NCBI GenBank assembly: GCA_000165345.1
Contig: CM000430.1
Location: forward strand, 1-64,000
Reading direction: 5' to 3'
DNA length: 64,000 nt
Shown here: piece by piece, positions 1-64,000 of the stretch
Layout of the letters: each line of letters opens with the position of its first letter
How positions within the stretch are numbered: the stretch's first letter is position 1
Notes under the pieces: generated by a model
Databases searched by the model: none
What the model was told of the DNA's origin: nothing
Seen by the model: only the letters and a program-made list of their open reading frames with translations
Position numbers and translations under genes: made by a program

Positions 1-42
1 ATATTCCCAAAATTTGGAATGATTTGATTTGGTATATATAAA

Positions 43-1380
43 TCATAAAATAGGATACTTTTCTTTAATATTAATATTAATTTTGGTTTGAATACAATCA
101 ATAATCATTTTATTAGTAATAGTTTTAAACCATACATAATTCCAAATTTTATAAGTTTTTTCAAGAATTCTTTTATTATAATTATTAATAAGAATTTGTG
201 ATTTTGATTTATAAATACGAATAGAATTAATATATTCAAACCATTTTTTCCAATATATTTTTAAATTATTGATTTGAAAAATATATGTAGCATGTTGTAA
301 TTGAATTTTATGTTTAGCATAATTACTACTATTTCTTTGAAATACCATTAAAACATAATTAGCTAAAAATAGACAAGATTTTTCCTTTAATATTTTAGAT
401 TGTTTTCGATGTATAAGATATTGTTTAAATGAATGAAAGCCATTCATTAATAATTGTCGTCTTGCTGATAATCCAGAAATAATTAGCATAGTTTTTTCTC
501 TATAACTTTCTTGAGCTAATATATACCATAGATTAAATACAAAAATTTGAATATTATTTTCATATTTAGTTTTAATAAATTGATATTTAAATTTGTCTTG
601 TTTTTTTTTGTAGATAATAATTTTCCATTCTTTAATAATTTGTAACATTTTATTATTTAAAAGATTTATTTGCCATTGTAATATTGTATATCTTTTATTC
701 ATAGAATATTGAAGTAATATAATCCAATTATTGAATAATTTATTTAATTTATTTTTTTCAATAATATAAGATTTTTCTTTCAAAATTTCTTTTCTTTTCT
801 TTTTTAAATGAATATATTCCAAATATCCAAAAATTATTCTTCTTTTTTTGGAGATTTCAAGTTCATTTCTAATAGTTAATAAATTGATATATTCATAATA
901 CCATAGAAAAAAGATTTTTTTTTGTAATTTATCTTTTTGAAATTTTTGAATTTTTCTTTGATTAATAAATTCAGAATACCATAATTGAAGAACTTGTTTA
1001 ATTAGATGAGAAAAATAGAATTTTTTAATATGACAATATATTTTGAATTCATTTTTTTTGTTTAAATAATGATCTTTATACCAATATTGTAAAGAATTTT
1101 TTAATAATTGTTGATTTTTCTTGTTTAAGATATATTCTTCTTTGACAGTATTTAACTTTTGTTTCATAGAGAGTTCAAACCATTCTCTTAAGATTTTTGA
1201 TTTGATTTTTTTCTTTCTATTATTCCCCACATATGATTCCAATTCTAATAATATTTTTTGTTTTAAAGTATATAAATACCATTCTTTAATAATTCTAGAG
1301 ACTGTTTTTTGTGTATGATGTGCGATTGCACTGCTATATTTATCAAAATCTTGGAATTCATTATTAGTTGTATGCACCAT
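43..1380 (-). CDS. Hypothetical Lys/Ile-rich protein with periodic Trp-centred repeats (possible Sfi1-like centrin-binding or IQ-like repeats)
   Basis: Complete 445-aa ORF. Hydrophobic-x-hydrophobic-W-Y/K cores (LQLWYSEF, FFLWYYEY, FNLWYILA, IKEWYLYT, ILREWFEL) recur every ~25-40 aa. No catalytic domain recognised. The coding call rests on ORF length. Confidence 0.5.
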   Translation of the reverse strand: MVHTTNNEFQDFDKYSSAIAHHTQKTVSRIIKEWYLYTLKQKILLELESYVGNNRKKKIKSKILREWFELSMKQKLNTVKEEYILNKKNQQLLKNSLQYWYKDHYLNKKNEFKIYCHIKKFYFSHLIKQVLQLWYSEFINQRKIQKFQKDKLQKKIFFLWYYEYINLLTIRNELEISKKRRIIFGYLEYIHLKKKRKEILKEKSYIIEKNKLNKLFNNWIILLQYSMNKRYTILQWQINLLNNKMLQIIKEWKIIIYKKKQDKFKYQFIKTKYENNIQIFVFNLWYILAQESYREKTMLIISGLSARRQLLMNGFHSFKQYLIHRKQSKILKEKSCLFLANYVLMVFQRNSSNYAKHKIQLQHATYIFQINNLKIYWKKWFEYINSIRIYKSKSQILINNYNKRILEKTYKIWNYVWFKTITNKMIIDCIQTKININIKEKYPIL

Positions 1381-1733
1381 ATATCATTAATTATCGTGAT
1401 ATTTCAACTTTGTTAATAAATAATAGATTTGTAAAGTACTTATATGTAAATGAGTATATATTAATATTATAAAGATGAGGAATTCATTCAAATAAATATA
1501 GTTGGATTTTTTTTTTTGTTTTATTAATTTCTTTAAAATGGTTTAATTACTTATCATTAATAATTTTCTTATTAAAAAAAAAATTGCGATTTCACACAGA
1601 AATTAATAGGAAATTGCCTTTTATTTCTTTTAATTACTTTCTCATTTAAAAGAAAGAAAGAAAGTTGTTTTAGCTTTAACAATATATTTCTTTATATTGG
1701 AAATTTTTTTCTTGTCATGTGAAATTCTCGCAC

Positions 1734-1746
1734 TTTTGGCGCCAAT
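1734..1746. promoter_or_regulatory. E2F-like motif TTTTGGCGCCAAT in the divergent promoter of the first ORF and hsp70
   Basis: Read directly. A second site, TTTAGGCGCCAAATC, lies at 2755-2769. Confidence 0.5.
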
Positions 1747-2450
1747 CTTGGATATACTTGAGTAATTTTATTTGCTGGTTAATTTACACTAATTACAGTT
1801 TTTGCTATAAAAACTTACGATTTTTGTTAGTTTGAGTATATTTTTCTTCTTTTTTCATTTAAATTTATGTTTGTAAATTGTCTTAATAGTGAATTCTCAT
1901 TCTATGGTGAAAGGTATATATTATAAAATTTGTAATATTATAATAAAATATTTTTTTCCTATGAAATTTAATTTTACAAGCATTAGTTTCATAATATAAT
2001 CATATTGTTGATTAGTCTGTAAAAATATTATTTGATTGATGAGAGATCCATATTCACTTTATTTTATTAGAATTTTTATTAAATAAAAGTTGTATTATTT
2101 TTTTTTTATTGTAATTATTAAAAATAATGGCCTTTTTTTTTAATTAATAGAAATATTATGTAGTGAATTACAATCACAACTTGATTTTACCATTTTATTA
2201 TATTTTTTTTAAAAATTATTGTAATTATTTAATACTTTACACACGTAATTTATTTTCTTCTATTGAATTAATTAAACTTTATTCCTATAACATTCATATA
2301 CAGTTGCATTGCAAATTTTGCATGCAATGCATGCAATCAATGTGGACAAAATTTTAATAACGAAGCATGAACAACAACATGGCGGTTAGCTGCTAAAGTC
2401 AAATATTTACATTAATTATTATTATAAGAAAACGAGGAGTTGATTTATTC

Positions 2451-2596
2451 GGAAAGTAAAGTGATAAAAGTAAATGGAAAAAAGGGAGAAAATGAGGAAT
2501 AAGAGGGGGAAGAAATGAAAGAAAGAAAAATATAAGAGAAAGAATGGGAAGAGTAGTAGTAGGAAGAAGGAAACAATGTAGTGGGAAATATAACGC
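2451..2596 (+). repeat. About 145-bp polypurine (GA-rich) tract in the hsp70 upstream region
   Basis: ggaaagtaaagtgataaaagtaaatggaaaaaagggagaaaatgaggaataagagggggaagaaatgaaagaaagaaaaatataagagaaagaatgggaagagtagtagtaggaagaaggaaac is mostly A/G on the hsp70 sense strand. Confidence 0.8.
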
Positions 2597-3162
2597 AATA
2601 AAAAAAAATGGACGCTACATGAGGGAAGTTTGAAATAGTTGATAATTAAAAATTTTAATTTAAGTACAATTTTTAATTCGATTTCAATCTACAAATACTA
2701 ATTAGAGAAAATTATATGCAATATTTTTTTTCCATGTTATAGAAAATTGAAGGGTTTAGGCGCCAAATCGAGAGTTACTACTTTGTATAAAATAATTTAT
2801 ATATTAATTGCGCATTAAATAAAAATTAGGGGGTTTGGCGGTAATTCTGAGACGCAATAATATTTAAAATAATAATAAATAATCAAAATATATAAGAAAA
2901 TGTAAATATAATAAATGATGAAGAATAATGGTCAGTTGTTAAGTACGTATAAAATGGCAAATACTAATCAAAATGTAAAAAATAAATAGTATAATGTCAA
3001 ATTATGAATAAGAAATAATAGACACAGCTATTTATGAGGGGAAAAGTCAATGTGTCTCGTAAAGATTGAAAAATAAGTACAAGTTACCCCATCTCACTAG
3101 ATAAATAGTTTATTTCATTTTAACTGATTTAATAAATTCTTATCGAAATTCAAAAAAACAAG

Positions 3163-5184
3163 ATGACATCATCTGAAGGTCCAGCTATTGGTATTGATTT
3201 AGGTACCACATACTCATGTGTTGGTGTATGGAGAAACGATACTGTAGATATTGTTCCAAACGATCAAGGTAACCGTACAACACCATCATATGTAGCATTT
3301 ACAGAAACTGAGCGTCTTATTGGTGATGCAGCAAAGAACCAAGTTGCTAGAAACCCAGAAAATACAGTTTTTGATGCTAAACGTCTTATTGGTAGAAAGT
3401 TTGATGATCAGGCAGTACAAAGTGATATGACTCACTGGCCATTTAAAGTAGTTAGAGGTCCAAAGGACAAGCCAATCATCAGTGTAAACTACTTAGGTGA
3501 AAAGAAGGAATTCCATGCTGAAGAAATTTCTGCTATGGTTTTACAAAAGATGAAGGAGATCTCTGAAGCATACTTGGGTCGCCAAATTAAGAACGCTGTA
3601 GTTACTGTTCCAGCTTATTTCAATGACTCACAGCGTCAAGCAACAAAGGATGCAGGTGCAATTGCTGGTTTGAATGTAATGAGAATCATTAACGAGCCAA
3701 CTGCAGCTGCTATTGCTTATGGTCTTGATAAGAAAGGAACTGGCGAGAGAAATGTATTGATCTTCGATTTAGGTGGTGGTACTTTTGATGTATCATTATT
3801 AACTATTGAAGATGGTATTTTTGAAGTTAAAGCTACCGCTGGTGATACTCACTTGGGTGGTGAAGATTTTGATAACAGACTCGTAGAATTCTGTGTACAA
3901 GATTTCAAGAGAAAGAATAGAGGTATGGATTTAACCACAAATGCTAGAGCTTTAAGAAGACTCAGAACTCAATGCGAGCGTGCAAAGAGAACTTTGTCAT
4001 CTTCTACTCAAGCTACAATTGAGTTAGATTCACTCTATGAAGGTATTGATTATTCAGTTGCCATCAGTAGAGCTAGATTCGAAGAACTCTGCGCTGATTA
4101 CTTCCGTGCAACTTTAGCTCCAGTTGAGAAAGTACTCAAGGATGCTGGTATGGACAAGAGATCTGTACATGATGTTGTATTGGTTGGTGGTTCTACACGT
4201 ATTCCAAAGGTTCAGGCCTTGATTCAGGAATTCTTTAACGGTAAAGAGCCATGCAAAGCAATCAATCCAGACGAAGCTGTTGCTTATGGTGCTGCTGTAC
4301 AAGCTGCTATCTTAAATGGTGAGCAATCCTCTGCCGTACAGGATCTCTTATTATTGGATGTTGCTCCATTATCACTCGGTTTAGAAACTGCTGGTGGTGT
4401 TATGACCAAGCTTATTGAACGTAATACAACTATCCCAGCAAAGAAGACACAAGTCTTCACTACTTATGCTGATAACCAGAGTGGTGTCTTGATCCAAGTT
4501 TATGAGGGTGAGAGAGCCATGACTAAGGATAACCATCTCCTCGGAAAGTTCCATCTTGATGGTATTCCACCAGCACCAAGAGGTGTACCACAAATTGAAG
4601 TCACCTTTGATATTGATGCTAATGGTATCTTGAATGTGTCTGCTGTTGATAAGAGTACTGGTAAGAGCAGCAAGATCACTATTACTAACGATAAGGGTAG
4701 ATTATCAAAGGACGATATTGAACGTATGGTTAATGATGCTGAGAAATACAAGGGTGAGGATGAGCAGAACAGACTTAAGATTGAGGCTAAGAACTCTTTG
4801 GAGAACTACCTCTATAACATGAGGAACACCATCCAAGAACCAAAGGTTAAGGAAAAGCTTTCTCAATCTGAAATTGATGAGGCTGAGAAGAAGATCAAGG
4901 ATGCTCTTGACTGGCTCGAGCACAACCAAACTGCTGAAAAGGACGAGTTTGAACATCAACAAAAGGAGATTGAAACTCATATGAATCCACTCATGATGAA
5001 GATCTACTCTGCTGAGGGTGGTATGCCAGGTGGAATGCCAGGTGGTATGCCAGGCGGTATGCCAGGTGGAATGCCAGGTGGTATGCCAGGTGGAATGCCA
5101 GGCGGTATGCCAGGTGGTATGCCAGGTGGTATGCCAGGTGGTATGCCAGGATCTAATGGTCCAACTGTTGAAGAGGTCGACTAA
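3163..5184 (+). CDS. HSP70: Cytosolic heat shock protein 70 (HSP70/HSPA family) with C-terminal (GGMP)11 repeat and EEVD tail
   Basis: 673-aa ORF. N-terminal [28 protein letters not shown] and [13 protein letters not shown] motifs. Ends GGMP x11 ... PTVEEVD. GC content visibly higher than neighbours, consistent with strong codon bias. Confidence 0.97.
5018..5149 (+). repeat. In-frame 12-nt tandem repeat (11 units) encoding GGMP inside the hsp70 CDS
   Basis: Units ggtggtatgcca / ggtggaatgcca / ggcggtatgcca counted directly. Frame-shifted reading gives the spurious ORF 5018..5227. Confidence 0.95.
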
Positions 5185-6253
5185 TTATTTTAGTCACCAA
5201 AAAAACTCACTCAAAATGGAAAGTTAAGAACTATTTACACACTTTCAATTTCTAGTTATTTTTTACCAAAATAAGAAGAAAAGCACACTCTACCTTTAGG
5301 CTATATTTTCCATTCTCTAGCCTAGACTCCCTTATATGCGAGTTGGCAATATTTCACCAGATTTACCGCCATAAATTTGGCATTTTTGGCTTATTGATAG
5401 TCATTACTATTATCAATACGAGTTCTCGAAAAGAGAAAGGCCAGATATCTGGATAGTTTGGAACAAACTATGTTCTCTAGTTTATTTGAGAATTCTCGTA
5501 CGTAGTTTAGCCTATTGGTCAGTGTGATATTGAACAAACTGTTAATGGAGATTAGTCATTTAAGTGAATTTTGTCACGCACTTTACTCCGTGCCTCTCTT
5601 TCTTACTCTCATTATGTTCTTAATTTGATAAGATTCTACTTTAATTGCAGTCGTAAATAGTTTTATATTCGATTAAATTGCAATATAAATATATGGAGAC
5701 GGAAACAATCGGAAATCTATTCTTCATTAGTTGTTAATATGGAAAGTTTAATGCTAAAAATGAAATTTGCCGCCAAAACATGCATTTTAATAGGCAAAAG
5801 GTAATAATTACCATTGAATTAATATTTAAATGCGTGTGTGTATATGTTGTGGGGTATAAATTAATTAGCTTTGAAATAAAAAAGAAAAGCAAGTATGATC
5901 GTGGGAAATAATTTACTATAATTTGATAATATTTTTTTAAGAAACTCTTCTCTCAATTTTATTGAATAAATAATATTTATCATCAATAACTTTTTTATAA
6001 TTTTCCGCTATTATGTATTACTTTATCAAATTTTATAATATAATTTATTGTATTAGGCGCCAAAAACCATTTTTAAAATGAAATTAATTAGTGTAAGATT
6101 CAACAGGACGAATTAAAAAAGATCACAGATTTTTAGTCTCTATATAGTAAATAAATAAACTAGGTGACCATTTCAAGGAAGTGCAGCTTGAGTAAAATTA
6201 TTGAATAATTAGAAATTACTCAAAAAAAAAGCACTAGTTATAAAATTGAAATA

Positions 6254-7765
6254 ATGAGAATTTTGTTAATTTTACTACTATTTCTTTCTATCAAGACAAA
6301 CTTAATCCATTTTTGTTTAGCAGGTAATTTCTTAGTTGTGAATAATGCAGCCAATGGCAGTGAACATGAAATTCTTCATTCCAATTTTTTGAAAGAATTT
6401 GGAAATGATTATAATAAACAAGTGGAAGAAATATCACGAGTAGAATTAAACAGATTTAAAGGACAGACATATTTGGATTATACAGGTTCTGGATTATACC
6501 AAAAATCGCAATTGGAAGAGATTTATACAGATTTCATTAATAATGCATATGGAAATGCTCATAGTAGAAATCCTTCAGCTGAACTTACTAATAAAAAATT
6601 ATCAGAAGCTAGAGAACTTTTATTTAACTTCTTTAATATAAGTAAAGATACCCATACAATTATATTTACTGGAGGAGCAACTGGTGGGTTAAAACTTATA
6701 GGCGAAGATTTTCCATGGACAAAACAAAGTAAATTTTACTATACTAGAGTAAATCATAATTCAGTATTAGGAATAAGAGAATATGCTGTTTCAAAAGGAG
6801 CTGAATTTCGTGCATTATCTTTTAATGATATTGAAAAAATATTAGCTCAAAGAGAAAAGGATTATAAAGAAAAAAAGGATGGAAAAAGTGAAAATTTATG
6901 TTTATTCGCATTTCCAGGTAAAGATAACTTTTCTGGGGAAAAGTACCCACTAAAATGGATAAAACAGGTACAAAAATATGGATTATCAGATGATTGTGAT
7001 TGGAAGGTTATTTTAGATGCTGCAGCAATGGTACCTACTGAAAAATTAGATATTTCAGAAAATTCTGCTGATTTTGTTGTTATTTCTTTTTATAAAATGT
7101 TTGGATACCCTACTGGACTTGGTGCATTAATTTCAAAAACTGATCAAGTTAATAAATTTAATAAACTCTATTTTGGAGGTGGAACTGTTGTTATGGCTTC
7201 TTGTGATTCTAGATGGTGTAAAATGCGTGAAAATCCTAGTGAAAAATTTGAAGACGGTACCGTTTCTTTTTTAAGTATTGTATCACTTAAATATGGTTTA
7301 AATAAGCTTCAATCTATTGGTATGGATAAAATTAATAAACATGTTTCATCTTTGACATTATTTACTTTTAATCTTTTATCTCAATTAAGACACTTTTCTG
7401 GTGGTAATGTTGTACATTTTTATGGAAGATTTGCTTCTCCTCCAACTGGAGGTATTATTAATTTCAATTTACTTAAACCTGATGGAACTTTTGTTCATTA
7501 TTTTAAAGTTGAACAGATGGCATCAGATAGTAATATTCATCTAAGAACTGGATGTTTTTGTAATCCTGGTGCATGTCAAGATTATTTAGGCCTTACTCTT
7601 GAAGAAATTCAAATTACTAGTGAAGTTAAGAATAGTTGTAGTGATCCGGCAGCAGGATTAGCTGGTAAACCTCTTGGGTCAATTAGGATCAGTTTTGGAT
7701 ATTTGTCAACGTTTAAAGATGTTTTGGCTATTTATGATTTTATTAAAACAAATTTTGTACACTAA
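6254..7765 (+). CDS. Molybdenum-cofactor-sulfurase-like (MOCOS/ABA3 N-terminal NifS-type, aminotransferase class V) domain protein with N-terminal signal peptide/anchor; no MOSC domain
   Basis: 503-aa ORF. Hydrophobic N-terminus MRILLILLLFLSIKTNL. FLKEFGNDY...YLDYTGSGLY, NAHSRNPS, IFTGGATGGLKLIGEDFPW, NHNSVLGIREYA, LFAFPGKDNFSGEKYPL, PLP-Lys motif ISFYKMFGYPTGLGALIS, persulfide-Cys motif RTGCFCNPGAC, C-terminal IRISFGYLSTFKD. These are collinear with the ABA3/MOCOS N-terminal domain as I recall it. Confidence 0.8.
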   Translation: MRILLILLLFLSIKTNLIHFCLAGNFLVVNNAANGSEHEILHSNFLKEFGNDYNKQVEEISRVELNRFKGQTYLDYTGSGLYQKSQLEEIYTDFINNAYGNAHSRNPSAELTNKKLSEARELLFNFFNISKDTHTIIFTGGATGGLKLIGEDFPWTKQSKFYYTRVNHNSVLGIREYAVSKGAEFRALSFNDIEKILAQREKDYKEKKDGKSENLCLFAFPGKDNFSGEKYPLKWIKQVQKYGLSDDCDWKVILDAAAMVPTEKLDISENSADFVVISFYKMFGYPTGLGALISKTDQVNKFNKLYFGGGTVVMASCDSRWCKMRENPSEKFEDGTVSFLSIVSLKYGLNKLQSIGMDKINKHVSSLTLFTFNLLSQLRHFSGGNVVHFYGRFASPPTGGIINFNLLKPDGTFVHYFKVEQMASDSNIHLRTGCFCNPGACQDYLGLTLEEIQITSEVKNSCSDPAAGLAGKPLGSIRISFGYLSTFKDVLAIYDFIKTNFVH

Positions 7766-7843
7766 TGGGTGTAATATAGTGGGGCTATGAAAAAAAAATA
7801 TTGGGATATTTATAAATATAAATTTAAAAAAAAAACTATGGTT

Positions 7844-9346
7844 TTATCTAATTACAAAATTTTTTAAATCGTGATTAGTTTTGCAATCAGAATTTGTCTC
7901 TTCAATCCAAGAGAACGTATTACATTTTTGTTGGTCAGATTTTGGACAACTCCAATATAGTCTTCCTTTATTTACACCTGACTTTGTTACCTTCTTTTTT
8001 ACACAGGGGATTCCATGTTTACATTGGGGATGATTTAAAGAGATTTTATTATTTATCTTAAAATCATGGCTTTTAATAGTTTTATTAATTTGACCTTTTA
8101 CTTCAACTTTACTTAAAGTCAGAAACTGACTAATTGTACTTTGTCTTTGCTTACATTGAGGCAAGTACTTAGAACAAATGCTAGGGGGCTTCCTTTTTTC
8201 ATTATTATACAAAGATTCAAATTCTCCCGTCTTTAAAATTAGTAAAATAGGACAGTGATCAGAACCATATATGTGATCAAGTATCTCACACTTTATAGAT
8301 TCTGATATTAATCCTTTTGAAATAAGAAATAAATCTATTCTAGTTCCTTGATTTCTAATTCTAGACTGATTCATTTGGCTCCAACATGTGTATTTGTTAT
8401 TAGTTCTTGGATAATAATGTCTATATGCATCAACCAAACAATATCCTTTAATCATCTCAATATTCATCCTTCTCATATGCATATATGCTTTAGCAAAGGA
8501 GGAAGTTTCAAAGATTTCCTTAGGGCTTGTTAGCATACATGGCGCCAATTTGCAATTGTCGAGTATCCCACAATCATCATAACAATCAATTTTTTCCAAT
8601 ATAATGTTAAAGTCTCCCGCCAAAATGACATTTCTTTTGCATGCATTTTTAAGTACATGTAATAATAAATTAAGATATTCTTGGAATGCAAGTCTATATT
8701 TAAATCTCTCAGGATCAACAGTTTCTGATAGTTCAATTCGTGTTTCATTTTGATTTTGAATTTCTTTTAACATAACTTCTTCTTTTTCCTTTTCTTCCTT
8801 TTCTTCAGCTTTGCTTCTTAGTAAAGGAACATATAAATTTAGCAATACGAATTGTTTATGATCAGTAATTACACATCTACCTTCTCCATCTATTTCAGAT
8901 ATAGATATCCCATATTTATCTTTAATTTTAGAAATATCGGATTCAATTTCTTGCAATTTTTCTGTTTGAATCATTTGGTTTATGTCAAATTGACATGGAT
9001 TTGATTCTAGCCAAGAAAACCCCTTTGCCGCCTCAATTACCATAGTTTTTTTTGAACAATAAGTAGCAACTCCGCTATATCTTTTATTATTTTCAGCAAG
9101 TGAAAAATATGATTCATAATTTCCAGGACATCCTATTGAGTTGTTTAAATCATCTCCAAAGCTCATTTTACATTCTTGAAGGCATATTATGTCTGGGCTC
9201 TTCACATTTAGATTAGCACTGGTAACTTCATCGTTTACGCATATGTTATCAAGTAATTTAGAAAAATTTGATTCTGTGTAACCTCTTCTTTTTGTGAATG
9301 ATATTAAACCATTTACATTGAAAGAAATTATTGACAATTCCCTCAT
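7844..9346 (-). CDS. APE2: AP endonuclease 2-like (ExoIII/EEP family) with C-terminal GRF-type zinc finger
   Basis: 500-aa ORF. ISFNVNGL, DIICLQE, GDFNI, RIDLFLIS, GSDHCPI EEP-family motifs. Acidic EEKEEKEKEE insert. C-terminal CKHGIPC...GRLYWSCP...CNTFSW matches the zf-GRF pattern typical of APEX2. Confidence 0.8.
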   Translation of the reverse strand: MRELSIISFNVNGLISFTKRRGYTESNFSKLLDNICVNDEVTSANLNVKSPDIICLQECKMSFGDDLNNSIGCPGNYESYFSLAENNKRYSGVATYCSKKTMVIEAAKGFSWLESNPCQFDINQMIQTEKLQEIESDISKIKDKYGISISEIDGEGRCVITDHKQFVLLNLYVPLLRSKAEEKEEKEKEEVMLKEIQNQNETRIELSETVDPERFKYRLAFQEYLNLLLHVLKNACKRNVILAGDFNIILEKIDCYDDCGILDNCKLAPCMLTSPKEIFETSSFAKAYMHMRRMNIEMIKGYCLVDAYRHYYPRTNNKYTCWSQMNQSRIRNQGTRIDLFLISKGLISESIKCEILDHIYGSDHCPILLILKTGEFESLYNNEKRKPPSICSKYLPQCKQRQSTISQFLTLSKVEVKGQINKTIKSHDFKINNKISLNHPQCKHGIPCVKKKVTKSGVNKGRLYWSCPKSDQQKCNTFSWIEETNSDCKTNHDLKNFVIR

Positions 9347-9360
9347 TTTTGTTAGTTTCT

Positions 9361-9620
9361 ATTATTTGTAGCTCAATTTTCTTCTTTATATCCACCACCC
9401 TTTGCCTTCTTCACACCTAACACCTTTACCCTTAATATTTTATTAGTACTCACACAGCTTCAACTTTCTATCTTCCTAATAATGTCAATAATAAATCTGG
9501 GAGTTATAATAAAATATATGTTGTAAAAAGCGTTCTTACAGGCGAAAACCACCAAATCCAAAACCCTAAAAATACCCTATCCTGCCCCCTATCACCCTCC
9601 ACCTCTCCCCTCTATCACAT
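9361..9620 (-). repeat. Polypurine-on-minus-strand (C/T-rich on the plus strand) tract in the APE2 upstream region
   Basis: ccaccaccctttgccttcttcacacc...ccctatcctgccccctatcaccctccacctctcccctctatcac. Purine-rich on the sense strand of the minus-strand APE2 gene, as for hsp70. Confidence 0.7.
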
Positions 9621-10255
9621 ATTGATTTAATATTTATTATTAAAATTTGGCGCCCCACACGTGTTTAAATTAGAAATTAGAATTGGCGGCAAGCTTTAGC
9701 ACTTGACAACTTGAAATGCATGCAAAAAAAAAGAGAGCAATTTGGATAAAGAAAAGTTTAGGAACGAGGAGTAAAGGACAAGCAACAAGCAATAGGAAAA
9801 TAAAATATAGTTATTATATTGTAACAAAATGGAAAGAATCTAAAAGACTTATAAAAAGTCATCTTGAGTTAAACGTTGAAATACAATGATCAGAGATCTC
9901 GGTGGAAAAATATTTCATCCCGACTATTTGCTTTTTTAGAGCGTATATCCGGTCTTATGTAGCAAATACATATACATCATCACTTCAAAGTACTTCAAAG
10001 CATTACTCTAGATTGACGATCTTTAACACTATTAATCAGGAAAAGATTAAATATTGTCATTTAATATAAGGTCAGATTTTGTTTCTATACATAATCTTCC
10101 AGTGTTAATTAGGAAAGAAATAGATTAATTTGCGAATATTAAATCAAAATATATAACAAATATATTCATTTTTATCAGCTTTTATATATTAACAATTGAA
10201 ACATTTCCTTTATATTAAAGAAAAGGTATATATAAGTAGTCACAAAGCTCTGAAA

Positions 10256-11755
10256 TTATTCATCATCACCTTTACCAGAACTCTTTCTTTTCTTCTTCTT
10301 CTTCTTTTCAGATGATTCATCATTGTCCCTCATTTGTTCTTGTTGATCATCTTCGTCCTGTTCATTTTGAATACTTTCATGACTCTTTCTCTTCTTCTTC
10401 TTCTTTTTATCTGAATCTAATTGGTTTGAAATTGTATTCTTTAATATATCCTGATTCTCAGATATAGCTTCTCTCATAATATCAATATTTTTTGGTGGAG
10501 ATATACCCTCAGATAAATATTTAAGGCGATCTTCAACCTGTTGTTTAAGTTTCTCACCAAATATATTATTATTAACTGTTGAGAAATTATCTATTCTAGC
10601 TGCTATTGAACATTTATTTGCTAGGTATCTGGATATTCTACCTTTATTCTTTTGTGATGCTTTACCAATATAAGTAGATTGGAAAAGTAAGCCATACTTA
10701 GGAGTATTACCCTTACTCTTTAAAGCTCTAAATAATGCTTTTTCAGCACCTAATACTTGAATTGTGGATGCTGGACTTTTTGCTAAATTAACTAAACTAC
10801 CAGAATGAGCAATTAATCTTGCAGCTAATGTATCCCCCAATAAACTCTGTAGATTTGGAGCAACATTATATAATCTATTATTAAGATAATCGATTAAATG
10901 CGATCTTTGCTTATATAATGCTATTAATTGTTTTGCAAGACTCTTAATCATATTCATATCATTATCTGTAATATCCTGACCCATACTAATAAGAATAGAT
11001 GAAAAAATGTCTTCTTCTAAACTAGGATCATCAACAATTTTTGAGATTTTCTTTCTAGTTTCTTCATTATCCTCAAATTTGTCTTTATCACCAATTAAAA
11101 CGGCAACTTTTAAGAATTTCTCAGTATCCGTAATAATTTTAGCTAATTCTGGAAAATGCCATGAATACCATTCTCTACATCTCATTGAAAATAAATTAAT
11201 GTCTTTATCAAGCCTATCAATTAAAGCAATAGACTGTACAATTGATTTATCTTGTTTATTAGGATCAAATTGTAATTTATTTCTACTAAAACTGTGACCT
11301 AGACCAACTTGGAATTTATGTAAATCTCCAATAGATGAATCAAAAGATTTAACAATTCTTGTAAAATGAATTCTAATACCTCTTAATAATTCATTAATAT
11401 TCTTATCAATAACAACAGGGTATCCCTGATCAGATAATGTTTTACCAAGGGATGCATCTCCAACACCTAAATTATATTTCTTTACCTTTTTTGGCAAATT
11501 TTGTATTAAAAAAGTCTTCAGTTCTTCAGTTGCATTACCATTTTGAATTTCTTTCATATTTTCTAATGCCATTTCTGCTGTTTGAAAGGGAAAGAACGCA
11601 AAGAATTGAGCAACTTGGCCAAATCTCATAGGATCTGCACATACTTCAATAACTGACTCAGTTACTTGACCAATTTCTTCCCAATTATCTATAATACATA
11701 ATAAATAACCTGCTGCACTTTCAAACAGGACATAAAGCTTCTTATCTCCAGACAT
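10256..11755 (-). CDS. NOP56: Nucleolar protein NOP56 (box C/D snoRNP core protein)
   Basis: 499-aa ORF. LYVLFESAAGY N-terminus. NLFSMRCREWYSWHFPELAKI Nop domain. GRISRYLANKCSIAARID. KKKKKRKS Lys-rich tail. Confidence 0.85.
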   Translation of the reverse strand: MSGDKKLYVLFESAAGYLLCIIDNWEEIGQVTESVIEVCADPMRFGQVAQFFAFFPFQTAEMALENMKEIQNGNATEELKTFLIQNLPKKVKKYNLGVGDASLGKTLSDQGYPVVIDKNINELLRGIRIHFTRIVKSFDSSIGDLHKFQVGLGHSFSRNKLQFDPNKQDKSIVQSIALIDRLDKDINLFSMRCREWYSWHFPELAKIITDTEKFLKVAVLIGDKDKFEDNEETRKKISKIVDDPSLEEDIFSSILISMGQDITDNDMNMIKSLAKQLIALYKQRSHLIDYLNNRLYNVAPNLQSLLGDTLAARLIAHSGSLVNLAKSPASTIQVLGAEKALFRALKSKGNTPKYGLLFQSTYIGKASQKNKGRISRYLANKCSIAARIDNFSTVNNNIFGEKLKQQVEDRLKYLSEGISPPKNIDIMREAISENQDILKNTISNQLDSDKKKKKKRKSHESIQNEQDEDDQQEQMRDNDESSEKKKKKKRKSSGKGDDE

Positions 11756-12208
11756 TTTGGATAATTATCAGTAATATCAATTAATATATCAAATTAGCCT
11801 TGAATAGTATTTTTTTCTAAGTAGACCAATATGAATTATTTAATAGAAACTTTCCTTTCCTCTGATAGAGTGATTTGTAAAATCAAATTACTCGTAATAC
11901 TACCTGTAGTTTGAACTCAAATTAAACACTATCTTATTAAAAAGATGATTTATTGTGGAAACAAAATAATTTCTTCCTTTATATCCAATTAAATAATTAA
12001 ATAATCTCTTACATCAAATTCCTCCTAATCGATTTCACTTGTCCTCTTATATTGTCAATACTTAATTTATCTAGTCATTCACGACACGAGACAGATATTT
12101 ATAATTAATAATAACTTTTTTATTATTTTCATTTAATTATTTAAAATTCTATGTTTACTATTTAATATTTATTCTATAGTCAAATAATAACCATTAATAA
12201 TTAATATG

Positions 12209-12266
12209 TGGCGCCAAAACGGTAAATTACCGGTCAGAAATTCGATACCGGGGAGTTTTGGCGCCA
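12209..12266. promoter_or_regulatory. Inverted pair of E2F-like motifs (GGCGCCAAAAC ...34 bp... GTTTTGGCGCC) upstream of NOP56
   Basis: Arms at 12210-12220 and 12255-12265 are perfect reverse complements. Spacer contains ACCGGT and a repeated TACCGG. Confidence 0.55.
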
Positions 12267-12521
12267 GTGTGTAATAAATAATAATAATAGAAATATTAGG
12301 GGGAGGAGAATTAAGGATCAAGAAAGAATCATAAAAAAATGAAAGTTTGAATATAAATTTATATTAGGCTATAAGTGTGAATATATGTATATAATATAAG
12401 TTGCCAAATGCATGTAAACATACAGAAAACGGATGAGGTTTCAAACATTATCAAGCTTTAATATGGTAACAGAATAAAGAGAAAGTAGTTTATGCTTTTT
12501 GAGATACTTTAAATATAGCTG

Positions 12522-15500
12522 TTATTCATAGCTTGTTAAAATCTGAGCAAGTTCGTTTTGCGTGGGGATACTTTTAGGGTGGATTGACTTGACAATGTTT
12601 TGCTGAGCTAGAATCCATATATTGTCACAATCTTTAATAGACTCTGCATGATGAGCAACGATAAAAATGTTACAATGCTTAAAGTGAGTAGCTAGAATTC
12701 TACTTATGCTTTGTTGTAGTCCCTGATCTCCATTTGTGTTCGGAGGAGGCTCATCAATTAGAACCATTCTATATTGTCTTGAGTGTATTACCAGCTTAGC
12801 TATAGAAAGGTACCTGAGTTGTGATCCTGATAAAGATCCTGCATTAGAATAAAGATTATTTTTCACTTCATTAATAAAAATAGGGTCAAGTAAACATTTA
12901 TCCAATCCTAGCAAAATTTCACCATCAGTAAGTTCCTCGTACGGGTCCAGGAAGTCTCTGATAGTCCAACCTTTTAGAAGTAAAGGTATTTGGGGAAGAA
13001 CTCCAATAATCCTCCTTCTTTCTTTGATAGAGAGCATGGAAATTGGTGTTTCGTCCAGAAGAATTTGGCCTTTGGTATACTTAACCAGACCAAGGAGGGC
13101 CAGGATTAAGGTAGATTTTCCAGATCCTGTTCTTCCTACAATACCAATCTTCTCGAAAGGTTGAACGTTAATATTTATACCATCCAAAACTACACTATAA
13201 GATGTACCCATAATATCACTATATCCAACTTCTAGATCCATAATCTTGACTCCTGTACGCTTTGAATCGGACTTAAAGATCCCACTCAAAAGCTTATGAC
13301 TCATATTTTCATTTTCCAAAACGATTTTCTTCTTGCCAAAGCTATTAAATCTATAATCTATGACAAAGAATAGATCATCATTAATTTCCTCAATCTCTAC
13401 TGAATCAAATCTCCTATAAGTATAATTACTATTACCAGTGGTAACCTGATTTAGATTTGGATTTGGATTTGGATTCGGATTCTGAATTAGTGTATTATTA
13501 GTATAAAAAGTTCGATTGTTAAAATCATCTTCTCTATTGTTATTAGTGGATGATTTGGTAGAGTTTTCAATGGTGGTTTTTGAGCTTCCATTGAAGCTGT
13601 TATTATCACTATTGACTTCGGTACCTGGTTTTGATCCATTTGATATTAAAGAAAAAATCCTTTCACTACTACACATATCTCTTTCCATGGACGCAAATCT
13701 GTATGTAATTACGCCCGTAGTATCTGATATCAATAAAGAGTAAAGTAAAGCAAGATACCTCCAATTGCTTTCAACTGGTATAAATAGAATAAAAATGATC
13801 AAAGGAAGAGTATATAACTGAAGCCTAATAGCTGCCCATTGACTTGCAATATGTTGAAGTAGCTTTATTCGTTGAAGATGTTCAATCTGAAGTAAGAACT
13901 GGTTAAGGAGATGTCTCTGAGCATTAAAGGCATGAATAACCACAATGCCATTAATTAGCTGAGAAAAGAGGCCATACATTGGAGAAAGAACGGAAAGAGC
14001 AACTTTCTGTGCCCTAATATAAGTAGAAATATAACGTTGACAAACAATTTTATACGTCATAAAGGTAACCATTAATATTATTGGTAATGAATACGGTACT
14101 GCATAGCTTAATATTGAGATTTGGATCAAGAAATCGATTGATGGAACAATTACTGAGGCAATTTTCTTCAAAGGACTCTCGTCCATGACCAACATATCTG
14201 TGCTGAGTCTGTTCATTAGATATGAAGTTGGGGTTGAATCAGAAAGCCAAAATGGAGAAAAGAGAATCTGACGAATTAAGTTGTTATGGGCAATATTGGA
14301 AGCCTTCACACCTCCAATAGCTTCTCCAATAAAAAGTAGAGCGCAAAGAAGTCCTTGGAAAAGTACAATAAATGTGTAAATCCAAATAAAATTTGGATTA
14401 TTACTGGAATCATTATAACTGATAAATGTGTCAGAGTAACGGTCAAACACTGATTTTAATATACAAGAAATGAGTAACACTATGCACCATGCTCTTCCAA
14501 CTAGAGAAAAATACCACCAATAAATTTCAAGAGTATTTCTTTTCCCTGGGCTTATCTCAGTTTCCAAGACCAAGTCTGCTGGCAGGCTTACAGGTTTATA
14601 AAATGTTTTAGAAGAAGTTAGTGTTAATGAAACCTTGTTATTCAAAGTTGATGGACTGGTACATGTTCCAGATGACGTAGGTGTTGTTCCGGTAATTGAA
14701 TGAAAGCTTTCTATACTTATATTTTTACTCTGAAGAGCTGATATCTGGTGGCTAATGCGGTGTATTACATCTAGCTCCTCATTAATATCATTTGAATTGT
14801 CTGTTAACCTTGATTCTAATTTATTGTGAAACTCTAAATTCATTTTATTTAAATTGTTTGGCGCCAAATCCGAGTTGCATGTGGATTCATGCAAATTTTC
14901 TTGCATGCAATCTATGCCCTGTGCGCATACCGGCGAAATATTTTGCTTTTCCACATCATTGTTGCATACAAAGTTGTTAACTTCTAATGAATTGTTGATG
15001 TTTGGTCTAGAATTATTATTAATAAGTGTTTGGTATTCTATTAGAGAGCCTGAAAAGAATATATCATGATTGTTAAGGTGCACAATTTGGATGTTAGTTA
15101 AGCTATTCTCTGGTTGATTGTTGATGAAATATAAGAGAGTAGTAAGGTCAATTGAGAGAATGGTTCTAGAGTATGGGCTATTAAGGAAACCCTTATGTCC
15201 AAAGAGCCTGGAAAATATTTTGGAGCCTACATTTGGGTCAAGGTTGAGAAAAATGTCATCAAATAGGAAAATGGCAGCTTCACTCTGATGGTAGAGGCAT
15301 CTCGCTAGGGCTACTCTTGTTTTTTGTCCTCCACTAAGGGATGTGCCTCCTTCATCAATGACCCTGAGATCACCATCCTTCCAAGATTGAAAATCATGTT
15401 GCAATTGACAAATGCCTGTAACCAGCATGTAGAGTTCTTCATTCCAAGGTTTTCCAAATAATATTGCAGATCTGACAGTGCCTTGAGGAATCCAAGATGT

Positions 15501-17156
15501 TTGGCTTGAGTAAGCGTAACAAAGGTCATTATCTTTGCATTCAAGAATTGAGTTAATGACGGAAGTTTTGCCACATCCTGATGATCCAGTGAAAATAACA
15601 CATTTTCCTAGAGTATTGAGAGAATTCTCTGGATTGCATAGGTGTGACTTAATAATTCGGTGGCATTCATAAATGAAGGAATTATTTGAATTATTTAAGT
15701 ACTGGTCATCTATAGAAATACCATCAGAAGACTTGCAAAACTGCTTAAAACACATAACTTTATTGGAATATTTGCTTACTTCCTCTTGAGCTGGATTCTT
15801 TAAATTTGAAAAGTCAATTGCTCCAGTAAATTCACAATCAGTACTAGTATCATCATCTTCTGAAAAATATTCAAAATAATTATCAGGATGAGAAGAAATA
15901 AAAGTACGAATTCTCAAAAGTGAAATGAGGCCTTCAATAAAAGTTACAGGAATTCCCCTAAGTGGTGATGCAAGGGAATGGAGTATATGTATTGAAGCAA
16001 GAGCTGCTGGTAGGTTCAAAGATGTTCCAATAAAAAGGTAGAAAATAATGAATACAATCAATTGAGTAGCTCTTTGAGTATGGTATTCAAGAAAGCTTCC
16101 AAACTGAGTCCTAACAAGGCGCTTACGGTTTAATGCTGTTTCAATATTTCTACTCTTCATAATTTTATCAAAAGCCAGATCTTCAGCTCCCATTATTCTA
16201 ATAACTCGAAGAATCCCAAGAATATCATGGCAAACCGATAGTCTTTGATCTCTATACTCCATAAATGGTGCCTTATATACAGTTCCAAGTACTTGAAATC
16301 CAAAGCTTGAAATAAAGAAGAACAAAAATGTTATAATACCAGGTAAAGCTGCTATGAGTCCAACCTGCTTTGAAAGTAACTTCCAGGTTATCCAAATATT
16401 CACTGGAAGAAGAATACAGTCTATCAAGGAATTCAAAAATAGCTGTACTGCTGATATATCGCCAACTAACATACTGAATACATCTGGATCTGCAAGAAGG
16501 TATCTAATTGATTTACTATAGGTTATTTTCTCAAGCTCATTTCTTCCTCTTGAAGAGTCTAAGAATTTTTTAAAAGCTATGAATCCATTACTATTCGATG
16601 ATGAATCTTCATCTCCCTCAATTTCAAGCCGGATCTTACTAGGAATCTCATGTAAATCAACACTTACAGCGTTTTCATTGTGCTTTTGCTCTCTTGACTT
16701 TTCGGATCCACGTCCAGATAAAAGTCTATAAAAGATGATCCCCGTCAGGCCTGACTCAAGCCTCATTGTCACTCTCGCAAGGTAAAGCCTTGCATGTGCA
16801 TCAATTACTGACCTTATTAAATAAGCTGAGACAAGAAATATACAGGAATTCAAGGCTCTAATACTTTTGTTATTTGAGACTGTTTGAGTGAAAACTATCG
16901 AGCATAGACTACAAGAAAATAAGAAAATAAGCTTCAAAAATAGAACATTTACAATTGATCTTCCATATACTTGCAATAATGGAAGCCAGAAATGGTTTCT
17001 ATTTTTTGAAAATGATTCTCTTAATCTATATATCCAAATTAAAGGTGAGTCTCCATGAAAAAGTAAAGGATATCCAGGATTTGAATTTCCATTAGTGATA
17101 TATCTACTCCATTGTGAAAGCCATAACAACTGGAAAAAGCTTGACATTAATTCCAA
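12522..17156 (-). CDS. ABC transporter, ABCC/MRP-like full transporter (TMD-NBD-TMD-NBD), array member 1
   Basis: 1544 aa. NBD1 Walker A GSSGCGKTS, signature LSGGQKTRVALARCL, Walker B LFDDIF (DD). NBD2 Walker A GRTGSGKST, degenerate signature LSGSQ, Walker B LIDEPP, H-loop VAHH. Two multi-helix hydrophobic blocks. Confidence 0.9.
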   Translation of the reverse strand: MELMSSFFQLLWLSQWSRYITNGNSNPGYPLLFHGDSPLIWIYRLRESFSKNRNHFWLPLLQVYGRSIVNVLFLKLIFLFSCSLCSIVFTQTVSNNKSIRALNSCIFLVSAYLIRSVIDAHARLYLARVTMRLESGLTGIIFYRLLSGRGSEKSREQKHNENAVSVDLHEIPSKIRLEIEGDEDSSSNSNGFIAFKKFLDSSRGRNELEKITYSKSIRYLLADPDVFSMLVGDISAVQLFLNSLIDCILLPVNIWITWKLLSKQVGLIAALPGIITFLFFFISSFGFQVLGTVYKAPFMEYRDQRLSVCHDILGILRVIRIMGAEDLAFDKIMKSRNIETALNRKRLVRTQFGSFLEYHTQRATQLIVFIIFYLFIGTSLNLPAALASIHILHSLASPLRGIPVTFIEGLISLLRIRTFISSHPDNYFEYFSEDDDTSTDCEFTGAIDFSNLKNPAQEEVSKYSNKVMCFKQFCKSSDGISIDDQYLNNSNNSFIYECHRIIKSHLCNPENSLNTLGKCVIFTGSSGCGKTSVINSILECKDNDLCYAYSSQTSWIPQGTVRSAILFGKPWNEELYMLVTGICQLQHDFQSWKDGDLRVIDEGGTSLSGGQKTRVALARCLYHQSEAAIFLFDDIFLNLDPNVGSKIFSRLFGHKGFLNSPYSRTILSIDLTTLLYFINNQPENSLTNIQIVHLNNHDIFFSGSLIEYQTLINNNSRPNINNSLEVNNFVCNNDVEKQNISPVCAQGIDCMQENLHESTCNSDLAPNNLNKMNLEFHNKLESRLTDNSNDINEELDVIHRISHQISALQSKNISIESFHSITGTTPTSSGTCTSPSTLNNKVSLTLTSSKTFYKPVSLPADLVLETEISPGKRNTLEIYWWYFSLVGRAWCIVLLISCILKSVFDRYSDTFISYNDSSNNPNFIWIYTFIVLFQGLLCALLFIGEAIGGVKASNIAHNNLIRQILFSPFWLSDSTPTSYLMNRLSTDMLVMDESPLKKIASVIVPSIDFLIQISILSYAVPYSLPIILMVTFMTYKIVCQRYISTYIRAQKVALSVLSPMYGLFSQLINGIVVIHAFNAQRHLLNQFLLQIEHLQRIKLLQHIASQWAAIRLQLYTLPLIIFILFIPVESNWRYLALLYSLLISDTTGVITYRFASMERDMCSSERIFSLISNGSKPGTEVNSDNNSFNGSSKTTIENSTKSSTNNNREDDFNNRTFYTNNTLIQNPNPNPNPNLNQVTTGNSNYTYRRFDSVEIEEINDDLFFVIDYRFNSFGKKKIVLENENMSHKLLSGIFKSDSKRTGVKIMDLEVGYSDIMGTSYSVVLDGININVQPFEKIGIVGRTGSGKSTLILALLGLVKYTKGQILLDETPISMLSIKERRRIIGVLPQIPLLLKGWTIRDFLDPYEELTDGEILLGLDKCLLDPIFINEVKNNLYSNAGSLSGSQLRYLSIAKLVIHSRQYRMVLIDEPPPNTNGDQGLQQSISRILATHFKHCNIFIVAHHAESIKDCDNIWILAQQNIVKSIHPKSIPTQNELAQILTSYE

Positions 17157-17900
17157 ATATTCAAATTTTATAATATATTCTCAAATTAATATTTAATCAG
17201 TTAAGTCTTAAAACTTAACTTCACTCAAGAATTAATTATATTCAATTGGTCAAATTATTCCAAAACTGGATAAAAGTTTAAACAGGTATATTTCCTTGAA
17301 TATATAGTACTTTAAACGAATATATTATGTATACAAATACATAAATTCCTATTATATATATATATTATACGCATTATATTATGTGATAATGGGAATATTT
17401 CCTCAAATTAAAGTTTTTATTATTCAGTATAATGGATTAATTTTTAACTGAAGATGATCATAGACATTTTACAATTGTCCGTCTTTTTTTTTCAGTTAAG
17501 AATTTGAAGAAGCCAATTACCTGATCAATAGAAAATGCTTAATATTATGCAATATCAAATAAATATTTATGTTTCAAGAAGTCAATTTATATCACTTCTT
17601 TTGATATCCCAGTGTATTATATTACAAAATGGTGAGCAATTAAAGTAACCAGTTATTGTGATACAAGAATAAAGATAAAAATATTATCGTGTGAAATATC
17701 TTATTCTGATCAAATATTTGAAATTATTCAGTGTGCTAACTTGTTAGCAGCAAAATTGGATTATATATTTATTGCAATAATTTATTATTCAGAAATCAAT
17801 TAAGGGAAACAATCCCAAACTTTAGAAATTTATGAGGGAAACCTTTTCCCCTCGTAATTTTTTTTCGATCTTGATACGAATTTCAAATATTACTTCACAA

Positions 17901-17960
<60 letters not shown>

Positions 17961-18648
17961 AATATGTATTTATTATATGCGTAAATAAATTATATATTAA
18001 TAATTATATTTATCAATTATAATTACATATAATATTTATATATATACTACCGCCATCACAATTTTACCGCCAAAACTCAATAGGTTACTCATGGAAATTG
18101 GCGCCGCATGTAATTTTAATTGCACATGTCAAATAGTGGCATTAAAAAAAAAAATGGGTAATAAAATAAGAAGAATAAAGAATATAAATGGTTTTTCTTT
18201 GTTAAATTAGTCAAAAGACTTAATTGATTTTTTTAACTTGCAAACTTTTGGCCAAACAAGATAATAAATGCGTTATGATCATTAAAATTTACAATTCGTG
18301 GTTAAATACATGAAAGAATTAAAGCTGGCTAAATAAAATAAAAAAATCAAAATAACAATAATAGCTCAAAAAATTATTAAATTAAATCTCATGATTGGTA
18401 ATTCACCTTTTTTAATAATGAAAATGATAAGCAATATAATTTTCAATTTTAAAACTATATCCACTCCATTCCACTCCACAATGAAAAATAAAAATAAATT
18501 ATGAACAATATAACTAACTCTACAAATTAATGTAATAATTAAGAATATTAAGTAGCCACTTTTAATCGATTATTTGTTAAACCAACTGTTAATGAATCAA
18601 ATGGCACTATCATCAAATAATATTAATAGCTGTACCTAGCTAAATGTA

Positions 18649-21600
18649 TCAGTTATTCTTTAATAACCCAGCAAGATATTTCTGGCTAACTATACCTTTT
18701 GGATGTATTACAGTTTCAATAGTACCATTACCAAGTACCCAAATTGAATTGCAATTCTGAAGCGAAGCTGCATGGTGTGCAACAACAAAAACAGTACAAT
18801 GTGGAAAGTATGTTCTTAATAATTCATGTACTGGCACATAAGATCTCGCACTTGTTTGATCCTCAAAAGTATCTGGAGGTGGCTCATCAACAAGAATTAA
18901 TCTATAATCTCTTGCATTTACTACAAGTCTTGCTAATGACAAATATCTAAGTTGAGAATCCGATAAATATCTTGCAACCAGACTCGTTATAGAATCATGG
19001 CAATCATCACTATTTAAATTATTTTTTTTCTTTTTATTATTTTCTACAGTTGTTGAAGTTGTTATATTTGCATCTGGAACTAAAACAGTATCCAACATTT
19101 TTCCACCTGGTAATGACCGTATTGTACCAGATAAGCAGCAAATACGTAAAGCTTCCCACAAATCTTCCGAAGATCTCTGACCTTCTGGATCTAGAAAATC
19201 ACGAACTGTCCAACCTTTTAAAATCAAAGGAACTTGAGGAAGAACTCCAACAATCTTTCTTTTGGTTGAAGATGGCATTTGGTTCATGGGTACTCCATCC
19301 AAGTATATATTTCCTTTTGTTGCTGGTATAAATCCAAAAAGTGCCATAATAAAAGTCGATTTTCCACTCCCTGATCTACCCACTATTCCGATATGATCAT
19401 TTGGGCCTGCAAATTCATTAATATTTTTTAAAGTTGGTGGATAATAAATCTTATTTAAATCTGAACAAGATTGAGCTTCATCTTGAATTTTTGATGAAGA
19501 AGTTCTTAATTCATTCACTTTATAATCCGGACGACGATATCTCACTTCCAAATCTGATATTAAGATACCTTGTCTTGTATCAGGTATTGCTGAGTCTTCT
19601 AATATTGTCTGTGGATGAGCTTTATTATCTTCATCAAGTAAATGTACGTATTCATAAATACGTCCAACTGAACACATATCCTTCTCTAAACTTATTAATC
19701 TAAAAATTATCTCATTAATATTTTCAGCAAAGCTTATTGTATAAGTTAAAGGCAAGGCCAAAATTGCTTTATATGATGGGGATATTATACCAATTATTGA
19801 TACTATTAATGTTAAAGGAGCTGTTAAAAGCTGCATGCGCAAGCCCGCCCATTGGCATGCACAATGTTGAAGAAATCTTGCTCTTTGAAGCTTTTCAACA
19901 AAACTTGCACATTTATCCAAATAAACTCTTTCAGCATCAAATGCTCTGATGATTGCTCCTCCACTTAAGCATTCTGAAAATATACTACATAATGGTGAAA
20001 GAGCTAATAATGCACATCTTTGTGCATCTCTATATGTCAATAAAAGCCTGTCCCCAATATATCTCAATATGAAAATTATTAAAATAACCTCAAACGGTAA
20101 AGTAAGTGGAACTATAAATGAAACATATGAAATATTGAATAATAATGAAATTAATGGTAAAATTACTGCTGTAATTCTTCTTATTGTACAATTATCAATT
20201 GCAAGCATATCAGAACTGAATCTACTTAAAATCTTACCAACTGAATTGATATAAAAGAACCAAAATGGTGCATATACAATCTTATTAAGAAAGATTTCAT
20301 GAGATTTTTTTGCAGCTTCAATACCACCAATAGCTTCACCAATATATATAATTAAACTTATAATACTTTCAATTAATACTGCCAAAGTAGCATTAAAACA
20401 GAATCTATAAAGATATGATTCTGTAATTTGAATCTGACTTGATCTGCTTACATATAACAGCTCAAGAATTTTATCAATAATAACTTTTATTACACATCCT
20501 AAAGTAAAAACAATCATCCATTTTGGTCCAATCAATTTAAAGTACCAAAAATAAGATGAAAATGAAAATCTGCTCCTTATATTATTATTCTGATCCTTAA
20601 ATTCTTCACCTTCTCTGGAATTTAAAAGCTCAGTAAATTGATTATCAGTATTATTTGAATCATCATTTAAATTTAAAGATTCTAATTCAATACCTTTAAA
20701 ATATGGTGTATTTGGAACAAGATCATCTCCTACTAATTCTTGATCAAGTAATATATTTCTTGATTCTTTAAGATAATCAGAATAAGATCCACTCCATTCT
20801 ACTTTACCATCATTTAATACACAAACATTAAATTTGAATCCATTGTAATTCAAAGCTTCATAAAATGATGAGTTATTATCGATTGGTGATGAAGATAAAG
20901 AAGAAGGTGATGATGAATTTGAGCATGATTTAGGTATTGTTGATAAATTCTGCTCATTTGAACAAGAAAGGGAATTACTATTCATATTATCAATCAAATT
21001 CTTATCATTATTATATAAATGCTGAATATTTGCCATATAATGATGAAGGCTATCAATACTTATTGTAACAATAGAAGAAACTGTTAATAAAAGTCCATTT
21101 GGTCCAAATAATCGATTAAATATTTGGAATCCAACTTTTGGATCAACACTGACAAATACATCATCAAATAAATAAAGTAAGGACTCAAATTGTTGAGGAT
21201 TTTCAGAATCTATATAAAATTTGTTCTTGGAAAAAGCTGAATATCTTATTGGAAGAGAATATAAAGCTCTAGCTAAAGAAATTCTAGCTCTTTGTCCACC
21301 ACTTAATGAACATCCACCTTCATCTACAACTCTAAGATCACCACGTTGCCAAGATGAAAAGTCTTCTTTAAGTTGGCAGCAATCAACAATTAGTTCATAT
21401 TTTTCACGATTCCATTCTCTTCCAAGTAAAATTGCTGATCTAACACTACCACTAGGAATCCATGGAAGTTGTGGTGAATAAGATATAATGGAATTTGTTT
21501 CTCTTGGTCTAACATAAATATTTGATGCTGATGGTCTAATTTCATTAAGTATTGCTTTAATAAGAGAAGATTTTCCACAGCCTGGTTCTCCTACAAGGAA

Positions 21601-23412
21601 AATACATTCTCTTAACTTTAATGATATATTAATATTTCTTAAAGTTGATTTTGTGAAAGAATCATTATATGGTTTACTATTCCAAGTAAATACACCATTT
21701 TCAATTAAAACCATTAAATTTAAAGGGAAATTATTATTTGAAAAATCTGAATTCATATTTGTATTATATATACCTGGTAAATGTGATAATTCTTCATCGT
21801 CTTCTTCATCTTCATCATCTATTCTACTATAAGATTCTCTTCCAATAAGAGAAGTTGTTTCTGATATGTTTATATGTTTTGAAACAAAAGATGATACTGA
21901 AACTATGGCAGATTCGGATATTGATGAAGATATATTTGAAGATGAAATTCCATTATTTAAATTGGAGAATTTATTATTATCATGATTATGATGATTATTA
22001 CGATTATTATGGTTATTATTAATATTATTATTATCACAATTATAATTCATTTTAATGGAATCATTAAGTCTAAAGTGATTAATACTACTATTATTATTAA
22101 TATTATTATTCTTATTGAATTTTGACCTATTATTATCACTGGAGTACTTTCTTCTTTCAATTGGATGCTTTGCAATGAAATTTTCATATCTTTGAATAGA
22201 AACAATACCTTCAATAATATTAGTTGGAAGACTTCTAATTTTGGATGAAAGTTGCATAAGTATTTGAAGGGAAGAAGCACCTGTATATGCAAAATTACTT
22301 TTACCATCAGAATAATATATTAAATAAAAAGTTGATAGCATAAATAGTATATATTGTGAATAAACTTTTAAATGATAATCAATAAAAGCAGCAATTCGAC
22401 TATATATAAATCTTCTTTTATTCCAATAAAGTTCTTCTTCTCTAGATTTGGTAACTCTAGAGATAGCAACATCTTCTAAACCAGTAAGTCTAACAAATCT
22501 CATATCACTAAGAATTTCATGACATCTATCAATTCTTTTATCTCTATTAACCATAAAAGGTTCTTTATTGAATGCACCAATAATTTCAAATAAGAAACTT
22601 AATCCAAACATAATACAAAAAGATAATATAGTCGGTAAAGCTGAAGAACTTCCAAGTACTTTTGATAATACATACCATGACATAATTAATTTGATTGGTA
22701 ATGATAATAAATCAACAAATACACCAAAAAATATTTCAATAGCAGCAGCATCACCAATTATTAAATTAAATATATTTGATGATTCATTTGCAGCGTTACT
22801 ATTAGAAAATTTTACTTCATTTTGTCTTAATAGAAGAGATTTTCTACAAGATGAAGGTTTTTTTGAAGATTCTATCATAAAAGTAGTAGATAAAGGTAAT
22901 TCTGGATACATTTCTTTATGCCTAATAACTCGATCAAGTGCAATCCATATAAGTGAACCTTCAATTCGAACACAAAGTCTAGATACAATTATTCTTGAAT
23001 GACAGTCAAAGAATGATTTGAATAATACGGTTGAAAACATATATAATGAAGAGATGATTGCATTAATAGTTGAAGAAGAGGTTGAAAAATATGATAAAAA
23101 AATGGATGATAGAATGACCAATATATCAAAACATAATCTGAGTAAAAGAGCTTCAAGTGTTGGTCTCCAGAGTGTTTTAATAAGAGGTCTATAAATACAA
23201 AATCTTTCATTTCTATATATTGATCTTTTTTCTTCATCTTCTATAGCTAAAGATAATTTACTAACCCAATAATCAAGTCTATCATTTTCAAATAATTCTG
23301 GAAGATCATTAATAGAATTAATTCTTGGTTTATTAATATTAAGAAGATATGGATTAATGAAGCCAAAAGCAGAAGAATTCCATAATTTTGTCAAATATGA
23401 CCTGAAACTCAT
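18649..23412 (-). CDS. ABC transporter, ABCC/MRP-like, array member 2
   Basis: 1587 aa. NBD1 GEPGCGKSS, LSGGQRARISLARALY, YLFDDVF. NBD2 GRSGSGKSTF, LSDSQLRYLSLARLV, LVDEPP, VAHHAASLQNC. Long Asn/His-rich insert between TMD1 and NBD1. Confidence 0.9.
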   Translation of the reverse strand: MSFRSYLTKLWNSSAFGFINPYLLNINKPRINSINDLPELFENDRLDYWVSKLSLAIEDEEKRSIYRNERFCIYRPLIKTLWRPTLEALLLRLCFDILVILSSIFLSYFSTSSSTINAIISSLYMFSTVLFKSFFDCHSRIIVSRLCVRIEGSLIWIALDRVIRHKEMYPELPLSTTFMIESSKKPSSCRKSLLLRQNEVKFSNSNAANESSNIFNLIIGDAAAIEIFFGVFVDLLSLPIKLIMSWYVLSKVLGSSSALPTILSFCIMFGLSFLFEIIGAFNKEPFMVNRDKRIDRCHEILSDMRFVRLTGLEDVAISRVTKSREEELYWNKRRFIYSRIAAFIDYHLKVYSQYILFMLSTFYLIYYSDGKSNFAYTGASSLQILMQLSSKIRSLPTNIIEGIVSIQRYENFIAKHPIERRKYSSDNNRSKFNKNNNINNNSSINHFRLNDSIKMNYNCDNNNINNNHNNRNNHHNHDNNKFSNLNNGISSSNISSSISESAIVSVSSFVSKHINISETTSLIGRESYSRIDDEDEEDDEELSHLPGIYNTNMNSDFSNNNFPLNLMVLIENGVFTWNSKPYNDSFTKSTLRNINISLKLRECIFLVGEPGCGKSSLIKAILNEIRPSASNIYVRPRETNSIISYSPQLPWIPSGSVRSAILLGREWNREKYELIVDCCQLKEDFSSWQRGDLRVVDEGGCSLSGGQRARISLARALYSLPIRYSAFSKNKFYIDSENPQQFESLLYLFDDVFVSVDPKVGFQIFNRLFGPNGLLLTVSSIVTISIDSLHHYMANIQHLYNNDKNLIDNMNSNSLSCSNEQNLSTIPKSCSNSSSPSSLSSSPIDNNSSFYEALNYNGFKFNVCVLNDGKVEWSGSYSDYLKESRNILLDQELVGDDLVPNTPYFKGIELESLNLNDDSNNTDNQFTELLNSREGEEFKDQNNNIRSRFSFSSYFWYFKLIGPKWMIVFTLGCVIKVIIDKILELLYVSRSSQIQITESYLYRFCFNATLAVLIESIISLIIYIGEAIGGIEAAKKSHEIFLNKIVYAPFWFFYINSVGKILSRFSSDMLAIDNCTIRRITAVILPLISLLFNISYVSFIVPLTLPFEVILIIFILRYIGDRLLLTYRDAQRCALLALSPLCSIFSECLSGGAIIRAFDAERVYLDKCASFVEKLQRARFLQHCACQWAGLRMQLLTAPLTLIVSIIGIISPSYKAILALPLTYTISFAENINEIIFRLISLEKDMCSVGRIYEYVHLLDEDNKAHPQTILEDSAIPDTRQGILISDLEVRYRRPDYKVNELRTSSSKIQDEAQSCSDLNKIYYPPTLKNINEFAGPNDHIGIVGRSGSGKSTFIMALFGFIPATKGNIYLDGVPMNQMPSSTKRKIVGVLPQVPLILKGWTVRDFLDPEGQRSSEDLWEALRICCLSGTIRSLPGGKMLDTVLVPDANITTSTTVENNKKKKNNLNSDDCHDSITSLVARYLSDSQLRYLSLARLVVNARDYRLILVDEPPPDTFEDQTSARSYVPVHELLRTYFPHCTVFVVAHHAASLQNCNSIWVLGNGTIETVIHPKGIVSQKYLAGLLKNN

Positions 23413-23644
23413 TATATTATATTTCTATGAGGAGTTGAGATTTCTGCCTCAATAGAATATTTTGTAATTTTGGATTCCAAATATTATTATTTATAATTTA
23501 TCACTTTTTCTGTCAATCCTTACCTATTCAGAATAATAAATTATTATTATCAGACATTGACACGGGACGCCATCCATTTTAAATAATTCAACGATATATA
23601 TATTATTTGCCTTAAAATAATAATATATATGGCCAAGCCTAATG

Positions 23645-23660
23645 TTGGCGCGCGCGCCAA
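23645..23660. promoter_or_regulatory. Perfect 16-bp GC palindrome TTGGCGCGCGCGCCAA (overlapping E2F-like cores) in ABC2 upstream region
   Basis: Read directly. An isolated GC island in an AT-rich spacer, about 240 bp upstream of the ABC2 ATG. The palindrome TGCATGCATGCA lies nearby at about 24098-24109. Confidence 0.5.
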
Positions 23661-24194
23661 TTAGGGTATCGGAGTTATATATATATATATATAAATAATC
23701 AATTTAATTAACTTTGAAGGAGTGAAGAAGAACTTTTTTTTAAATCTAGTTAAATTGAAGGATTTTGTCATGCAAAAATGGTGAGAAAAAAAAATCATCA
23801 TCTAAAAAAAGAAATTTTGGGTTGTATATATATTTATATAATATTAAGTTCAAGAATAAGATTAAATAATATAATGATTGAAAGAAAAATATGGAAAGTA
23901 ATATGTAGAAAATAAATCAACAAAAAAATGAGCTTTGAAACTAATAATTATTGTTATTATTACTGAATAATAGATATCAGAATTTTTTAAAAAATTAACA
24001 AATGTTTTTAAATGGTTTACAATAATTTAAAAAATTAATAGAATGATTAAATAATTAAAGGGAATAAGAAATTGAAAAAAAATTTGCATGTATTTGCATG
24101 CATGCAAATATAAATGAAATTACGTATTGAAATAATAATTTAAAAAAAAAAAAAAAGTTAAGTTATTGAGAATCATACTAATATTTTATATTGA

Positions 24195-27100
24195 TTATTT
24201 TAAATCACTTAGTTCATTCCAAATATAATTATTAGGCAATTCTCCAAATTGTTTATATATAACTTTATGAAGCTGGTTATTTTTAATAATCCAAAAAATG
24301 TCACAATTATCGAAAATACCAATATCATGAGTAATAATTAAAGAAGGACAATGTTTGAAGGTGGAATTAATGATATTATGAATAGATGGAGTTTCAAATG
24401 TTTTATTATTATATGAAAAAGTAACATTATATGGAGGTTCATCAATAAGTAATAATTGATATTTTAATGGTGATATGATAAATTGAATAAAAGATAGGTA
24501 CCTAATTTGAGAATTTGATAATATTATTGTATTATGTATGGATTGATTTCTTTGGAAATTATGATCAAAATTATATTCATTAGAATCTTGTGAAATTATA
24601 ATAGTTTCTAACTTTAAAGGAAGTAAGAGAATGAAATCCAATAATTTAATCTTATTTAAAGCTTCTAGTATAAGATGATCAGAATATTGAGAAAAAGGGT
24701 CTAATAAAGATCTAATTGTATAACCATCCATAAAAAGATTTTCTTGAGGAAGTAATGCAATAAGTTGATTTTTATTCTTAATATTATTAATTTTAACATT
24801 ATTAAGTAAAATAGTTCCATTTGTTTGTAAATGTAAACCCATAATTGAATTAATAAGAGATGATTTACCTGATCCAGTTCTTCCAATAATACCAATTATA
24901 TTTCCTGGATATGCTTTTAAAATACCATTAATTAATAATAAAGTTTCAAATTTTAAGTTATCAATAGATTCTTTATTAAATTCTCTTGAAATAGAGAAAT
25001 AATTCAAAGTAGAAATTTGTAAATCTTTGATAAATAAACCTTGTTGATTATAAGAATCTTGTAGACTATGATTTTCTGGAAAAATAGGTACAATATTAAC
25101 AAGAGTACTAAAATGATTCATATGTTCGATATCATTTGAATTAAATTGAGGAGGTATTTGTTCTTGATTATTGTTATATTCTTCAATATAAGAATTTTGC
25201 TCATTTTTTTGTATATATTCATTCAATAATGTAAAAGTTTCAATGTAATTTTTAATCCTTTCAACTGAACACATTTCTTTCTCTAATTGTACGAATTTAT
25301 ATATTAAAGAAGAAATAGATTCTGCAATAGAAAGGAAATAATATATACAGATAAATGCTGAACTTGATTGACTTTGAAATCCTAACTGAATTAATATAAT
25401 ATTTAATATAATCCCAACAGGAGTCATTGCAATATTCATCCAAAACCCTGCCCATTGAGTTGAAGCAAGCTGTATATATCTAACCTTAATATATAAATCA
25501 ATATTTTCACTAGCTTGACTTCTAAGCATTTCTTGTTTTCTAAGCATTGCAATTGTTAAACCTCCAAGCTGTGTTCCAGAAAATATTCCACATATTGAGG
25601 AAAAAAGAGATATTGAAAACCTCTGATATTCCCTATAAGATGAAATAAATTTAAGGCATATCGGCTTTATAATAAGCATTATCCATATAAGAAAAAATGG
25701 TGTAAAATAAGGAAATGTATATACAATAAATATTGTCTGACCTATGATTGTCAATACTGGTGCTAAACTGGAAATAATTGACTTCACAATACATGTATCT
25801 ATAATCAACATATCACCCCCAATCCTATTCAATATAATATGTATTGGTATTATATTTGGTATTTTTATTAATAAAGAATCGAATATACTTTTATAAATTT
25901 CATTGGCGCCAAAAGTGCATGCAATAGCCTCTAAAATAAAGACCAGCCCGCCAAAAGTCAAACTGAGACCAGTAGAAAGAGAATATAATAGAAGAAATCT
26001 TTTAAGGGTGTGTGCATGCGTTGAATTTCCAGTAAAAAGCAATTCACTAAGTCTTTCAAGTGCTGATTTGGAAAGTAATATAAACATGATAATAATAATG
26101 ATTGGCCTTCCAACTTTAGAGAGATACCAATTATAGCTATTTAGGGAAATATGTCCTTTATTAACAACTTTTTCTTTAAATGAATTAATAATAGAGGAAT
26201 TATTATTAGAAATAAGTTTGTCAGATTCTGTGTTTTGGCGGGAAATTTCTGGATAATGATTAAAATTCATTGTATAAGAATTATTTTGAACATTATAGAT
26301 TGGATCAGAGTGTGTATGATTAGGGTTTTTTGGGGAGAAGATCATATGATGATGGTCATTATTAACAAGAGTATCAATACGAGTATCTGTAAAAATAGAT
26401 TCAAAATCATTAATGAGAACTTGTTGAGGGATTTTGAAAGAATTTGGTGAATAATTAAAATGATCAATGCATAAATAATGAAAGGAGTTGTATAGATTCA
26501 ATGAGGGTTTAGAATCTAGAGTAGAGGAGTATTTAAGGAAGTTGGAGAGTGATCTTTGGTCAATTGTGATGATTACTGAAGAATTTGAGAGAATTCCATT
26601 GCTATTAAAGAGATTGTAAAAGAGTTTATTAGCAACAAAATGGTCCAAATTGGAGAATATATCATCAAAAATAAACAAAGGACAATATTCTGATTTAGAA
26701 TTGGAGTCCATATTAGAGAAAAAGAAGTAAAGAGTTCTTGCAATACATATTCTGGTTTTTTGTCCTTTACTTAAAATACTCCCTCCTTCGTCAATTTGCT
26801 TTAAATCTCCCTCTTTCCATTGTTGAAAGTCTGTTACTAAGTTGCAGCATTCAATAATTCTCATATAGCGATCTTCTATATACTCTGATCCAAATAATAT
26901 TATTGATCTTACAGTACCAGAAGGTATCCATGGTATTTGTGAAACATATCCTATTGGTAGATTATTTAAAAGATAATAGTTATAGTAAAAATGCCCATAT
27001 TCATGTTCATTCATATTATTCAGAAGAAGATTTTCATTTAATAGTATTTTTTGAATGAATGTAGTTTTTCCAGATCCTGATTCTCCAATCACAAAAACCT

Positions 27101-28625
27101 TTTCTCCTTTTTTAATTTGCACTGATAAATCCTTGAAATGATCATCAGTAATAACTGATCTCAAGTCTACCTCATCTGCTAACAGTTTTGTATTCTCGTT
27201 TTTATCCTCATAGCTTTTGTCTTGCTCATTTTTGTCATTATTAGCTATGAATTCATTCGATACCTTGTTTAGTTCAATAAATCTCGATCCTTTAAAATCA
27301 AGAATAACGTCCTTGTCACACTCTTTTTTATTCTTCAAGTTCTTAAATTCAGCTTTAAACCACTTTTCATCAATCTCAGTGTTCTTTAAAAACTCTTGAA
27401 ATCTTCTAAAGGAAATAAATCCCTCTATCATATTAGAAGGAAGCCCTCTAATGGAAGAAACTGTGAAAAATATGTTTAATACTGTAACTCCTGTTGGGCC
27501 AAGACTCTTTAAAGATTTATTCTCAAATTTTGAATAATCATTTATCACTTTTGATATATAAGATACAAAAAGAACCAATTGAGAAATTGCTTGTACATGA
27601 TAATCTAAAAAGGTACCGATCTGAATTAGTATTAATCTTAATCTATTATAAAATGTCTCCATTCTTCTAATCTCAAAGATCTGATTCTTAATCTTAGTTT
27701 CTTGTCCAAGCAACCATATTTGAGTAATCTGTCTAAGCATTTCATGAGTTTTTGAAATTCTTATATCACGATACCTCATAAAAGGAGCTTTAAATAACGA
27801 ACCAATAATCTGAAGAAAAAAACCCAATGAGAAAACTATTAAAAATGTTAATACAGCACTTGTTGCCACTGATCCTACATGTTCTTTTAATAAAATCCAA
27901 GTTAAAAGAAATCTTATTGGAAATATTAATAAATCTAAAGTTGATGTTATTAAATTTGGAAAACTTGAACAATCTGCCAAAACTATATTCATTATATTCG
28001 AAGAACTTGCATTCTTTAATCTCTCAGTATCCTTTAAACCTTTCTCATTTTTTATCCTCCACTTCTCACTATTATATGAATAAAACAATCTTGAATAAGA
28101 TAACCTCAATAGAAAAGCTTCAATACTAAAAGCTAATTTCCCACTATGAAATCTATTTTGAGATTCAAATATAAGGCGGGCCAAATATATCATTATTGCT
28201 TTCACTCCAAAACTTGCATTCTCTCTAGGAGTCTCAGATTTCATAAAACTGGTTAAATAACTTGAAAATATAAATGATACAAAAACATTTCCTATCTTTA
28301 ATAAAGTTACTCCTAAAATTGCTTGCCATTTTGCTTCAATAATTCTCCTTAACAGATTTTCTGAGTTTATCACGCCATTATTCAATAAACTCTCAGTATT
28401 AATATATGATTCATTTACATACTCATCCAGATATTCACCTTCTAATTCTAAAATTGTCTTCTTTTTAAAAAGTATCCTTTCACAAAAATATGGAGTTACC
28501 CAAAAGAATGAAATCTTTTGAAATATTTTTTTTGTTTTCTTAAAAAATCCATTATTGCAATACTTTGCCTCTTCTAAACATGAAGATTCTTTCATATTTA
28601 ACTGTGTGAGTATTATATTCTTCAT
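24195..28625 (-). CDS. ABC transporter, ABCC/MRP-like, array member 3 (most divergent paralogue)
   Basis: 1476 aa. NBD1 GESGSGKTTF, variant signature LSKGQKTRICIARTLY, IFDDIF. NBD2 GRTGSGKSSL, LSNSQIRYLSF, LIDEPP, H-loop ITHD. Asn-rich inserts. Confidence 0.88.
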   Translation of the reverse strand: MKNIILTQLNMKESSCLEEAKYCNNGFFKKTKKIFQKISFFWVTPYFCERILFKKKTILELEGEYLDEYVNESYINTESLLNNGVINSENLLRRIIEAKWQAILGVTLLKIGNVFVSFIFSSYLTSFMKSETPRENASFGVKAIMIYLARLIFESQNRFHSGKLAFSIEAFLLRLSYSRLFYSYNSEKWRIKNEKGLKDTERLKNASSSNIMNIVLADCSSFPNLITSTLDLLIFPIRFLLTWILLKEHVGSVATSAVLTFLIVFSLGFFLQIIGSLFKAPFMRYRDIRISKTHEMLRQITQIWLLGQETKIKNQIFEIRRMETFYNRLRLILIQIGTFLDYHVQAISQLVLFVSYISKVINDYSKFENKSLKSLGPTGVTVLNIFFTVSSIRGLPSNMIEGFISFRRFQEFLKNTEIDEKWFKAEFKNLKNKKECDKDVILDFKGSRFIELNKVSNEFIANNDKNEQDKSYEDKNENTKLLADEVDLRSVITDDHFKDLSVQIKKGEKVFVIGESGSGKTTFIQKILLNENLLLNNMNEHEYGHFYYNYYLLNNLPIGYVSQIPWIPSGTVRSIILFGSEYIEDRYMRIIECCNLVTDFQQWKEGDLKQIDEGGSILSKGQKTRICIARTLYFFFSNMDSNSKSEYCPLFIFDDIFSNLDHFVANKLFYNLFNSNGILSNSSVIITIDQRSLSNFLKYSSTLDSKPSLNLYNSFHYLCIDHFNYSPNSFKIPQQVLINDFESIFTDTRIDTLVNNDHHHMIFSPKNPNHTHSDPIYNVQNNSYTMNFNHYPEISRQNTESDKLISNNNSSIINSFKEKVVNKGHISLNSYNWYLSKVGRPIIIIIMFILLSKSALERLSELLFTGNSTHAHTLKRFLLLYSLSTGLSLTFGGLVFILEAIACTFGANEIYKSIFDSLLIKIPNIIPIHIILNRIGGDMLIIDTCIVKSIISSLAPVLTIIGQTIFIVYTFPYFTPFFLIWIMLIIKPICLKFISSYREYQRFSISLFSSICGIFSGTQLGGLTIAMLRKQEMLRSQASENIDLYIKVRYIQLASTQWAGFWMNIAMTPVGIILNIILIQLGFQSQSSSAFICIYYFLSIAESISSLIYKFVQLEKEMCSVERIKNYIETFTLLNEYIQKNEQNSYIEEYNNNQEQIPPQFNSNDIEHMNHFSTLVNIVPIFPENHSLQDSYNQQGLFIKDLQISTLNYFSISREFNKESIDNLKFETLLLINGILKAYPGNIIGIIGRTGSGKSSLINSIMGLHLQTNGTILLNNVKINNIKNKNQLIALLPQENLFMDGYTIRSLLDPFSQYSDHLILEALNKIKLLDFILLLPLKLETIIISQDSNEYNFDHNFQRNQSIHNTIILSNSQIRYLSFIQFIISPLKYQLLLIDEPPYNVTFSYNNKTFETPSIHNIINSTFKHCPSLIITHDIGIFDNCDIFWIIKNNQLHKVIYKQFGELPNNYIWNELSDLK

Positions 28626-29208
28626 TAAACTAAATAAACAAATTCCACATTATAGAAAGAATAAAACTTTTAAACATCTATCAAGACGTTCTGATAAATT
28701 GTTCAATAATTGAGCTTTTATTTCCACCCCAAATCTTGCAAATCCTCTAGATTCTCTTTTTCGCAAATAATAGATGCAAATTTATGCTTTTCTGCTATTA
28801 CATAGATAAGAAAAATTCCTGTGTATAGTATCGATTTTCTATTTGTATCAAACAACCTTATATTACTTAGTTCATACGCAATTTTAACTTTTTTCCGCTT
28901 TTTTTTTCTTTTGGATTTTTTTTTCTTTTTTTTTACGTTAATCTTTGACTATAACTCTGCAGAAAAGGCGCCAAACTTCGGTACCCTCTCTTTAAAAATG
29001 CTAGTATCGGGGGGAAAAACAAAAAAAAAAAAAAAAGAAATTTAGTGTGAAAATATAATTATAAAACCAACTATATATAGGACAAGAATGGAGACTTGTC
29101 TATCTCAATATTTTCTCATATATTAACAATAAGGATCAATATATTCAATAACAGTAATATATTAAATCAGTACTATCATATTAGTTTCGATTAAGCAAAT
29201 CTTCAATA

Positions 29209-32200
29209 TCATTTTTGTTTAGTATTTTTGCTTGCTTCAAACTCCACACATTCAGTTTCTGCAGTTTGAAAAAGCTGTAACATTTGATCCTGAGAAAAAT
29301 TTGAATTCAAATCAGTCTCGAATAATATCCGTCCTTTCCCCAGTACCCATACTTTTTTACAATTTTGTAAAGACGCTGCATGATGAGCAACTACAAAAAC
29401 TGTACAATGAGGGAAATATTGTCTTAATAATTGATGTATAGGTACATAATCAATAGTATCTTCTTGAAATACATCAGGTGGAGGCTCATCAACTAGAATT
29501 AATCTGTAGCTCTTTGCATTTAAAACTAATCTTGCTAATGATAAATATCTTAATTGAGAATCTGATAAATATCTCTCATCGTCTGGAGTCTCAGAATGAC
29601 TTGAATTTATACAGTTAGTCATCTTTGATTTTTGTTCTGTCTTGATTGAATTCTCTGAAATATTATTACTATTATATGTAGCTCCTGAACTATTATCTGG
29701 TACTATTACAGCATCAAGCATCTTCCCACCTGGTAACGACCTAATTAAACTTGATAAACCACATAAATTAAGAGCATCCCAAATATCATCCTTTGAGAAT
29801 TTTTGGTATGGATCTAAAAAGTTGCGAACTGTCCAACCTTTCAGAATTAAGGGTACCTGTGGAAGAATACCTATCAATTTATTTCTATCTTCATTACTCA
29901 TTTGATCAATTGGAATATTATCTAAAAATACTCTGCCATTAGTTATTGGAACTAAACCTAAAATTGCCTGTAAAAATGTTGATTTACCACTACCTGTTCT
30001 GCCTATTACTCCAATATGTTCGTTTGGACCAGTGCAAGCATTCATCTTATTAATTGCTGGAGGGAAGTAAATTTCATCAGGATTATCTGCTGGATTACTA
30101 TTTGGACGTCTATATCTAACCTCTAAATCAATGATCTTTACACCACTTTTTATATTTTCTATATTCTTCTCTTGTTTTTCTATATCTTCAACCTTACATG
30201 GAGAAGAAAATGGTAAATTATAAATCTTCTCCTTATTCAAAATCTCATAATATTGATGTAACCTCTCCACAGAAATCATCTCTTTCTCCATATTTACATA
30301 TGATGTTATTGTCATACCAATATTTGAAGCAATTGATTCTGAGTAATATAATGCTATACCAACAATACCAGCCCCTGGACCTGATCCTAATCTTGTATTC
30401 ATATCGGATGTCTGACCTTCTAATAAAGTATCTGATGGACTAGAAAAGAAATCAGAAATTAAAGCGGTGAAAAAGTTTGAAGACATTGCTGTTAATGGAA
30501 AAGTTAAAAGTTGAGTTCTTAAAGAAGACCATTCTTTTGAACATAGTTGCATAAATTTAGCTCTTTGAACCATATCAATAATCTCGGTACCCTGTAACAT
30601 ATAATGATCTTGAGCACGAAAGGCTCTAATTATTGGCCCTCCACTCATTGCTTCAGAGAATACTCCACATAATGGTGAATATAATACAAGACACATTCTT
30701 TGAAGTTCACGGGAAGATCTTGAAAAATATCTTGCAACTGCATAATAAATACCCAATCCAATCATTGGAAAAAGAAATACTACTGAAGGTTCTGCTGATA
30801 CTACTACAATACATTGAAATAAAACATTCATTGCTCCAACTAAAACCGTAGCAATCTTCATTATTGGGATATTATCTACCATAAGTAGATCTGTACTGAA
30901 TCTACTAAGAACTCTACCAACAGGGTTAGAATCAAAAAAGTTTAATGGAGCATTTAAAACATCAACCAATAAATTATCATGAATTTCTATGGCTGCTTTA
31001 ATACCACAAATTGCTTCTCCAATAAAAACCATTGAGCTCACAGCTAATTGTATTAGTGCTAAAATAATATAAATTAATGCAAATTTTTTACCCTCAAAGA
31101 TGGATTTGTCAACATCAGTAAGAGGAGCTCTTGAAGTATATGAACCCATATAATAATCTGTACCTTTATCAAACATAGTTTTTGAATAACATAATATAAA
31201 TAATGCTATAGTCCAACTCCATTTAAGCTTTGAAAAGTACCAATAATAAGTCTTCTTTGAAACCATACCAGTAACTCTCCCCTCTTTTTCCATAACCTTT
31301 CTTAAAGTCTCACATTTAGTTGAAGGATTCGTAGATAGATACATTGTATTATTATTCGTTGTAGTGTCATATTTATTGTTATTATTATAAGAAAAATCAT
31401 CATCGTTACTAAATTCCTCAGAATGAGGTCCATTATCTTTATTAGTAATATCCAAATTTATACATCTCCAATCTGAAAGATAAGATTGGTACATTCCAAA
31501 GAATTGAGGAGAGCCATCATCTAGAACAAGAATTTTTGGATTAAAATCCTTGAGCAGTTTACTAGTACTCATTAAGAATGATAGAATTGTATGATCAATA
31601 GATAATATTGTAGCAACTTTTCTTAATAATCCATTTTTACCAAATAATTTTTTAAATATTGTTTTACTAACTCCAGGATCCAAGCTTACAAAAATATCAT
31701 CGAGTAGATATAAAATAGAATCTTGAGAAGAAGGTAAACAGGAGATTGATAGATTACTATTATTGTAAGATGAGCTTTCAGATTCTATTATAGGTTCTGA
31801 TAAAGGAGAAGATTCTTGATTATAAAATAAGTAATCAGGAAGAGAATATAAAGCTCTAGCTAAACAAATCCTAGCTCTTTGTCCTCCACTTAATGAACAA
31901 CCTCCTTCATCAACAATTCTTAAGTCTCCATCTTGCCAGGATTTGAAATCTTGATTAAGCTGACAACAATCTAATATAACATCATATTTAAGCTGATTAA
32001 GAGGTCTACCAAATAGAATGATATTTTTGATACTTCCGTTAGGAATCCAAGGTATCTGAGATGCATAAGCTATAGGACTTTTAGTTTCTCTTGGTTGAAC
32101 ATAAGTTAATCCAGTTTCTTGAACAATTTCATCTAATACAGCATTCATTAAAGAAGTTTTTCCACTTCCTGGTGATCCAACAACAATAATAGTTTCCCCA

Positions 32201-34059
32201 AGAGATAATGATAAGTTAATATTCTTTAATTTAAATCTTGTATCAGAGTTATTTAAAACAGAAGTTGTACTGAATTCATAATTTCGATTAAGTAGATGAG
32301 TATGTTCATTAGCTGTATCATTATTATACTTATTCCTTTTACGTGTTTCTTTATTCCAAGTATATGATGAATTTCTCATAACAACAACATCCTTACTGGT
32401 TATATCTTTTAGATTGGCTAGATGATTACCTTTATTGCTAGTAGTATATCTTGAATAGATATTTGAATTTGTATGATGATCAAAATTCCCAATAATAGAA
32501 TCTTCTGGAGCTTCTTTATCAGAGATAGATGATAAGGTTTGATATCTAAGGGAAAAAAGTCTTGTAGAATCAGGAGAACTTGTGTTTTCTCTATCATCAG
32601 TAATTAGTCTAGAATTTGCAATATTTCTGGTATCATCAAGAGAATTGGCGCCAGAATTGTGCATGCATGCACGTTCAATAGGAGTAGGGGTTTTTGTATT
32701 AGGTGAAAGATCATGGAAATTATTGGATGTAATGGAGTGTGAATAACAATGTCTGAGATCAAGAGGTCTAGATCTAAGAAATGATTGGAATCTATTAAAT
32801 GAAATGAGTGCTTCAATAGTGGCAAAAGAATACATGGATAAATTTCTGCAAGGACCAAGTAAGGAGAACAATACTTTTAGAGTAGTAACTCCAACAGAGG
32901 CTGGAATAACGAGAGGGACATTATGTTCCCTAGAGTATTGAATTCCTTTATATACTGCAAGTAAGAATAGAACAAGTTGAGCAATTCCAGACATTTGATA
33001 TCCAATCCAATTACCAACTAAAGATAATGTATTACGAATTTTGTTAGCTTTCATTTCAACTTGTCTACATTTCATGACTCTATCAGTAGCAATATTTTGA
33101 TACCCCATCATTTGTAAAGTTCTGACTTCACTAAGAACTTCATGGCATCTATCAATACGTTTATCTCTAGCTGACATGAAAGGTGCTTTATAAGTTGATG
33201 CAATAATTTGGCATGTAAATGATATGATTAAGAATACAATTAATGTAAAGATTCCAACAATGGTTGTAGAGGATCCAAGAGAATCTTTGAGTACAAAATA
33301 TGCAATAATAAGTCTCAAAGGGAAAATAAAGCATTCAATTGCATTAATAAGGAATCCCTCAACAGCTAATGTATCAACAACGATAAGATTAAATACATTT
33401 GATGATATAACAGCCTCACTGTCTTGGATTCCTCTAGACTCTGCATGACGTAGAATAATGGATTTTCGTGCAGATTTTCCAATAGCAGATTCTTCAAATG
33501 ATATTGCAGAAGTCTTCCAATGGACAACTCTTCTAAAAGTCATAGAAATTAATGAAGCTTGTATTCTTAAGCTAACTCTTCCACACCAATAACTATATTG
33601 AGTTTCCACAAGTATTTTGAGTAACGTAAGTACAATAAATACACTTCCCATATAGTAGTTGTTTTTGTTATTATTAAGATTATTTTTATTTGAGGAATCA
33701 GGTTCTAAGCTTGAAACAAAACTTCTCAATGATAATGTAGCTAATGTTTGCAAAACATCAAAAAAGACTTTCAAGAGTAGAACCATAAGGCATTGAAACC
33801 AAAAAACCTTAATTAAAGGCTTGTATATTCTTAAACCTTTTCCTTTAAGTTTACTGATTCTTTCTTCTTGATTGACAGCCTTTTCTAAATAATTAGTCCA
33901 TATTGGAATGTCATCATTTGCAGGTAGACGAGGGAGATCATCAGTGTTAACTCCTGGTCCTAAGAACTTAGACATCCAAGGTGACAACCAAGTAAAAAAT
34001 AGCTTACTCCATAGGGTATTACCCCCAGCAAATTCAATATTTTTTTTATTGAATTTCAT
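29209..34059 (-). CDS. ABC transporter, ABCC/MRP-like, array member 4 (closest to member 2)
   Basis: 1616 aa. NBD1 GSPGSGKTSL, LSGGQRARICLARALY, LLDDIF. NBD2 GRTGSGKSTF, LSDSQLRYLSLARLV, LVDEPP, VAHHAASLQNC. Shares WTVR(D/N)FLDP and SLPGGKMLD blocks with member 2. Confidence 0.9.
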   Translation of the reverse strand: MKFNKKNIEFAGGNTLWSKLFFTWLSPWMSKFLGPGVNTDDLPRLPANDDIPIWTNYLEKAVNQEERISKLKGKGLRIYKPLIKVFWFQCLMVLLLKVFFDVLQTLATLSLRSFVSSLEPDSSNKNNLNNNKNNYYMGSVFIVLTLLKILVETQYSYWCGRVSLRIQASLISMTFRRVVHWKTSAISFEESAIGKSARKSIILRHAESRGIQDSEAVISSNVFNLIVVDTLAVEGFLINAIECFIFPLRLIIAYFVLKDSLGSSTTIVGIFTLIVFLIISFTCQIIASTYKAPFMSARDKRIDRCHEVLSEVRTLQMMGYQNIATDRVMKCRQVEMKANKIRNTLSLVGNWIGYQMSGIAQLVLFLLAVYKGIQYSREHNVPLVIPASVGVTTLKVLFSLLGPCRNLSMYSFATIEALISFNRFQSFLRSRPLDLRHCYSHSITSNNFHDLSPNTKTPTPIERACMHNSGANSLDDTRNIANSRLITDDRENTSSPDSTRLFSLRYQTLSSISDKEAPEDSIIGNFDHHTNSNIYSRYTTSNKGNHLANLKDITSKDVVVMRNSSYTWNKETRKRNKYNNDTANEHTHLLNRNYEFSTTSVLNNSDTRFKLKNINLSLSLGETIIVVGSPGSGKTSLMNAVLDEIVQETGLTYVQPRETKSPIAYASQIPWIPNGSIKNIILFGRPLNQLKYDVILDCCQLNQDFKSWQDGDLRIVDEGGCSLSGGQRARICLARALYSLPDYLFYNQESSPLSEPIIESESSSYNNSNLSISCLPSSQDSILYLLDDIFVSLDPGVSKTIFKKLFGKNGLLRKVATILSIDHTILSFLMSTSKLLKDFNPKILVLDDGSPQFFGMYQSYLSDWRCINLDITNKDNGPHSEEFSNDDDFSYNNNNKYDTTTNNNTMYLSTNPSTKCETLRKVMEKEGRVTGMVSKKTYYWYFSKLKWSWTIALFILCYSKTMFDKGTDYYMGSYTSRAPLTDVDKSIFEGKKFALIYIILALIQLAVSSMVFIGEAICGIKAAIEIHDNLLVDVLNAPLNFFDSNPVGRVLSRFSTDLLMVDNIPIMKIATVLVGAMNVLFQCIVVVSAEPSVVFLFPMIGLGIYYAVARYFSRSSRELQRMCLVLYSPLCGVFSEAMSGGPIIRAFRAQDHYMLQGTEIIDMVQRAKFMQLCSKEWSSLRTQLLTFPLTAMSSNFFTALISDFFSSPSDTLLEGQTSDMNTRLGSGPGAGIVGIALYYSESIASNIGMTITSYVNMEKEMISVERLHQYYEILNKEKIYNLPFSSPCKVEDIEKQEKNIENIKSGVKIIDLEVRYRRPNSNPADNPDEIYFPPAINKMNACTGPNEHIGVIGRTGSGKSTFLQAILGLVPITNGRVFLDNIPIDQMSNEDRNKLIGILPQVPLILKGWTVRNFLDPYQKFSKDDIWDALNLCGLSSLIRSLPGGKMLDAVIVPDNSSGATYNSNNISENSIKTEQKSKMTNCINSSHSETPDDERYLSDSQLRYLSLARLVLNAKSYRLILVDEPPPDVFQEDTIDYVPIHQLLRQYFPHCTVFVVAHHAASLQNCKKVWVLGKGRILFETDLNSNFSQDQMLQLFQTAETECVEFEASKNTKQK

Positions 34060-35436
34060 ATCAATATTTCAAAATAAATTAAATTTCAATCAAAACTCCA
34101 ATTCTTTTGTTCTTTATTGAATATTCATTATTCTATTTGATAATTGTGATGTTTATTAATTTGTTGTATTTTGACAAGTATTCAATCTAAAATAACTTCT
34201 AATTAAATAAGATAAAAATCTATGATTAAATTAGCATGTCATTTTAGCTCTAAACAGTGTCTTTGGATAGCTTCTATTGGCTAAGCATATTAAGAGACTA
34301 GTCGATCCTCTTGAGCTTTTTCAACCAAATACTTTAATAACTTTCTTCTACTAGCTAAATAATTTCGAAGCATTGCCCGCCAAAAATATTGACCTAATAC
34401 GCTTTCCACTATCTGGGTATCTACGCGCGCCGTCTACTTTAGACCTATTGTCAGAAATTTACTAGGAATAATATAATGATTAATAGATCAGATACTTAAA
34501 GGAGTAGGAAATTTTTTAAAGAATTTATTTCTATTAATTTATTTGTTATTAAAGGGCAAAAATATGGTGTATAATTTTAATAAAATAATATGTATTTGTA
34601 TAAATACTAAAAAGATTTGTTAAAATAATAGAATAAATATTAAACGAATTATTAATATGATTACTTTATAATTTTGAAATTTGATATCAGTTCATGTATA
34701 ATTGAACTTTTAATGTTTATTATATGAAAGAAACATTGATGTTATTTTGCTGTATCTATTAAGTACTTTTTATTTTCTTCTTTTTAGATGGGGTATAAAA
34801 TTTAATCAAGAATATTTTTCTAATAAGAGCAAAAAAAAGTCTGAATACTTATGATTAGTAAACTCTATATTTCTAATCTCTCACATTTCAACCCAATTTT
34901 TTACCCAATATAGCTAACTAAATATTCATCTACAGCTCTAGAAATAAATTAAAATAAACCTATTCAAATTGATTAAATTAAACTCTTTCCACATAAATCT
35001 TCTTTCATAGTTGTGCATATTTAATTATTCATTTTTTTTAGCAATATTTGTTACCGCTAACACATGTAATAACTTTTGTTGGCGCCTATATTTCAGAATT
35101 TATGCATGTGGACGAGTCAGATTACATTGAAGAACAAAATAAAATAGATTGGGAAAGGAAAAGAGAGAGAAACGAGAAAATAACGAATGTTTCCATTCCT
35201 TTAATTAGTCATTTAACTCGTCTAGATTATTCACTTTTCAGTTTTTTTTTCTTTTATGAAATTAATATTTATACTAGTATTTCTTAGTGATAGTAGTAAA
35301 AGGCATTAGAATGTTGATTTGGAAGAAAATAAAAAAATATAAATTAAAATAAAAATGATGGTTGGGATGAGTCTGGTGTTAAAGAAAGAAAGTATAAAGT
35401 ATATTAGGAAGGAAATTTGTAATAGATAAAAATCAA

Positions 35437-36159
35437 TTATAGAAAGCTCAAAGATTCTGTTGTAGATTGCAAATCAACGAAGTCAGGATTATTCAATTGG
35501 TCATTATTTGTCGGATGATTCTTGGAAACAATAATATCGTTAAAACTATTACTGGGTTCTTTATTAATGGAAATTTTGTCAATTTCAAGCTTAATATCCT
35601 TTAGGTTAATCCATTTATCAACATGTTCTGAAAACCCAGGATCTGCATTTGAACTATTCGTATCATAATTTGTATCGGATAATGTTGTTTTTTGGATAAA
35701 TTTTCCGTCAATTGAAAGAATATCTTCAACTCTAAGTGATCCTAATGTTTGTAAGTTATTTTGATTCAAATCACTTGGATAATTTTCGAGTTCGAATAGT
35801 TCTCTTCTATTAGGAATTGGTAAAGTTAATACATTTTTTCCATTCGTAGATGTTTCATTCTCATAAACTCCAGATCGATCTTCTATTTCAAAGAAATCAT
35901 AGGAATCATTACCTGAAATTCCTTGGCCCTTAACATTAAAGTTTATTTCATGATAATTGTTGTCATATAAGAAGTTTTCGGGATCTAATGCCTCATACTC
36001 AAAAACTTCAGGAGGTGAGCTATTAAATCGGACCTGTTTTGAATGGTTGATTTGTTTTAATACTGTTCTTGAGGAGTGCTGATGATTATCATGATATAGA
36101 GAAGAAACATCGTTGTGAATCTCATATACATCTTCATGAATGAATGTTTTGTTGTACAT
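35437..36159 (-). CDS. Hypothetical Asn/Ser/Asp-rich protein
   Basis: 240-aa ORF, no recognisable domain. CACGTG 21 bp upstream of the ATG. The coding call rests on ORF length only. Confidence 0.4.
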   Translation of the reverse strand: MYNKTFIHEDVYEIHNDVSSLYHDNHQHSSRTVLKQINHSKQVRFNSSPPEVFEYEALDPENFLYDNNYHEINFNVKGQGISGNDSYDFFEIEDRSGVYENETSTNGKNVLTLPIPNRRELFELENYPSDLNQNNLQTLGSLRVEDILSIDGKFIQKTTLSDTNYDTNSSNADPGFSEHVDKWINLKDIKLEIDKISINKEPSNSFNDIIVSKNHPTNNDQLNNPDFVDLQSTTESLSFL

Positions 36160-36350
36160 TTATACTTCTTTTATATAGCCACGTGTGTTATAAATATAAT
36201 ATTATTCAAGTTGTTTTATATTGTGTATTCTATCACAAAACTGTTATTATCTATCTATATTTCTTAATTCCTATATAATTTTTTGGAATATATATTTATA
36301 TATACATTTATTTTCTTGTGTATATGCAAATATATTTATTTATTTATATA

Positions 36351-36389
<39 letters not shown>

Positions 36390-37367
36390 TTAAGTGCATA
36401 TAATACAATATATATTATTTGCTCTTTATAAAAAAAAACTTATTAATTTATGTTTTAATACTTGTTCACAATAAAAACATGTCTTAATAGCTAGAATTTA
36501 TCAGATTTTTGTGTTTTTATCTAACTATCCCAAAAGTTATTCCATACCATTTCACGAATATTTAGACAAACTCTTATATTTAAAAAAAAATCTACAATAT
36601 TCACCTCCCCATCATAATATGCTCGAAATTTTGTCTAGCCTCGGATCCGAGAATAGACGATTACAATCTAATTAAATTAGAGACAAGTTATTTTGTGGGG
36701 GTGGCGGGTTTTCCTTTTTTTAATAAATTTGCAATTTGTCAAATAAGCCATGTAATAGTTTACAAGTATTGGAATATTTGCAACTTTTTTTGTAATTTTA
36801 AGAAATTAATTTTATCTTGTTTCTAATTAAATTCATACTTTTATATTTAACAATGTTTAAGATTTTTTTCCCCTATTTCCCCCTCAATACCTTCATTCAT
36901 TTATACCTCTCCCTCTCCTATTTTACGAGTGTCTTAGCTAGACAATAATTTGATTTGATTACAATCAAATATTCGGGTATAAAACTTAAATATATAAAAT
37001 TAGTAACTAAATGAATATAGAATAATTTGAGAATATATACTAATGTAAGAAAGGTAAATAACAATCTTAATTTTTATTTTTATATTAATATTATATTTGG
37101 TGTGTGAAAATATGGGAATTGGCGGTAAAACTTGTAAATATTTTAATTATAAGTGGCTATTGTTAATATTTATAGTGTAATGATTATAAATTCTGGTACT
37201 CATAGAAAATAATGGATAGTAATACAAGATAATTTAGTAGTTGTAGTGGGAATAATTGTACTTATAATAATTGCAATTGTAACAATTCTAGTGCAAAAGA
37301 CATGTGTTCTATATTTGTAAATTATTAATAAAGTAACCAAATTATTAATTAAATCTAAAATTATCCA

Positions 37368-38930
37368 TTAATCTTTATAATTTGTTTGTTGTTTCTTAAT
37401 TCTAACAAACATGGTCTGCTTGTGTGTAATTTTATATTTAGAGTTAATCAACTTAATAAAATGTCTAATTTGATTATTTTCAACCATAGTATAAGTATAT
37501 CCTATTTTTCCAGCTCTTGCAGTTCTTCCAGCTCTGTGAATATAAGTTTTAATATTGTTAGGAACGTCATAATTAATAACAATATCAATATCAGAAATAT
37601 CAATACCTCTTGCTAAAATATCAGAACAGACAAGAATATTGAATTCATTATTATTAAATTTTTTCATTAGTAGATTTCTTTCCTTTTGAAGCAATAAACT
37701 TGAAAATTCTTCAACAAGTAATTTTTGAACATTATCTGAAGAATCATTATTAGTTTCTGAATTATCAGTATTATTAATAGGAATGAGTATTTTTCTATCT
37801 TGAATATCTTCATTATTAGAATCATTTATATTGTTATTTTCATCTTTAGTATTAACAATAAAGAATAAGTCATCTCTATTAGATTTACTTAATTCTTGTT
37901 GCAAATACTTGGTGAGATTTGAAGTAGTTTCCTTGCTTGAACAAAAAATGACTGCTTTAAAATAAGTTTTATAAGCTTTTGGAATTCCTTTAATTTCAGA
38001 TTTTTGATCTTCTGTTACTAATTTACTTAAACTTTTTCTTTGCTTCTTATTTAATAATAATTGATATATAAGACAAAGTAAAGTTTGTGGTTTATATTTC
38101 TTATTTGTAACTTTAACAAATTTTTGGGACATTCTAGATGGTATATTTGACTCTCCAGTAACTGAGCTGATAAAGTATATTGGACGTACTAAATCCAATT
38201 GATTTAACTTATAAGGACTATTAGAAATAGTTGCAGATAATAGAATTCGAATAGGAGTTTTTTTTGCTAATCCTAATTCTCCATTATCTTCTTTAGATAA
38301 TATATATTTTGAAATATTATTCACAATAGATAGCCAATCATTATAAGGTTGAGATAACAATCTATCAACTTCATCTACAATGATAAAGTGAATATTTCTA
38401 AATAATTCAGGTATTTCCTGTTGATCTTGTGATATTACTAGTTGATTATAATGCTCACAAAGTCTTCCTGGAGTTGAAATTACAACATCTGGTTGTATTG
38501 TGCTTAATTGATGCATTTCATTAGAAAATGATTGTTGTCCTGTTAATGTAGTAATCTTTATAGGAAATCTACCTTTGTTAACTTTTGTAAATATTGTGAA
38601 GACATTTTTAACTTGATTTGCTAATTCTCTAGTAGGTACAAGTACTAATACTGATAAATTTGGATATGTTCTATTATATAAGTAATTTGCTATAGGAATT
38701 ACATAACATAAAGTTTTTCCTTCTCCAGTTGGAACTGAAATACAAACATCACTACTATAGTAATTATTCACATCACAATTAATTCCATCAAGTATATAAG
38801 GTATTACTTTTTGTTGAATTGGAAAAAAACCTGTAAAACCTTCAATTTCTTTAAGTCCTTTTTTTATATTCTTATTAAATCTTTTAAGAAGGCTTTCATC
38901 ATTCTTTTGGTCAATTTCTGTATTATCCAA
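37368..38930 (-). CDS. DExD-box ATP-dependent RNA helicase
   Basis: 520 aa. Motif I PTGEGKT, Ia PTRELA, II DEVD, III SAT, VI HRAGRTARAG. Several Asn-rich inserts. Confidence 0.8.
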   Translation of the reverse strand: MDNTEIDQKNDESLLKRFNKNIKKGLKEIEGFTGFFPIQQKVIPYILDGINCDVNNYYSSDVCISVPTGEGKTLCYVIPIANYLYNRTYPNLSVLVLVPTRELANQVKNVFTIFTKVNKGRFPIKITTLTGQQSFSNEMHQLSTIQPDVVISTPGRLCEHYNQLVISQDQQEIPELFRNIHFIIVDEVDRLLSQPYNDWLSIVNNISKYILSKEDNGELGLAKKTPIRILLSATISNSPYKLNQLDLVRPIYFISSVTGESNIPSRMSQKFVKVTNKKYKPQTLLCLIYQLLLNKKQRKSLSKLVTEDQKSEIKGIPKAYKTYFKAVIFCSSKETTSNLTKYLQQELSKSNRDDLFFIVNTKDENNNINDSNNEDIQDRKILIPINNTDNSETNNDSSDNVQKLLVEEFSSLLLQKERNLLMKKFNNNEFNILVCSDILARGIDISDIDIVINYDVPNNIKTYIHRAGRTARAGKIGYTYTMVENNQIRHFIKLINSKYKITHKQTMFVRIKKQQTNYKD

Positions 38931-39539
38931 CTGACTAATTTGAATCCATCTATATTAATTAATTAGTATAATAGTTAATTCACTTATAATTAATATATCA
39001 ACAAATTCTAACTTACCTCTTAGTCCATGTAGGAATATCAATCATTGATTCAAAAAGCTACTTCCTAACTTATAGTTTCATTCAATCACTCAAATAATTT
39101 CTGTATAATAATAATAATATTTAATATTTTAATATATTTATATTTTAACCTATTAACTTGTTATTGAAATTTTTAATCTGGTTATTATATTGTATCTATT
39201 TTTTCTTAGATTATTTTAAATCTATTTAATATATTTATACCAATTAATTGATTCTATTCCTGGTCTAATACTTCTTCAAATCCATAAAATAATAAGTCCT
39301 CTTTTTTATTTTTTTTAGCTTCGTTGTTAATTGACTTGCAACATTTACCGCCATAACTGTCAAAATTATCCCTTTATGCAATTTTACCTTTATTTTTGAC
39401 ATGATTTATTTTGGCGCCACACTGCTTCACAAATATTTGTTGCAGTAAAGAAGGAGGAAAAAGTTAGAGGTAATGAAAAAGTTTAAATAATACTCAATAA
39501 ATATGAACAACTAAATATTTTTTAAATATACAGTAAACT

Positions 39540-39550
39540 GGGGGGGGGGG
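39540..39550. repeat. G11 homopolymer in the divergent helicase/RPL29 promoter
   Basis: ctg + 10 g, then aataatg. This is the longest G run in the window. Confidence 0.8.
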
Positions 39551-40037
39551 AATAATGAAGAAATAAATTAGAGTTGAGAAAAAAAGAATGTTTTATATTA
39601 GTGGGATGTATTTCAATAATATTAAGTTTAGTGAAGTTTGAGGAAATAAAAGAAAATGAATCTTCAATATAAGAAGAGAAACATAATATTTCTTTTTAGT
39701 TATATAATTTTTTTTTTTTTCATTTATTTTTCTCTATAAGACAATTAATAATAAAAAATACAATGGGCGGGAAATCTCGAGACGGCCTTTAATATTATTA
39801 ATAATTATTTATATTTTATCACTTTTATTATTATTAACTAGTTAAAGTTTGATCTAAAATATTTAGTATATAATTGATAAAACAAAAGGTTTATAAATTA
39901 GTTAACATATTATATATATATTTATTTATTAAAAAAAATTAGTATTTTTAAAAAAGAATTCAGCGGAAAGTCTTGGGATTATATTTAATTAAATTAATAT
40001 AAGGCACAAACTTTAATTTTTTTTTCTGAAAACAAAG

Positions 40038-40382
40038 ATGGCCAAATCAAAGAACCATACTAATCATAATCAGGTAAGTAATAATTTATTGGATTAGAGA
40101 TAACGTGCTTTTCTTTGTATATCATTAAATTTTGTAACATTGAAAAGAAGTTATCCTTGATCTGATTATATATAATTGGATAATTTACTTTTCTCTTTTG
40201 TTATTTAATAATAGAACCGTAAAGCTCACAGAAACGGAATAAAGAAGGCAAAGAGCTACAGAAAGTTACCAACATTCGGTATGAATGCTAAATTCTTAAA
40301 GAACCAGAGATTCTGCAAAAAGGTTGCTATGAAAGAAGCAGCAGCAAAAGCAGCAGCAGCCAAGAAAGCTCTCTTTAACTAA
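40038..40382 (+). CDS. RPL29: 60S ribosomal protein L29e; two exons 40038..40073 and 40215..40382, intron 40074..40214
   Basis: Exon 1 encodes MAKSKNHTNHNQ and ends at GTAAGT. The intron ends ...aatag. Exon 2 encodes NRKAHRNGIKKAKSYRKLPTFGMNAKFLKNQRFCKKVAMKEAAAKAAAAKKALFN then stop. Conserved L29e N-terminus. Missed by the ORF track because of the intron. Confidence 0.8.
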
Positions 40383-40786
40383 ATAAAACCTATTAATATA
40401 AGATTCAATTAGTAGGACATAATTCTATTTATGTCTGATTTCACAATATAGTAGGTATTGAAACATTCTTTTCCAAGCTAGGAGTTTAACCTTATTTTGA
40501 AAATTAATAAATCTCGACTTTTTTGTATTTTCAAACCTTCATTGTTACATCTAATAATACTAGTAAAAGTTAAAAATAATGAAAGAAAGAAATTTGATTT
40601 CTATTATACGAACAATTAGTAACCTAAATTCTAGGATGTCCTATTTTTTTTAATAGTACCTTTGATGGCTTAAAAAAAAAAAAGAAATAGGTTAAACCAA
40701 TCATGTAGAGATGTAATAAAGAAAAATTTAGTTTTCTATATACTCCTTCCAAACCAGTAATGAGTTATCACTACTAATTATTCAGA

Positions 40787-41125
40787 TTAGTCAAACAATG
40801 AGAAACCTAGGTCACCTTCTTCTTCCTCCTCTTCTTCCTTCTTCTTTTCAGCTGGAGCAGAATCTTGTGCTGCACCACCAGATGCTGCTGCTGCACCACC
40901 AGAAACTGCAACACCACCAGTTGGAACAGATTGGAGCTTGGATAAACCAGAGGCTATGACCTCATGGCTGAGTTTTCCACTCATATTGGAGATCAAGACA
41001 TCAATGATAGATTGGTCATATTCGATACCTACAGATTCCAAAACCTTCTTGATATCAGAAGCTGTTGGTTGTTCCTTTCCAGATGAAACGCAAAGTAAGT
41101 AAGCTGCAACGTATTTCATACCCAT
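40787..41125 (-). CDS. RPLP2: 60S acidic ribosomal protein P2
   Basis: 112 aa. [10 protein letters not shown]-terminus. Ala/Gly-rich hinge. Acidic tail [16 protein letters not shown]. Confidence 0.92.
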
Positions 41126-41581
41126 TGTTAATTAGTCTTGTCAAGGTTTCTTTTTTTTCCTTTAATTATAAAGTCTTAAAAAAAAATTGAATTAAAAAAA
41201 TTCAATAGGCTGATCTTGTCAAGGGAGAAAAATATTATTAACCTAATAAAAAAATGTATTATTGTACTATTTATTCAACAATTAATTTTTATATTTATAC
41301 TAATATAAATATATATTAAATATAATATATATTTACTAAATTATATATTTTATAATACTATTTTGTATTATTATAATATATTATTTAACTTTTCAAATAC
41401 CTTCATTCATTTTACAATTATTTCAAATTTTACTTTGTCTTCAATTTGACAAATTTAACTGTCTTTATTATTTTTACATATTTTATTATTTAATTTCATT
41501 CATTTTATTATACCTGTTTTTTGAAGACGAGACAGCCACGTCTACAACAATTATTACCAAACAAATAAAATATATTTGATG

Positions 41582-41610
41582 GGCGCCACATCCCGCAATT
41601 TAGGCGGGAT
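41582..41610. promoter_or_regulatory. E2F-like GGCGCC plus inverted repeat ATCCCGC-N7-GCGGGAT in the divergent RPLP2 / SERP1-like promoter
   Basis: gggcgccac atcccgc aatttag gcgggat. The arms are reverse complements and resemble canonical TTTCCCGC E2F half-sites. Confidence 0.5.
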
Positions 41611-41959
41611 TTGATAAATACATAAATTGTTTTGAGGGGGAGAGAGGGGGGTTAGTTAATTATTATTTATATTTAGTTATGAAATAGGATATTAATAATA
41701 TAATAAATTAATAGTAATTAAAAGATATATATAATAAGAGAGAGGGTATATTATTATTTAATGATATTATTATTTGATTAAGGATATAAATATCTAGTAT
41801 TTAATACTAATTAATTGTTATTTAAAAAGAATTTCTCATTAATATAAATTAGTTAATAGCTTGTACTGCATTCTTTTTTTTAAGAAAAAAAATTATCATT
41901 TTATTTACTGCAAGTTTATATTTAAATAAAATTAATTACAATTAAGTGAGGACTTAACA

Positions 41960-42280
41960 ATGGTAAGTTTTTTTTTTCAATAATCTATTATGCACTTTTA
42001 TATTATAAGAAATATTCAAGTGCATACTAAGTATTAACATTTCTAATTATTAAGAAAGACTAACTATAAATTACATGCTATTTAGGCACAATCTAGATTT
42101 ACAAAACTCAAGGGTGAATTATATGAAAAAAACATTGATAAGAGAGGAAGTGTTTCATCTTCTAAGAAGAAGAGTGGATATCCCGTTGGTCCATTTGCTC
42201 TAGGACTCTTTATTTTTGTAGTTATAGGTTCAGCAATCATCCAAATGATAGTTAGTGCTACTACCAAACATTTGGATTAA
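41960..42280 (+). CDS. Stress-associated ER protein SERP1/RAMP4 homologue; exon 1 is the ATG only (41960..41962), intron 41963..42085, exon 2 42086..42280
   Basis: ATG is immediately followed by GTAAGT. The acceptor is ...ctatttag. The spliced product is MAQSRFTKLKGELYEKNIDKRGSVSSSKKKSGYPVGPFALGLFIFVVIGSAIIQMIVSATTKHLD. GPFALGLFIFVVIGSAIIQMI parallels the RAMP4 TM segment [21 protein letters not shown]. The antisense ORF 42082..42267 is spurious. Confidence 0.7.
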
Positions 42281-42482
42281 ATATCTTAACTTTCATATTT
42301 GAATCTAGTGAAGATTTAATTATTATTAAATTTATAATTATTCGTTTTTGCTCATTTTTCTTGATTTCTATTTAATGCTTATTATTTTAAGTTAGTTACA
42401 ACTGAGCAAATCTAGTTTTGTTTTCTAATATAATAGATACAAAAGAGTCGAACTGTAGTAGTAAGCATTATCAATACTATGA

Positions 42483-43457
42483 CTAATACAAATTTGATAT
42501 GGAGTTAAATTGCTTCTTTGAATAATGTTGATTTATTTTCAATAAAGTGGTTATTTTGGCTTTTGGAAGAGTAATAATATCGGATGATTTTGGAAGAGAT
42601 AAAATCATAGTCTTTTCATGATTTCCTTTATTATTATTATTACTATTACCAATTGTTGATATTGACCTACTAATTATACAGTAATGGTCACATAAACAGT
42701 GGATAATTTTTCGAAGTAGTTTATTACAACCTTTGATTATTATTGAATTGGAGCTTTGACCAGAATTTAGATGTGATTCAAATTCAGAGGAAAGAAAACA
42801 AAAACTATTATCAACACTTTCATCCTTGATATTGTAAACTTTCATCATTTTGCAATCTTTTTCTGAAATAATAACTAATTTGTGAGCATTTTCATGTAAT
42901 TTTTCTTGTTTTTGTAATTCATTACTCTGAATTAGTTCAATAATAAGATTTTCTATATTTGATATAAATCTAACCAAATCATCTCTATCTAGAAGAGATA
43001 ATACTTCTTGAAAGATTTTACTTAAATAACCAGTAATACAATGCTTTAAATTAATATTAGCAAAATTTTCTGACAGAATATTTTCATCACAATTTTCATT
43101 ATTTAAGAAATAATTTTCATTAAGATCCAAATTTGAACATATTTTCTTTAAACTTGCAAGAAAGTTTCTTGTAGGAATTGCCAAACTTTCTCTTGGGGTT
43201 ATCATTAACTCACCAAGTTCCTCATTTCCTTCTTTACGATCCAAGAAAAGTTCATGTAACTCGTCATCTGAGCATAGTCTAATCCAAATACTTGGAGAAA
43301 TTACATAATTTGGATCTCGAAAAGAAGATGAGATAATTAATGACTCAATTTCATCAAATTCAAAATTATCACAGTATTGGTGAATCTGAAATGCTCTACC
43401 TTTGTTAATTAATAATTGATTATTTAACCAACGACGATATTTCCTACTTCCCAACAT
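42483..43457 (-). CDS. Hypothetical protein
   Basis: 324-aa ORF, no domain recognised. Size and spacing fit the gene array. Confidence 0.5.
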   Translation of the reverse strand: MLGSRKYRRWLNNQLLINKGRAFQIHQYCDNFEFDEIESLIISSSFRDPNYVISPSIWIRLCSDDELHELFLDRKEGNEELGELMITPRESLAIPTRNFLASLKKICSNLDLNENYFLNNENCDENILSENFANINLKHCITGYLSKIFQEVLSLLDRDDLVRFISNIENLIIELIQSNELQKQEKLHENAHKLVIISEKDCKMMKVYNIKDESVDNSFCFLSSEFESHLNSGQSSNSIIIKGCNKLLRKIIHCLCDHYCIISRSISTIGNSNNNNKGNHEKTMILSLPKSSDIITLPKAKITTLLKINQHYSKKQFNSISNLY

Positions 43458-44264
43458 TTTAATTAATTCACTCTTCTATTCAGAAGAATAGCAAATAATA
43501 ATGCACAAATTACTGCTGTCTAGTAATTGGGTACAACCCTAATACCTTCAATAAGTATTTCTTAGTGGGGTGGTATACCAAAATGAGTGTATTTATTAAG
43601 TTTTATTTATAGATATTGATTAAAAAGACTTCACTGTACCACACTCTCAGTCTATGATGGGCTCTTAATTCTAGAATAAATTTGCCCTTCTAGAGCTGGC
43701 CTGGCTTATTTTTGTCATTTTTTTTTTATTAAAAAAGCATTTATTTTTTTTTGACTTTAGTACTAACTTTTTGCCTCCCCTTTTTTTACCAAAACTAAAT
43801 TGCTTATTATTCCCGCCCAAACTAGTAGTGTAATTATTGACTAAATAAATTGCATGCACAAAAACAATAAATTATTATAATAAACTACATGACTAACAAA
43901 TAATAAGAAAATATTTTGCTTTTGAATAAATTAATCTAATTAAGAATATTAATTCAATATTTTAAAATATAGAGCTTTATATAAACTATTTAAAAATTAA
44001 AAAAAAAATGTTTCATTTTGCATTAAAATAGAAAGTCAAGAATTAAGAGAAAAAGCAATACTATTTGGCAATTTTAATTAAAGTCGAATATTATAAATCA
44101 TTATATAAAATAAGAAATATGTGGAAAGGGCGGGCAAAACATGTAAATTATATTTAGGAAATATAAAGAAAAGAAAGCAAAAGAATAATAATATAAATAA
44201 TAAAAGTCAAATCATAATAAACTTATATATAAATAAAAAATAATAATAAACAAAATCTATCTAA

Positions 44265-45344
44265 TTATAAAAAGAAGACCTTCCTATTTACTTGTAAATC
44301 AGGTCTCCACAAATACTCATAAATACCTTTTTTAGTATTAAAAGTACCTTCTTGTATCCACATAAGTTTTAATGTAAATCTTGGACCAATTTCCTGTAGT
44401 CCAGCACTATTAATAGCTTGATCTTGTTGTTCTTCAGCATTTTGTGTGCTGGTTGTTCTTTTTTTACGGAAAATGTATCTATAATGTCTGAAAAAAATAA
44501 AGTCTCTTTGGTTATGGAATGCAATAACTCTTCTACCAGCAAAATCTGGATTAAATGGAAACAAAGAAGCTAGTTGTCTTCCTATTCTATAACCAATTCT
44601 AGTGTCAAAATTATTCAATATAACTTCAGGATTATGTGTAGTAGAAAAGGCTGAGCCTTTCATATCTTGTGCAAGTTTAACAGATCTAATTCTGAAATAA
44701 CTTGTAGGTCCTATAGGAAGATGGCATATATACAATCCCCATGGAATTTTTTTAATTGGGTGTTCAGTAAATATTAAAATATCAGTATAGTTATTTTCTG
44801 TTCCTTTTTCATTAACTTCTTTAATAATATCTTTAATATTAAATCCATTTCTTTTGTAGAAATCGCAATTAGGAATTATTGAAACAATTTCCTTAAGAAA
44901 GTTGTACATATGCTTACTAGCTTTATTATTAGTTGTGATAAGTAATTTGGGTGATCTTTTTCTAGAAAAATAATCTGAAAATTCATCATTTTCCATTTCT
45001 TTATGCAATTCTTTATCATTTAATGGATCATGAACAAAAGTTTCATCAATTTCACGTGTATTTTCTATTGTTCTAGGTATTCCTTTAACTACTTCCTCCC
45101 CTCTTTTCTCTTTCTCTCTATTTTCTCTCCTTCGTTTACTTTTTTCCAACTTTTTTTCTCGTTTAAGTTGATTGGCAAGTTCTGCTCTTTTGATTTTATT
45201 CTTGATATTCTTCAAATCAATTTCTTTATTAGCTAATTCCGTTTCCTTATCAACTTTGTCTTTTACATTTTTTGATGACTTACTTGCATTTTTTTTATTT
45301 GCAGTGTTTTTATCAGATATTTGTTTTTTTTCCTTGTTACTCAT
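44265..45344 (-). CDS. RPF1: Ribosome production factor 1 (Brix domain, RPF1-like)
   Basis: 359 aa. Lys-rich N-terminal region. Brix core PKLLITTN ... HNQRDFIFFRHYRY ... GPRFTLKL. C-terminal VNRKVFFL resembles the RPF1 tail RRKFHL. Confidence 0.7.
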   Translation of the reverse strand: MSNKEKKQISDKNTANKKNASKSSKNVKDKVDKETELANKEIDLKNIKNKIKRAELANQLKREKKLEKSKRRRENREKEKRGEEVVKGIPRTIENTREIDETFVHDPLNDKELHKEMENDEFSDYFSRKRSPKLLITTNNKASKHMYNFLKEIVSIIPNCDFYKRNGFNIKDIIKEVNEKGTENNYTDILIFTEHPIKKIPWGLYICHLPIGPTSYFRIRSVKLAQDMKGSAFSTTHNPEVILNNFDTRIGYRIGRQLASLFPFNPDFAGRRVIAFHNQRDFIFFRHYRYIFRKKRTTSTQNAEEQQDQAINSAGLQEIGPRFTLKLMWIQEGTFNTKKGIYEYLWRPDLQVNRKVFFL

Positions 45345-46026
45345 TTTGTATTAATAGCGAAATCCAATAATATCGTAAACTCTATTACTAGTATACTAGC
45401 CAGAATAATTTATTTCCTTTCTTATTCTCGATTTGAATAATTTTATTAAGTCAAGGATGAATATAGGTTTAATTCAAATAGGTATTTATTGGTATTTTTC
45501 TATACCATAATACCAGAGTATTATTTTAAGAAAAACTCTCTAAATTTATTCAGTAATAATTTTATTCAATATAAATCTTGAATTTATTTACTAAATAAAG
45601 ATTTTTTACTTGTATTAATCAATTAAACTCGTCATTATTGTGTTAGTTGTCAGTAAATTACATTTCTCTATTTAATTAAGCAGTTGCCGCCTAAATTGGG
45701 CGGGCACATGCGATAACGAGACGAAATTAATAAAAGGCAAATTAATATTAATTATGACCATAATAAATAAATATTAATAATAATATGAGACATATTATAT
45801 GTATGTTAAATGTTAAAATATATAAATAAAGGCACAATATTATTAATGTATTTAAGAGACGTGTAGGGTGGTTTTGAAATACAAATGAAAATATATCAAT
45901 ATTATTAATATATATATAAATAAGCTTTCCTAGTTAAACTAATTAAGCGGAATTATTTTCTTGAACAAAAAAAAATTCTTCCAGGACAAATTCGGTGTTG
46001 TTTTTAAAAATTCAAAAAATATAACA

Positions 46027-46422
46027 ATGAATAACTTTACAGTCAGAGTACGTCAATTTTTAAACAATCCTCTCTTAGCCAGAAAGCAGTTTGTTGTTGA
46101 TGTTATTCATCCATCATTAGGAGGAGTCAGCAAATCTGACTTGAAAGCTAAATTGGCTAAGTTATACAAGGTCCAAGATGCAAACTGTATTGTATTATTT
46201 GGTTTCAAGACTGCCTTTGGTGGTGGAAGATCCTCCGGATTCTGTGTAATATATAATAACATTAGTGCCTTGAAGAAGTTTGAACACAGATATCGTCAAG
46301 TCAGAATGGGTATTGCTGAGAAGGTCACAGCAACTGGTCGTAAGGGTAGAAAAGAAACAAAGAATAGAAGAAAGAAGGTTAGAGGTACCGAGAAGGCTAA
46401 GATATCTGGTGGAAAAAAGTAA
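46027..46422 (+). CDS. RPS24: 40S ribosomal protein S24e
   Basis: MNNFTVRVRQFLNNPLLARKQFVVDVIHP...FGFKTAFGGGRSSGFCVIY...KNRRKKVRGTEKAK matches S24e. Start assigned to the Met aligning with S24e N-termini. An in-frame upstream ATG at 45961 would add 22 residues. Confidence 0.9.
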   Translation: MNNFTVRVRQFLNNPLLARKQFVVDVIHPSLGGVSKSDLKAKLAKLYKVQDANCIVLFGFKTAFGGGRSSGFCVIYNNISALKKFEHRYRQVRMGIAEKVTATGRKGRKETKNRRKKVRGTEKAKISGGKK

Positions 46423-46793
46423 ATTAATCCTGATCGTGTATTATATAGATTACAATCTATTGCAGATCACTTTGAAACTTGACATCAAGTTTTTAATAGA
46501 AATCACATCTAATAAAGAGTAAATAAAGGAAGAAAGATTTTGTATTTCAGATCTTCGTATATATGTTGTTTTGGTATCACCAGTATACCATTTCATCATC
46601 ATCATCAACTCTGAGATCTATTTCTAACCATATTTTCCAATCTACTTCAAGTGGTATCTTTTGTGATCTTGCTGTCCTGTTTCATTTCAAGGTATTAAAA
46701 TCTAGAGGATGCGATACAAGTTATTGAAAAGTTATTAATATATATACTTTTTTTTAATCCTGATTCTAAGATAGACTAATATTCTAACTATTT

Positions 46794-47396
46794 TCAGTTT
46801 ATTCCCTTTTCTTTTTTAATCTTCTTAATTAAAGACTTTATCAGGCTATTATTCTCTTTCCGAATTATCTTTAACTCTTCTAATAAGGGATTCAACTGAT
46901 TCTCTTGGAGTTCTAGTTGTCTCTTCTTTCTATTAAAAGAAATCTGTTTCATGCTTTTCTTTAAATCACTTTGCTCTTCTTGAAGTCTTTGTTTGTGACT
47001 TTTGAGTTTCTTTACTTGATCATTCCAAGCTTCATCACCAAATTCCTTAAGTAACTGTAAGTTCACCTTAGTTATATAATTATACTGAATTTCTAAACCT
47101 ATCTTCTTTATATGACTTATTGTCTCATTCTCGTGTATCTCATGTCCTATTATATCATTATCATTCTCCTCATTCTTCTTCTCATCTTCTAAAGTAATCT
47201 CTTTAATTTTATCATTTCCCTTTCCAACCTCATTCAAAACAGATGATAATTCCTCCTTTATCAATTTATTTGCATATTCCATTTCTTCTGTAGATATACC
47301 GTCTATATAACTTAATACATTATACGCATTAACTAACTTTTCGCAAGAATAACCATCTCCTCCACATGTTGTTTTCAATTCATCCACCATATTCAT
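46794..47396 (-). CDS. Coiled-coil protein, possibly BCAS2/SPF27-like splicing factor
   Basis: 200 aa. C-terminal half is predicted coiled coil (EAWNDQVKKLKSHKQRLQEEQSDLKK...) with layout resembling the BCAS2 C-terminus. Weak assignment. Confidence 0.4.
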   Translation of the reverse strand: MNMVDELKTTCGGDGYSCEKLVNAYNVLSYIDGISTEEMEYANKLIKEELSSVLNEVGKGNDKIKEITLEDEKKNEENDNDIIGHEIHENETISHIKKIGLEIQYNYITKVNLQLLKEFGDEAWNDQVKKLKSHKQRLQEEQSDLKKSMKQISFNRKKRQLELQENQLNPLLEELKIIRKENNSLIKSLIKKIKKEKGIN

Positions 47397-47685
47397 TCCT
47401 TATATAATTGCAATCAAATAATCTATATTTTCTTTTTATTCTATATTGGTCCTATCCACCACTTTCTTTTTTAATAATATAATATTACTTATTACCTTAA
47501 GTTCTCTACCTATCTTCTATAAAGTAGAATTAACTCTAGCATCTGACTATTCTTTATAATCAGCATCAATCACAATTCCCCTTTCATCAACAATCATTCA
47601 CTTTCATTGCTAATATTTCTAAACTATTATCACACATTAGCTCCATTTCTGTATGAAATAATCAAATAATTTTAGGCGGCACTAT

Positions 47686-47696
47686 TTTGGCGCCCA
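47686..47696. promoter_or_regulatory. E2F-like TTTTGGCGCCC with adjacent GGCGGC in the divergent promoter
   Basis: tttaggcggcactattttggcgcccaattt. Confidence 0.5.
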
Positions 47697-48166
47697 ATTT
47701 AGTACTTGAAGTAAAGATTAATTAATGTATAAGCAAAGAAATGAGGGTCAAAAAAAAATAATTGTAAACAATTAATGGATTAGTGGAAATAAAAATTTCA
47801 AGTTTGAATTAAGGAAAAAAAACAACAAAAAATAATAATAAGAAACTAAAGATCATCTAATTCAACTTATTCTATTTTGTTGTTTTTTTAAAGAGGAAGA
47901 TCTTGGCAGAATACGCATAACAAATTAGTAGACTCAAGAATATCCTCAACTTTTACATGTTATACAAGTGTGCAAAGCTACTCAGTTGTATTTACTAGAA
48001 ATTATATAACTTAAGTGAAAATTGAGCGATATTAGGTACCATAATTCACTTCTCTATAATAATTAAACTAACATTTTGAATTAATTGTCAAGGCTTTAAA
48101 TACGAAGTCAGAATACATAATAAAAGTCATAACTGTATGTGATATAAATATATTAATATAGAAAAT

Positions 48167-48577
48167 ATGATGGATGATAATAGGAAAATAGGGCTTGGAT
48201 GCTGTGGTCTTGGAATGATTTTGATAATTTTAGGAGTTTTATTGTTCTTCGACAAAGCACTGTTAACTATTGGAAATTTTACTTTTGTTGCAGGGTTAAC
48301 ATTAGTTTTAGGCCTAAGCAAAGTTACAAGATTCTTCTTAAAGCCTGACAAACTTAAAGGAACATTGTTTTATTTTGGGGGATTATTTGTGATTATAGTG
48401 AAAAGTACAATTATTGGATTTATTCTACAAATGTTTGGTTTGTTTTATCTTTTTAACAGTTTCCTACCAAACATTGTTTCCTATATAAAGCTTTCTCCAC
48501 TAAGTTTTATTCTAGAGCTTCCAGGAATTAAACAACTTTCTGAGTGGATTTATGATCAAAGAAGACTTCCTTTATAA
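48167..48577 (+). CDS. GOT1: Golgi transport protein GOT1 (GOLT1 family)
   Basis: 136 aa, four TM segments. KIGLGCCGLGMILIILGVLLFFDKALLTIGNFTFVAGL is collinear with Got1 (KIGMG..G.FF...G.ILFFDKALLAIGN.LFVAGL). Confidence 0.8.
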   Translation: MMDDNRKIGLGCCGLGMILIILGVLLFFDKALLTIGNFTFVAGLTLVLGLSKVTRFFLKPDKLKGTLFYFGGLFVIIVKSTIIGFILQMFGLFYLFNSFLPNIVSYIKLSPLSFILELPGIKQLSEWIYDQRRLPL

Positions 48578-48766
48578 ATGAATCACAGATCTTGTATAAT
48601 TATAATACTTTTAAATTAGAGTTGAGGTTTTTTTATTATTAATTTAACTTGTTAACTACAGGAAACTAATTACTGCTAATAAAAACAAAATGTCTATAGA
48701 ATTAGCAAATTAATTAGCTAAACTACTTTTTCTTTCTCCTGCTTTCTAAAATCTAATTAAGTATAA

Positions 48767-49699
48767 TTACTTAACAAGAGAAATCATATTATTCTCTACC
48801 TTAAAGAGATCTGTTCTTTCAGCAATGAAAGATCCTAACTTTTTAGAAACACCCTCTGGTCTCTTAATCTTATTTCCAATCATAGCCATGTTTGTTCTGC
48901 CATTCTTCTTTAAGAAATCGATAATTGACTCTTCATAAAGTTGATCTGGCTTGCTTTGTGACTTTGATTCTAAACGACTCTTTTTTGAAGGTGGCTGAGA
49001 ATCTGAAGATTTGGTCTTTTGAGAGGTTGATGATTGCTTGTTCTTATTCTTTGTAGATGGTGCCTTAACTGGTTCTTCTTCTTCTTCTTCCTCCTCTTCA
49101 TCATCATCCAAATCATCTAAGTCATCTTCATCATCCTCATCACTATCTTCATCGCCATCTTCATCATCATCTTCATCATTATCCTGAATAAGTTCGTCCA
49201 AATCTAAATCATCAGCTTCATCACTGTCGATTTCTTCATCATCAATCTCCTCTTCAGTGGATTCGTCAGATTTAGATGGTAATTTTCTCTTGAGACTCTT
49301 CTTGTTATCAATCTTAGAGCTCTCTAATTCGGGTTCTTCTTCTTCTTCTTCTTCTTCATCTTCTTCTTCATCAGACATACCCATTAAAGCATCATCATCA
49401 TCAAAGTCTTCCTCCATTTCTGGTTCATAGAAACCAGAAATATGTACTTCATTCTTTCCAATAATAGAAAGTTCAATTTCTGCTGATGTAGAAAGGAATA
49501 AATCTAAATTTGCATGTTCAATAGTACCTTTTTGTAATGAACAAATAGTATATGCATTACCATTATCTATTGCCTGAACATAAACTCTTCCATTATCCTT
49601 TGGCTCAGATAAACATGCTTGACTTAAGTGCAAAATTTCACCTTGTGTTGAATCCAACTTAACTTTTTGACCTGGCTTAATGATTAATCCGCAAAACAT
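48767..49699 (-). CDS. Nucleoplasmin-like (NPL/HD2-type N-terminal fold) acidic nuclear protein without FKBP domain
   Basis: N-terminus MFCGLIIKPGQKVKL...GEILHLSQACL...AYTICSL...EIELSIIGKNEVHISGFYEP parallels the MEFWG..VKPGK pentameric NPL domain of FKBP39 and plant HD2. A long D/E-rich middle and a basic tail follow. The ORF extends to an in-frame upstream ATG at 49717 (MILQLK-). Confidence 0.65.
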   Translation of the reverse strand: MFCGLIIKPGQKVKLDSTQGEILHLSQACLSEPKDNGRVYVQAIDNGNAYTICSLQKGTIEHANLDLFLSTSAEIELSIIGKNEVHISGFYEPEMEEDFDDDDALMGMSDEEEDEEEEEEEEPELESSKIDNKKSLKRKLPSKSDESTEEEIDDEEIDSDEADDLDLDELIQDNDEDDDEDGDEDSDEDDEDDLDDLDDDEEEEEEEEEPVKAPSTKNKNKQSSTSQKTKSSDSQPPSKKSRLESKSQSKPDQLYEESIIDFLKKNGRTNMAMIGNKIKRPEGVSKKLGSFIAERTDLFKVENNMISLVK

Positions 49700-50308
49700 C
49701 TTTAACTGTAATATCAAATAATATTGAAGATTGATACCTTAAATAAAAAATATTGAATTTTATTTATTACTATTCTCTCTAGTAACAAAAATGAAAATTT
49801 TGATTTTCCTCTACTCTTTATCTCTACCTAACCTTTATTTATTTATCAGAGAGATGACGAATAGAGACCTATCCATTTTCATTTTACATACAAATTTAAT
49901 GTCAAATACTAAATGTCCTATACCGGCAGTAGACATGACGGAGACGCGCTTTTTTGAGAAAGGGGTTGTGAAAATAATTTTTAGATTTGAAATTCAAAAA
50001 TAAGAATGAAGAAAATTAAAGAGAATGTATTTGTTTAACATTTCTTTTAACACAAACTTTGTGAGAGAAGGAATTAATTTGTAGCTTTATTTAGTGTTTA
50101 TGTATTTGACTAACAATGATTGAAATATTGAAATAGATATCAGTAATTTCCTAGGTATTAAATAATTTAGAAAGAGAAAATTTGAAAGAATTAGCTATTT
50201 AATCAATAAAATTCTACATGAGCCTCAAATAATCGCTATATTAACGTCAGAATGATCATTTTATGTTGGGCAAATGTTAAAATTGGTTTTTAAATACTTC
50301 ATTACATA

Positions 50309-51568
50309 TTATTCATATTGCATACAGCTTTGTGTTTTAGATAAAATAAGAGAGCCAACTTGTCTGGAGGAAGATCTTTGCATGACTTCTCCATGGTTTG
50401 GACTATCGTCAATTAGGGAAAGGAGTCCAGATGGAACGAACCTAAGCTCTCTCAGTTCATTTCTTCCTAGAATGTCAATCAATGATCTGGGAGGAGCACC
50501 AGTATATGCAATCTTAAAGCAGCTTCTAAAAAGCGGGAAATGCTTATCTACATCAATAGACTTCTCAATCAATAAAACTTCAAGAGTTTCATTAATTTCC
50601 TTAAGAGTTACAAGCCCAGCAAGATGCTGACCTCCTGTTACTTCAGCTTCAATTTCTTCCCAGGGCTTCTGACCATTTGATAATGTAAAAGCTTTACCTC
50701 CCCTAACATTTCTTCCACCTAAACAAGTGGTGACTAGGTCAGCAATACCACATGATTCGAAGAAAACTCTAGTCATAATAGAACTTCTAATATTAAAGAA
50801 AATACTTCCATATAGAATCATTTCAAGTACTCCTAATCTCATAACAGCTGCAACGGTATTTGTACCACATCCTAAACCTTGTATCATACCTACAAGTAAT
50901 GCAATAATATTTTTTAATCCTCCAAAAAGTTCAGTACAAATAACATCAGGAACACAATCTATTTTGAACCAAGGAGTATCAAATAAGTATTGCCAAATAT
51001 AAGCATCATCATAATCAGAGCAAGCTAAAGTTGCCTCACCAAACTCCTTAGCTGCTAATCCTGAAGCTACATTTGCTCCTGAAAGAACACAACAATCGAT
51101 TCCCAATTCTTCTTCAATAATTTTACTAATTAGAAATGGATGGCCATTCTCAACAAGAAAACCTTTTGTTAATGATACAGCTCTAACAGCTCTAGAAAAG
51201 TCAATATCTAGCTTTCTAATTTGGGATGCCACAGAGCGTATAAATTGGCTTGGAATGACAAATATCATTAGATTGCAATCTTCACATGCTTCTTTTAAAT
51301 CAGTAACAGCTCTGATATTATTAGGTAGCTTGAAATCTGGTAAATATTTGACATTAACATGATCTCTGTTAATAACATCAGCTAAGTACTCTCCTGATTC
51401 AAGTCGTTCATCATATAGCCAAAGTTTTACTTCACTGTTAAATATTAAAGTCCTTTCAGTATTATACCCTACAACACAGCTAATTGCTGATCCAAAGCTT
51501 CCTGCACCAAAAATGGTTACTTTTAATGAACTACAACGAAGATGTTGTCTTAAGCACATAGTTTTCAA
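50309..51568 (-). CDS. GPD: NAD-dependent glycerol-3-phosphate dehydrogenase
   Basis: 419 aa. KVTIFGAGSFGSAIS Rossmann motif. KGFLVENGHPFLISKIIEEELG. SGANVASGLAAKEFGEATLA. Confidence 0.9.
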   Translation of the reverse strand: MKTMCLRQHLRCSSLKVTIFGAGSFGSAISCVVGYNTERTLIFNSEVKLWLYDERLESGEYLADVINRDHVNVKYLPDFKLPNNIRAVTDLKEACEDCNLMIFVIPSQFIRSVASQIRKLDIDFSRAVRAVSLTKGFLVENGHPFLISKIIEEELGIDCCVLSGANVASGLAAKEFGEATLACSDYDDAYIWQYLFDTPWFKIDCVPDVICTELFGGLKNIIALLVGMIQGLGCGTNTVAAVMRLGVLEMILYGSIFFNIRSSIMTRVFFESCGIADLVTTCLGGRNVRGGKAFTLSNGQKPWEEIEAEVTGGQHLAGLVTLKEINETLEVLLIEKSIDVDKHFPLFRSCFKIAYTGAPPRSLIDILGRNELRELRFVPSGLLSLIDDSPNHGEVMQRSSSRQVGSLILSKTQSCMQYE

Positions 51569-51656
51569 AAAAGAGTTTTAGTTCTTAATTTATTTCAATT
51601 CTATTGAAAAGTTTATAATTTTTTGCTGAGAATTTTTTATATTTGTCAAAAACATT

Positions 51657-51670
51657 AATTGGCGCCAATT
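51657..51670. promoter_or_regulatory. Perfect 14-bp palindrome AATTGGCGCCAATT (E2F-like core) upstream of the GPD gene
   Basis: Read directly. About 90 bp upstream of the GPD ATG on the minus strand. Confidence 0.5.
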
Positions 51671-51816
51671 GTTTGAATTTCTGTTTTCAATAATTGATTT
51701 AAAGTAAACTTAACAATTATTAAGTAAGAAAAAAAACTGTTATAAATATGATTTCTGTTTTTAATAAAATTAGTAAATAATAATGAACTAAAAAATATCA
51801 CAGAAATTATTTCCAA

Positions 51817-51843
51817 ATATATATATATATATATATATATATA
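51817..51843. repeat. (AT)13 microsatellite
   Basis: atatatatatatatatatatatatat in the GPD/YEATS spacer. Similar TA-rich runs at 36346-36390 and 23676-23692. Confidence 0.9.
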
Positions 51844-52367
51844 AGAACAAAAGCTATTTATTTGATTTAATAATGTGTGGCAATTACATTAGATCTATAG
51901 ATTTATCGAAGTAACACATTATTGTAGTTAAGATTTATTATTTGTATTGATTAGAATGTATGTTCACTATCAATGTACTAATCTACTAAAATGCAAATTT
52001 GTAAATTACTTTTTCAAACGATAATAATTTTCTATATTTTTGTTCATGTAATTTCTCCTATAAATAATTATTTGATAATTACCGCCTAGTACCGACACAG
52101 ATGGCGCCAAAATGTGTTATGTGAATATAAAAAAAGGGGAAATTAAAAAAAATAAATAATCGGGGAAAAAAATCAGTCCAAGAGATATAATTGATAAAGG
52201 AAAGTTTATGGCAATGCTATAGCAGTTGGGAGTATATTATGGTATACTAATAGCGATTCACATCTATATAAGTTTAGAATTTTTATATTTCAATAGGCTA
52301 AAGTTGGTTAACTCAAGATCAAAATTACTTTTAGGTAACTAATTAGTCAAATAAAACAGGAATTGAC

Positions 52368-53786
52368 ATGGCGGATACTAGTTCTAGGGTTAAAACATCA
52401 TCATCAAGTGTTACAGCAATGTCCAGTATAGAAAATAGAAGGAGGAAGAATGTGACAATTAGAAAGCCAATAATTCTTGGTACCTATGCATTTATGCTTT
52501 CAATTGCAGAACAAAAGAAAAGAGGAGATAATGCGACTCATTCTTGGACTTGTTTTCTAAGATCTCCTGATAATGAGGATATTTCTTATTACGTTAAAAA
52601 AGTTGTTTTTTCTCTCCATCCAAGTTTTTTAAATCCAAACAGAGTTGTTGAAAAATGTCCTTTTGAAGTAACAGAATGTGGATGGGGTGAATTCGACATT
52701 ATGGCAAAAGTTTATTTTGTAGATTCAACAGAAAAGCCCGTTGAAATTAAACATTTCTTAAGGCTTTATCCACCAGGTACAACTGATGTAAGAAGCGTAA
52801 AGTTCCCTTCGGATAACACTCCTTCTGATTGTGTTGCTTCAGAAACTTATGATGAATTCATTTTCTATGAGCCTACGGAGAAATTCTATGAAAAATTAAT
52901 TTCTGGTCCAATTCAACCCATGGCTCAGCATAGACTTCAGCCATATTTTCACAAAACTGATAAGTCTGCTTTTGAAAAGACCTTGGCAGCTGCACATGTT
53001 TCTATTCAAAATGAAATGGCATCTTTAAGGGCTGAGATTGCTCAGATTACTTTAGATATCCAAAATATTCGTGAAAATTACTATTCTCTTAGACCTTCAG
53101 AAGTTGCAAGTATGTTTCCTCAACAACATATTGCTGATCAAAGCCCTATTAGCGAATCTAAAAGTTCCCATATGATGCATCAACAGTCAGAATTAAGCCT
53201 TCCTCCTGGAGGGCCTATTATACAAAAATCTGAGCTTTACGGAAGATCATCACCTAACCAAAGGACTCAAAATTCAAAGTTTCAAGGTCTTCCAAATTCA
53301 AGACCTGATTGTACCGTTGATCCACAATTCCAACCTCAAAATATTGATCATATTAACCATTATGATTCAGGAAATATAGCTCAGGCCTCTGGTCAACAAT
53401 TCCACCAAAACTTTCAACAACAACAACAGCATCAACAACACCACCAGGTTCATCATAATATGACAGATATTCCTCCTCACCAAATCCACCAAGGCCACTC
53501 CTCTCATCAAAATATCTACGATAACCCCAAAATGGTGTCACATCTTGCTCATAATCATAATTCTAATTCAAACTTTAAGCCAAATAACTCTCTAGATGGA
53601 GTCAATATTGATATTAATAGGCAGACACAATTTCAAATGACAAATCAAATTCAAACTAATAGGAATCCAGAAAACCCACACTCCGTTATAAATAATAATC
53701 AAGGCCAATATTCAACTCATGATCCAAATCTTCCTCCAAAAATGGAACCTCATAGTTCAAATCCAAACAATGCTAATATTCAATAA
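52368..53786 (+). CDS. YEATS-domain protein (Yaf9/GAS41/AF9-like) with Gln/His/Asn-rich C-terminal region
   Basis: N-terminal domain HSWTCFLRS...VKKVVFSLHPSF.NPNRVV...PFEVTECGWGEFDI...VYF matches YEATS. C-terminal half is low complexity (QQQQHQQHHQVHH). Confidence 0.8.
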   Translation: MADTSSRVKTSSSSVTAMSSIENRRRKNVTIRKPIILGTYAFMLSIAEQKKRGDNATHSWTCFLRSPDNEDISYYVKKVVFSLHPSFLNPNRVVEKCPFEVTECGWGEFDIMAKVYFVDSTEKPVEIKHFLRLYPPGTTDVRSVKFPSDNTPSDCVASETYDEFIFYEPTEKFYEKLISGPIQPMAQHRLQPYFHKTDKSAFEKTLAAAHVSIQNEMASLRAEIAQITLDIQNIRENYYSLRPSEVASMFPQQHIADQSPISESKSSHMMHQQSELSLPPGGPIIQKSELYGRSSPNQRTQNSKFQGLPNSRPDCTVDPQFQPQNIDHINHYDSGNIAQASGQQFHQNFQQQQQHQQHHQVHHNMTDIPPHQIHQGHSSHQNIYDNPKMVSHLAHNHNSNSNFKPNNSLDGVNIDINRQTQFQMTNQIQTNRNPENPHSVINNNQGQYSTHDPNLPPKMEPHSSNPNNANIQ

Positions 53787-54087
53787 TAAATTATATTTTT
53801 TCTAGTATATATAATCTAATTAACTCTAATTAACTAACTTTATTTAATTTTATTATTTCTGAACTATTCTCTAATAAACCTTATTTTATTCATTTTCAAA
53901 ACAAATTATTACATTATTTTAGTTCTTTCATCCCTCCTCAAACACCAACACTATCAATATAATTATTACTTTACAATAATTCTAAACATATTACTATTGG
54001 ATCCCCCAAATATCACGATTTTACATGCCTCTTAATCATCGCCATACCTTCTGTCACTTTAATTAACATTAAAAAACCGTCACGTCC

Positions 54088-54108
54088 GGCGCCAAAAGTT
54101 TGGGCGCC
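54088..54108. promoter_or_regulatory. Near-palindromic double E2F-like site GGCGCCAAAAGTTTGGGCGCC upstream of the inositol phosphatase gene
   Basis: Two GGCGCC cores in inverted orientation sharing an A/T centre, about 165 bp upstream of the ATG at 54272. Confidence 0.5.
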
Positions 54109-54271
54109 TTTATAAAAAGATTCAAAACTTTTGTAATGATAAATGAAATGTGAGTAAGTAAATAAAAAATTAATGTGTTGGGTAACGCTATTCAGAGAAA
54201 AACTATTCAAATTAGGAGATTATTTTGCCTCTCTTTGATTTTTCTCTCAGTGAGGTGAAAAGTTCAATATA

Positions 54272-57200
54272 ATGGGATGTTCCAAGACTAAATGGAAATG
54301 TATCCATAATGGAGAATGCTCAAAAGAGTTTTACTATAGAATCCACACTTTTGTTGGAGGATTAGAAATTTCTGTTGAAGATGTGGACACAAATCCATCA
54401 TCTTCCAAAGTATCTTTATATGATGAAGAAACAATATCTTTCCCACGCTTGGTAATAATAAGGCCAAAAGGATTAAATAATTTAAAAGATGTTAACTCTA
54501 TGAAACATGTTTCTGAATACAGAAAAAATATGTCTTTAGATTACTTTATTGAAATTTATAAGGATTTATATTCAGAACCTTTGAATGTTGAAACTAGTCA
54601 CCTTTATGATTTTACAAGTAATTGTATCTTTGAAATATTATCAGAAAAGGACATACCCCTTCTAACCGAGCTTAGAAGTTTGTATGGACCACCAGAATTC
54701 TTGAATTCAGAAAATAATATTGAAGGAAATATTTTAGGAAACGTACTTGAAAAAGATGAAAGCGGAATACTTGTAATTAATCCATGGGAATCATCTTCTA
54801 TTGGCCAAACTGGAAGAAATAGTTCATCTAATGGAACTTTTGCAAAAGATGATACTGATCCATCTTCTCATAACTTTGATACATCACATAGAAACTCTAA
54901 ACAAGATTTAGATACAAATCTGGAAAATTCTATGGGAAGCCTAGGCCTAGATTTCTCTGGATTTTCTATTGCTTCCATCAAAGCATTCGCAATTTTTGGT
55001 ATACTATTCGTTTTTGAGGAACCCTATTTATTAGTTTCAACTAGTAGAGATATTTCAAGTGTGATCTACCAAAATGGAACCTACAAAACAATTAATAGGG
55101 TAACTAAATCTCTTGCTATTCCATTATTTTCAAATTCTATTGAAAACCAATATTTCAATTTAGATGATCAAATTCCTTTTCAAAATAAAGAGGATGGTCT
55201 TAAACCAAGTAATGAATCCTTTTTTAAACAGCCTGAACAAATGAATTATGAGTTTAAGGTTGACCAAAATGATCCAAATGATAAATCCAAAAATGATAAA
55301 TCCAAGAAATATATGGAGAAAATGGAGTGGATTAATAGAGTTTCCTCAACATTACAGAAACTCTCTCCAATTAAAGGAAATAAAGAATCATTTTCACTTC
55401 TAAGTGATTCAGGAGCTAATTGGCTAAGTAATTCTCTTATTAATGTTTCTTCAGGTATACTAAGTACTGTTTCATCAGCTATTTCAAATTCAATTAATAT
55501 TCAACAAAATAATCCCTTACTAAGCACTAATAACTCACCAACAAATCGTCAATCTAAAGACTCTTCTTTAAATTATATTGATAATCAATCTAAAACAAAA
55601 GATCCAAATTCACCTATTTCTTTGGAAGAGCTTCTTGTTGAAAGAAGAAATCATTTAGAGAGACTTATTGAAGGAGTTACAAAAATGATTTCCTCAGGAG
55701 GATTTTTCTATAGTTTTGATATGGATATTACTCATACTCTCCAACGAAAATTTGAGAATTGTTGGAAGGATCATACTGAAAGAGTGGGATCTTTAGGTGA
55801 AAATGGAGAAACTTCTTCAGAAATTAAGAATAAAGCTTATATCATTTCAGGAGATTCTAGATTTATTTGGAATAGAAATATCTCTCTTCCTGTTCTCATC
55901 TCTGGAGTAGATCCACGCTGGATTACTCCTTTAATACAAGGATACTTTTGTAATCAAGCAATCATCATTTCTCCTGAAGGTCCTGGATATAATAAAATCG
56001 GTCCAGATGTTCTTTCACTCAAAATGAATCTAATCAACTCTTTTACTGACCTTGATGAGTTGATTCCCCAAGCTAACAATACTAATAGTTCAGTTACATG
56101 TGAACAAAAATGTGCATGTACTGATAATGGTATTACTCCATGTAGACATAAGTTTGCATGTAAAATGTGTTATCGTGATTATATTGACTCATTAACGAGA
56201 TATGATATTGTTTTGATGTCTAGAAGATCATGGGAAAGAGGTGGAACACGTTTCAATGCAAGAGGAATTGATGAAAATGCAAATGTTGCTAATTTTGTAG
56301 AATCTGAATTACAAATATGTATTAATAATTCAGATCACTGGTTTGCATTCACTCAAATTAGAGGCTCAATTCCTCTATTTTGGGAACAAACTGGTGTCAA
56401 CTCTTGTGCAATTACATGTTTTGATCACGACTATTCCAGTTTTATGTTTGATAAGCATCACACTAAACTTGTTAATCTATATGGAGAAGTATTTTATGTG
56501 AATTTACTTGGCTCTTCAGCTCATGAACAGGCTTTAAGCTTGGGATTAAAGAAGGAAATTAACTATTATAATTTGAATATTGAGAGTAAATACAGTGATG
56601 TTAGATATTCTGAAGATTCAGAAACTGGATTAGTATGTAACTGTATGAAAAATCATATTGGATCTACCAAAGATGAATTTTGTTTTTGTAGTTGTAGAGC
56701 AATTCCTATAGTTTATACAAATTATGATTACCATCAAAAGGTAAAAAATCAAGGATTTGAAAGTGCATTAAATGAATATGTTTCTATATTAGCTAAAGAA
56801 TTTGGAGATAGAATTGGCTATTTTCATGGTGTTTTTTCCAACTCTAATTCTAAGTCTTGTTCCGAATTGAATTCAAATAATAACCAGGAACCTGTTACTT
56901 TCGTAAACTTTTTTGATCTTGATGAATTTGAAACTAAAGAAGAGACTCAAAAGAATAATGTCAATGATGTTGAATCATTGAAGAATGATCGAGATAGAGA
57001 ATTTATTATTAAGATGAGACAAAAAGGAGTAATCAGAACTAATTGTTTAGATTGTTTGGATAGAACAAATGCTCTTCAATGGTATATAGCTTGGACTTGG
57101 TTTGTAGATTTAATTTTATCAATTTCTACATGTTCTTTGGAGAATAGTAATTTACAAGATAAACAAGACAATGGTAGAAATATATCTCAGGAAGGTTTTG

Positions 57201-59062
57201 TAAAATCTTTATTAAATAGTCAACTATCTCATTTTGGATGGTTTAAATTAATCTTAAATGGTGGAGAAAAGATACAGTTAGAAGAAAACAATATTTTAGA
57301 GATAATTAATAGTAAGAATTTGAATCAGATATTAATTCCAAGATCTATAAATTCTTGTATTTCTAGTATTCCAAGGATTCAAACTCAAAGTAAAGTGATG
57401 AACTCTCCTCTGACTTTGTCAAATCCAATAATACCTTCTAGAATTAGTAAGACAGATTTTGAAATAAGAAACTCTCCTATTCAAACAGCATACAGAGAAA
57501 TTGTACAAAGACATTCATTTGTAATGAAAAGATCTACAGGTAATAATAATAATAATTCAGGTTTACTTAATGGATTAGAAATAAATAGAAACAGCTCAAC
57601 AATAGACTTGGATGACTTTAGATCAAAAAACTTATCACAATCAAGTAAGAATAATTTATCTATATTTGAAATATTCAGAGAATGTTTGTTAAATGGTATG
57701 GGAGTGGTTACTTTGAAAGACTCTTTTAGTTTATTATGGGCAGAAAATGGGGATGTAATAAGTGAGCACTATACTGGAGCAGGGAGTGTATTTAGTGGGG
57801 TTATTAAGAATAGAAAGATTTCTCTCTCTACAAACTTTGACCATGCTGTAAAATCTTTAAGAAGGTTATATCACAATGCATTTGAGGATTCTTCTAGACA
57901 ACAATATATTGATTGTCTTTTATATAAACATCCATCAAATTCAAGTTTACTAGGACGAACAGATGAATTATTTAAAGATAACTTATTAGATAAGGATTCA
58001 AAAGTCCAGAATTTTCCCCAGGTATTAAATAAAAATTCTAAAGAACTAAATAGTGAGAAGCTTACCATTTGGATTGGTTCTTGGAATCTTGGAGGCCAAC
58101 CATTAAATATAGACTTGGATTATTGGATTAAGAAAGATTTACCAAAGAATACCAGTATTGTTTGTTTTTGTATGCAAGAAATTGTTGAATTAAGTAGTGT
58201 TCGTGTTGTGTTTAATCAGAATGATAAGAATAAAGAAGCCACGTTTGAAATGTTAGCTTTAAGATCATTGGGAGCTGATAAATACATAAAGCTTCATAGT
58301 ATTAGCTTAGTTGGTCTTTTTTGCGTAATATTTGTCAGAAGATCTTTTCATCACTTCGTTAAATCTGTTGAATCAAATTCAATAAAACTTGGCCTTATGG
58401 GTAGTACAGGAAATAAAGGAGCTGTAATGATTAGAATGAATATAGAGAGATATGGAAGCATTGTATTAACCAATGTTCATCTTATTTCGGGAGAACAGTA
58501 CAAAGAAGAGCGTAATTCTCAGCTCAAGCTAATTCTTCAGTCACCAATTTTTAATGAAATCCCTAATTTTAAAGGGTTTCTTAAAAGCGGATCATCTTTA
58601 CAAGATCATGATTTAGTCATTCTTGCCGGAGATTTTAATTTCAGAATTCAACTTCCTAAACAAGAGGTGATTGACTTGATTAAAGATAAAAACTTTGTTG
58701 AATTACTTAAGTTCGACCAGTTTCTTTTGGAGAAGAAATCAGATAACGAGATTTTATCGAAATTAGTTGAAAAGGAAATTTCTTTTTTTCCAACTTATAA
58801 GTATATTCGAGGTGAATATATATATGACCTCACTAGAACTCCTTCTTGGTGTGACAGAGTATTAGTATTATCAAATAATTCTAAATTGCCAATGATTACT
58901 ACAACAGACGCGGATACAAAAAATAGCAAGCAAGATAATTTCCATGAAAAAGATTCTTTTAATGATTATAATGTAACTATAACTGGATATAAAAGTGATG
59001 AAAGATATTTGGTTAGTGATCATCATCCAGTATTTGCAGTTATTTCTGTTCAATTTAATTGA
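54272..59062 (+). CDS. Synaptojanin/INP5x-like phosphoinositide phosphatase (SAC domain plus inositol polyphosphate 5-phosphatase domain); N-terminal MGC acylation motif
   Basis: 1596 aa. SAC catalytic motif RTNCLDCLDRTN. 5-phosphatase motifs WIGSWNLGG, CMQEIVEL, GSTGNKGAV, LAGDFNFRIQL, FFPTYKY, PSWCDRVL. Starts MGCSKTK. Confidence 0.85.
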   Translation: MGCSKTKWKCIHNGECSKEFYYRIHTFVGGLEISVEDVDTNPSSSKVSLYDEETISFPRLVIIRPKGLNNLKDVNSMKHVSEYRKNMSLDYFIEIYKDLYSEPLNVETSHLYDFTSNCIFEILSEKDIPLLTELRSLYGPPEFLNSENNIEGNILGNVLEKDESGILVINPWESSSIGQTGRNSSSNGTFAKDDTDPSSHNFDTSHRNSKQDLDTNLENSMGSLGLDFSGFSIASIKAFAIFGILFVFEEPYLLVSTSRDISSVIYQNGTYKTINRVTKSLAIPLFSNSIENQYFNLDDQIPFQNKEDGLKPSNESFFKQPEQMNYEFKVDQNDPNDKSKNDKSKKYMEKMEWINRVSSTLQKLSPIKGNKESFSLLSDSGANWLSNSLINVSSGILSTVSSAISNSINIQQNNPLLSTNNSPTNRQSKDSSLNYIDNQSKTKDPNSPISLEELLVERRNHLERLIEGVTKMISSGGFFYSFDMDITHTLQRKFENCWKDHTERVGSLGENGETSSEIKNKAYIISGDSRFIWNRNISLPVLISGVDPRWITPLIQGYFCNQAIIISPEGPGYNKIGPDVLSLKMNLINSFTDLDELIPQANNTNSSVTCEQKCACTDNGITPCRHKFACKMCYRDYIDSLTRYDIVLMSRRSWERGGTRFNARGIDENANVANFVESELQICINNSDHWFAFTQIRGSIPLFWEQTGVNSCAITCFDHDYSSFMFDKHHTKLVNLYGEVFYVNLLGSSAHEQALSLGLKKEINYYNLNIESKYSDVRYSEDSETGLVCNCMKNHIGSTKDEFCFCSCRAIPIVYTNYDYHQKVKNQGFESALNEYVSILAKEFGDRIGYFHGVFSNSNSKSCSELNSNNNQEPVTFVNFFDLDEFETKEETQKNNVNDVESLKNDRDREFIIKMRQKGVIRTNCLDCLDRTNALQWYIAWTWFVDLILSISTCSLENSNLQDKQDNGRNISQEGFVKSLLNSQLSHFGWFKLILNGGEKIQLEENNILEIINSKNLNQILIPRSINSCISSIPRIQTQSKVMNSPLTLSNPIIPSRISKTDFEIRNSPIQTAYREIVQRHSFVMKRSTGNNNNNSGLLNGLEINRNSSTIDLDDFRSKNLSQSSKNNLSIFEIFRECLLNGMGVVTLKDSFSLLWAENGDVISEHYTGAGSVFSGVIKNRKISLSTNFDHAVKSLRRLYHNAFEDSSRQQYIDCLLYKHPSNSSLLGRTDELFKDNLLDKDSKVQNFPQVLNKNSKELNSEKLTIWIGSWNLGGQPLNIDLDYWIKKDLPKNTSIVCFCMQEIVELSSVRVVFNQNDKNKEATFEMLALRSLGADKYIKLHSISLVGLFCVIFVRRSFHHFVKSVESNSIKLGLMGSTGNKGAVMIRMNIERYGSIVLTNVHLISGEQYKEERNSQLKLILQSPIFNEIPNFKGFLKSGSSLQDHDLVILAGDFNFRIQLPKQEVIDLIKDKNFVELLKFDQFLLEKKSDNEILSKLVEKEISFFPTYKYIRGEYIYDLTRTPSWCDRVLVLSNNSKLPMITTTDADTKNSKQDNFHEKDSFNDYNVTITGYKSDERYLVSDHHPVFAVISVQFN

Positions 59063-60001
59063 AACAGTACTTTTCTCCCCTTCCCACCTCCACTTAACAA
59101 GGGTTTAAGTTTTATTCTTTTTTTTTTTTAATTCCTTACAGGTAGAAATTCTAAATTGGTAATATTTAATTTATATTATAGAATGGTTTTATTTTTCTTT
59201 TAACTTTTTCTTAAGTGATAACTTGAATCTTTAATCGTTTAATGACATTATCTATGTTCATCTATTTATATATGCAAACATGAATTAAAGAATAATCAAT
59301 TTTGGTAGATAATATATACTCAAAGATATTTTTATTTTAATATTATCAATAGTAAATCTGGTTTAGAATATTTGCAACACAAGAATGTATTTTTAGTACA
59401 AAATTAGAGGTTGATAACTATAAACGATAAAGTAGTATAAAAACATATTTCTTAAACTACTAAAATTCAAATAATTCTATCACAAAACTACTAAATTAAT
59501 AAAAATTTTCAATTTTTCAAAAATGAATATTTTACACTTTCACACAATTTCTTCAAAAAATAAATTAGCATGCAAATAAAGGCGCCAAGTTAAGGCGGGC
59601 AGATAGTAAACAAAAGGTGGTAATTTATTTGAAAAATGTATGCAAAATATATAGAAAAATGACATTAAGGCGAAAATAAGTATTTTGTAAAAAATTAGAA
59701 TTTAAGATAAATTGGGTTAGCAATATAAAAAATAGATAATTAAAAAGTGATATATTATTATATTTATAGAAAGTAGAAATTTTGTGTTGAAAATAATTAT
59801 TTTAAGGAAATATACATAGAAATTAGTGAGTAATATCAACATTTAGTGTGCATAATATTATGTGATTTAGAAGATTGGAAGAGAAATATAGAAAAATAAG
59901 TTGAAAGAAAATTAAAAGTTTTCTAATGGGAAAATTGTATAATTAGAAAATTAATTGGATAAATTTATATTACAAAGTAAAAAAAGTGAAATAAATATCT
60001 A

Positions 60002-60868
60002 ATGAACTTAGGGTTGTGGAATCCAATAACTTTGGAAGTGGAGAATTCAAGGTTGACATACTTTTCTATAAGATCTGATCAGTTATTAAAGAAAAGCAAT
60101 TCTAACAAAAATAATGAAGATAAATTAGTAAGAGAAATAATTTTGGATTATAAATACTTAATAGATTACTCATGTTTATTGGAATTTTCTCCAGATGGAC
60201 TATATGTGATACCAGAATATGAAAATATATATACATGGCAGGGAGGTATTTTTATACGCTCTGGTTTATATGCAGGAGCATTTTATAGGTTTCAGATAGA
60301 ATTAGCATTAGAAAGAGAATATGTTTCGGATGGATCAGAGTTAAAAACACACAAAGTAGAATTTTTGAATCCTCCAGCACATCCACTGGTTAGCATTAGT
60401 AGTGGGTTATTATACATTCCAAATGAGTGGCAAGCAAAGATCCAAAATAATGTTCTGGCTTTGTTATTTTTTATAAAGAATATATTTTACTTGCCAGAAT
60501 TAATAACATATAAGTTAGATGATCAAGAGATTGGTAATGTTGAAATGTCAGATTCTGTCAGAAATGATCCAAAGAAAGCAATATATAAAATTCAGAGAAG
60601 CGTAAAAGATTCAATAGAAAAGTCATGCAGAGCATATAATTCCAAATTCTCCCCTTTTAAATTAAATTATCATGTGAACGATTCCGATAAAAATGAAGAC
60701 AAGGAAGAAGCAAAACAAGAATTTCATTACAATATAGATGATGATCTTTCTGCAGATATTGTAGAGTACATTAAAGAATGTGTACAGAACTCATCAAACA
60801 TTAATGAACAAAAAGAATCGCTTAATGAATGGATTCTAAATATTGTTGATAAAAACAAATTAAAATAA
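60002..60868 (+). CDS. UBC-fold protein lacking the catalytic Cys (UEV-like, possibly AKTIP/FTS-type)
   Basis: 288 aa. YTWQGGIFIRSGLYAGAFYRFQIEL ... NPPAHPLVSISSGLLYI mirrors the E2 core (W.G.I.GP..T.YEGG.F...I.FP..YP..PP.V.F...HPN...G.ICL), but no Cys follows the HP(N) motif. Confidence 0.55.
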   Translation: MNLGLWNPITLEVENSRLTYFSIRSDQLLKKSNSNKNNEDKLVREIILDYKYLIDYSCLLEFSPDGLYVIPEYENIYTWQGGIFIRSGLYAGAFYRFQIELALEREYVSDGSELKTHKVEFLNPPAHPLVSISSGLLYIPNEWQAKIQNNVLALLFFIKNIFYLPELITYKLDDQEIGNVEMSDSVRNDPKKAIYKIQRSVKDSIEKSCRAYNSKFSPFKLNYHVNDSDKNEDKEEAKQEFHYNIDDDLSADIVEYIKECVQNSSNINEQKESLNEWILNIVDKNKLK

Positions 60869-60987
60869 ATGGATTAACTTCAAGTACTAGTTAATAATAA
60901 GATTTAATATTTTCTTGATAGACTGTTTTTAAATCGAACAGAATTCTAAATTTTATTGAAATATTGAGGGAATGTTCCCAACAATAT

Positions 60988-61380
60988 TTAATGAATCTTT
61001 CCAATCTTTGCCAAGTGAGTGACAGTAGGAGGTAAAGAAAGATCAACGGATAAGACCTTCTTTAAAATTAAATCTGCAACTGCTCCCCCATTGTTTTTAA
61101 AATCATTCTTGACTATCTCAATTGCCTCCTCTGTGGATTTTTCTAAAGTTTGATCTACAGAATCTTCAACAGAAAAGTTTTTAAACTCTGACTCAAATTG
61201 TGCCTCTTCCTTCTCTCTAAATGCCTTTAACTCTTCTTCAGCAGAAATTTGAGCCTCCTTGAGCTTTAAAATTCTGTTTTCCTTTGCGCGACGAACAATT
61301 TCCTCGGCATCCACCTCAGCATCCATTAACTTTTGAATTAAGGCTGATGAGCCTGTACCATTCTTTCCTGTTGCTGACAT
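60988..61380 (-). CDS. VMA10: V-type H+-ATPase subunit G
   Basis: 130 aa. IQKLMDAEVDAEEIVRRAKENRILKLKEAQISAEEELKAFREKEEAQFESEF parallels Vma10 (GIATLLQAEKEAHEIV..ARKYRQDKLKQAK..A..EI..YK...E.EF). Confidence 0.75.
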   Translation of the reverse strand: MSATGKNGTGSSALIQKLMDAEVDAEEIVRRAKENRILKLKEAQISAEEELKAFREKEEAQFESEFKNFSVEDSVDQTLEKSTEEAIEIVKNDFKNNGGAVADLILKKVLSVDLSLPPTVTHLAKIGKIH

Positions 61381-62038
61381 GTCTCTCTGTCAAATGAAAA
61401 TCTCTATTGAAACTTCCTAAATATTTATCTTGTATATTATATTCGACCACAGTTTATTCAAACTGAATTCCTATTAATTACTACTTTTAACTTTTCAATT
61501 TTCAAGCCTTATTAGCGGCTTTAATCTTATTCTCAATATATTTATACCTTCCCGCCTTAGGCGGTAATCTTTGAATCCTTTCTTAACAATGATTGCACTA
61601 AATTGCATGTTAGAGTGAACATTTTAACAACTCCAAACTTAATTTTCCTTCCTTATACTAATTGCTTTGCCTTAATTTTTATAGATGTTGATTGTAATTA
61701 TACTTCCAGTAATTCTTTATATTTTGTAAATCTTATTCAATATTGTGATAATTAAAATAAACTTGAGGCGCCAACATTTTGAAAATTTATTTTGATTTTA
61801 ACGATACCTATTTGCAAATAAATGTGTAAATATCTAAAAATAATATGATTTGAGAGATAAATTTGACTACGATCATTTTGAATTTATTTTGACCATATTC
61901 TATTTTGTAGATGGATATGATTAGTTGTTTACATTTATATCTCAAATAATTATTGGGAATATAAGTTTTAATTCTAGAAACCAATCTAAAAATTAAATTC
62001 ATAAGAAAAGAAATTAAAAATTTGGTATATTCTCAAGA

Positions 62039-62695
62039 ATGAAGGAGTCAGAGAAAGAAAAAACTGTATCTAGTAATAGAGAGTTCTTAGAAATTAATGA
62101 AGAAAATAATTCAAATAGATTAGAAGATTTAGTTTTAGTTGTTGATCACAATAAAACTAATAAAAACAATATTATTAACTTCAAGGAAAAAGATGATGAT
62201 AGTCAAAATAAATTACCTCCATGGAAAAGAAAACCAATTTCTCTTGATAATGATATTTTGAAGAGAGCAAAAAATTTCCTTTCTTTGTGTGAAACTATTG
62301 GAAATGAGAAGGTAACTCAAAGCTACAATGAAGATAAACATGTAGTAATGAATGTACATATGGGAGTGTTTGACATTAATGGGAAGCTCCCAGAAGATAG
62401 TTCCCTTTCAAATAATGAAATTGTGGATGTATCAAATTTAGATTTTAAAACTTCTCAGGATAATGAACTTTGCCAAATTGAACGAGATGAAGATGACAGT
62501 GACGATAACGATGAAAGCGATAACTATGAGGACGATATTACTGGATCCTCATTTAGATATGATCCAGATTCTAAAAGTTCATTGGAAGAGCAAATGGCCA
62601 TCCACAAAATGTTAACTCAAAGCAAATCGGGAAATGGAAGTTCTAAAAAGAATAAAAATTTTGTGCAAGTTATATCATCAAAGGATAACGAATAA
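62039..62695 (+). CDS. Hypothetical acidic protein
   Basis: 218-aa ORF with a D/E-rich segment (DEDDSDDNDESDNYEDD). No domain recognised. Confidence 0.5.
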   Translation: MKESEKEKTVSSNREFLEINEENNSNRLEDLVLVVDHNKTNKNNIINFKEKDDDSQNKLPPWKRKPISLDNDILKRAKNFLSLCETIGNEKVTQSYNEDKHVVMNVHMGVFDINGKLPEDSSLSNNEIVDVSNLDFKTSQDNELCQIERDEDDSDDNDESDNYEDDITGSSFRYDPDSKSSLEEQMAIHKMLTQSKSGNGSSKKNKNFVQVISSKDNE

Positions 62696-63125
62696 TACAA
62701 GCATGTGCTACCTATTTCAGTAGTATAGAAATAAGATTTTCCCGGATCATAAATATAAAAATTCAAGCTTGATGCATTATTGAAATCTTCAAAAGCAAAT
62801 AAAATGTGTTACATCTCATACATTCTTATATATTACTACAGTAAATTTCAATTTACTATAACTACGATTACAAATAATATAGTTTTTTTTAATCTTTTAC
62901 TTTTTTCCTTCAACCTTTCTTTTTCATTTTATTTTCACAATTAAGACAATAATGTTGGGCGGCAAACTATTTTAATAAGTACCGGTATTTAGAAGAATAT
63001 TAGAAGTCGAGAATAAAAAGTACATAACATTCCTTGTTGAATATTCTAATCCTAATAAAGAAGTGATCTTTGAGTTTTTAACAAAGGAGTGGAAAAAGAA
63101 TTACTGAGATCATTGGAAGCATAAA

Positions 63126-64000
63126 ATGAGTAAGTTCAACTACATATTAAATTTTTCTCCTGATACTTGGACTCCAACAATAGAGTCTAAAGCAGGAGAA
63201 AACTGTTTGGGCGGAATAAAGAATTTCCCATTTGCCCCATCTATGAAGATTGATAGACTAGGAGCTGTTTGCGACTTTTCATACACAAGTTATTCGAGAG
63301 GAAGAGACGCAAAATCATCTCAAGCTGATAACCAAGACTTCCACCTGGTTGACTCTCGTCCATTTCCAAAAACTAAAGTACGATATGTACAAAGAAAATT
63401 CCAAAAAGAAACTGCTCAGGCATACCATCAAAAGCAACAACAACAGGAAAAGGCAGAAATGCTATTAAGACAAGGAAAGAGAAGTGCAAAGATGCGTCAA
63501 GCTGGTACTCAACAATATCAGTATTCTCGACATAGATTTGTATCTCGTATGAGAACTTTAACGGAATGGTCAATAGAACCATTATCATCATGGATATCTG
63601 TTGCAGAGATTCCACTTTCATCTTTACCAAAACAATTTTTAGATGTTAGTAAGTCAACAATTGAAGACATTGGATGGTTTGGTACACTAAAGAGTTATAA
63701 TAAATCAATGGATCGAATTTCTCCAAAATTGCCAATGGTTCTTAAAGACTTTGGAAACATGGAATTCCTCCAACCTACAACATCTGATGATGAGATCCTT
63801 AGAGATGCTTTACTACAGCCAGAAAGGAATATTGATGTTGCAATTACTGATCAAATTCTGGCATGTTTGGTTGCAGCTGCTCAATCAAAATACTCATGGC
63901 ATATCTTAGTGACAAATGTTGACGGAAAGTTAATTTTTGATAAACAGGATGGATCAATTATTGATTTGATCACAGTTAATGAAACATCAGCTGAACCTCC
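63126..64000 (+). CDS. EIF3D: Eukaryotic translation initiation factor 3 subunit D (eIF3d), 5' partial; continues past the window end
   Basis: ATG at 63126. Frame stays open to 64000. Conserved N-terminal blocks: PFAPSMKIDRLGAVCDF, QDFHLVDS, and YSWHILVTNVDGKLIFDKQDGSIIDLITVNETSAEP (human eIF3d: [36 protein letters not shown]). Absent from the ORF track because there is no stop codon. The antisense ORF 63373..63630 is spurious. Confidence 0.8.
   Translation, partial: MSKFNYILNFSPDTWTPTIESKAGENCLGGIKNFPFAPSMKIDRLGAVCDFSYTSYSRGRDAKSSQADNQDFHLVDSRPFPKTKVRYVQRKFQKETAQAYHQKQQQQEKAEMLLRQGKRSAKMRQAGTQQYQYSRHRFVSRMRTLTEWSIEPLSSWISVAEIPLSSLPKQFLDVSKSTIEDIGWFGTLKSYNKSMDRISPKLPMVLKDFGNMEFLQPTTSDDEILRDALLQPERNIDVAITDQILACLVAAAQSKYSWHILVTNVDGKLIFDKQDGSIIDLITVNETSAEP

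Follow-up and report, generated by a model that had tools for sequence, protein, structure and literature searches.

The closest described counterpart of the element analyzed here is the 'E2F' upstream motif of Cryptosporidium parvum, 5'-TGGCGCCA-3' or [C/G]GCGC[G/C] (PMC3734150; also Table 3 of a 2025 review). No other upstream motif is as over-represented in this organism, and it is found upstream of 161 of 200 co-expression clusters (PMC3734150 among the sources). As cited in later papers, Bankier 2003 described a C. parvum E2F upstream motif; the word E2F is absent from the text of Mullapudi 2007. In sporozoites, E2F1 and E2F6 motifs dominate the ATAC-seq peaks, and more than half of the C. 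parvum ATAC-seq regulatory peaks are annotated as bidirectional promoters (Xiao et al. 2025 preprint); lncRNAs have been reported to carry E2F/DP1 motifs at most 100 bp upstream. [quoted passage not shown] A literature search for ChIP, DAP or EMSA of Cryptosporidium E2F/DP found no study and, according to the 2025 review, functional validation of these proteins is still lacking.

The E2F/DP sites of metazoa and plants (TTTSSCGC; TTTGGCGCCAAA for homodimers; TTGGCGGGAA for E2F/DP; E2F4-DP2 and E2F8 crystal structures) also consist of a 6-bp GC core with T/A tracts, and share with the C. parvum sites the symmetry of the core and the existence of both GGCGCC and GGCGGG forms. The E2F family binds DNA as dimers, and paired or overlapping inverted sites are classical, e.g. 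in the adenovirus E2 and DHFR promoters. In human SELEX, E2F homodimers select GGCGCC and E2F/DP selects TTGGCGGGAA (PMC4686757). One difference is that of scope: animal and plant E2F sites mark a pRB-controlled cell-cycle and DNA-replication regulon, whereas the C. parvum sites appear to mark almost every promoter.

The window, that is, the entire stretch of 64,000 nucleotides that was analyzed, belongs to C. parvum chromosome 2 around HSP70 (cgd2_20) and shows 31 differences from C. parvum IOWA-ATCC among the 17,765 bases compared. GGCGCC occurs 22 times in the window, compared with 0.39 on average and at most 3 in 100 dinucleotide-preserving shuffles, and is the commonest all-G/C hexamer. 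Under a gene map that combines ORFs, Pfam and orthologous gene calls, non-coding DNA (20.3-21.1 kb) holds 18 copies and coding DNA (42.9-43.7 kb) holds 4 (binomial p = 2e-6 to 3e-6), with Markov-1 expectations of 0.14 and 0.21, respectively. The first-pass annotation had counted by hand about 18 intergenic and 4 coding copies, with less than one expected by chance, and had named equal genome-wide densities in coding and intergenic sequence as an outcome that would speak against it; the counts are reproduced, non-coding DNA in the window is far richer, and the listed positions are correct apart from small slips (8541 not 8545, 25905 not 25915, 9649 not 9648). The G/C palindromes GGGCCC, CCGCGG, CGGCCG, GCCGGC and CCCGGG are all absent, and the GC-core forms in the window comprise, in addition to the 22 GGCGCC, 14 GGCGGG/CCCGCC and 4 GCGCGC; the symmetric form thus dominates, whereas human E2F/DP prefers GGCGGG (PMC4686757). 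Scans of the window for tRNA and Rfam families detected no RNA genes, and a search with the DBP6 helicase for paralogous C. parvum loci in which the statistics could be replicated returned orthologues only.

The core is embedded in a short context. TT precedes or AA follows it at 20 of the 22 copies, yielding TTTGGCGCCAAA-type sites (background 0.29, p = 2e-9), an excess that persists against the local background and bears out the earlier remark that an A/T run adjoins almost every copy. The fraction of A is 0.70, 0.68 and 0.59 at positions +1 to +3 and falls to the background level further out, and the information content drops off more than 3 nt on either side of the core. The palindromes and pairs quoted in the first-pass annotation are all present where it placed them, and the proposed tendency of the sites to form palindromes or inverted pairs stands with respect to close pairing: 8 adjacent pairs of GC-core elements have a gap of 15 bp or less, with 0.83 expected (P < 2e-4). 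Palindromy beyond the core is not enriched, because 4 sites possess both flanks (TTGGCGCCAA), compared with ∼6.5 expected for independent flanks, and was rejected as a feature; the term 'inverted' is meaningless for GGCGCC because the core is its own reverse complement. Of the statistics suggested for the pairs, those on spacing show enrichment in the window. An apparent orientation bias of the one-sided sites did not hold up. By hand, the A-run points towards the nearest gene in 12 of 14 of them (p ∼0.013), a result that was rejected as post hoc; automated definitions give only 16-19 vs 8-12 (p = 0.08-0.28), and no orientation bias was found in other clades.

The distribution of the sites relative to genes is also non-uniform. 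Exact GGCGCC is present in 14 of the 19 promoter-containing intergenic regions, and four more contain variants (GGCGGG, GGCGCGCGCGCC), so that 18 of the 19 carry some form of the element, in agreement with the initial claim that it marks nearly every intergenic region; the region lacking any GC-core element is 49700-50308, upstream of a nucleoplasmin-like gene. The distances, measured from the ATGs, are about 100-1000 bp upstream with a median of ∼350 bp (164-1022 bp in single-promoter regions). Three of the seven divergent regions (RPLP|RAMP4, Brix|RPS24 and BCAS2|Got1) contain a single GC-core cluster, and it is plausible that one site or cluster is shared by two divergent genes.

GC-core elements in the window, with their gene context and state in related Cryptosporidium genomes
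Element	Position	Strand	Context and conservation
TTTTGGCGCCAAT	1738..1743		Divergent region, ORF 43-1380(-) / HSP70(+); distance to the ATG of the ORF 358 bp; no change in chipmunk genotype I and C. ubiquitum
TTAGGCGCCAAA	2759..2764		399 bp upstream of HSP70 (cgd2_20) ATG; aligned C. ubiquitum sequence TTTCC-CGCCAAAA
TTAGGCGCCAAAAA	6056..6061		193 bp upstream of Aminotran_5 gene; conserved in CGCCAAA half only
Intragenic site, APE/GRF-nuclease CDS	8541..8546		TTG GCG CCA, rare GCG codon; CDS offset shared with chipmunk genotype I (L007:13201)
ATTTGGCGCC	9649..9654		303 bp upstream of APE nuclease ATG; found in chipmunk genotype I and C. ubiquitum
GGCGGCAA	9685		30 bp from ATTTGGCGCC site (9649)
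Pair GGCGCCAAAAC ... GTTTTGGCGCC	12210..12265		Starts separated by 50 bp; 455-505 bp upstream of NOP56; both invariant, 50-bp spacing kept in L007 (9494/9544) and L008 (9480/9530), three species
Intragenic TTTGGCGCCAAA, ABC-1 CDS	14860..14865		TTG GCG CCA; same offset in chipmunk genotype I (L007:6915)
Cluster CCGCC, TTACCGCCAAA, ATTGGCGCCGCATG	18050..18105		∼900-950 bp upstream of ABC-1 ATG; site at 18100 reads GGCGCC in chipmunk genotype I and GGCGCT in C. ubiquitum
Variant palindrome TTGGCGCGCGCGCCAA	23645..23660		233 bp upstream of ABC-2 ATG
Intragenic ATTGGCGCCAAAAG then TGCATGCA, ABC-3 CDS	25905..25910		Rare codons GGC GCC
AAAAGGCGCCAAA	28967..28972		342 bp upstream of ABC-3 ATG; kept in C. 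ubiquitum
Intragenic ATTGGCGCCAGA then TGCATGCATGCA, ABC-4 CDS	32647..32652		GGC GCC; same rare codons in C. ubiquitum (L011:16491)
Variant pair CCCGCCAAAAA + CGCGCGCC	34376..34433		317-370 bp upstream of ABC-4 ATG; both kept in C. ubiquitum
GTTGGCGCC	35081..35086		Between ABC-4 and 240-aa ORF; kept in C. ubiquitum
Variant GGCGGG	36703..36708	+	Upstream of 240-aa ORF; kept in C. ubiquitum
TTACCGCC + TTTTGGCGCCA	39348..39418		DBP6(-)|RPL29(+) divergent region; ∼370 bp from DBP6 ATG
GGGCGGGAAA	39766..39771	+	272 bp upstream of RPL29; kept in C. ubiquitum
Cluster GGCGCC-ACATCCCGC-N7-GCGGGAT	41582..41610		RPLP(-)|RAMP4(+) divergent region; GGCGGGAT half alone conserved in C. meleagridis and C. ubiquitum, ATCCCGC arm at 41590 not conserved
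Variants TTCCCGCCC (43810) + GGGCGGGC (44129)	43810..44134		Upstream of 324-aa ORF
Pair TTGCCGCC-N6-GGGCGGGC	45684..45705		Centre of Brix(-)|RPS24(+) divergent region; kept in C. meleagridis and C. ubiquitum, first member becoming TTACCGCC and TAGCGCC
Pair TTAGGCGGC-N9-TTTTGGCGCC	47675..47694		BCAS2(-)|Got1(+) divergent region; in C. ubiquitum GGCGCC first, GCCGCC second
AATTGGCGCCAATT	51661..51666		102 bp upstream of G3PDH ATG; invariant in 3 species
TTACCGCC-N16-TGGCGCCAAAA	52082..52108		260 bp upstream of YEATS gene; GGCGCC block invariant in 3 species, upstream element TTACCGCC in two and TTACCGCT in C. ubiquitum
GGCGCCAAAAGTTTGGGCGCC	54088..54108		164-179 bp upstream of synaptojanin-like gene; first site (54088) invariant, second (54103) not conserved, decaying to GAGCGCC and GACCGCC
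AAAGGCGCCAAG-N-AAGGCGGGC	59581..59599		416 bp upstream of 288-aa ORF; GGCGCC invariant in 3 species
TTCCCGCCTTAGGCGGTAA, near-palindromic half-site pair	61549..61564		171 bp from V-ATPase G ATG
GAGGCGCCAAC	61767..61772		Divergent region, 267 bp upstream of 218-aa ORF

In three-species alignments, 7 of 14 sites are invariant, compared with 9.2% of all hexamers (p = 1e-4). In the middle block, where the intergenic identity between C. parvum and C. ubiquitum is ∼60%, all three exact sites tested (28967, 35081 and 39413) and four variants are conserved. These alignments place the sites under purifying selection, within the C. parvum clade only. Across two syntenic blocks, exact GGCGCC is 7-9 times rarer at the orthologous loci of the C. 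bovis and gastric clades, and the promoters of the C. bovis clade and of the gastric clade (C. muris, C. andersoni and C. serpentis) contain mostly asymmetric GC-core half-sites such as GGCGG, TTAGCGCCAAT and GGCGGTAA.

The coding regions contain 4 GGCGCC copies compared with 0.26 under a codon-aware expectation, and rare codons are used; these intragenic copies probably give rise to internal or antisense transcripts. Two of them are adjoined by TGCATGCA, the ApiAP2_1 motif, which, like GGCGCC, is a short palindrome over-represented in C. parvum non-coding DNA. This motif differs from GGCGCC in its sequence, in its weaker non-coding bias in the window (11 copies, 6 non-coding and 5 coding), and in that binding by AP2 domains has been demonstrated on protein-binding microarrays.

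The sites, with their observed enrichment, flank structure, placement, conservation and clustering, are very probably promoter cis-elements of the E2F class; which protein binds them, and how this would affect chromatin and transcription, is deduced from knowledge of the family and from the literature. Within the window, they combine a G/C core, [C/G]GCGC[C/G] or GGCGGG, with a T-run on the 5' side and/or an A-run on the 3' side, as expected of E2F-type sites. The element would then be a site of ∼12 bp, consisting of one or both runs and the GGCGCC core, for which GGCGGG or GCGCGC can stand as variants. The most likely mechanism is the binding of a winged-helix E2F/DP dimer to the symmetric GC core, with one subunit reading each GGC/GCC half and a minor groove beside the core that is narrowed by the A/T tracts; an occupied site would mark or open the promoter. 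Often two sites form a pair separated by one to two helical turns, and in divergent regions one cluster can stand between both genes. The presence of the motif upstream of almost every gene, regardless of function or time of expression, speaks more for a general promoter element than for a cell-cycle E2F regulon of the classical kind. The scarcity of the exact hexamer at orthologous promoters of the C. bovis and gastric clades counts against the assignment to the E2F class.

A functional promoter element might instead be read by a factor other than E2F/DP, either sequence-specific or a general promoter or chromatin-opening factor, the likeness to E2F being coincidental. Such a factor would be compatible with the near ubiquity of the motif on promoters of unrelated genes, the absence of E2F/DP binding data from the literature, and the absence of most E2F partners, including pRB, from C. 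parvum (PMC3734150), but appears improbable given that E2F-family specificities agree with the 12-bp arrangement of T-run, GC core and A-run as well as with the two variants, GGCGCC and GGCGGGAA, that protein-binding microarrays of C. parvum AP2 domains assigned the motif to none of them, and that the only apicomplexan genus to retain E2F/DP is also the one that bears the motif. The overlap with CCAAT (GGCGCCAAT) at 1738, 8541, 18100, 25905, 32647 and 51661 could hint at a different reader; however, the third base flanking the TT/AA-flanked half-sites belongs to an A/T run 14 times and to CCAAT 7 times, and the CCAAT box was rejected as the constant part of the element, which is GGCGCC.

It is very unlikely that the sites act outside initiation, e.g. 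in 3'-end formation of the upstream gene, as boundaries or insulators, or in the marking of replication origins. In single-promoter regions, the sites are located roughly mid-way between the ATG and the upstream stop codon (relative position ∼0.2-0.75), so that sequence alone cannot place them on the promoter side, which leaves room for such roles. Nevertheless, all 45 non-coding GC-core elements fall outside the six 3'-to-3' regions, a marginal result (P = 0.044; for exact GGCGCC, avoidance of these six regions is not significant, P = 0.29), every site is at least 237 bp away from the upstream stop codon, and the published ATAC-seq peaks bearing the motif sit at transcript 5' ends (Xiao et al. 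2025 preprint). An origin in composition or chance, or from remnants of a dispersed repeat, is barely conceivable: an AT-rich background makes A/T flanks common and explains nothing more, whereas the count of 22 against 0.39, the lack of five other G/C palindromic hexamers, the persistence of the flank excess and the conservation across species are all at odds with it. Mean identity outside the core ±3 nt is 0.34, compared with 0.33 for random non-coding sequence; given this identity and the count, both a mobile-element or repeat remnant and composition were rejected.

The first-pass annotation pointed to an E2F-like motif of C. parvum upstream regions; both organism and motif are correct, and the sites do match the published consensus (PMC3734150). 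Its suggestion of dimeric binding agrees with the behavior of the E2F family. There is no essential difference between them and the published 'E2F' motif (Oberstaller 2013 motifs 3 and 4; Xiao et al. 2025): the organism, the sequences including GGCGGG, the upstream location and the near ubiquity are the same. Because the motif has already been published for C. parvum, the present analysis is a confirmation rather than a discovery, and no new class of elements is introduced; its value lies in a well-controlled local confirmation, to which the window adds the clustering of pairs, a spacing kept between species, an intragenic excess over a codon-aware expectation and footprints across species, and in a lead on differences between clades. 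The most informative features are the pairs that are conserved, the 50-bp spacing that is kept and the intragenic copies in rare codons, and knowledge of the constrained sites helps in promoter design and in the choice of targets for binding experiments. The motif appears to mark most promoters of Cryptosporidium, the one apicomplexan genus with E2F/DP. It can be tentatively entertained, although with considerable doubt, that symmetric GGCGCC, the type bound by human E2F homodimers, has expanded specifically in the clade of C. parvum, C. meleagridis and C. ubiquitum. If true, this expansion could reflect a shift in the dimer composition or specificity of E2F/DP, and E2F in these parasites might serve to open promoters in general instead of regulating the cell cycle.

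GGCGCC ranks first among the all-G/C hexamers of the window (G+C, 28.6%), with 22 occurrences compared with a mean of 0.39 and a maximum of 3 in 100 dinucleotide-preserving shuffles, so that the abundance far over chance claimed in the first-pass annotation is borne out. The next such hexamer is GGCGGG/CCCGCC (14 occurrences); among the other G/C-only palindromic hexamers in the window, five are absent and GCGCGC is found four times. The annotated coordinates are correct except for three small slips (actual positions 8541, 25905 and 9649), and all the quoted strings are present. The sites are concentrated, as had been proposed, in non-coding DNA, with 18 in 20.3-21.1 kb as against 4 in 42.9-43.7 kb of coding DNA (Markov-1 expectations, 0.14 and 0.21, respectively; binomial P about 2-3e-6).

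The flanking A/T run reported at almost every site is confirmed: TT directly 5' or AA directly 3' accompanies 20 of the 22 hexamers (local background, 0.29; P = 2e-9). In the symmetrised profile, the frequency of A over positions +1, +2 and +3 is 0.70, 0.68 and 0.59, with a drop to the background level farther out, and the outer flanks are no more alike between sites (identity 0.34) than random non-coding positions (0.33). Thus, the unit is a ∼12-bp TTT-GGCGCC-AAA element rather than a repeat, and an origin by chance or through repeats is poorly supported and extremely improbable. The A-runs appeared to be directed towards the gene in a hand count (12 vs 2), but this bias did not hold under automated counting (16-19 vs 8-12) or in other clades, where nothing of the kind was seen.

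The arrangement in palindromes or inverted pairs that had been suggested holds in part. Palindromy past the core is not enriched, with 4 sites flanked on both sides compared with about 6.5 expected for independent flanks, but close pairing is. When overlapping GGCGC/GGCGG matches were merged into elements and placed at random with the element number per intergenic region fixed (5000 simulations), 8 pairs of neighbouring elements were separated by ≤15 bp against 0.83 expected, and 14 by ≤60 bp against 3.75, numbers reached in 0 of 5000 simulations. The typical centre-to-centre spacing is 8-21 bp; the NOP56 pair, at 50 bp, is an outlier. A recurrent TTACCGCC/GGCGGTAA motif, with four of its seven copies about 70 bp or less from GGCGCC, may represent a variant of the E2F site or an element of its own; GCGGTA is distributed 8:0 between non-coding and coding DNA in the C. 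bovis-clade loci, and likewise in the gastric loci.

The gene map comprises 26 genes, derived from ORFs, Pfam hits and gene calls at orthologous loci: HSP70 (cgd2_20; the published upstream length of 1755 bp agrees), a cysteine-desulfurase-like gene, APE/GRF nuclease, NOP56, four tandem ABC transporters, DBP6, RPL29, RPLP, RAMP4, Brix, RPS24, BCAS2, Got1, a nucleoplasmin-like gene, G3PDH, a YEATS protein, a synaptojanin-like phosphatase and V-ATPase G, plus several unannotated ORFs; tRNA and Rfam scans of the window found no family. The C. parvum IOWA-ATCC contig CP044421.1 encodes a protein identical to one from the window, and the DNA shows 31 differences in 17,765 aligned bases. The ORF scan misses the small, intron-containing RPL29 and RAMP4 genes and the first exon of DBP6; when these are added, two ‘tandem' regions become divergent and two more motif-free 3'-to-3' regions appear. 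Upstream of HSP70, a separate 445-aa ORF corresponds to IOWA-ATCC calls of 441-aa and 1359-aa genes and to a single gene call of 2067-2278 aa in four other species (loci L001 and L007-L010 compared), which suggests that the gene models differ or that the gene is disrupted in C. parvum.

On this map, 19 intergenic regions necessarily contain one promoter or more, and 18 of these have an exact site (14) or only variants (4). The 45 GC-core elements of non-coding DNA (GGCGC or GGCGG matches) all lie outside the six 3'-to-3' regions (1363 bp), an absence that is marginal for these elements (P = 0.044) and not significant for exact GGCGCC alone (P = 0.29). The distance to the downstream ATG is 164-1022 bp in single-promoter regions and goes down to 102 bp in divergent ones, three of seven of which hold one single cluster.

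Coordinates of GC-core sites and associated features in the window
Feature	Position (strand)	Remark
Variant TTGGCGCGCGCGCCAA	23645	Promoter-containing region without exact GGCGCC
Variant GGCGGG	36703	Promoter-containing region without exact GGCGCC
Variants TTCCCGCCC + GGGCGGGC	43810 + 44129	Promoter-containing region without exact GGCGCC
Variant pair TTGCCGCC-N6-GGGCGGGC	45684	Promoter-containing region without exact GGCGCC
Region upstream of nucleoplasmin-like gene	49700-50308	Sole promoter-containing region with neither site nor variant
Close pairs	45687/45699, 47675/47689, 54088/54103, 59581/59594, 41582/41603, 52082/52103, 61552/61560
Near-palindrome CCTAATGTTGGCGCGCGCGCCAATTAGG	23638-23665	Embeds a GCGCGC-type site
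TTACCGCC/GGCGGTAA	2837, 5366, 18067, 37121, 39348, 52082, 61560
Four paralogous ABC transporter genes	12522-34059 (-)	Own upstream E2F-like site each: 18100, 23645, 28967, 34376/35081
Intragenic GGCGCC	8541, 14860, 25905, 32647	TTG GCG CCA (two), GGC GCC (two)
GAGACG/CGTCTC	e.g. 45,7xx-45,9xx	Brix|RPS24
(TA)n run	about 51,830	G3PDH|YEATS
ORF upstream of HSP70	43-1380 (-)
RPL29	40038-40382 (+)
RAMP4	41960-42280 (+)
DBP6 first exon	about 39045

Synteny of these loci is maintained genus-wide. In alignments of C. parvum with C. ubiquitum and either C. meleagridis or chipmunk genotype I, where 40-63% of the C. parvum intergenic bases are invariant, 7 of 14 GGCGCC sites are fully conserved compared with 9.2% of all hexamers (P = 1e-4), and altered sites retain the CGCC(A) half. 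In the middle block, where C. parvum and C. ubiquitum share ∼60% identity, conservation extends to each of the three exact sites tested (28967, 35081 and 39413) and to four variant sites. Among the pairs, that of NOP56 keeps a start-to-start distance of exactly 50 bp in three species, Brix|RPS24 is kept in three with small changes (TTGCCGCC, TTACCGCC, TAGCGCC), as is TTACCGCC...TGGCGCCAAA upstream of YEATS (TTACCGCT in C. ubiquitum), BCAS2|Got1 shows turnover between its two positions, and the second member of 54088/54103 decays. GAGACG/CGTCTC (seven copies, all non-coding) is 60% invariant in the three-species alignments, among the best-conserved hexamers, and the (TA)n run of C. parvum exceeds those of C. 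meleagridis and C. ubiquitum by ∼18 bp.

At these syntenic loci, the non-coding DNA of the C. bovis and gastric clades has the exact hexamer at a 7-9-fold lower density. The window and C. parvum-clade loci L003, L004, L007, L008 and L011 have 0.86 (C. parvum) and 0.75 (other species) copies per kb, compared with 0.13 in C. bovis/C. xiaoi (L005, L009) and 0.09 in C. muris/C. serpentis at the gastric loci (L006, L010, L012), where C. andersoni has one copy, orthologous to a C. muris site; promoter regions contain it in 14 of 19 cases in C. parvum vs 1 of 17 in gastric species (Fisher P = 4e-5). Asymmetric half-sites (GGCGG, TTAGCGCCAAT, GGCGGTAA) are still present in both groups, in non-coding DNA only and at similar ATG distances. 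This rarity is in tension with the description of TGGCGCCA as dominant in C. andersoni too (Liu et al. 2016), so the ∼43 kb sampled per clade may be unrepresentative.

The identification with the published E2F-like upstream motif is essentially right, and the feature is already known: E2F (5'-TGGCGCCA-3') is the most over-represented C. parvum upstream motif, with a described 12-bp architecture and a first sighting credited to Bankier 2003 (Oberstaller et al. 2013, PMC3734150); it is present upstream of 161 of the 200 co-expression clusters and is assigned to no AP2 domain. In a 2025 preprint, sporozoite ATAC-seq peaks are dominated by E2F1- and E2F6-type motifs, and more than half are annotated as bidirectional promoters. 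A 2025 review, which counts two genes each for E2F and DP, emphasises that functional validation is lacking; no study of Cryptosporidium E2F/DP by ChIP, DAP-seq or EMSA was found in our literature search. In human SELEX (PMC4686757), GGCGCC is assigned to E2F homodimers and TTGGCGGGAA to E2F/DP, in agreement with the two forms in the window.

That the sites are functional cis-elements is nearly certain; E2F/DP as their reader is a less secure proposition. The main rival, another promoter factor or one of a more general kind, is unlikely. A role in 3'-end formation, boundaries or origins is poorly supported and highly improbable, with the six 3'-to-3' regions devoid of elements.

The intragenic copies number 4 compared with a mean of 0.26 and a maximum of 2 in 1000 within-gene synonymous-codon permutations, and use rare codons (GCG, 2.8% of Ala; GGC, 7.7% of Gly; GCC, 6.8% of Ala codons). 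TGCATGCA lies within a few bases 3' of two of the four; 32647 is conserved with identical codons in C. ubiquitum, and 8541 and 14860 are conserved in chipmunk genotype I. Because E2F/DP1 and ApiAP2_1 are the top motifs ≤100 bp upstream of 396 lncRNAs (Li et al. 2021), these copies are plausibly internal or antisense promoters.

Overall, the best-supported reading, and quite probably the correct one, is that E2F-family dimers bind GGCGCC-type sites and mark promoters, frequently with paired sites; where divergent regions are compact, a single cluster may lie between two genes.

What the first reader, a model, noticed from the sequence alone, without database searches (positions are those of the whole stretch)
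6254..7765. Stand-alone MOCOS/ABA3-type cysteine-desulfurase domain with a signal peptide and no MOSC domain
The ORF is collinear with the N-terminal NifS-like domain of molybdenum cofactor sulfurase. The PLP lysine (SFYKMFGYPTGLGAL) and the persulfide cysteine (TGCFCNPGAC) are both present, so the domain looks catalytically competent. The ORF stops 78 bp before the neighbouring convergent gene, so there is no room for the C-terminal MOSC domain that normally receives the sulfur. It also starts with a hydrophobic signal/anchor (MRILLILLLFLSIKTNL) that canonical cytosolic MOCOS lacks. In a parasite not known to use molybdoenzymes this hints at a repurposed sulfur-mobilising enzyme, possibly secretory or organellar. 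That last point is my inference.
Basis: partly seen in the sequence, partly recalled or inferred. Interest (0 to 1): 0.55.

Follow-up and report, generated by a model that had tools for sequence, protein, structure and literature searches.

The report
Secretory-pathway MOCOS-like cysteine desulfurase, no MOSC
This Cryptosporidium parvum gene encodes an apparently active sulfur-mobilising (cysteine desulfurase-type) enzyme that lacks the molybdenum-cofactor domain and carries a signal peptide or membrane anchor, and it belongs to a widespread, uncharacterised protist family whose Toxoplasma member sits in the endoplasmic reticulum, an unusual place for such chemistry.

Summary
ORF 6254-7765 (+) encodes a 503-aa protein identical to C. 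parvum Iowa II XP_625374.1. Its only Pfam domain is Aminotran_5. It is 42-44% identical to the NifS-like half of plant ABA3/MOCOS, far closer than to SufS. The PLP lysine (K281), the persulfide cysteine (C436) and the PLP- and substrate-binding residues are invariant. No MOSC domain exists in the ORF or anywhere in the window, and a published survey finds no MOSC, Moco synthesis or molybdoenzyme in C. parvum.

It is not a truncated MOCOS. Bacteria hold hundreds of stand-alone homologs with the same RTGCFCNPG loop. Eukaryotic stand-alone lineages (Apicomplexa, chromerids, Blastocystis, Entamoeba, metamonads and others) fall outside the MOSC-bearing clade.

The hydrophobic N-terminus is a family trait: 62 of 106 N-terminally complete stand-alone proteins have one, against 3 of 89 MOSC-bearing proteins. 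Flanking charges predict a lumenal catalytic domain. The Toxoplasma ortholog has a predicted signal peptide, maps to the ER by hyperLOPIT, and was captured with ER protein disulfide isomerases. A Giardia protein of the same name localises to the ER, but I did not verify its orthology.

Best reading: an ER/secretory-pathway cysteine desulfurase unrelated to Moco, possibly handing sulfur to thioredoxin-fold proteins. The gene is annotated but uncharacterised.

The parts
6254..7765 (+). Complete single-exon CDS (503 aa plus stop) of the stand-alone MOCOS-type NifS-like protein. It is identical to C. parvum Iowa II XP_625374.1 / EAK87393.1.
6254..6322 (+). N-terminal signal peptide or signal anchor, residues 1-23 (MRILLILLLFLSIKTNLIHFCLA). 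It has one positive residue before the hydrophobic core and a possible -3/-1 cleavage site CLA|G. Whether it is cleaved was not determined.
   Evidence: Hydropathy is. Across Cryptosporidium species the first 40 residues keep their hydrophobicity but are only 6-60% identical, against 61-93% for the core.
6386..6469 (+). Conserved pre-domain helix region (FLKEFGNDYNKQVEEI...). It is shared with MOCOS (FLKEFGxDYGY) and with the bacterial homologs (FLxxYPxY).
6470..7726 (+). Class-V aminotransferase / cysteine desulfurase fold, residues 73-491.
   Evidence: Pfam PF00266, E 6.5e-38. AlphaFold2 model with pLDDT 90.2. Foldseek best matches are SufS structures, with TM about 0.85 normalised to the target.
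7094..7096 (+). Codon of K281, the PLP Schiff-base lysine in the SFYK motif.
7202..7219 (+). CDSRWC: two cysteines (C317, C322) flanking the turn of a predicted beta-hairpin. They are conserved in most anchored eukaryotic stand-alone members and absent from MOSC-bearing, thioredoxin-fused and bacterial relatives.
7544..7576 (+). Catalytic loop RTGCFCNPGAC. C436 (7559-7561) aligns with the SufS persulfide cysteine. R431 is invariant. C441 is specific to eukaryotes.
7685..7687 (+). Codon of R478, an invariant arginine that aligns with a conserved SufS arginine (RASF motif). Its role in binding the substrate carboxylate is from memory.
7766..7843 (.). 78-bp intergenic spacer to the convergent gene. 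There is no room for a further exon.
7844..9346 (-). Convergent neighbour, an ExoIII/APE-type endonuclease with a GRF zinc finger. It is not part of the feature and only bounds it.

Best explanation
The gene encodes a catalytically competent PLP-dependent cysteine desulfurase of the MOCOS/ABA3 sequence type. It never had, or long ago parted from, a MOSC domain, and it has nothing to do with molybdenum cofactor. Its N-terminal hydrophobic segment inserts it co-translationally into the ER, with the catalytic domain on the lumenal side, either cleaved and soluble or held as a type II anchor. There it would bind L-cysteine on the PLP at K281, with D255, H168 and R478 holding cofactor and substrate. 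C436 would then take the sulfur as a persulfide, releasing alanine. The sulfane sulfur would next be resolved by a dithiol. Candidates are the clade-specific hairpin pair C317/C322 or a thioredoxin-fold protein such as an ER protein disulfide isomerase. The products would be H2S or a persulfide plus a disulfide. Shown here: the family assignment, the intact active site, the absence of MOSC, conservation of the anchor, and the predicted orientation. Taken from the literature on the Toxoplasma ortholog: ER location and capture with PDIs. Inferred: that the C. parvum protein behaves like its orthologs. Speculative: the sulfur acceptor and the physiological output.
For: Family and active site. Plant MOCOS are hit at E about 1e-110 with 42-44% identity. 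K281, C436, R431, D255, H168 and R478 are invariant in eukaryotic and bacterial homologs. C436 aligns with the SufS catalytic Cys. The model is confident (pLDDT 90.2) and has a SufS-type fold. The Toxoplasma ortholog has dN/dS 0.138, which indicates purifying selection (column key).

No Moco role. There is no MOSC in the ORF or the window. C. parvum, C. hominis and C. muris have no Moco synthesis, no MOSC proteins and no molybdoproteins in a published survey.

Targeting. 62 of 106 N-terminally complete stand-alone proteins have a hydrophobic 16-mer (KD >= 2.0) upstream of the core, against 3 of 89 MOSC-bearing proteins. The charge difference across that segment is negative in 53, zero in 8 and positive in 1, which by the charge-difference rule puts the N-terminus in the cytosol and the enzyme in the lumen. 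Within Cryptosporidium the N-terminus diverges in sequence but stays hydrophobic.

Experimental data on homologs. TGME49_300350 is 50% identical to the query over residues 35-502 and falls in the same clade. SignalP 5 calls it 'SP', and hyperLOPIT TAGM-MCMC assigns it to 'ER 2' with p 0.9995. It co-purifies with ER TgPDI8. It ranks 7th among proteins enriched with TgPDIA3 after treatment with the cysteine cross-linker DVSF, next to ERO1 and trx-domain proteins. Giardia GL50803_14200, named 'molybdenum cofactor sulfurase' and predicted to have one TM, localises to the ER when HA-tagged.

Thioredoxin link. Green-algal relatives carry a fused thioredoxin domain with a WCxGC site.
Against: No experiment was found on the C. 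parvum protein itself.

No signal-peptide predictor was run. The charge difference for the C. parvum segment is only -2, and K14 interrupts the hydrophobic core.

There is no KDEL/HDEL-type C-terminus in any of the homolog sequences I read, so retention in the ER rather than onward secretion is unexplained.

The hyperLOPIT TAGM-MAP method left the Toxoplasma protein unassigned as an outlier. The DVSF and IP lists also contain cytosolic and nuclear proteins, so they are not specific. PDI capture is equally expected for any cysteine-containing ER client.

Orthology of the Giardia protein rests on its name only.

The hairpin cysteines are not universal in anchored members: Eimeria has one, and Preaxostyla have His/Cys at other positions.

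The Toxoplasma gene is dispensable in culture (CRISPR score +0.45).

No sulfur acceptor or client is known in any ER lumen.
Confidence: 0.6

Rival explanations
1. The protein is anchored in the ER membrane but faces the cytosol. There it would supply sulfur to cytosolic pathways such as tRNA 2-thiolation or cytosolic Fe-S assembly, which is useful in organisms with reduced mitochondria.
For: The family is prominent in protists with mitosomes or hydrogenosomes, or with no mitochondrion at all: Cryptosporidium, Entamoeba, Blastocystis, Monocercomonoides and Carpediemonas-like organisms. A few MOSC-bearing relatives have an N-terminal TM with a P450-like charge pattern that would leave the enzyme in the cytosol. 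Known sulfur acceptors are cytosolic or organellar.
Against: Flanking charges predict the opposite orientation in 53 of 62 anchored stand-alone proteins, and only one is positive. The Toxoplasma ortholog is called a cleavable signal peptide by SignalP 5 and was captured with lumenal PDIs. The family also occurs in aerobes with normal mitochondria, such as Nannochloropsis, Cyanophora, Vitrella and Toxoplasma.
Confidence: 0.12
2. It is a secretory-pathway PLP enzyme that uses the same fold for a different C-S or C-Se lyase reaction. Candidates are selenocysteine lyase, cystine lyase producing cysteine persulfide, cysteine sulfinate desulfinase, or cleavage of a cysteine conjugate. It would not act on free L-cysteine as a desulfurase.
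For: The databases name it 'cysteine desulfurase/selenocysteine lyase-like'. NCBIfam gives partial sub-threshold hits to SclA, CsdA and C-DES-like models. The oxidising ER holds cystine rather than cysteine (general knowledge). No sequence feature tested here tells the substrates apart.
Against: The persulfide-accepting cysteine and its whole loop are invariant from bacteria to eukaryotes. Cystine lyases of the C-DES type do not need this cysteine (from memory). From memory, not checked here: Cryptosporidium is not known to make selenoproteins, and ABA3's homologous domain is a demonstrated cysteine desulfurase.
Confidence: 0.15
3. The protein passes through the ER and is secreted, or sent to secretory organelles or the parasite-host interface. 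There it would act on host or lumenal cysteine, for example to produce H2S or scavenge sulfur. It would not be an ER resident.
For: It has a signal-peptide-like N-terminus and no ER-retention motif at the C-terminus. Cryptosporidium exports many signal-peptide proteins (general knowledge). The family is common in gut-dwelling protists.
Against: The Toxoplasma ortholog and the same-named Giardia protein are in the ER, not in secretory organelles. Many family members have a long cytosolic tail followed by a TM, which is a non-cleavable type II anchor. The family also exists in free-living algae and amoebae.
Confidence: 0.1
4. It is a decaying remnant of MOCOS, or a pseudoenzyme kept for a non-catalytic role.
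For: The organism has no Moco. The Toxoplasma ortholog is dispensable in culture. Mammalian Plasmodium species did not appear among the homologs, only avian ones.
Against: Every catalytic residue is invariant over eukaryote-wide and bacterial divergence. The core is 61-93% identical across Cryptosporidium species. dN/dS is 0.138 in Toxoplasma, where the protein was detected with 7-13 peptides in each of three proteomic experiments. Stand-alone bacterial homologs show that the architecture is not a truncation.
Confidence: 0.04

Closest known systems
Molybdenum cofactor sulfurase (Arabidopsis ABA3, human MOCOS, Aspergillus HxB), N-terminal NifS-like domain
   Same: It is the closest characterised relative by sequence: 42-44% identity over about 460 residues. 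The two share the pre-domain motif FLKEFGxDYGY, the SFYK lysine, the RTGCFCNPGAC loop with the persulfide cysteine, and the eukaryote-specific C441 and C462.
   Different: It has no MOSC_N/MOSC domains and ends exactly where the NifS-like domain ends. It has an N-terminal signal peptide or anchor instead of the roughly 7-residue cytosolic N-terminus. It has an extra cysteine pair in a beta-hairpin. It lies outside the MOSC-bearing clade in the tree. The host organism has no Moco or xanthine-oxidase-family clients.
Type II cysteine desulfurases SufS / CsdA (with partners SufE, SufU, CsdE)
   Same: It has the same fold (Foldseek TM about 0.85, target-normalised), the same PLP-binding residues, and a catalytic cysteine at the aligned position.
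   Different: Identity is only about 20%. The loop is RTGCFCNPGAC rather than RxGHHCA. The NCBIfam SufS score is 108 against a cut-off of 475. No SufE- or SufU-type partner is known, and the location is secretory rather than cytosolic or plastidial.
Uncharacterised bacterial stand-alone homologs (Chloroflexota/Anaerolineae, Acidobacteriota, Gemmatimonadota and others)
   Same: They are stand-alone proteins of 465-530 aa, 36-42% identical, with the same RTGCFCNPG loop, the same N-terminal pre-domain motif and the same C-terminal end. There is no MOSC within 6 kb.
   Different: They have no signal peptide or anchor, no hairpin cysteines and no C441/C462. They have no conserved gene neighbour that would suggest a partner. 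No curated NCBIfam model covers them.
Green-algal thioredoxin-NifS-like fusion proteins (Dunaliella, Volvox and relatives)
   Same: They have the same NifS-like domain ending at the same C-terminus, no MOSC, and they cluster among the stand-alone eukaryotic lineages.
   Different: Upstream of the NifS-like domain they carry a thioredoxin domain (WCxGC) behind transit-peptide-like leaders, instead of a hydrophobic anchor. They lack the C317/C322 pair and have His and Cys at other hairpin positions.

Membership tests
Molybdenum cofactor sulfurase (MOCOS/ABA3, EC 2.8.1.9) | N-terminal NifS-like class-V PLP domain with the PLP lysine and the persulfide cysteine | tested here: met
   PF00266 at E 6.5e-38. 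K281 and C436 are invariant. Identity to plant MOCOS is 42-44%.
Molybdenum cofactor sulfurase (MOCOS/ABA3, EC 2.8.1.9) | C-terminal MOSC_N (PF03476) plus MOSC (PF03473) domain that binds Moco and receives the sulfur | tested here: not met
   The ORF ends at the end of the NifS-like domain. No MOSC signal appears in any frame of the window. A genome-wide survey lists no MOSC protein in C. parvum.
Molybdenum cofactor sulfurase (MOCOS/ABA3, EC 2.8.1.9) | The organism makes Moco and has xanthine-oxidase-family clients | tested here: not met
   This cannot be tested in a 64-kb window. The published comparative genomics shows '-' for C. parvum in every column, which I read as Moco synthesis, SO, XO and MOSC, and 0 molybdoproteins (PMC6147048 Additional file 1).
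Molybdenum cofactor sulfurase (MOCOS/ABA3, EC 2.8.1.9) | Cytosolic protein without a targeting signal | tested here: not met
   There is a hydrophobic N-terminal segment. By contrast, 86 of 89 MOSC-bearing proteins have none.
SufS/CsdA type II cysteine desulfurases | Sequence membership (NCBIfam TIGR01979 / NF006791 above cut-off; RxGHHCA loop) | tested here: not met
   TIGR01979 scores 108 bits against a cut-off of 475. The loop is RTGCFCNPGAC.
SufS/CsdA type II cysteine desulfurases | Fold and catalytic geometry (PLP Lys, Asp to the pyridine N, stacking His, substrate Arg, Cys on a short loop) | tested here: met
   Foldseek TM is about 0.85 (target-normalised) to many SufS structures. The Lys, Asp, Arg and Cys positions align directly with SufS residues, and H168 lies in the aligned HH motif. 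The roles assigned to these residues come from general knowledge of SufS.
SufS/CsdA type II cysteine desulfurases | Dedicated sulfur acceptor partner (SufE, SufU or CsdE) | not tested
   No search for SufE/SufU-like genes was possible beyond the window. None is expected in the ER lumen.
Anchored stand-alone MOCOS-like clade of protists (unnamed; defined here) | NifS-like domain of the MOCOS sequence type that ends at the domain boundary, with no MOSC | tested here: met
   72 of the first 120 homologs share this architecture, and the query ends at the same alignment column.
Anchored stand-alone MOCOS-like clade of protists (unnamed; defined here) | N-terminal signal peptide or type II anchor with N-in charge bias | tested here: met
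   The query's 16-mer has KD 2.41 and a charge difference of -2. The family scores 62 of 106 anchored, with 53 of the 62 negative.
Anchored stand-alone MOCOS-like clade of protists (unnamed; defined here) | ER localisation of the protein | not testable with these tools
   Only data from homologs exist: Toxoplasma by hyperLOPIT and PDI capture, and a same-named Giardia protein by HA tag. None exists for C. parvum.
Anchored stand-alone MOCOS-like clade of protists (unnamed; defined here) | Monophyly to the exclusion of MOSC-bearing MOCOS | tested here: inconclusive
   All 126 MOSC-bearing sequences fall in one clade of 136, and the stand-alone lineages lie outside it. However, they form an unresolved grade in neighbour-joining trees with weak backbone support.

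The most novel reading that the evidence does not exclude
The family is an oxygen-independent source of oxidising equivalents, or of persulfide/H2S, in the ER lumen. The desulfurase would turn cysteine into alanine plus an enzyme persulfide. A dithiol would then resolve the persulfide to H2S and itself become a disulfide. The dithiol could be the hairpin C317/C322 pair acting as a shuttle, an ER protein disulfide isomerase, or the fused thioredoxin domain in green algae. Cysteine desulfuration would thus drive disulfide formation without Ero1 and O2. This would explain why the gene is kept in so many anaerobic and microaerophilic protists, and why the Toxoplasma ortholog is captured with PDIs.
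Probability: 0.12. Interest if true: 0.85.

Novelty: new variant of a known kind. Interest (0 to 1): 0.55.

Why it matters
Cysteine desulfurases are known as cytosolic, mitochondrial or plastid enzymes that feed Fe-S clusters, Moco, thio-tRNAs and vitamins. Reviews describe such systems as virtually absent from the secretory pathway. If this family is what it appears to be, it opens an unexplored piece of ER chemistry (persulfide, H2S or disulfide generation) and poses a clear question: what accepts the sulfur?

The family would be conserved, catalytically intact and lumen-facing, and it is found from Cryptosporidium, Toxoplasma and Entamoeba to algae. The question is directly testable in genetically tractable parasites.

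The work also corrects the routine annotation 'molybdenum cofactor sulfurase' in organisms that have no molybdenum metabolism. It further shows that MOCOS probably arose by fusing a pre-existing stand-alone enzyme to a MOSC domain.

The practical impact for Cryptosporidium is uncertain, because the Toxoplasma ortholog is dispensable in culture.

Tried and rejected
1. Searching for a MOSC domain in the window by tblastn and by a profile built from 30-odd plant MOSC regions found nothing.

2. Bacterial gene neighbourhoods were examined to find a partner. I clustered 522 neighbour ORFs from 80 loci. The most recurrent cluster, of unidentified function, occurs in only 12 loci, so there is no conserved operon partner.

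3. NCBIfam naming of the query and of three bacterial homologs gave only sub-threshold hits.

4. The PDB holds no MOCOS NifS-domain structure. The best matches are SufS enzymes. A profile that included MOSC-bearing sequences simply found mARC, which confirms what the plant C-termini are.

5. Literature searches for the C. parvum gene found nothing. 'cgd2_30', my guess at the gene id, has no full-text hit. The Cryptosporidium spatial-proteomics paper and a sporozoite proteome supplement were not held. Two multi-term searches were badly designed and returned noise. A search on Ero1 in Giardia gave nothing usable, so the claim that some anaerobes lack Ero1 remains unverified.

6. I could not retrieve the Giardia GL50803_14200 sequence, so its orthology is not verified.

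7. Neighbour-joining trees rooted on partial SufS fragments or on bacterial homologs do not resolve whether the stand-alone eukaryotic lineages form one clade. No maximum-likelihood program was available.

8. A mitosome-targeting presequence was considered and rejected. The N-terminus is uniformly hydrophobic with a single arginine, not amphipathic and basic.

9. A downstream spliced exon was considered and rejected. Only 78 bp separate the ORF from a convergent gene, and the homologs end at the same residue.

10. The model gives no coordinates, so the distance from the hairpin cysteines to C436 could not be measured.
Full report
**What is there.** The window is Cryptosporidium parvum DNA. The 503-aa product of ORF 6254-7765 (+) is identical to C. 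parvum Iowa II XP_625374.1 / EAK87393.1, which is annotated 'cysteine desulfurase/selenocysteine lyase-like PLP dependent transferase superfamily'. The C. hominis TU502 copy is called 'molybdenum cofactor sulfurase'. Upstream lies HSP70 with GGMP repeats (3163-5184). Downstream, 78 bp away and convergent, lies an ExoIII/APE-type nuclease with a GRF zinc finger (7844-9346). The next in-frame methionine is residue 259, so the protein must start at M1 and the hydrophobic N-terminus belongs to it.

**Family.** Pfam finds a single domain, Aminotran_5 (residues 73-491, E 6.5e-38). A search of 5.8 billion proteins returns three groups:
- Cryptosporidium orthologs at 59-90% identity.
- A long list of PF00266-only proteins at 40-56% identity, from Vitrella, Chromera, gregarines, coccidia, avian Plasmodium, Blastocystis, Entamoeba, Pelomyxa, Mastigamoeba, Paratrimastix, Monocercomonoides, Stygiella and Carpediemonas-like organisms.
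- Plant ABA3/MOCOS carrying MOSC_N and MOSC domains, at 42-44% identity and E about 1e-110.

The best solved structures are SufS enzymes, at only E about 1e-23 and about 20% identity. NCBIfam SufS scores 108 bits against a cut-off of 475.

**Active site.** In alignments of 121 sequences, K281 (SFYK) and C436 (RTGCFCNPGAC) are invariant in all stand-alone, thioredoxin-fused and MOSC-bearing proteins. So are R120, T139, H168, D255, R431 and R478 in a 49-sequence alignment. All of H168, D255, K281, R431, C434, C436 and R478 are also invariant in 20 bacterial homologs. A family profile aligns RtGcfCN with the SufS loop RAGHHCA, which puts C436 on the SufS catalytic cysteine. It aligns vRvSlG with SufS ARASF, which puts R478 on a conserved SufS arginine; from memory, this is the residue that binds the substrate carboxylate. 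An AlphaFold2 model is confident (mean pLDDT 90.2, pTM 0.87), and its nearest solved folds are SufS structures (TM about 0.85 normalised to the target). The codons were checked directly. The enzyme looks catalytically competent.

**No MOSC, no molybdenum.** The ORF ends at the same alignment column as 72 other stand-alone proteins. MOSC-bearing proteins continue for about 320 more residues. Neither tblastn with plant MOSC regions nor a MOSC profile finds anything in any frame of the 64-kb window (best E 0.27 and 0.36). A published comparative-genomics table shows '-' for C. parvum, C. hominis and C. muris in every column and 0 molybdoproteins. I read the columns as Mo trait, transporters, Moco synthesis, SO, XO and MOSC families. 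The same holds for Giardia, Spironucleus and four Entamoeba species. Toxoplasma has Moco and one sulfite-oxidase-family protein but no XO-family client and no MOSC protein (PMC6147048).

**It is not a truncated MOCOS.** A scan of one genome per prokaryotic species found at least 599 loci encoding relatives. The best 80 come mostly from Chloroflexota/Anaerolineae, Acidobacteriota, Gemmatimonadota and others. They encode stand-alone proteins of 465-530 aa, 36-42% identical to the query, with the same RTGCFCNPG loop, the same pre-domain motif and the same C-terminal end. None has a MOSC domain within 6 kb. No curated NCBIfam model covers them, and no neighbour gene is conserved.

In neighbour-joining trees rooted on these bacteria:
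- The bacteria/eukaryote split is found in 100 of 100 bootstraps.
- All 126 MOSC-bearing sequences sit in one clade of 136. In 58 of 100 bootstraps the smallest clade holding all of them had at most 12 other sequences.
- The stand-alone eukaryotic lineages lie outside that clade as an unresolved grade.

The stand-alone architecture is therefore old, and MOCOS most simply arose by adding MOSC to it. The family is also present in free-living and phototrophic protists: Nannochloropsis, Cyanophora, Hanusia, Chromera, Vitrella and Anaeramoeba. It is not a parasite invention.

**The N-terminal hydrophobic segment is a family trait.** Nearly every N-terminally complete stand-alone protein has a hydrophobic stretch upstream of the conserved core. 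In some it sits at the very N-terminus and looks like a signal peptide: Cryptosporidium, Entamoeba, Blastocystis, a gregarine, Porospora, Toxoplasma. In others it follows a charged tail of 20-250 residues and looks like a type II anchor: Monocercomonoides, Anaeramoeba, Cantina, Cyanophora and a gregarine transcriptome.

Counting over the first hits plus 134 cluster representatives, 62 of 106 stand-alone proteins have a 16-mer with mean hydropathy of at least 2.0, against 3 of 89 MOSC-bearing proteins. The nominal Fisher p is 4e-18, but the sequences are related, so this is not a true probability. The charge difference across the segment (C-flank minus N-flank) is negative in 53, zero in 8 and positive in 1. 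By the charge-difference rule this places the N-terminus in the cytosol and the enzyme in the lumen. The three anchored MOSC proteins have zero or positive values. Within Cryptosporidium the first 40 residues are only 6-60% identical while the core is 61-93% identical, yet hydrophobicity is kept, as is typical of signal sequences. I could not run a signal-peptide predictor. A plausible cleavage site is CLA|G after residue 23, but an uncleaved anchor is equally possible.

**Experimental data on homologs.** The Toxoplasma ortholog TGME49_300350 has 736 aa, the same name and length as the homolog retrieved here, and is 50% identical to the query over residues 35-502. The published data on it are:
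- SignalP 5 calls it 'SP'.
- It was detected in all three hyperLOPIT experiments.
- TAGM-MCMC assigns it to 'ER 2' with probability 0.9995. TAGM-MAP also gives ER 2 but flags it as an outlier.
- Its dN/dS is 0.138.
- Its CRISPR fitness score is +0.45, that is, dispensable in culture (PMC7670262 supplements).
- It co-purified with the ER protein disulfide isomerase TgPDI8 (PMC11389393).
- It ranks seventh among proteins enriched with TgPDIA3 after treatment with divinyl sulfone, which cross-links cysteines. Its log2 fold change is 10.2, beside ERO1 and trx-domain proteins (PMC13170237).

In Giardia, GL50803_14200 ('molybdenum cofactor sulfurase', one predicted TM) localised to the ER when HA-tagged (PMC3044749). 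I could not obtain that sequence, so its orthology rests on its name and on Giardia having no Mo metabolism. These lists are not fully specific, because cytosolic proteins appear in them too, and any cysteine-bearing ER client can be trapped on a PDI.

**Clade-specific cysteines and the thioredoxin link.**
- C317 and C322 (CDSRWC) flank the turn of a predicted beta-hairpin, with strands at 312-316 and 321-324.
- They are conserved in 60 and 58 of 72 stand-alone proteins.
- They are Ala/Val in MOSC-bearing proteins, Ser/His in the algal fusions and Val/Tyr-His in bacteria.
- The pattern varies. Eimeria has one Cys. Blastocystis has C322 plus another Cys seven residues on, and Entamoeba has both hairpin cysteines plus that extra one. 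Preaxostyla have His and Cys.
- Green-algal relatives lack the anchor and carry a thioredoxin domain with a WCxGC site upstream of the NifS-like domain.

Each lineage thus pairs the desulfurase with a different thiol or acceptor module: MOSC, thioredoxin, or hairpin cysteines in an ER full of PDIs. The hairpin pair could be a structural disulfide suited to the oxidising ER, or a sulfur or disulfide relay.

**Mechanism proposed.** The steps would be:
1. Co-translational ER insertion through the N-terminal segment, leaving a lumenal catalytic domain.
2. L-cysteine bound as an external aldimine on the PLP at K281.
3. Sulfur abstracted by C436 to give a persulfide plus alanine.
4. The persulfide resolved by a dithiol (the hairpin pair or a thioredoxin-fold protein), giving H2S or a persulfide plus a disulfide.

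Steps 2 and 3 follow from conservation and from what is established for ABA3 and SufS (general knowledge). Step 1 is supported by the family-wide sequence statistics and by data from homologs. Step 4 is speculative. The most novel reading the data allow is that this is an oxygen-independent route to ER disulfides or lumenal sulfide. It is chemically the same reaction as the standard DTT-coupled desulfurase assay. I give it about 12%.

**Rivals.**
- A cytosol-facing anchored enzyme feeding cytosolic sulfur pathways. The charge rule and the Toxoplasma data argue against it.
- A different C-S or C-Se lyase activity. This is not excluded by sequence.
- A secreted rather than ER-resident enzyme. 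It fits the lack of a retention motif but not the Toxoplasma and Giardia data.
- A decaying relic. Invariant catalytic residues and purifying selection argue against it.

**Verdict.** The gene is already annotated, so the locus itself is not new. What is not described, as far as my searches reached, is that it belongs to a broad family of apparently ER-lumenal, catalytically intact MOCOS-type desulfurases of unknown function, with a large bacterial sister family. That makes it a moderately interesting, directly testable lead rather than a discovery.

Noticed in passing
window 12522-34059 (-): Four tandem ORFs of about 1480-1620 aa, all ABC transporters (ABC_tran twice each). The third (24195-28625) shows no ABC_membrane Pfam hit at E <= 0.001, unlike its neighbours.
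   Followed up: partly
window 43-1380 (-), and 1-2000 in general: A 445-aa ORF with no Pfam match lies in a stretch of only 19% G+C at the start of the window. It may be subtelomeric sequence of chromosome 2.
   Followed up: no
window about 5768-5780 and 6057-6066: TTGCCGCCAAAA and GGCGCCAAAA lie in the 1-kb intergenic region upstream of the target ORF. They resemble the E2F-like upstream motif described for C. parvum genes. This is from memory and was not tested for enrichment.
   Followed up: no
homologs P0059, P0139 (Plasmodium gallinaceum, P. relictum): Among Plasmodium, only the avian species appeared as homologs (393 aa, annotated 'aminotransferase, putative', with no N-terminal extension in the gene model). 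This suggests the gene was lost in mammalian malaria parasites.
   Followed up: no
homologs P0069, P0071, P0073, P0074, P0079, P0084, P0096, P0103 (green algae): These carry a thioredoxin domain (WC[KHDE]GC) fused upstream of the same NifS-like domain, behind transit-peptide-like leaders. They have no hydrophobic anchor and no C317/C322 pair.
   Followed up: partly
homologs P0158 (Dictyostelium purpureum), P0244 (Rigifila), P0237 (Aplanochytrium), P0152 (Chlorokybus): These are full-length MOSC-bearing MOCOS proteins with an N-terminal transmembrane-like segment. For the two that were scored (P0152, P0158) the flanking charges are zero or positive, so the enzyme would not be lumenal. In P0158 and P0244, basic residues follow the TM, as in P450 anchors. 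Some canonical MOCOS may therefore be membrane-tethered, or the gene models may be wrong.
   Followed up: partly
loci L001-L080 (bacterial genomes, mostly MAGs; e.g. L077 Leptolinea sp. HRD-7 5941-7392): A large bacterial family of stand-alone proteins carries the MOCOS-type RTGCFCNPG loop. No curated family model covers it, and it has no conserved gene neighbour.
   Followed up: partly
Toxoplasma gene ids TGGT1_300350 and TGGT1_300380 (PMC13170237 Table 1): The Toxoplasma ortholog and the putative ERO1 have gene numbers three apart, and both appear in the same PDI cross-linking list. The chromosomal proximity may be a coincidence.
   Followed up: no
Spironucleus paper PMC6397501, Fe-S protein table: The Spironucleus protein named 'molybdenum cofactor sulfurase' (listed with Giardia gene 14200) is tabulated as a 2Fe-2S protein and as mildly induced by oxygen (log2 1.6-1.7). 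I did not trace the basis for the cluster assignment. In eukaryotic family members C436, C441 and C462 are invariant and C434 nearly so.
   Followed up: no

What the first reader, a model, noticed from the sequence alone, without database searches (positions are those of the whole stretch)
12522..34059. Head-to-tail tandem array of four ABCC-type transporter paralogues with unequal divergence
Four full-length ABCC genes (1476-1616 aa) sit consecutively on the minus strand, each with its own 0.6-1.5 kb upstream spacer. Members 2 and 4 share long identical blocks (LSDSQLRYLSLARLV, YFPHCTVFVVAHHAASLQNC, WTVR(D/N)FLDP, SLPGGKMLD) and so look like the most recent duplicates. Member 3 lies between them and is the most divergent. 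All four show the canonical ABCC asymmetry. NBD1 has a consensus LSGGQ signature but a DD Walker B. NBD2 has a degenerate signature (LSGSQ, LSDSQ or LSNSQ) but an intact DE Walker B, and the H-loop reads HH rather than HR. The array looks like a locally expanded efflux/conjugate-pump family next to hsp70. Paralogue-specific expression or substrate specialisation is plausible.
Basis: partly seen in the sequence, partly recalled or inferred. Interest (0 to 1): 0.6.

Follow-up and report, generated by a model that had tools for sequence, protein, structure and literature searches.

The report
Known Cryptosporidium ABCC transporter gene cluster
The four tandem genes are the already annotated ABC transporter cluster cgd2_60–cgd2_90 of Cryptosporidium parvum chromosome 2, and the duplications that made them are ancient (shared by the whole genus), not recent.

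Summary
Four intact, head-to-tail ABCC-type full transporters lie on the minus strand at 12522–34059. The window is C. parvum Iowa II chromosome 2, and the genes are cgd2_60, cgd2_70 (CpABC2), cgd2_80 and cgd2_90. The literature already names this the "ABC transporter gene cluster". The evolutionary reading is only partly right. The same four genes, in the same order and with the same neighbours, occur in C. ubiquitum, C. felis, C. xiaoi and the deep-branching C. andersoni; C. muris shows M1–M3 with those neighbours. Each member forms a 100%-supported genus-wide orthogroup. The paralogues share only 31–40% identity. The M2/M4 identical peptide blocks have scrambled third codon positions and are invariant genus-wide, so they reflect purifying selection, not recency. 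M2 and M4 are simply the slowest-evolving copies. NJ pairs them, but a rate-aware likelihood test disfavours it (RELL 0.05). A fifth, unlinked paralogue beside DHFR-TS nests inside the four. NBD asymmetry is confirmed, with corrections: M3 reads LSKGQ and THD, all four NBD1s lack the H-loop histidine, and the NBD2 D-loop is PPP. These traits mark an apicomplexan/chromerid ABCC subfamily. Published proximity labelling places cgd2_70 and cgd2_90 at the feeder organelle. Published dN/dS>1 values were not reproduced here (0.09–0.19).

The parts
12522..17147 (-). cgd2_60 (member 1), 1541-aa ABCC-type full transporter; NBD1 Walker A at residue 521, NBD2 Walker A at residue 1338
   Evidence: Exact match to EAZ51210.1/XP_001388185.1 of C. 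parvum Iowa II; cluster members named CPCDC_2g60 and CHM_2g60. Published cgd2_60 primer maps at 14303-14324. Pfam ABC_tran x2 plus ABC_membrane.
17148..18648 (-). 1501-bp upstream spacer of cgd2_60, with an E2F-like TTGGCGC box at 18098-18104 and an (AT)n/(ATAA)n palindromic tract at 17903-18013
   Evidence: No ORF of 50 aa or more. No Rfam hit. Box conserved in chipmunk genotype I and C. ubiquitum. Overall identity is about the 4-fold-site background.
18649..23412 (-). cgd2_70 = CpABC2 ('ABCC4' in the Cryptosporidium nomenclature), 1587 aa; Walker A at residues 608 and 1345
   Evidence: Exact match to EAK87389.1/XP_625377.1. cgd2_70 primer maps at 19368-19389. Named 'ABCC4, CpABC2' and enriched in feeder-organelle proximity labelling in the PMC10774378 supplement.
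23413..24194 (-). 782-bp upstream spacer of cgd2_70, with two TTGGCGC boxes (23645-23651 and 23654-23660)
24195..28625 (-). cgd2_80 (member 3), 1476 aa, the fastest-evolving copy; NBD1 signature LSKGQ, NBD2 signature LSNSQ, H-loop THD; Walker A at residues 514 and 1248
   Evidence: Exact match to EAK87390.1/XP_625378.1. Both published cgd2_80 primer pairs map here, and the 266-bp amplicon spans 25560-25825. Motifs. dN/dS is 0.19-0.22, so the gene is still under purifying selection.
28626..29208 (-). 583-bp upstream spacer of cgd2_80, with a TTGGCGC box at 28968-28974
29209..34059 (-). cgd2_90 (member 4; 'ABCC5' in the Cryptosporidium nomenclature), 1616 aa, the slowest-evolving copy; Walker A at residues 628 and 1353
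   Evidence: Exact match to EAK87388.1. Lies between cgd2_80 and cgd2_100 as fixed by primer mapping. Enriched in feeder-organelle proximity labelling. Top 60 PDB hits are all ABCC.
34060..35436 (-). 1377-bp upstream spacer of cgd2_90, with a TTGGCGC box at 35079-35085
10256..11755 (-). Nop56/58 gene, the conserved syntenic anchor immediately downstream of member 1 (context, not part of the array)
   Evidence: Pfam Nop plus NOP5NT. The same neighbour follows the M1 orthologue in C. muris and C. andersoni.

Best explanation
The region is the annotated ABC transporter cluster cgd2_60-cgd2_70-cgd2_80-cgd2_90 near the left end of C. parvum chromosome 2.

What the genes are: four separately transcribed, intronless genes. 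Each encodes a 'short' ABCC/MRP-type full transporter (lasso region, TMD1, NBD1, TMD2, NBD2, no TMD0).

Origin: they are old paralogues. The duplications happened in the Cryptosporidium stem lineage, after it separated from the sampled gregarine, coccidian, piroplasm and chromerid relatives and before the gastric and intestinal clades split. Since then the genes have been kept one-to-one, in the same order, under purifying selection and without detectable gene conversion. A fifth paralogue, next to DHFR-TS and probably cgd4_4440, belongs to the same radiation. The order of the duplications is not resolved. The M2-M4 resemblance comes from their slow evolution and from an invariant NBD2 core, not from recency.

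Mechanism (inferred from motifs): one catalytically competent ATP site and one degenerate site. The competent site combines NBD2 Walker A, Walker B 'DE' and H-loop His with the NBD1 LSGGQ signature. The degenerate site combines NBD1 Walker A, 'DD' and a missing H-loop His with the NBD2 LSxSQ signature; it should bind ATP but not hydrolyse it. ATP-driven dimerisation would power outward transport of organic anions, conjugates or xenobiotics.

[quoted passage not shown] The paralogue CpMRP1 (cgd7_4520) acts there in tolerance to deoxycholate. The substrates of the four genes are unknown.
For: Identity: exact protein matches to C. parvum Iowa II entries; published gene-specific primers map to the expected ORFs; the cluster is named in PMC6532270.

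ABCC membership: top 60 PDB hits are all ABCC for M4 and for M3. The M4 N-terminus aligns co-linearly with MRP4 and CFTR from residue ~16. NBD1 'DD' matches fish and plant ABCC5.

Antiquity: the same four-gene order occurs in C. xiaoi, C. felis, C. ubiquitum, chipmunk genotype I and C. andersoni. C. muris shows M1-M3 with the same Nop56-APE-NifS-hsp70 flank. Each member is a 100% bootstrap orthogroup that recapitulates the gastric/intestinal split.

Lineage specificity: the five-gene clade is 99-100% supported against Lankesteria, Besnoitia, Babesia, Theileria and Vitrella homologues.

No recent exchange: 3rd-position divergence, at most 71% nucleotide identity; blocks invariant genus-wide.

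Purifying selection: dN/dS 0.08-0.22.

Motif anatomy.

Independent promoters: each spacer has its own TTGGCGC box, and the motif occurs 26 times against 0.57 expected in the window.

Localisation: PMC10774378 supplement lists cgd2_70 with 14-16 and cgd2_90 with 9-17 peptides with biotin and 0 with vehicle. The CpMRP1 analogy comes from PMC12477738.
Against: - No transport, ATPase or localisation experiment was or could be done here; substrates and direction of transport are inferred by analogy.
- cgd2_60 and cgd2_80 do not occur in the held supplementary text of the feeder-organelle study, so their site of action is unknown.
- M3 has a non-consensus NBD1 signature (LSKGQ) that contributes to the supposedly competent site, and it has no significant Pfam TMD hit, so it may work differently.
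- The replacement of the NBD2 D-loop by PPP has unknown consequences for NBD communication.
- The deep phylogeny rests on NJ and on a home-made likelihood evaluator (BLOSUM62-derived matrix, within-clade branch lengths fixed). The two methods disagree on whether M2 and M4 are sisters.
- The identity of the fifth gene with cgd4_4440 is inferred from its DHFR-TS neighbour and from literature annotation, not from the C. parvum sequence.
Confidence: 0.85

Rival explanations
1. The array is a recent local expansion in which members 2 and 4 are the youngest duplicates (or were recently homogenised by gene conversion), and member 3 is an older, diverged copy lying between them.
For: M2-M4 is the most similar pair (39.5%). 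They share 15-20-residue identical blocks. NJ trees pair them (82-97%), most strongly in the NBDs.
Against: All four are one-to-one orthologues across the genus, including the gastric clade. The M2-M4 pair is equally similar in C. andersoni (41.9%). Third codon positions inside the identical blocks have diverged, the best nucleotide identity is 68-71% and the longest exact match is 27 nt. The blocks are invariant in both orthogroups genus-wide. The likelihood test gives M2+M4 a RELL of 0.05. The ML stem path M3-M5 (0.91) is no longer than M2-M4 (1.03).
Confidence: 0.03
2. Two-gene block duplication. An ancestral pair A-B was duplicated as a unit to give A-B-A'-B' (M1-M2-M3-M4). M1/M3 and M2/M4 would then be true but ancient sister pairs, and the fifth gene a later dispersed copy of M3. 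This would explain why the look-alike copies alternate along the chromosome.
For: NJ topology ((M2,M4),(M1,(M3,M5))) with 82-90% and 98-100% support. It needs the fewest genomic events to explain the interleaved order. The ML-best tree has the same unrooted ingroup shape and differs only in where the root sits. dlnL of 18.1 with SE 11.7 (z = 1.55) is not a formal rejection.
Against: RELL support is only 0.05, and M4 as the first branch gets 0.94. Slow-site and TMD2 analyses do not recover M2+M4. M1, M3 and M5 are all long branches that distance methods tend to group. The second-best ML tree, (((M1,M2),(M3,M5)),M4), is only 1.96 lnL units worse than the best.
Confidence: 0.22
3. Member 3 (cgd2_80) is a decaying or non-transporting copy: relaxed constraint, loss of recognisable TMDs, degenerate signature and H-loop, low expression.
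For: It has no significant Pfam ABC_membrane hit. It is the fastest-evolving orthogroup (42% parvum-andersoni). It reads LSKGQ and THD. It has the lowest RT-PCR signal of the three members assayed in the PMC3305300 supplement. It does not occur in the held supplementary text of the feeder-organelle study.
Against: An intact ORF of similar length is retained at the same position in every species examined. dN/dS is 0.19-0.22, with no 100-codon window above 0.54. Walker A, the Q-loop, Walker B DE and the H-loop His of NBD2 are intact. Hydrophobic segments are present in both TMD regions. The top PDB hits are all ABCC, and some alignments span the TMDs.
Confidence: 0.1

Closest known systems
[quoted passage not shown]
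   Same: It is the same locus. The protein sequences are identical and the published primers map to it.
   Different: Nothing differs. This work adds genus-wide synteny, a phylogeny that includes a fifth paralogue, the motif anatomy, and a failure to reproduce the reported dN/dS>1.
CpMRP1 (cgd7_4520), the C. parvum MRP-type transporter that is delivered to the feeder organelle and confers tolerance to deoxycholic acid (PMC12477738)
   Same: Same organism, same ABCC family, the same host-parasite interface for cgd2_70 and cgd2_90 (proximity labelling), and likewise polymorphic between isolates.
   Different: It is a different paralogue on chromosome 7. No genetic or substrate data exist for the chromosome 2 genes. 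Whether cgd7_4520 shares the DEPP-type NBD2 was not examined here.
Short mammalian ABCCs (MRP4/ABCC4, MRP5/ABCC5, CFTR)
   Same: Domain order without TMD0. The N-terminal lasso region aligns from residue ~16. NBD1 Walker B is DD, NBD2 has a degenerate signature, and NBD2 keeps the catalytic DE.
   Different: Only about 25-31% identity. The NBD1 H-loop His is lost. The NBD2 D-loop (ATAxxD) is replaced by PPP(D) plus an insertion. The residue after the H-loop His is H, N or D instead of R. Long low-complexity insertions occur in NBD1 and in the linker.
Apicomplexan/chromerid 'DEPP-type' ABCC homologues (Besnoitia besnoiti PFH32458, Babesia gibsoni KAK1444565, Theileria equi and T. orientalis, Lankesteria, Vitrella CEM13183 and CEM17385)
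   Same: They share hhhhDEPP after Walker B, HC..(A/T)H[HND], and GWT[VIL]R after the Q-loop. They form one clade against animal, plant and fungal ABCCs (100%).
   Different: The Cryptosporidium genes form their own exclusive radiation of at least five, plus a sister sixth group. The tandem four-gene array is known only in Cryptosporidium.

Membership tests
ABC subfamily C (ABCC/MRP/CFTR/SUR) | Single polypeptide with the order TMD1-NBD1-TMD2-NBD2 | tested here: met
   Two ABC_tran hits per protein, and ABC_membrane hits for M1, M2 and M4. Hydrophobic clusters lie before each NBD in all four, including M3.
ABC subfamily C (ABCC/MRP/CFTR/SUR) | Closest sequence relatives are ABCC proteins, not ABCB, ABCG or other subfamilies | tested here: met
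   The top 60 PDB sequences for M4 and for M3 are all ABCC (plant ABCC2/13, MRP1-5, Ycf1, SUR1/2, CFTR). The non-Cryptosporidium database hits are ABCC5/MRP-type. M1 and M2 were not searched individually but group with M3 and M4 in every tree.
ABC subfamily C (ABCC/MRP/CFTR/SUR) | Asymmetric NBDs: the NBD1 Walker B catalytic Glu is replaced by Asp, the NBD2 signature is degenerate, and NBD2 keeps Walker B DE | tested here: met
   hhhhDD in NBD1 aligns with LLLDD of fish and plant ABCC5. NBD2 reads LS[GDN]SQ and hhhhDE.
ABC subfamily C (ABCC/MRP/CFTR/SUR) | N-terminal lasso (L0) region preceding TMD1 | tested here: inconclusive
   M4 residues 16-182 align with CFTR 11-169 (E = 6.8e-7), and residues 16-370 with MRP4 18-341 (E = 5.9e-4). 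This is sequence-level only; no structure was predicted, and M1-M3 were not tested separately.
ABC subfamily C (ABCC/MRP/CFTR/SUR) | ATP-dependent export of organic anions or conjugates | not testable with these tools
   No biochemical data exist for these four proteins. The inference comes from the family and from CpMRP1 (PMC12477738).
Canonical ABCC NBD architecture (intact NBD1 H-loop His and NBD2 D-loop) | NBD1 H-loop histidine (VTH) and NBD2 D-loop (A-T/S-A/S-x-x-D) present | tested here: not met
   NBD1 has SID, TIS or TID in place of VTH. NBD2 has DEPPP(D) plus an insertion in place of DEATAAID. The genes are therefore ABCC members of a divergent subfamily.
Apicomplexan/chromerid DEPP-type ABCC subfamily (label used here) | NBD2 hhhhDEPP, HC..(A/T)H[HNDR] H-loop context, GWT[VIL]R after the Q-loop, and monophyly against other ABCCs | tested here: met
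   The motifs are present in all four genes and in Besnoitia, Babesia, Theileria, Lankesteria and Vitrella homologues. The clade has 100% NJ bootstrap.
Recent tandem duplicates or gene-conversion tracts | High nucleotide identity, or long identical DNA tracts, between copies | tested here: not met
   Best blastn identity is 68-71% over 394-726 nt. The longest exact match is 27 nt. Third positions have diverged inside the identical peptide blocks.
Feeder-organelle transporters of Cryptosporidium | Localisation at the host-parasite interface | not testable with these tools
   Literature only. cgd2_70 and cgd2_90 were enriched by CpGT1-miniTurbo labelling; cgd2_60 and cgd2_80 do not occur in the held supplementary text (PMC10774378 supplement). 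None of the four has been epitope-tagged in the papers read.

The most novel reading that the evidence does not exclude
The chromosome 2 array plus the DHFR-TS-linked fifth gene is a Cryptosporidium-specific radiation of a mechanistically distinct ABCC lineage shared by apicomplexans and chromerids. That lineage has a single catalytic site, no NBD1 H-loop histidine and a proline-replaced NBD2 D-loop. Within the array, labour would be split. The slowly evolving cgd2_70 and cgd2_90 would be core exporters at the feeder organelle. The fast-evolving cgd2_60 and cgd2_80 would have shifted to other stages, compartments or host-specific substrates and so contribute to host adaptation. If the alternating A-B-A'-B' order reflects a two-gene block duplication, the pairs might even work as co-expressed units.
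Probability: 0.25. Interest if true: 0.45.

Novelty: already known. Interest (0 to 1): 0.22.

Why it matters
Cryptosporidium devotes about two thirds of its 21 ABC genes to ABCC-type pumps. At least eight of these sit at the feeder organelle, the interface that controls what reaches the parasite, including drugs and toxic gut metabolites. One paralogue, CpMRP1, has been shown to affect virulence.

Three results from this work guide future study of the chromosome 2 cluster:
- The cluster is an ancient, conserved, purifying-selected set, not a recent and rapidly adapting expansion. That changes how its members should be prioritised as drug-exposure or host-range determinants.
- The published 'positive selection' label on cgd2_70 and cgd2_90 should be rechecked.
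- Functional studies should also include the fifth paralogue.

None of this is a new kind of system.

Tried and rejected
1. Using the four-sequence alignment as a profile query returned almost only M1 orthologues, because of the word-based prefilter. Separate M3 and M4 searches were needed.
It was rerun with residues 560-1616.
C. andersoni was used instead.
4. Gene conversion or recent homogenisation between M2 and M4 was rejected on nucleotide evidence.
5. An adjacent-pair duplication history, ((M1,M2),(M3,M4)), is disfavoured (dlnL 35.7, SE 15.4).
6. I tested whether the 1.5-kb M1 spacer is unusually conserved, for instance because of a hidden exon or ncRNA. Overall identity equals the 4-fold-site background, there is no ORF of 50 aa or more, and there is no Rfam hit. 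It was dropped.
7. The inverted repeats flagged in the spacers are AT and ATAA low-complexity tracts. They were dropped.
8. CpABC1, the classic feeder-organelle ABC protein, was considered as a possible identity for one of the genes. It is cgd1_700, elsewhere in the genome.
9. The slow-site parsimony quartet count had too few informative sites (12) to decide anything.
Full report
**1. What is there**

The window contains four long minus-strand ORFs at 12522-17156, 18649-23412, 24195-28625 and 29209-34059.
- Each has two ABC_tran ATPase domains. Members 1, 2 and 4 (M1, M2, M4) also have significant ABC_membrane hits.
- Member 3 (M3) has none, but it has hydrophobic clusters in both expected transmembrane regions.
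- The upstream spacers are 1501, 782, 583 and 1377 bp.
- The flanking genes are typical of a compact, AT-rich eukaryote: hsp70, a NifS-like aminotransferase, an AP endonuclease, Nop56/58, a DEAD-box helicase, Brix and a synaptojanin-like phosphatase.
- hsp70 is not adjacent to the array. Three genes and 7.3 kb separate it from M1.

**2. Identity**

- All four proteins are exact matches to C. parvum Iowa II GenBank entries: EAZ51210, EAK87389, EAK87390 and EAK87388. Cluster members carry tags such as CPCDC_2g60.
- Published gene-specific primers map as follows: cgd2_60 to M1, cgd2_70 to M2, both cgd2_80 pairs to M3 (266-bp amplicon at 25560-25825), cgd2_30 to the NifS-like gene, and cgd2_100 to the ORF just beyond M4.
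- The genes are therefore cgd2_60, cgd2_70, cgd2_80 and cgd2_90.
- M1 starts at the ATG at 17147 (1541 aa). The TTG start in the ORF list is an artefact of the bacterial start-codon rule.
- The supplementary table of PMC10774378 lists cgd2_70 as 'ABCC4, CpABC2' and cgd2_90 as 'ABCC5'.
- CpABC1, the classic feeder-organelle protein, is cgd1_700 and lies elsewhere.

**3.

- The quoted M2/M4 identical blocks exist.
- In NBD1 all four have an intact Walker A and a Walker B ending in DD. This aligns with LLLDD of fish and plant ABCC5, so it is the canonical ABCC substitution.
- The NBD1 signature is LSGGQ in M1, M2 and M4 but LSKGQ in C. parvum M3. C. andersoni M3 still has LSGGQ.
- The NBD2 signatures are LSGSQ, LSDSQ, LSNSQ and LSDSQ. 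Walker B is hhhhDE.
- The NBD2 H-loop reads AHH in M1, M2 and M4, but THD in M3.
The NBD1 H-loop histidine (VTH in canonical ABCCs) is absent from all four (SID, TIS or TID). The NBD2 D-loop (DEATAAID) is replaced by DEPPP(D) followed by an insertion.
- A low-complexity insertion of very variable length lies between the NBD1 signature helix and Walker B. It is absent in M1 and about 150 residues long in C. andersoni M4.

**4. ABCC membership**

- The top 60 PDB sequences for M4 and for M3 are all ABCC proteins: plant ABCC2/13, MRP1-5, Ycf1, SUR and CFTR.
- The M4 N-terminus aligns co-linearly from residue ~16 with residue ~18 of MRP4 and ~11 of CFTR. TMD1 aligns with MRP1 from residue ~313-345, after its TMD0.
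- These are therefore 'short' ABCCs without TMD0.

**5. Age of the array**

Fetching the DNA around orthologues showed the same four genes, in the same order and orientation, in:
- C. xiaoi
- C. felis
- C. ubiquitum
- chipmunk genotype I
- the gastric species C. andersoni, where the array is followed by the same Nop56, AP endonuclease and NifS-like genes

C. muris shows M3-M2-M1-Nop56-APE-NifS-hsp70 in the stretch that could be fetched. C. serpentis and C. bovis also have M4 orthologues.

In NJ trees each member is a 100%-bootstrap orthogroup whose internal branching follows the gastric/intestinal split. All duplications therefore predate the crown radiation of the genus.

**6. Similarity against recency**

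| Comparison | M1 | M2 | M3 | M4 |
|---|---|---|---|---|
| Orthologue identity, C. parvum to C. andersoni | 49.6% | 57.0% | 42.2% | 65.6% |

- Paralogue identities in C. parvum run from 30.8% (M2-M3) to 39.5% (M2-M4). The ranking is the same in C. andersoni, where M2-M4 is 41.9%.
- The most similar pair is thus made of the two slowest-evolving copies.
- Third codon positions inside the identical peptide blocks are largely different (8/20, 10/15). The best nucleotide identity between any two copies is 68-71%, and the longest exact match is 27 nt.
- The NBD2 block LSDSQLRYLSLARLV..YRLILVDEPPPD is invariant in both the M2 and M4 orthogroups from C. parvum to C. andersoni.
- The blocks therefore reflect strong purifying selection on an old core, not recent duplication or conversion.

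**7. A fifth member and the deep topology**

An exhaustive search with the NBD1-TMD2-NBD2 part of M4 found another Cryptosporidium protein with the same subfamily motifs: P0099 in C. andersoni, P0240 in C. muris and P0108 in C. felis.
- It lies next to an amino-acid transporter and DHFR-TS. It is therefore probably the orthologue of cgd4_4440. This is an inference, not verified against the C. parvum sequence.
- In C. muris it sits about 40 kb from the cluster, on the same contig and on the opposite strand.

NJ results:
- All five genes form one clade at 99-100%, against gregarine (Lankesteria), coccidian (Besnoitia), piroplasm (Babesia, Theileria) and chromerid (Vitrella) homologues.
- M1+M3+M5 is supported at 100% and M2+M4 at 82%.
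- Per-domain NJ analyses disagree. The NBDs give M2+M4 at 97-100%, TMD1 gives M1+M3 at 87%, and TMD2 and the slow sites are unresolved.

Likelihood test: I wrote an evaluator (rate matrix derived from BLOSUM62, +F, four gamma categories, alpha 1.3; 18 taxa, 1192 sites). It scored all 105 rooted arrangements of the five orthogroups, with within-clade branch lengths fixed.

| Hypothesis | RELL | dlnL from best (SE) |
|---|---|---|
| Best tree: (M4,(M2,(M1,(M3,M5)))) | 0.38 | 0 |
| M1+M2+M3+M5 clade, i.e. M4 branches first | 0.94 | – |
| M3+M5 sisters | 0.77 | – |
| M2+M4 sisters | 0.05 | 18.1 (11.7) |
| The four tandem genes form a clade without M5 | 0.005 | 31.7 |
| ((M1,M2),(M3,M4)) | – | 35.7 (15.4) |

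- The second-best tree, (((M1,M2),(M3,M5)),M4), is only 1.96 units worse than the best, so the order of duplications is not resolved.
- The two-gene block-duplication scenario (A-B to A-B-A'-B') would neatly explain the alternation. It has the same unrooted shape as the ML-best tree and is disfavoured but not formally rejected.

**8. Selection**

| Species pair (Nei-Gojobori dN/dS) | cgd2_60 (partial) | cgd2_70 | cgd2_80 | cgd2_90 |
|---|---|---|---|---|
| C. parvum vs chipmunk genotype I | 0.09 | 0.15 | 0.19 | 0.09 |
| C. parvum vs C. ubiquitum | 0.08 | 0.18 | 0.22 | 0.13 |

- Against chipmunk genotype I, no 100-codon window exceeds 0.54.
- This does not reproduce the gene-wide dN/dS of 1.24-1.25 reported for cgd2_70 and cgd2_90 against the same species (PMC6532270), nor the 1.80 against C. 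bovis (PMC7371110).
- The method is simple, but a ten-fold discrepancy is unlikely to come from the estimator.

**9. Regulation and expression**

- Each spacer carries its own GC-rich TTGGCGC (E2F-like) box. The motif occurs 26 times in the window against 0.57 expected, mostly between genes.
- Overall the spacers evolve at about the 4-fold-site rate. They contain no ORF of 50 aa or more and no Rfam family.
- In the PMC3305300 RT-PCR supplement, cgd2_60, cgd2_70 and cgd2_80 are all detected, with cgd2_80 lowest. cgd2_90 does not occur in that supplement.
- In CpGT1-miniTurbo proximity labelling, cgd2_70 and cgd2_90 are strongly enriched (0 peptides in controls). cgd2_60 and cgd2_80 do not occur in the held supplementary text.

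**10. Mechanism (inferred)**

- The motif pattern predicts one hydrolytic site: NBD2 Walker A, Walker B and H-loop together with the NBD1 signature.
- It predicts one degenerate, ATP-binding site: NBD1 Walker A, DD and no H-loop His, together with the NBD2 LSxSQ signature. This is as in other ABCCs but more extreme.
- The proteins would drive export across the membranes of the host-parasite interface.
- The paralogue CpMRP1 (cgd7_4520) provides the functional precedent: feeder-organelle localisation, tolerance to deoxycholate and an effect on virulence (PMC12477738).
- The substrates of the four genes are unknown.

**11. Subfamily**

- hhhhDEPP, HC..(A/T)H[HND] and GWT[VIL]R occur in 23 of the 141 best representatives scanned. 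Those that could be named are from Besnoitia, Babesia, Theileria, Lankesteria and Vitrella.
- These proteins form a clade against animal, plant and fungal ABCCs.
- The 'HH' H-loop and the PPP D-loop are therefore old traits of an apicomplexan/chromerid ABCC lineage, not peculiarities of this array.

**12. Verdict**

This is a real but already annotated and named locus. The incremental findings are:
- genus-wide conservation of the array;
- a fifth paralogue nested among the four;
- the motif anatomy of the NBDs;
- purifying selection where positive selection had been reported.

Noticed in passing
window 18649-23412 and 29209-34059; L006 595-5445 and 11226-15956: The published gene-wide dN/dS>1 for cgd2_70 (1.24) and cgd2_90 (1.25) against chipmunk genotype I (PMC6532270), and 1.80 for cgd2_90 against C. 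bovis (PMC7371110), are not reproduced. Nei-Gojobori on true orthologue alignments gives 0.15 and 0.09, with no 100-codon window above 0.54.
   Followed up: partly
L007 10001-13984 (C. andersoni); L008 3001-6987 (C. muris DS989729.1 756080-760066): A fifth paralogue of the same DEPP-type subfamily lies beside an amino-acid transporter and DHFR-TS. In C. muris it is about 40 kb from the four-gene cluster, on the same contig and the opposite strand. In C. parvum the probable orthologue (cgd4_4440) is on another chromosome, which implies a rearrangement between the gastric and intestinal lineages.
   Followed up: partly
L003 1898-9972 (C. felis GCA_014529505.1, JABXOJ010000013.1): The deposited C. 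felis annotation has a 1878-aa minus-strand gene call with no Pfam hit lying over the plus-strand ORF 4061-8926. That ORF encodes the cgd2_90 orthologue (71% identical to C. parvum). This looks like a wrong-strand gene model.
   Followed up: partly
window, 26 sites, e.g. 1736-1745, 14858-14867, 25903-25912, 51659-51668: TTGGCGC occurs 26 times against 0.57 expected from shuffles, mostly in intergenic regions (an E2F-like promoter box). Palindromic TTGGCGCCAA copies also lie inside the coding regions of cgd2_60 and cgd2_80, and a single TTGGCGC lies inside cgd2_90 at 32645-32651.
   Followed up: partly
window 31800-32000 approx. (cgd2_90 NBD1) and the equivalent positions in the other members; L004 1-3973: A low-complexity insertion of very variable length lies between the NBD1 signature helix and Walker B. 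It is absent in cgd2_60, about 25 aa in cgd2_70, about 50 aa in C. parvum cgd2_90 and about 150 aa in C. andersoni M4.
   Followed up: no
window 26700-26715 approx. (cgd2_80 NBD1 signature): C. parvum cgd2_80 has LSKGQ where the C. andersoni orthologue keeps LSGGQ. This is a lineage-specific change in the signature that contributes to the supposedly catalytic ATP site.
   Followed up: no
window 17903-18013; L005 within 19682-20874: An (ATAA)n/(AT)n palindromic microsatellite sits in the cgd2_60-cgd2_70 spacer. The C. ubiquitum assembly has a run of N at the corresponding place, so the tract probably breaks short-read assemblies.
   Followed up: no
window 18649-23412 and 24195-28625: GenBank holds alternative gene models for the same C. 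parvum genes: cgd2_70 at 1463 against 1587 aa, and cgd2_80 at 1466 against 1476 aa. The start codons or N-terminal models are therefore not settled between annotations.
   Followed up: no
window 43-1380 (-): A 445-aa ORF in a 19% GC stretch at the very start of the window has no Pfam hit. It was not examined further.
   Followed up: no
window 54272-59062 (+): A fifth very long ORF (1596 aa) is not an ABC transporter. It is a synaptojanin-like phosphoinositide phosphatase (SacI plus a 5-phosphatase domain).
   Followed up: yes

Follow-up and report, generated by a model that had tools for sequence, protein, structure and literature searches.

The window, that is, the whole 64,000-nt stretch of DNA analyzed here (28.6% GC), holds a small two-exon gene on the plus strand at positions 41960-42280. 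Coding exon 1 (41960-41962) is the ATG start codon alone, and it is abutted by a GTAAGT donor (41963-41968). The phase-0 start-codon intron (41963-42085, plus strand) is 123 nt long with a GC content of 19.5%, carries a branch-point-like ACTAAC at 42059-42064, 21 nt from the intron 3' end, and terminates in TTTAG at 42085, with the acceptor TAG at 42083-42085 and its AG at 42084-42085. Coding exon 2 (42086-42280, plus strand) encodes residues 2-65 and ends with the TAA stop codon at 42278-42280. A first-pass annotation made from the sequence alone had proposed an ATG at 41960 immediately followed by GTAAGT, an acceptor at 42085, and a spliced product of 65 aa. Re-reading the sequence gives the same coordinates, and translation of the ATG joined to 42086 yields a protein of that length, MAQSRFTKLKGELYEKNIDKRGSVSSSKKKSGYPVGPFALGLFIFVVIGSAIIQMIVSATTKHLD, in which the segment quoted at the time (GPFALGLFIFVVIGSAIIQMI) is present. 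Exon 2 adds 64 residues and holds the whole RAMP4 domain, and exon 1 therefore supplies the initiator Met only. The unspliced reading from ATG 41960 is MVSFFFQ followed by a stop. In addition, the acceptor TAG is an in-frame stop for exon 2, and because there is no in-frame ATG before the one encoding Met55, exon 2 is not translatable alone.

The spliced product was searched against Pfam, and the results show a match to RAMP4 (PF06624) with an E-value of 3.3e-22 and a score of 78.7 bits (the curated gathering cut-off is 24), in which residues 2-58 align with positions 1-59 of the 60 positions of the profile. A phmmer search against the sequences of solved structures found the SERP1 chain 8rjb_4 of the rabbit ribosome-Sec61 structures 8RJB, 8RJC and 8RJD (E=2.7e-8). 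Together with exact identity to annotated C. parvum proteins, these matches bear out the earlier assignment of the product to RAMP4/SERP1. A profile search of the wider family returned 799 proteins, and PF06624 is present in all 120 that were listed; members of the family are 60-66 aa long. Alignment of six Cryptosporidium sequences with mammalian SERP1 gives 20 invariant positions, including V35, G36, P37, F45, V46, V47, G49, S50, A51, and Q54. Conservation with mammals is weaker in the N-terminal, putatively ribosome-binding part than in the transmembrane helix, and the N-terminal residues common to SERP1 are E12, N17, R21, G22, and V24. The N-terminus is hydrophilic, the net charge of residues 1-34 is +6, and lysine accounts for 12.3% of the 65-aa product. 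The predicted transmembrane segment or tail anchor, GPFALGLFIFVVIGSAIIQMIVS, is encoded at 42188-42256 on the plus strand (codons 36-58) and includes G49-S-A and Q54; hydropathy peaks at residues 39-57, and seven residues (ATTKHLD) follow the hydrophobic core. The product is thus predicted to be tail-anchored, with one C-terminal transmembrane helix.

The same gene structure, with the ATG|GT start-codon intron, is found in nine species, C. parvum and eight others. The annotated genes span 321 nt in C. meleagridis, 319 nt in chipmunk genotype I, 364 nt in C. bovis, and 497 nt in C. ryanae, each yielding a 65-aa product, and the acceptor side in these four reads ...AG|GC(A/T)CA(A/G)TC. The loci of C. 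andersoni, C. ubiquitum, C. felis, and C. canis, in which the gene is not annotated, were fetched by synteny via the neighboring Brix-domain protein, and tblastn shows an intact exon 2 beside the P2 gene in all four, with 72-91% identity. The gene lies on the minus strand in locus orientation in each of them, at L006:12429-12674 in C. andersoni (intron of 55 nt), L008:9015-9327 in C. ubiquitum (116 nt), L009:8740-9054 in C. felis (121 nt), and L010:8955-9272 in C. canis (121 nt). All four have ATG|GTAAGT at the start and a TAG directly before the Ala codon, and their predicted products are 63-65 aa long. C. andersoni belongs to the gastric clade (PMC13125899), and the start-codon intron thus spans the intestinal and gastric clades. 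Between distant species, intron identity falls to 34-54%, while exon 2 retains 72-90%; product identity across the genus is 72-98%.

The nine-base ATGGTAAGT at the start has one match in the 64-kb window, where 0.46 would be expected, and 38 of 100 shuffled windows contain it at least once. Because its occurrence is within chance, the case for the gene model rests on downstream context and conservation. The same figure lends some room to a reading in which ATG 41960 is not the true start, and translation begins in another upstream coding exon or at a non-ATG codon inside exon 2. We consider this very improbable. The Pfam profile starts at residue 2 and family members have 60-66 aa, and therefore no N-terminal part is missing. 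In every species checked, an in-frame TAG immediately precedes exon 2 and ends its frame on that side, and no upstream ATG lies in frame with it. Moreover, the donor GTAAGT is kept at the corresponding ATG in all nine species except chipmunk genotype I, which has GTAGGT, despite intron lengths ranging from 55 to 299 nt. The window also holds no other intergenic ATG|GT candidate of this kind. Five further ATG|GT(A/G)NG sites in it precede an open frame; each is embedded in a long ORF, and we rejected them as chance matches. Initiation at ATG 41960 followed by splicing is thus strongly preferred, and taking all of the evidence together, we are highly confident that the locus is the C. parvum orthologue of RAMP4/SERP1 (yeast Ysy6), with an ATG-only exon 1, a 123-nt intron, and a tail-anchored product of 65 aa.

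A mechanical list of ORFs shows only two here, an antisense ORF of 61 aa with a TTG start (42082-42267, minus strand) and an out-of-frame ORF of 42 aa. This would be compatible with the RAMP4-like stretch being a decaying pseudogene or an unexpressed relic, with the antisense ORF, or nothing at all, as the functional element. The comparison among species argues strongly against this. Substitutions in exon 2, summed over all species pairs, number 58, 49, and 307 at codon positions 1, 2, and 3, and the plus-strand frame is intact over 63-65 codons in nine species; because of this bias and the intact frame, the RAMP4 frame is judged to be under purifying selection. The antisense frame is broken by stops in four of five species and has no Pfam match, and we rejected the antisense ORF as a gene on these grounds, in agreement with the first-pass annotation, which had called it spurious. 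It arises as a by-product of the coding strand. We therefore regard a pseudogene or relic as extremely unlikely and retain the plus-strand RAMP4 gene. The case illustrates that ORF-based scanning is blind to genes with an ATG-only first coding exon; where protist genomes are poor in introns, this blind spot is systematic for small proteins.

For C. parvum, public records already contain this gene together with its splice model and family name. An exact-sequence look-up returned EAK87401.1 (named 'hypothetical protein', C. parvum Iowa II), QOY43202.1 (CPATCC_000926), KAL5369825.1, and WKS76327.1, and the UniRef name of the exact product is 'Ribosome associated membrane protein RAMP4'. The same 90% cluster contains the C. 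hominis, C. tyzzeri, and C. meleagridis proteins, which are named 'Stress-associated endoplasmic reticulum protein'. The RAMP4 model is included in the CPATCC/CpIA annotation (Baptista et al., 2022; PMC8744675), the introns of which are stated to be 100% supported by RNA-seq, and the 123-nt intron thus has indirect transcript support and is probably spliced in vivo. A 38-nt sequence spanning the spliced junction had no match among metagenome contigs, a set that is uninformative here since C. parvum transcripts are not expected in it. About 6 kb around the gene (39308-45289) is almost identical to the C. parvum assembly GCA_048859185.1, and the sole difference within the gene is a T10/T11 run inside the intron (41967 region). 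Across this segment, the differences from that assembly are mostly indels, several of them at non-coding A/T runs, which could reflect strain variation or assembly error. A literature search found no published work on the localization, Sec61 or ribosome binding, or gene-specific expression of Cryptosporidium RAMP4.

The situation differs in C. andersoni, C. ubiquitum, C. felis, and C. canis. In the records examined, no RAMP4 gene is called in any of the four, and their predicted products are absent from a collection of 15 billion proteins; because the stretch carries no called gene and the products are missing from the collection, RAMP4 appears to be unannotated in these species. The first-pass annotation had described a protein this small as easy to miss. 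This does not hold for C. parvum, for which EAK87401.1 exists, but it does hold for these four species, whose annotations can be corrected, and comparisons based on missing orthologues should not score RAMP4 as absent from them. The missing calls in the four species and the correction concerning the promoter palindrome described below are the only additions made here.

The surrounding region (37368-46422) contains genes for a DEAD-box helicase, L29e, P2, RAMP4, a Brix-domain protein (RPF1/IMP4-like), and S24e, a run related to translation and ribosome biogenesis, and the genes keep the same order from C. parvum to C. andersoni. The L29e gene (40038-40382, plus strand), two genes away from RAMP4, has a 141-nt intron at 40074-40214 (GTAAGT...AG) after codon 12, the second 5'-proximal intron in a translation-related gene, less than 2 kb from RAMP4. 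Between RAMP4 and the Brix gene lies an ORF of 324 aa (42483-43457, minus strand) with no Pfam match. Its identity is 91% in C. meleagridis, 72% in C. ubiquitum, and 33% in C. andersoni, and tblastn found no match to it in the C. bovis and C. ryanae loci (L003 and L004); from these comparisons it is a fast-evolving or lineage-restricted gene. In C. bovis and C. ryanae, RAMP4 lies next to the Brix gene, and P2 and RAMP4 are about 1.5 kb apart, compared to about 0.8 kb.

Upstream of RAMP4, on the minus strand, lies RPLP2 (40787-41125), which encodes the 60S acidic ribosomal protein P2 (Pfam Ribosomal_60s, E=2.2e-21). The two genes stand head to head across an 834-bp intergenic region (41126-41959), presumed to contain the promoters and 5' UTRs of both; the divergent arrangement noted earlier is thus real, and the order is conserved in nine of nine species. 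The 32 nt preceding the ATG (41928-41959) are near-identical in three species. The first-pass annotation had also pointed to an ATCCCGC-N7-GCGGGAT element in this region. The inverted repeat, ATCCCGCAATTTAGGCGGGAT, is present in C. parvum at 41590-41610, where 0.01 would be expected by chance, but conservation of its left arm fails already in C. meleagridis, where the arm reads CATTTTTC. In chipmunk genotype I the arm reads CATCTCAC, and of the nine species compared, C. parvum is the only one in which it was found. The right-hand, conserved part of the repeat is an E2F-like site, TTTAGGCGGGA (41599-41609), flanked by GGCGCC at 41582-41587 and by a G/GA-rich box at 41634-41651. Seven of the nine species carry an exact or near-exact copy of this site, which invariably lies on the RAMP4 strand, about 400-480 nt away from the start of P2; in chipmunk genotype I the right-hand site reads AGCGGGA, and no exact match was found in C. 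felis or C. andersoni. Because one half-site alone is conserved, we rejected the 21-nt palindrome as a conserved regulatory unit.

The window contains six copies of GGCGGGA (0.22 expected), at 8615, 26237, 39766, 41603, 43811, and 61550, several of which take the form TGGGCGGGAA or TTTAGGCGGGA. Although long ORFs take up 68% of the window, four copies are intergenic. One lies upstream of L29e, one in the P2-RAMP4 spacer, and one in the gap separating the 324-aa gene from the Brix gene, while the copy at 61550 is flanked by divergent ORFs. The E2F-like element is of a known kind (Oberstaller et al., 2013; PMC3734150), and its palindromic form is a peculiarity of C. parvum. Through the shared E2F-like and GA-rich region, RAMP4 may be co-regulated with the neighboring ribosomal protein genes, and it may also be co-expressed with ribosomal protein genes.

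An exon consisting of only the start codon had been described in the first-pass annotation as an unusual architecture. We do not uphold this, because start-codon introns are a documented, over-represented class and the RAMP4 protein fits the profile of the class. A survey of vertebrates, arthropods, fungi, and plants found phase-0 introns to be sharply enriched between codons 1 and 2 (Nielsen and Wernersson, 2006, BMC Genomics 7:256; PMC1626468), and the host genes encode short, lysine-rich, conserved proteins without a signal peptide, dominated by ribosomal and ribosome-linked proteins. The RAMP4 intron is also typical in length and composition of C. parvum introns, which average 84-99 nt with 22% GC and occur in 4-11% of genes (PMC4637869). 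The start-codon position is no general property of RAMP4 genes, as judged from two animal genes. Those of Tigriopus and zebrafish lack an intron after the ATG and are instead interrupted after about codon 27-28, the zebrafish gene a second time near codon 52. Among the 120 matches listed in the profile search, which we examined for other alveolates, four are from Cryptosporidium and every other named match is from an animal.

The RAMP4 intron may be a neutral survivor or a contributor to expression. In other intron-poor genomes, 5' introns of highly expressed genes aid expression. We entertain, as a tentative and rather doubtful suggestion, that the intron has been kept throughout the genus, despite the loss of most introns from the genome, since splicing of a 5'-most intron is needed for efficient expression or couples RAMP4 output to the ribosomal-protein regulon. 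If this were true, RAMP4 would resemble ribosomal-protein genes in both promoter and intron architecture.

By analogy with the mammalian protein, Cryptosporidium RAMP4 would be localized at the ER and would act at Sec61. It would be inserted by a tail-anchor pathway. The structural work of Lewis et al. (2024; PMC11186639) is the source of the hook and lateral-gate mechanism, including the kink glycine and the amphipathic lumenal half of the helix, and by homology to mammalian RAMP4, the basic N-terminal hook would attach to the large ribosomal subunit close to the exit tunnel, in contact with eL19, eL22, and eL31, while the glycine-kinked helix would occupy the open Sec61 lateral gate. The helix would hold the pore ring wide with the plug not displaced, and its amphipathic lumenal half would complete the lumenal funnel of the channel. 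RAMP4 would be displaced once the gate is occupied by a signal peptide, by a transmembrane segment, or by the multipass translocon, and the protein would thus be a dynamic accessory subunit of the co-translational translocon.

We compared the gene and its setting with known systems. The annotated Cryptosporidium orthologues (including C. hominis/C. tyzzeri P0006 and C. meleagridis KAK9173780.1) are 65 aa long and identical (C. parvum) or 82-98% identical to the product. At the five loci whose DNA was read (the second C. parvum assembly, C. meleagridis, chipmunk genotype I, C. bovis, and C. ryanae), exon 1 is one codon long and the ribosomal protein P2 gene lies immediately upstream on the opposite strand. 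There is no difference of substance between the window and these orthologues, the window being C. parvum. Like the members of the start-codon intron class, the gene has a phase-0 GT...AG intron after codon 1 and encodes a short (65 aa), conserved protein with 12% Lys and no signal peptide, from a ribosome-associated family; unlike them, it belongs to an apicomplexan, a group outside the 2006 survey, and to an intron-poor genome. Its intron directly after the ATG also sets it apart from the RAMP4 genes of Tigriopus and zebrafish. The region between P2 and RAMP4 resembles the C. parvum promoters described by Oberstaller et al. (2013; PMC3734150) in having GGCGCC, TTTAGGCGGGA, and a G/GA-rich box; it differs in the C. 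parvum-specific doubling of the half-site, which is not conserved, and the E2F/DP1 site is putative.

The closest functional comparison is with mammalian RAMP4/SERP1, SERP2, and yeast Ysy6. The product has 65 aa, compared to 66 aa for the SERP1 chain in 8RJB, and shares with SERP1 the basic N-terminal cytosolic segment, the short linker, and the C-terminal tail-anchor helix. It differs in its identity, which is about 46%, and in a linker that is three residues shorter in Cryptosporidium. Such a level of identity to mammalian SERP1 would also be expected if the gene model were right and the protein had diverged into a small tail-anchored ER protein of a generic kind, without association with Sec61. 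RAMP4 is, furthermore, reported to be absent from several early-branching eukaryote lineages and therefore dispensable in some (Lewis et al., 2024; PMC11186639). We nevertheless consider such a change of function unlikely. The residues around the glycine kink, which Lewis et al. (2024; PMC11186639) identify as the most conserved part of the protein, opposite the Sec61 polar cluster, are invariant, and the basic N-terminal region retains E12, N17, R21, G22, and V24. Conservation of the FVVxGSAIxQ core, including the kink glycine, favors a Sec61-associated RAMP4.
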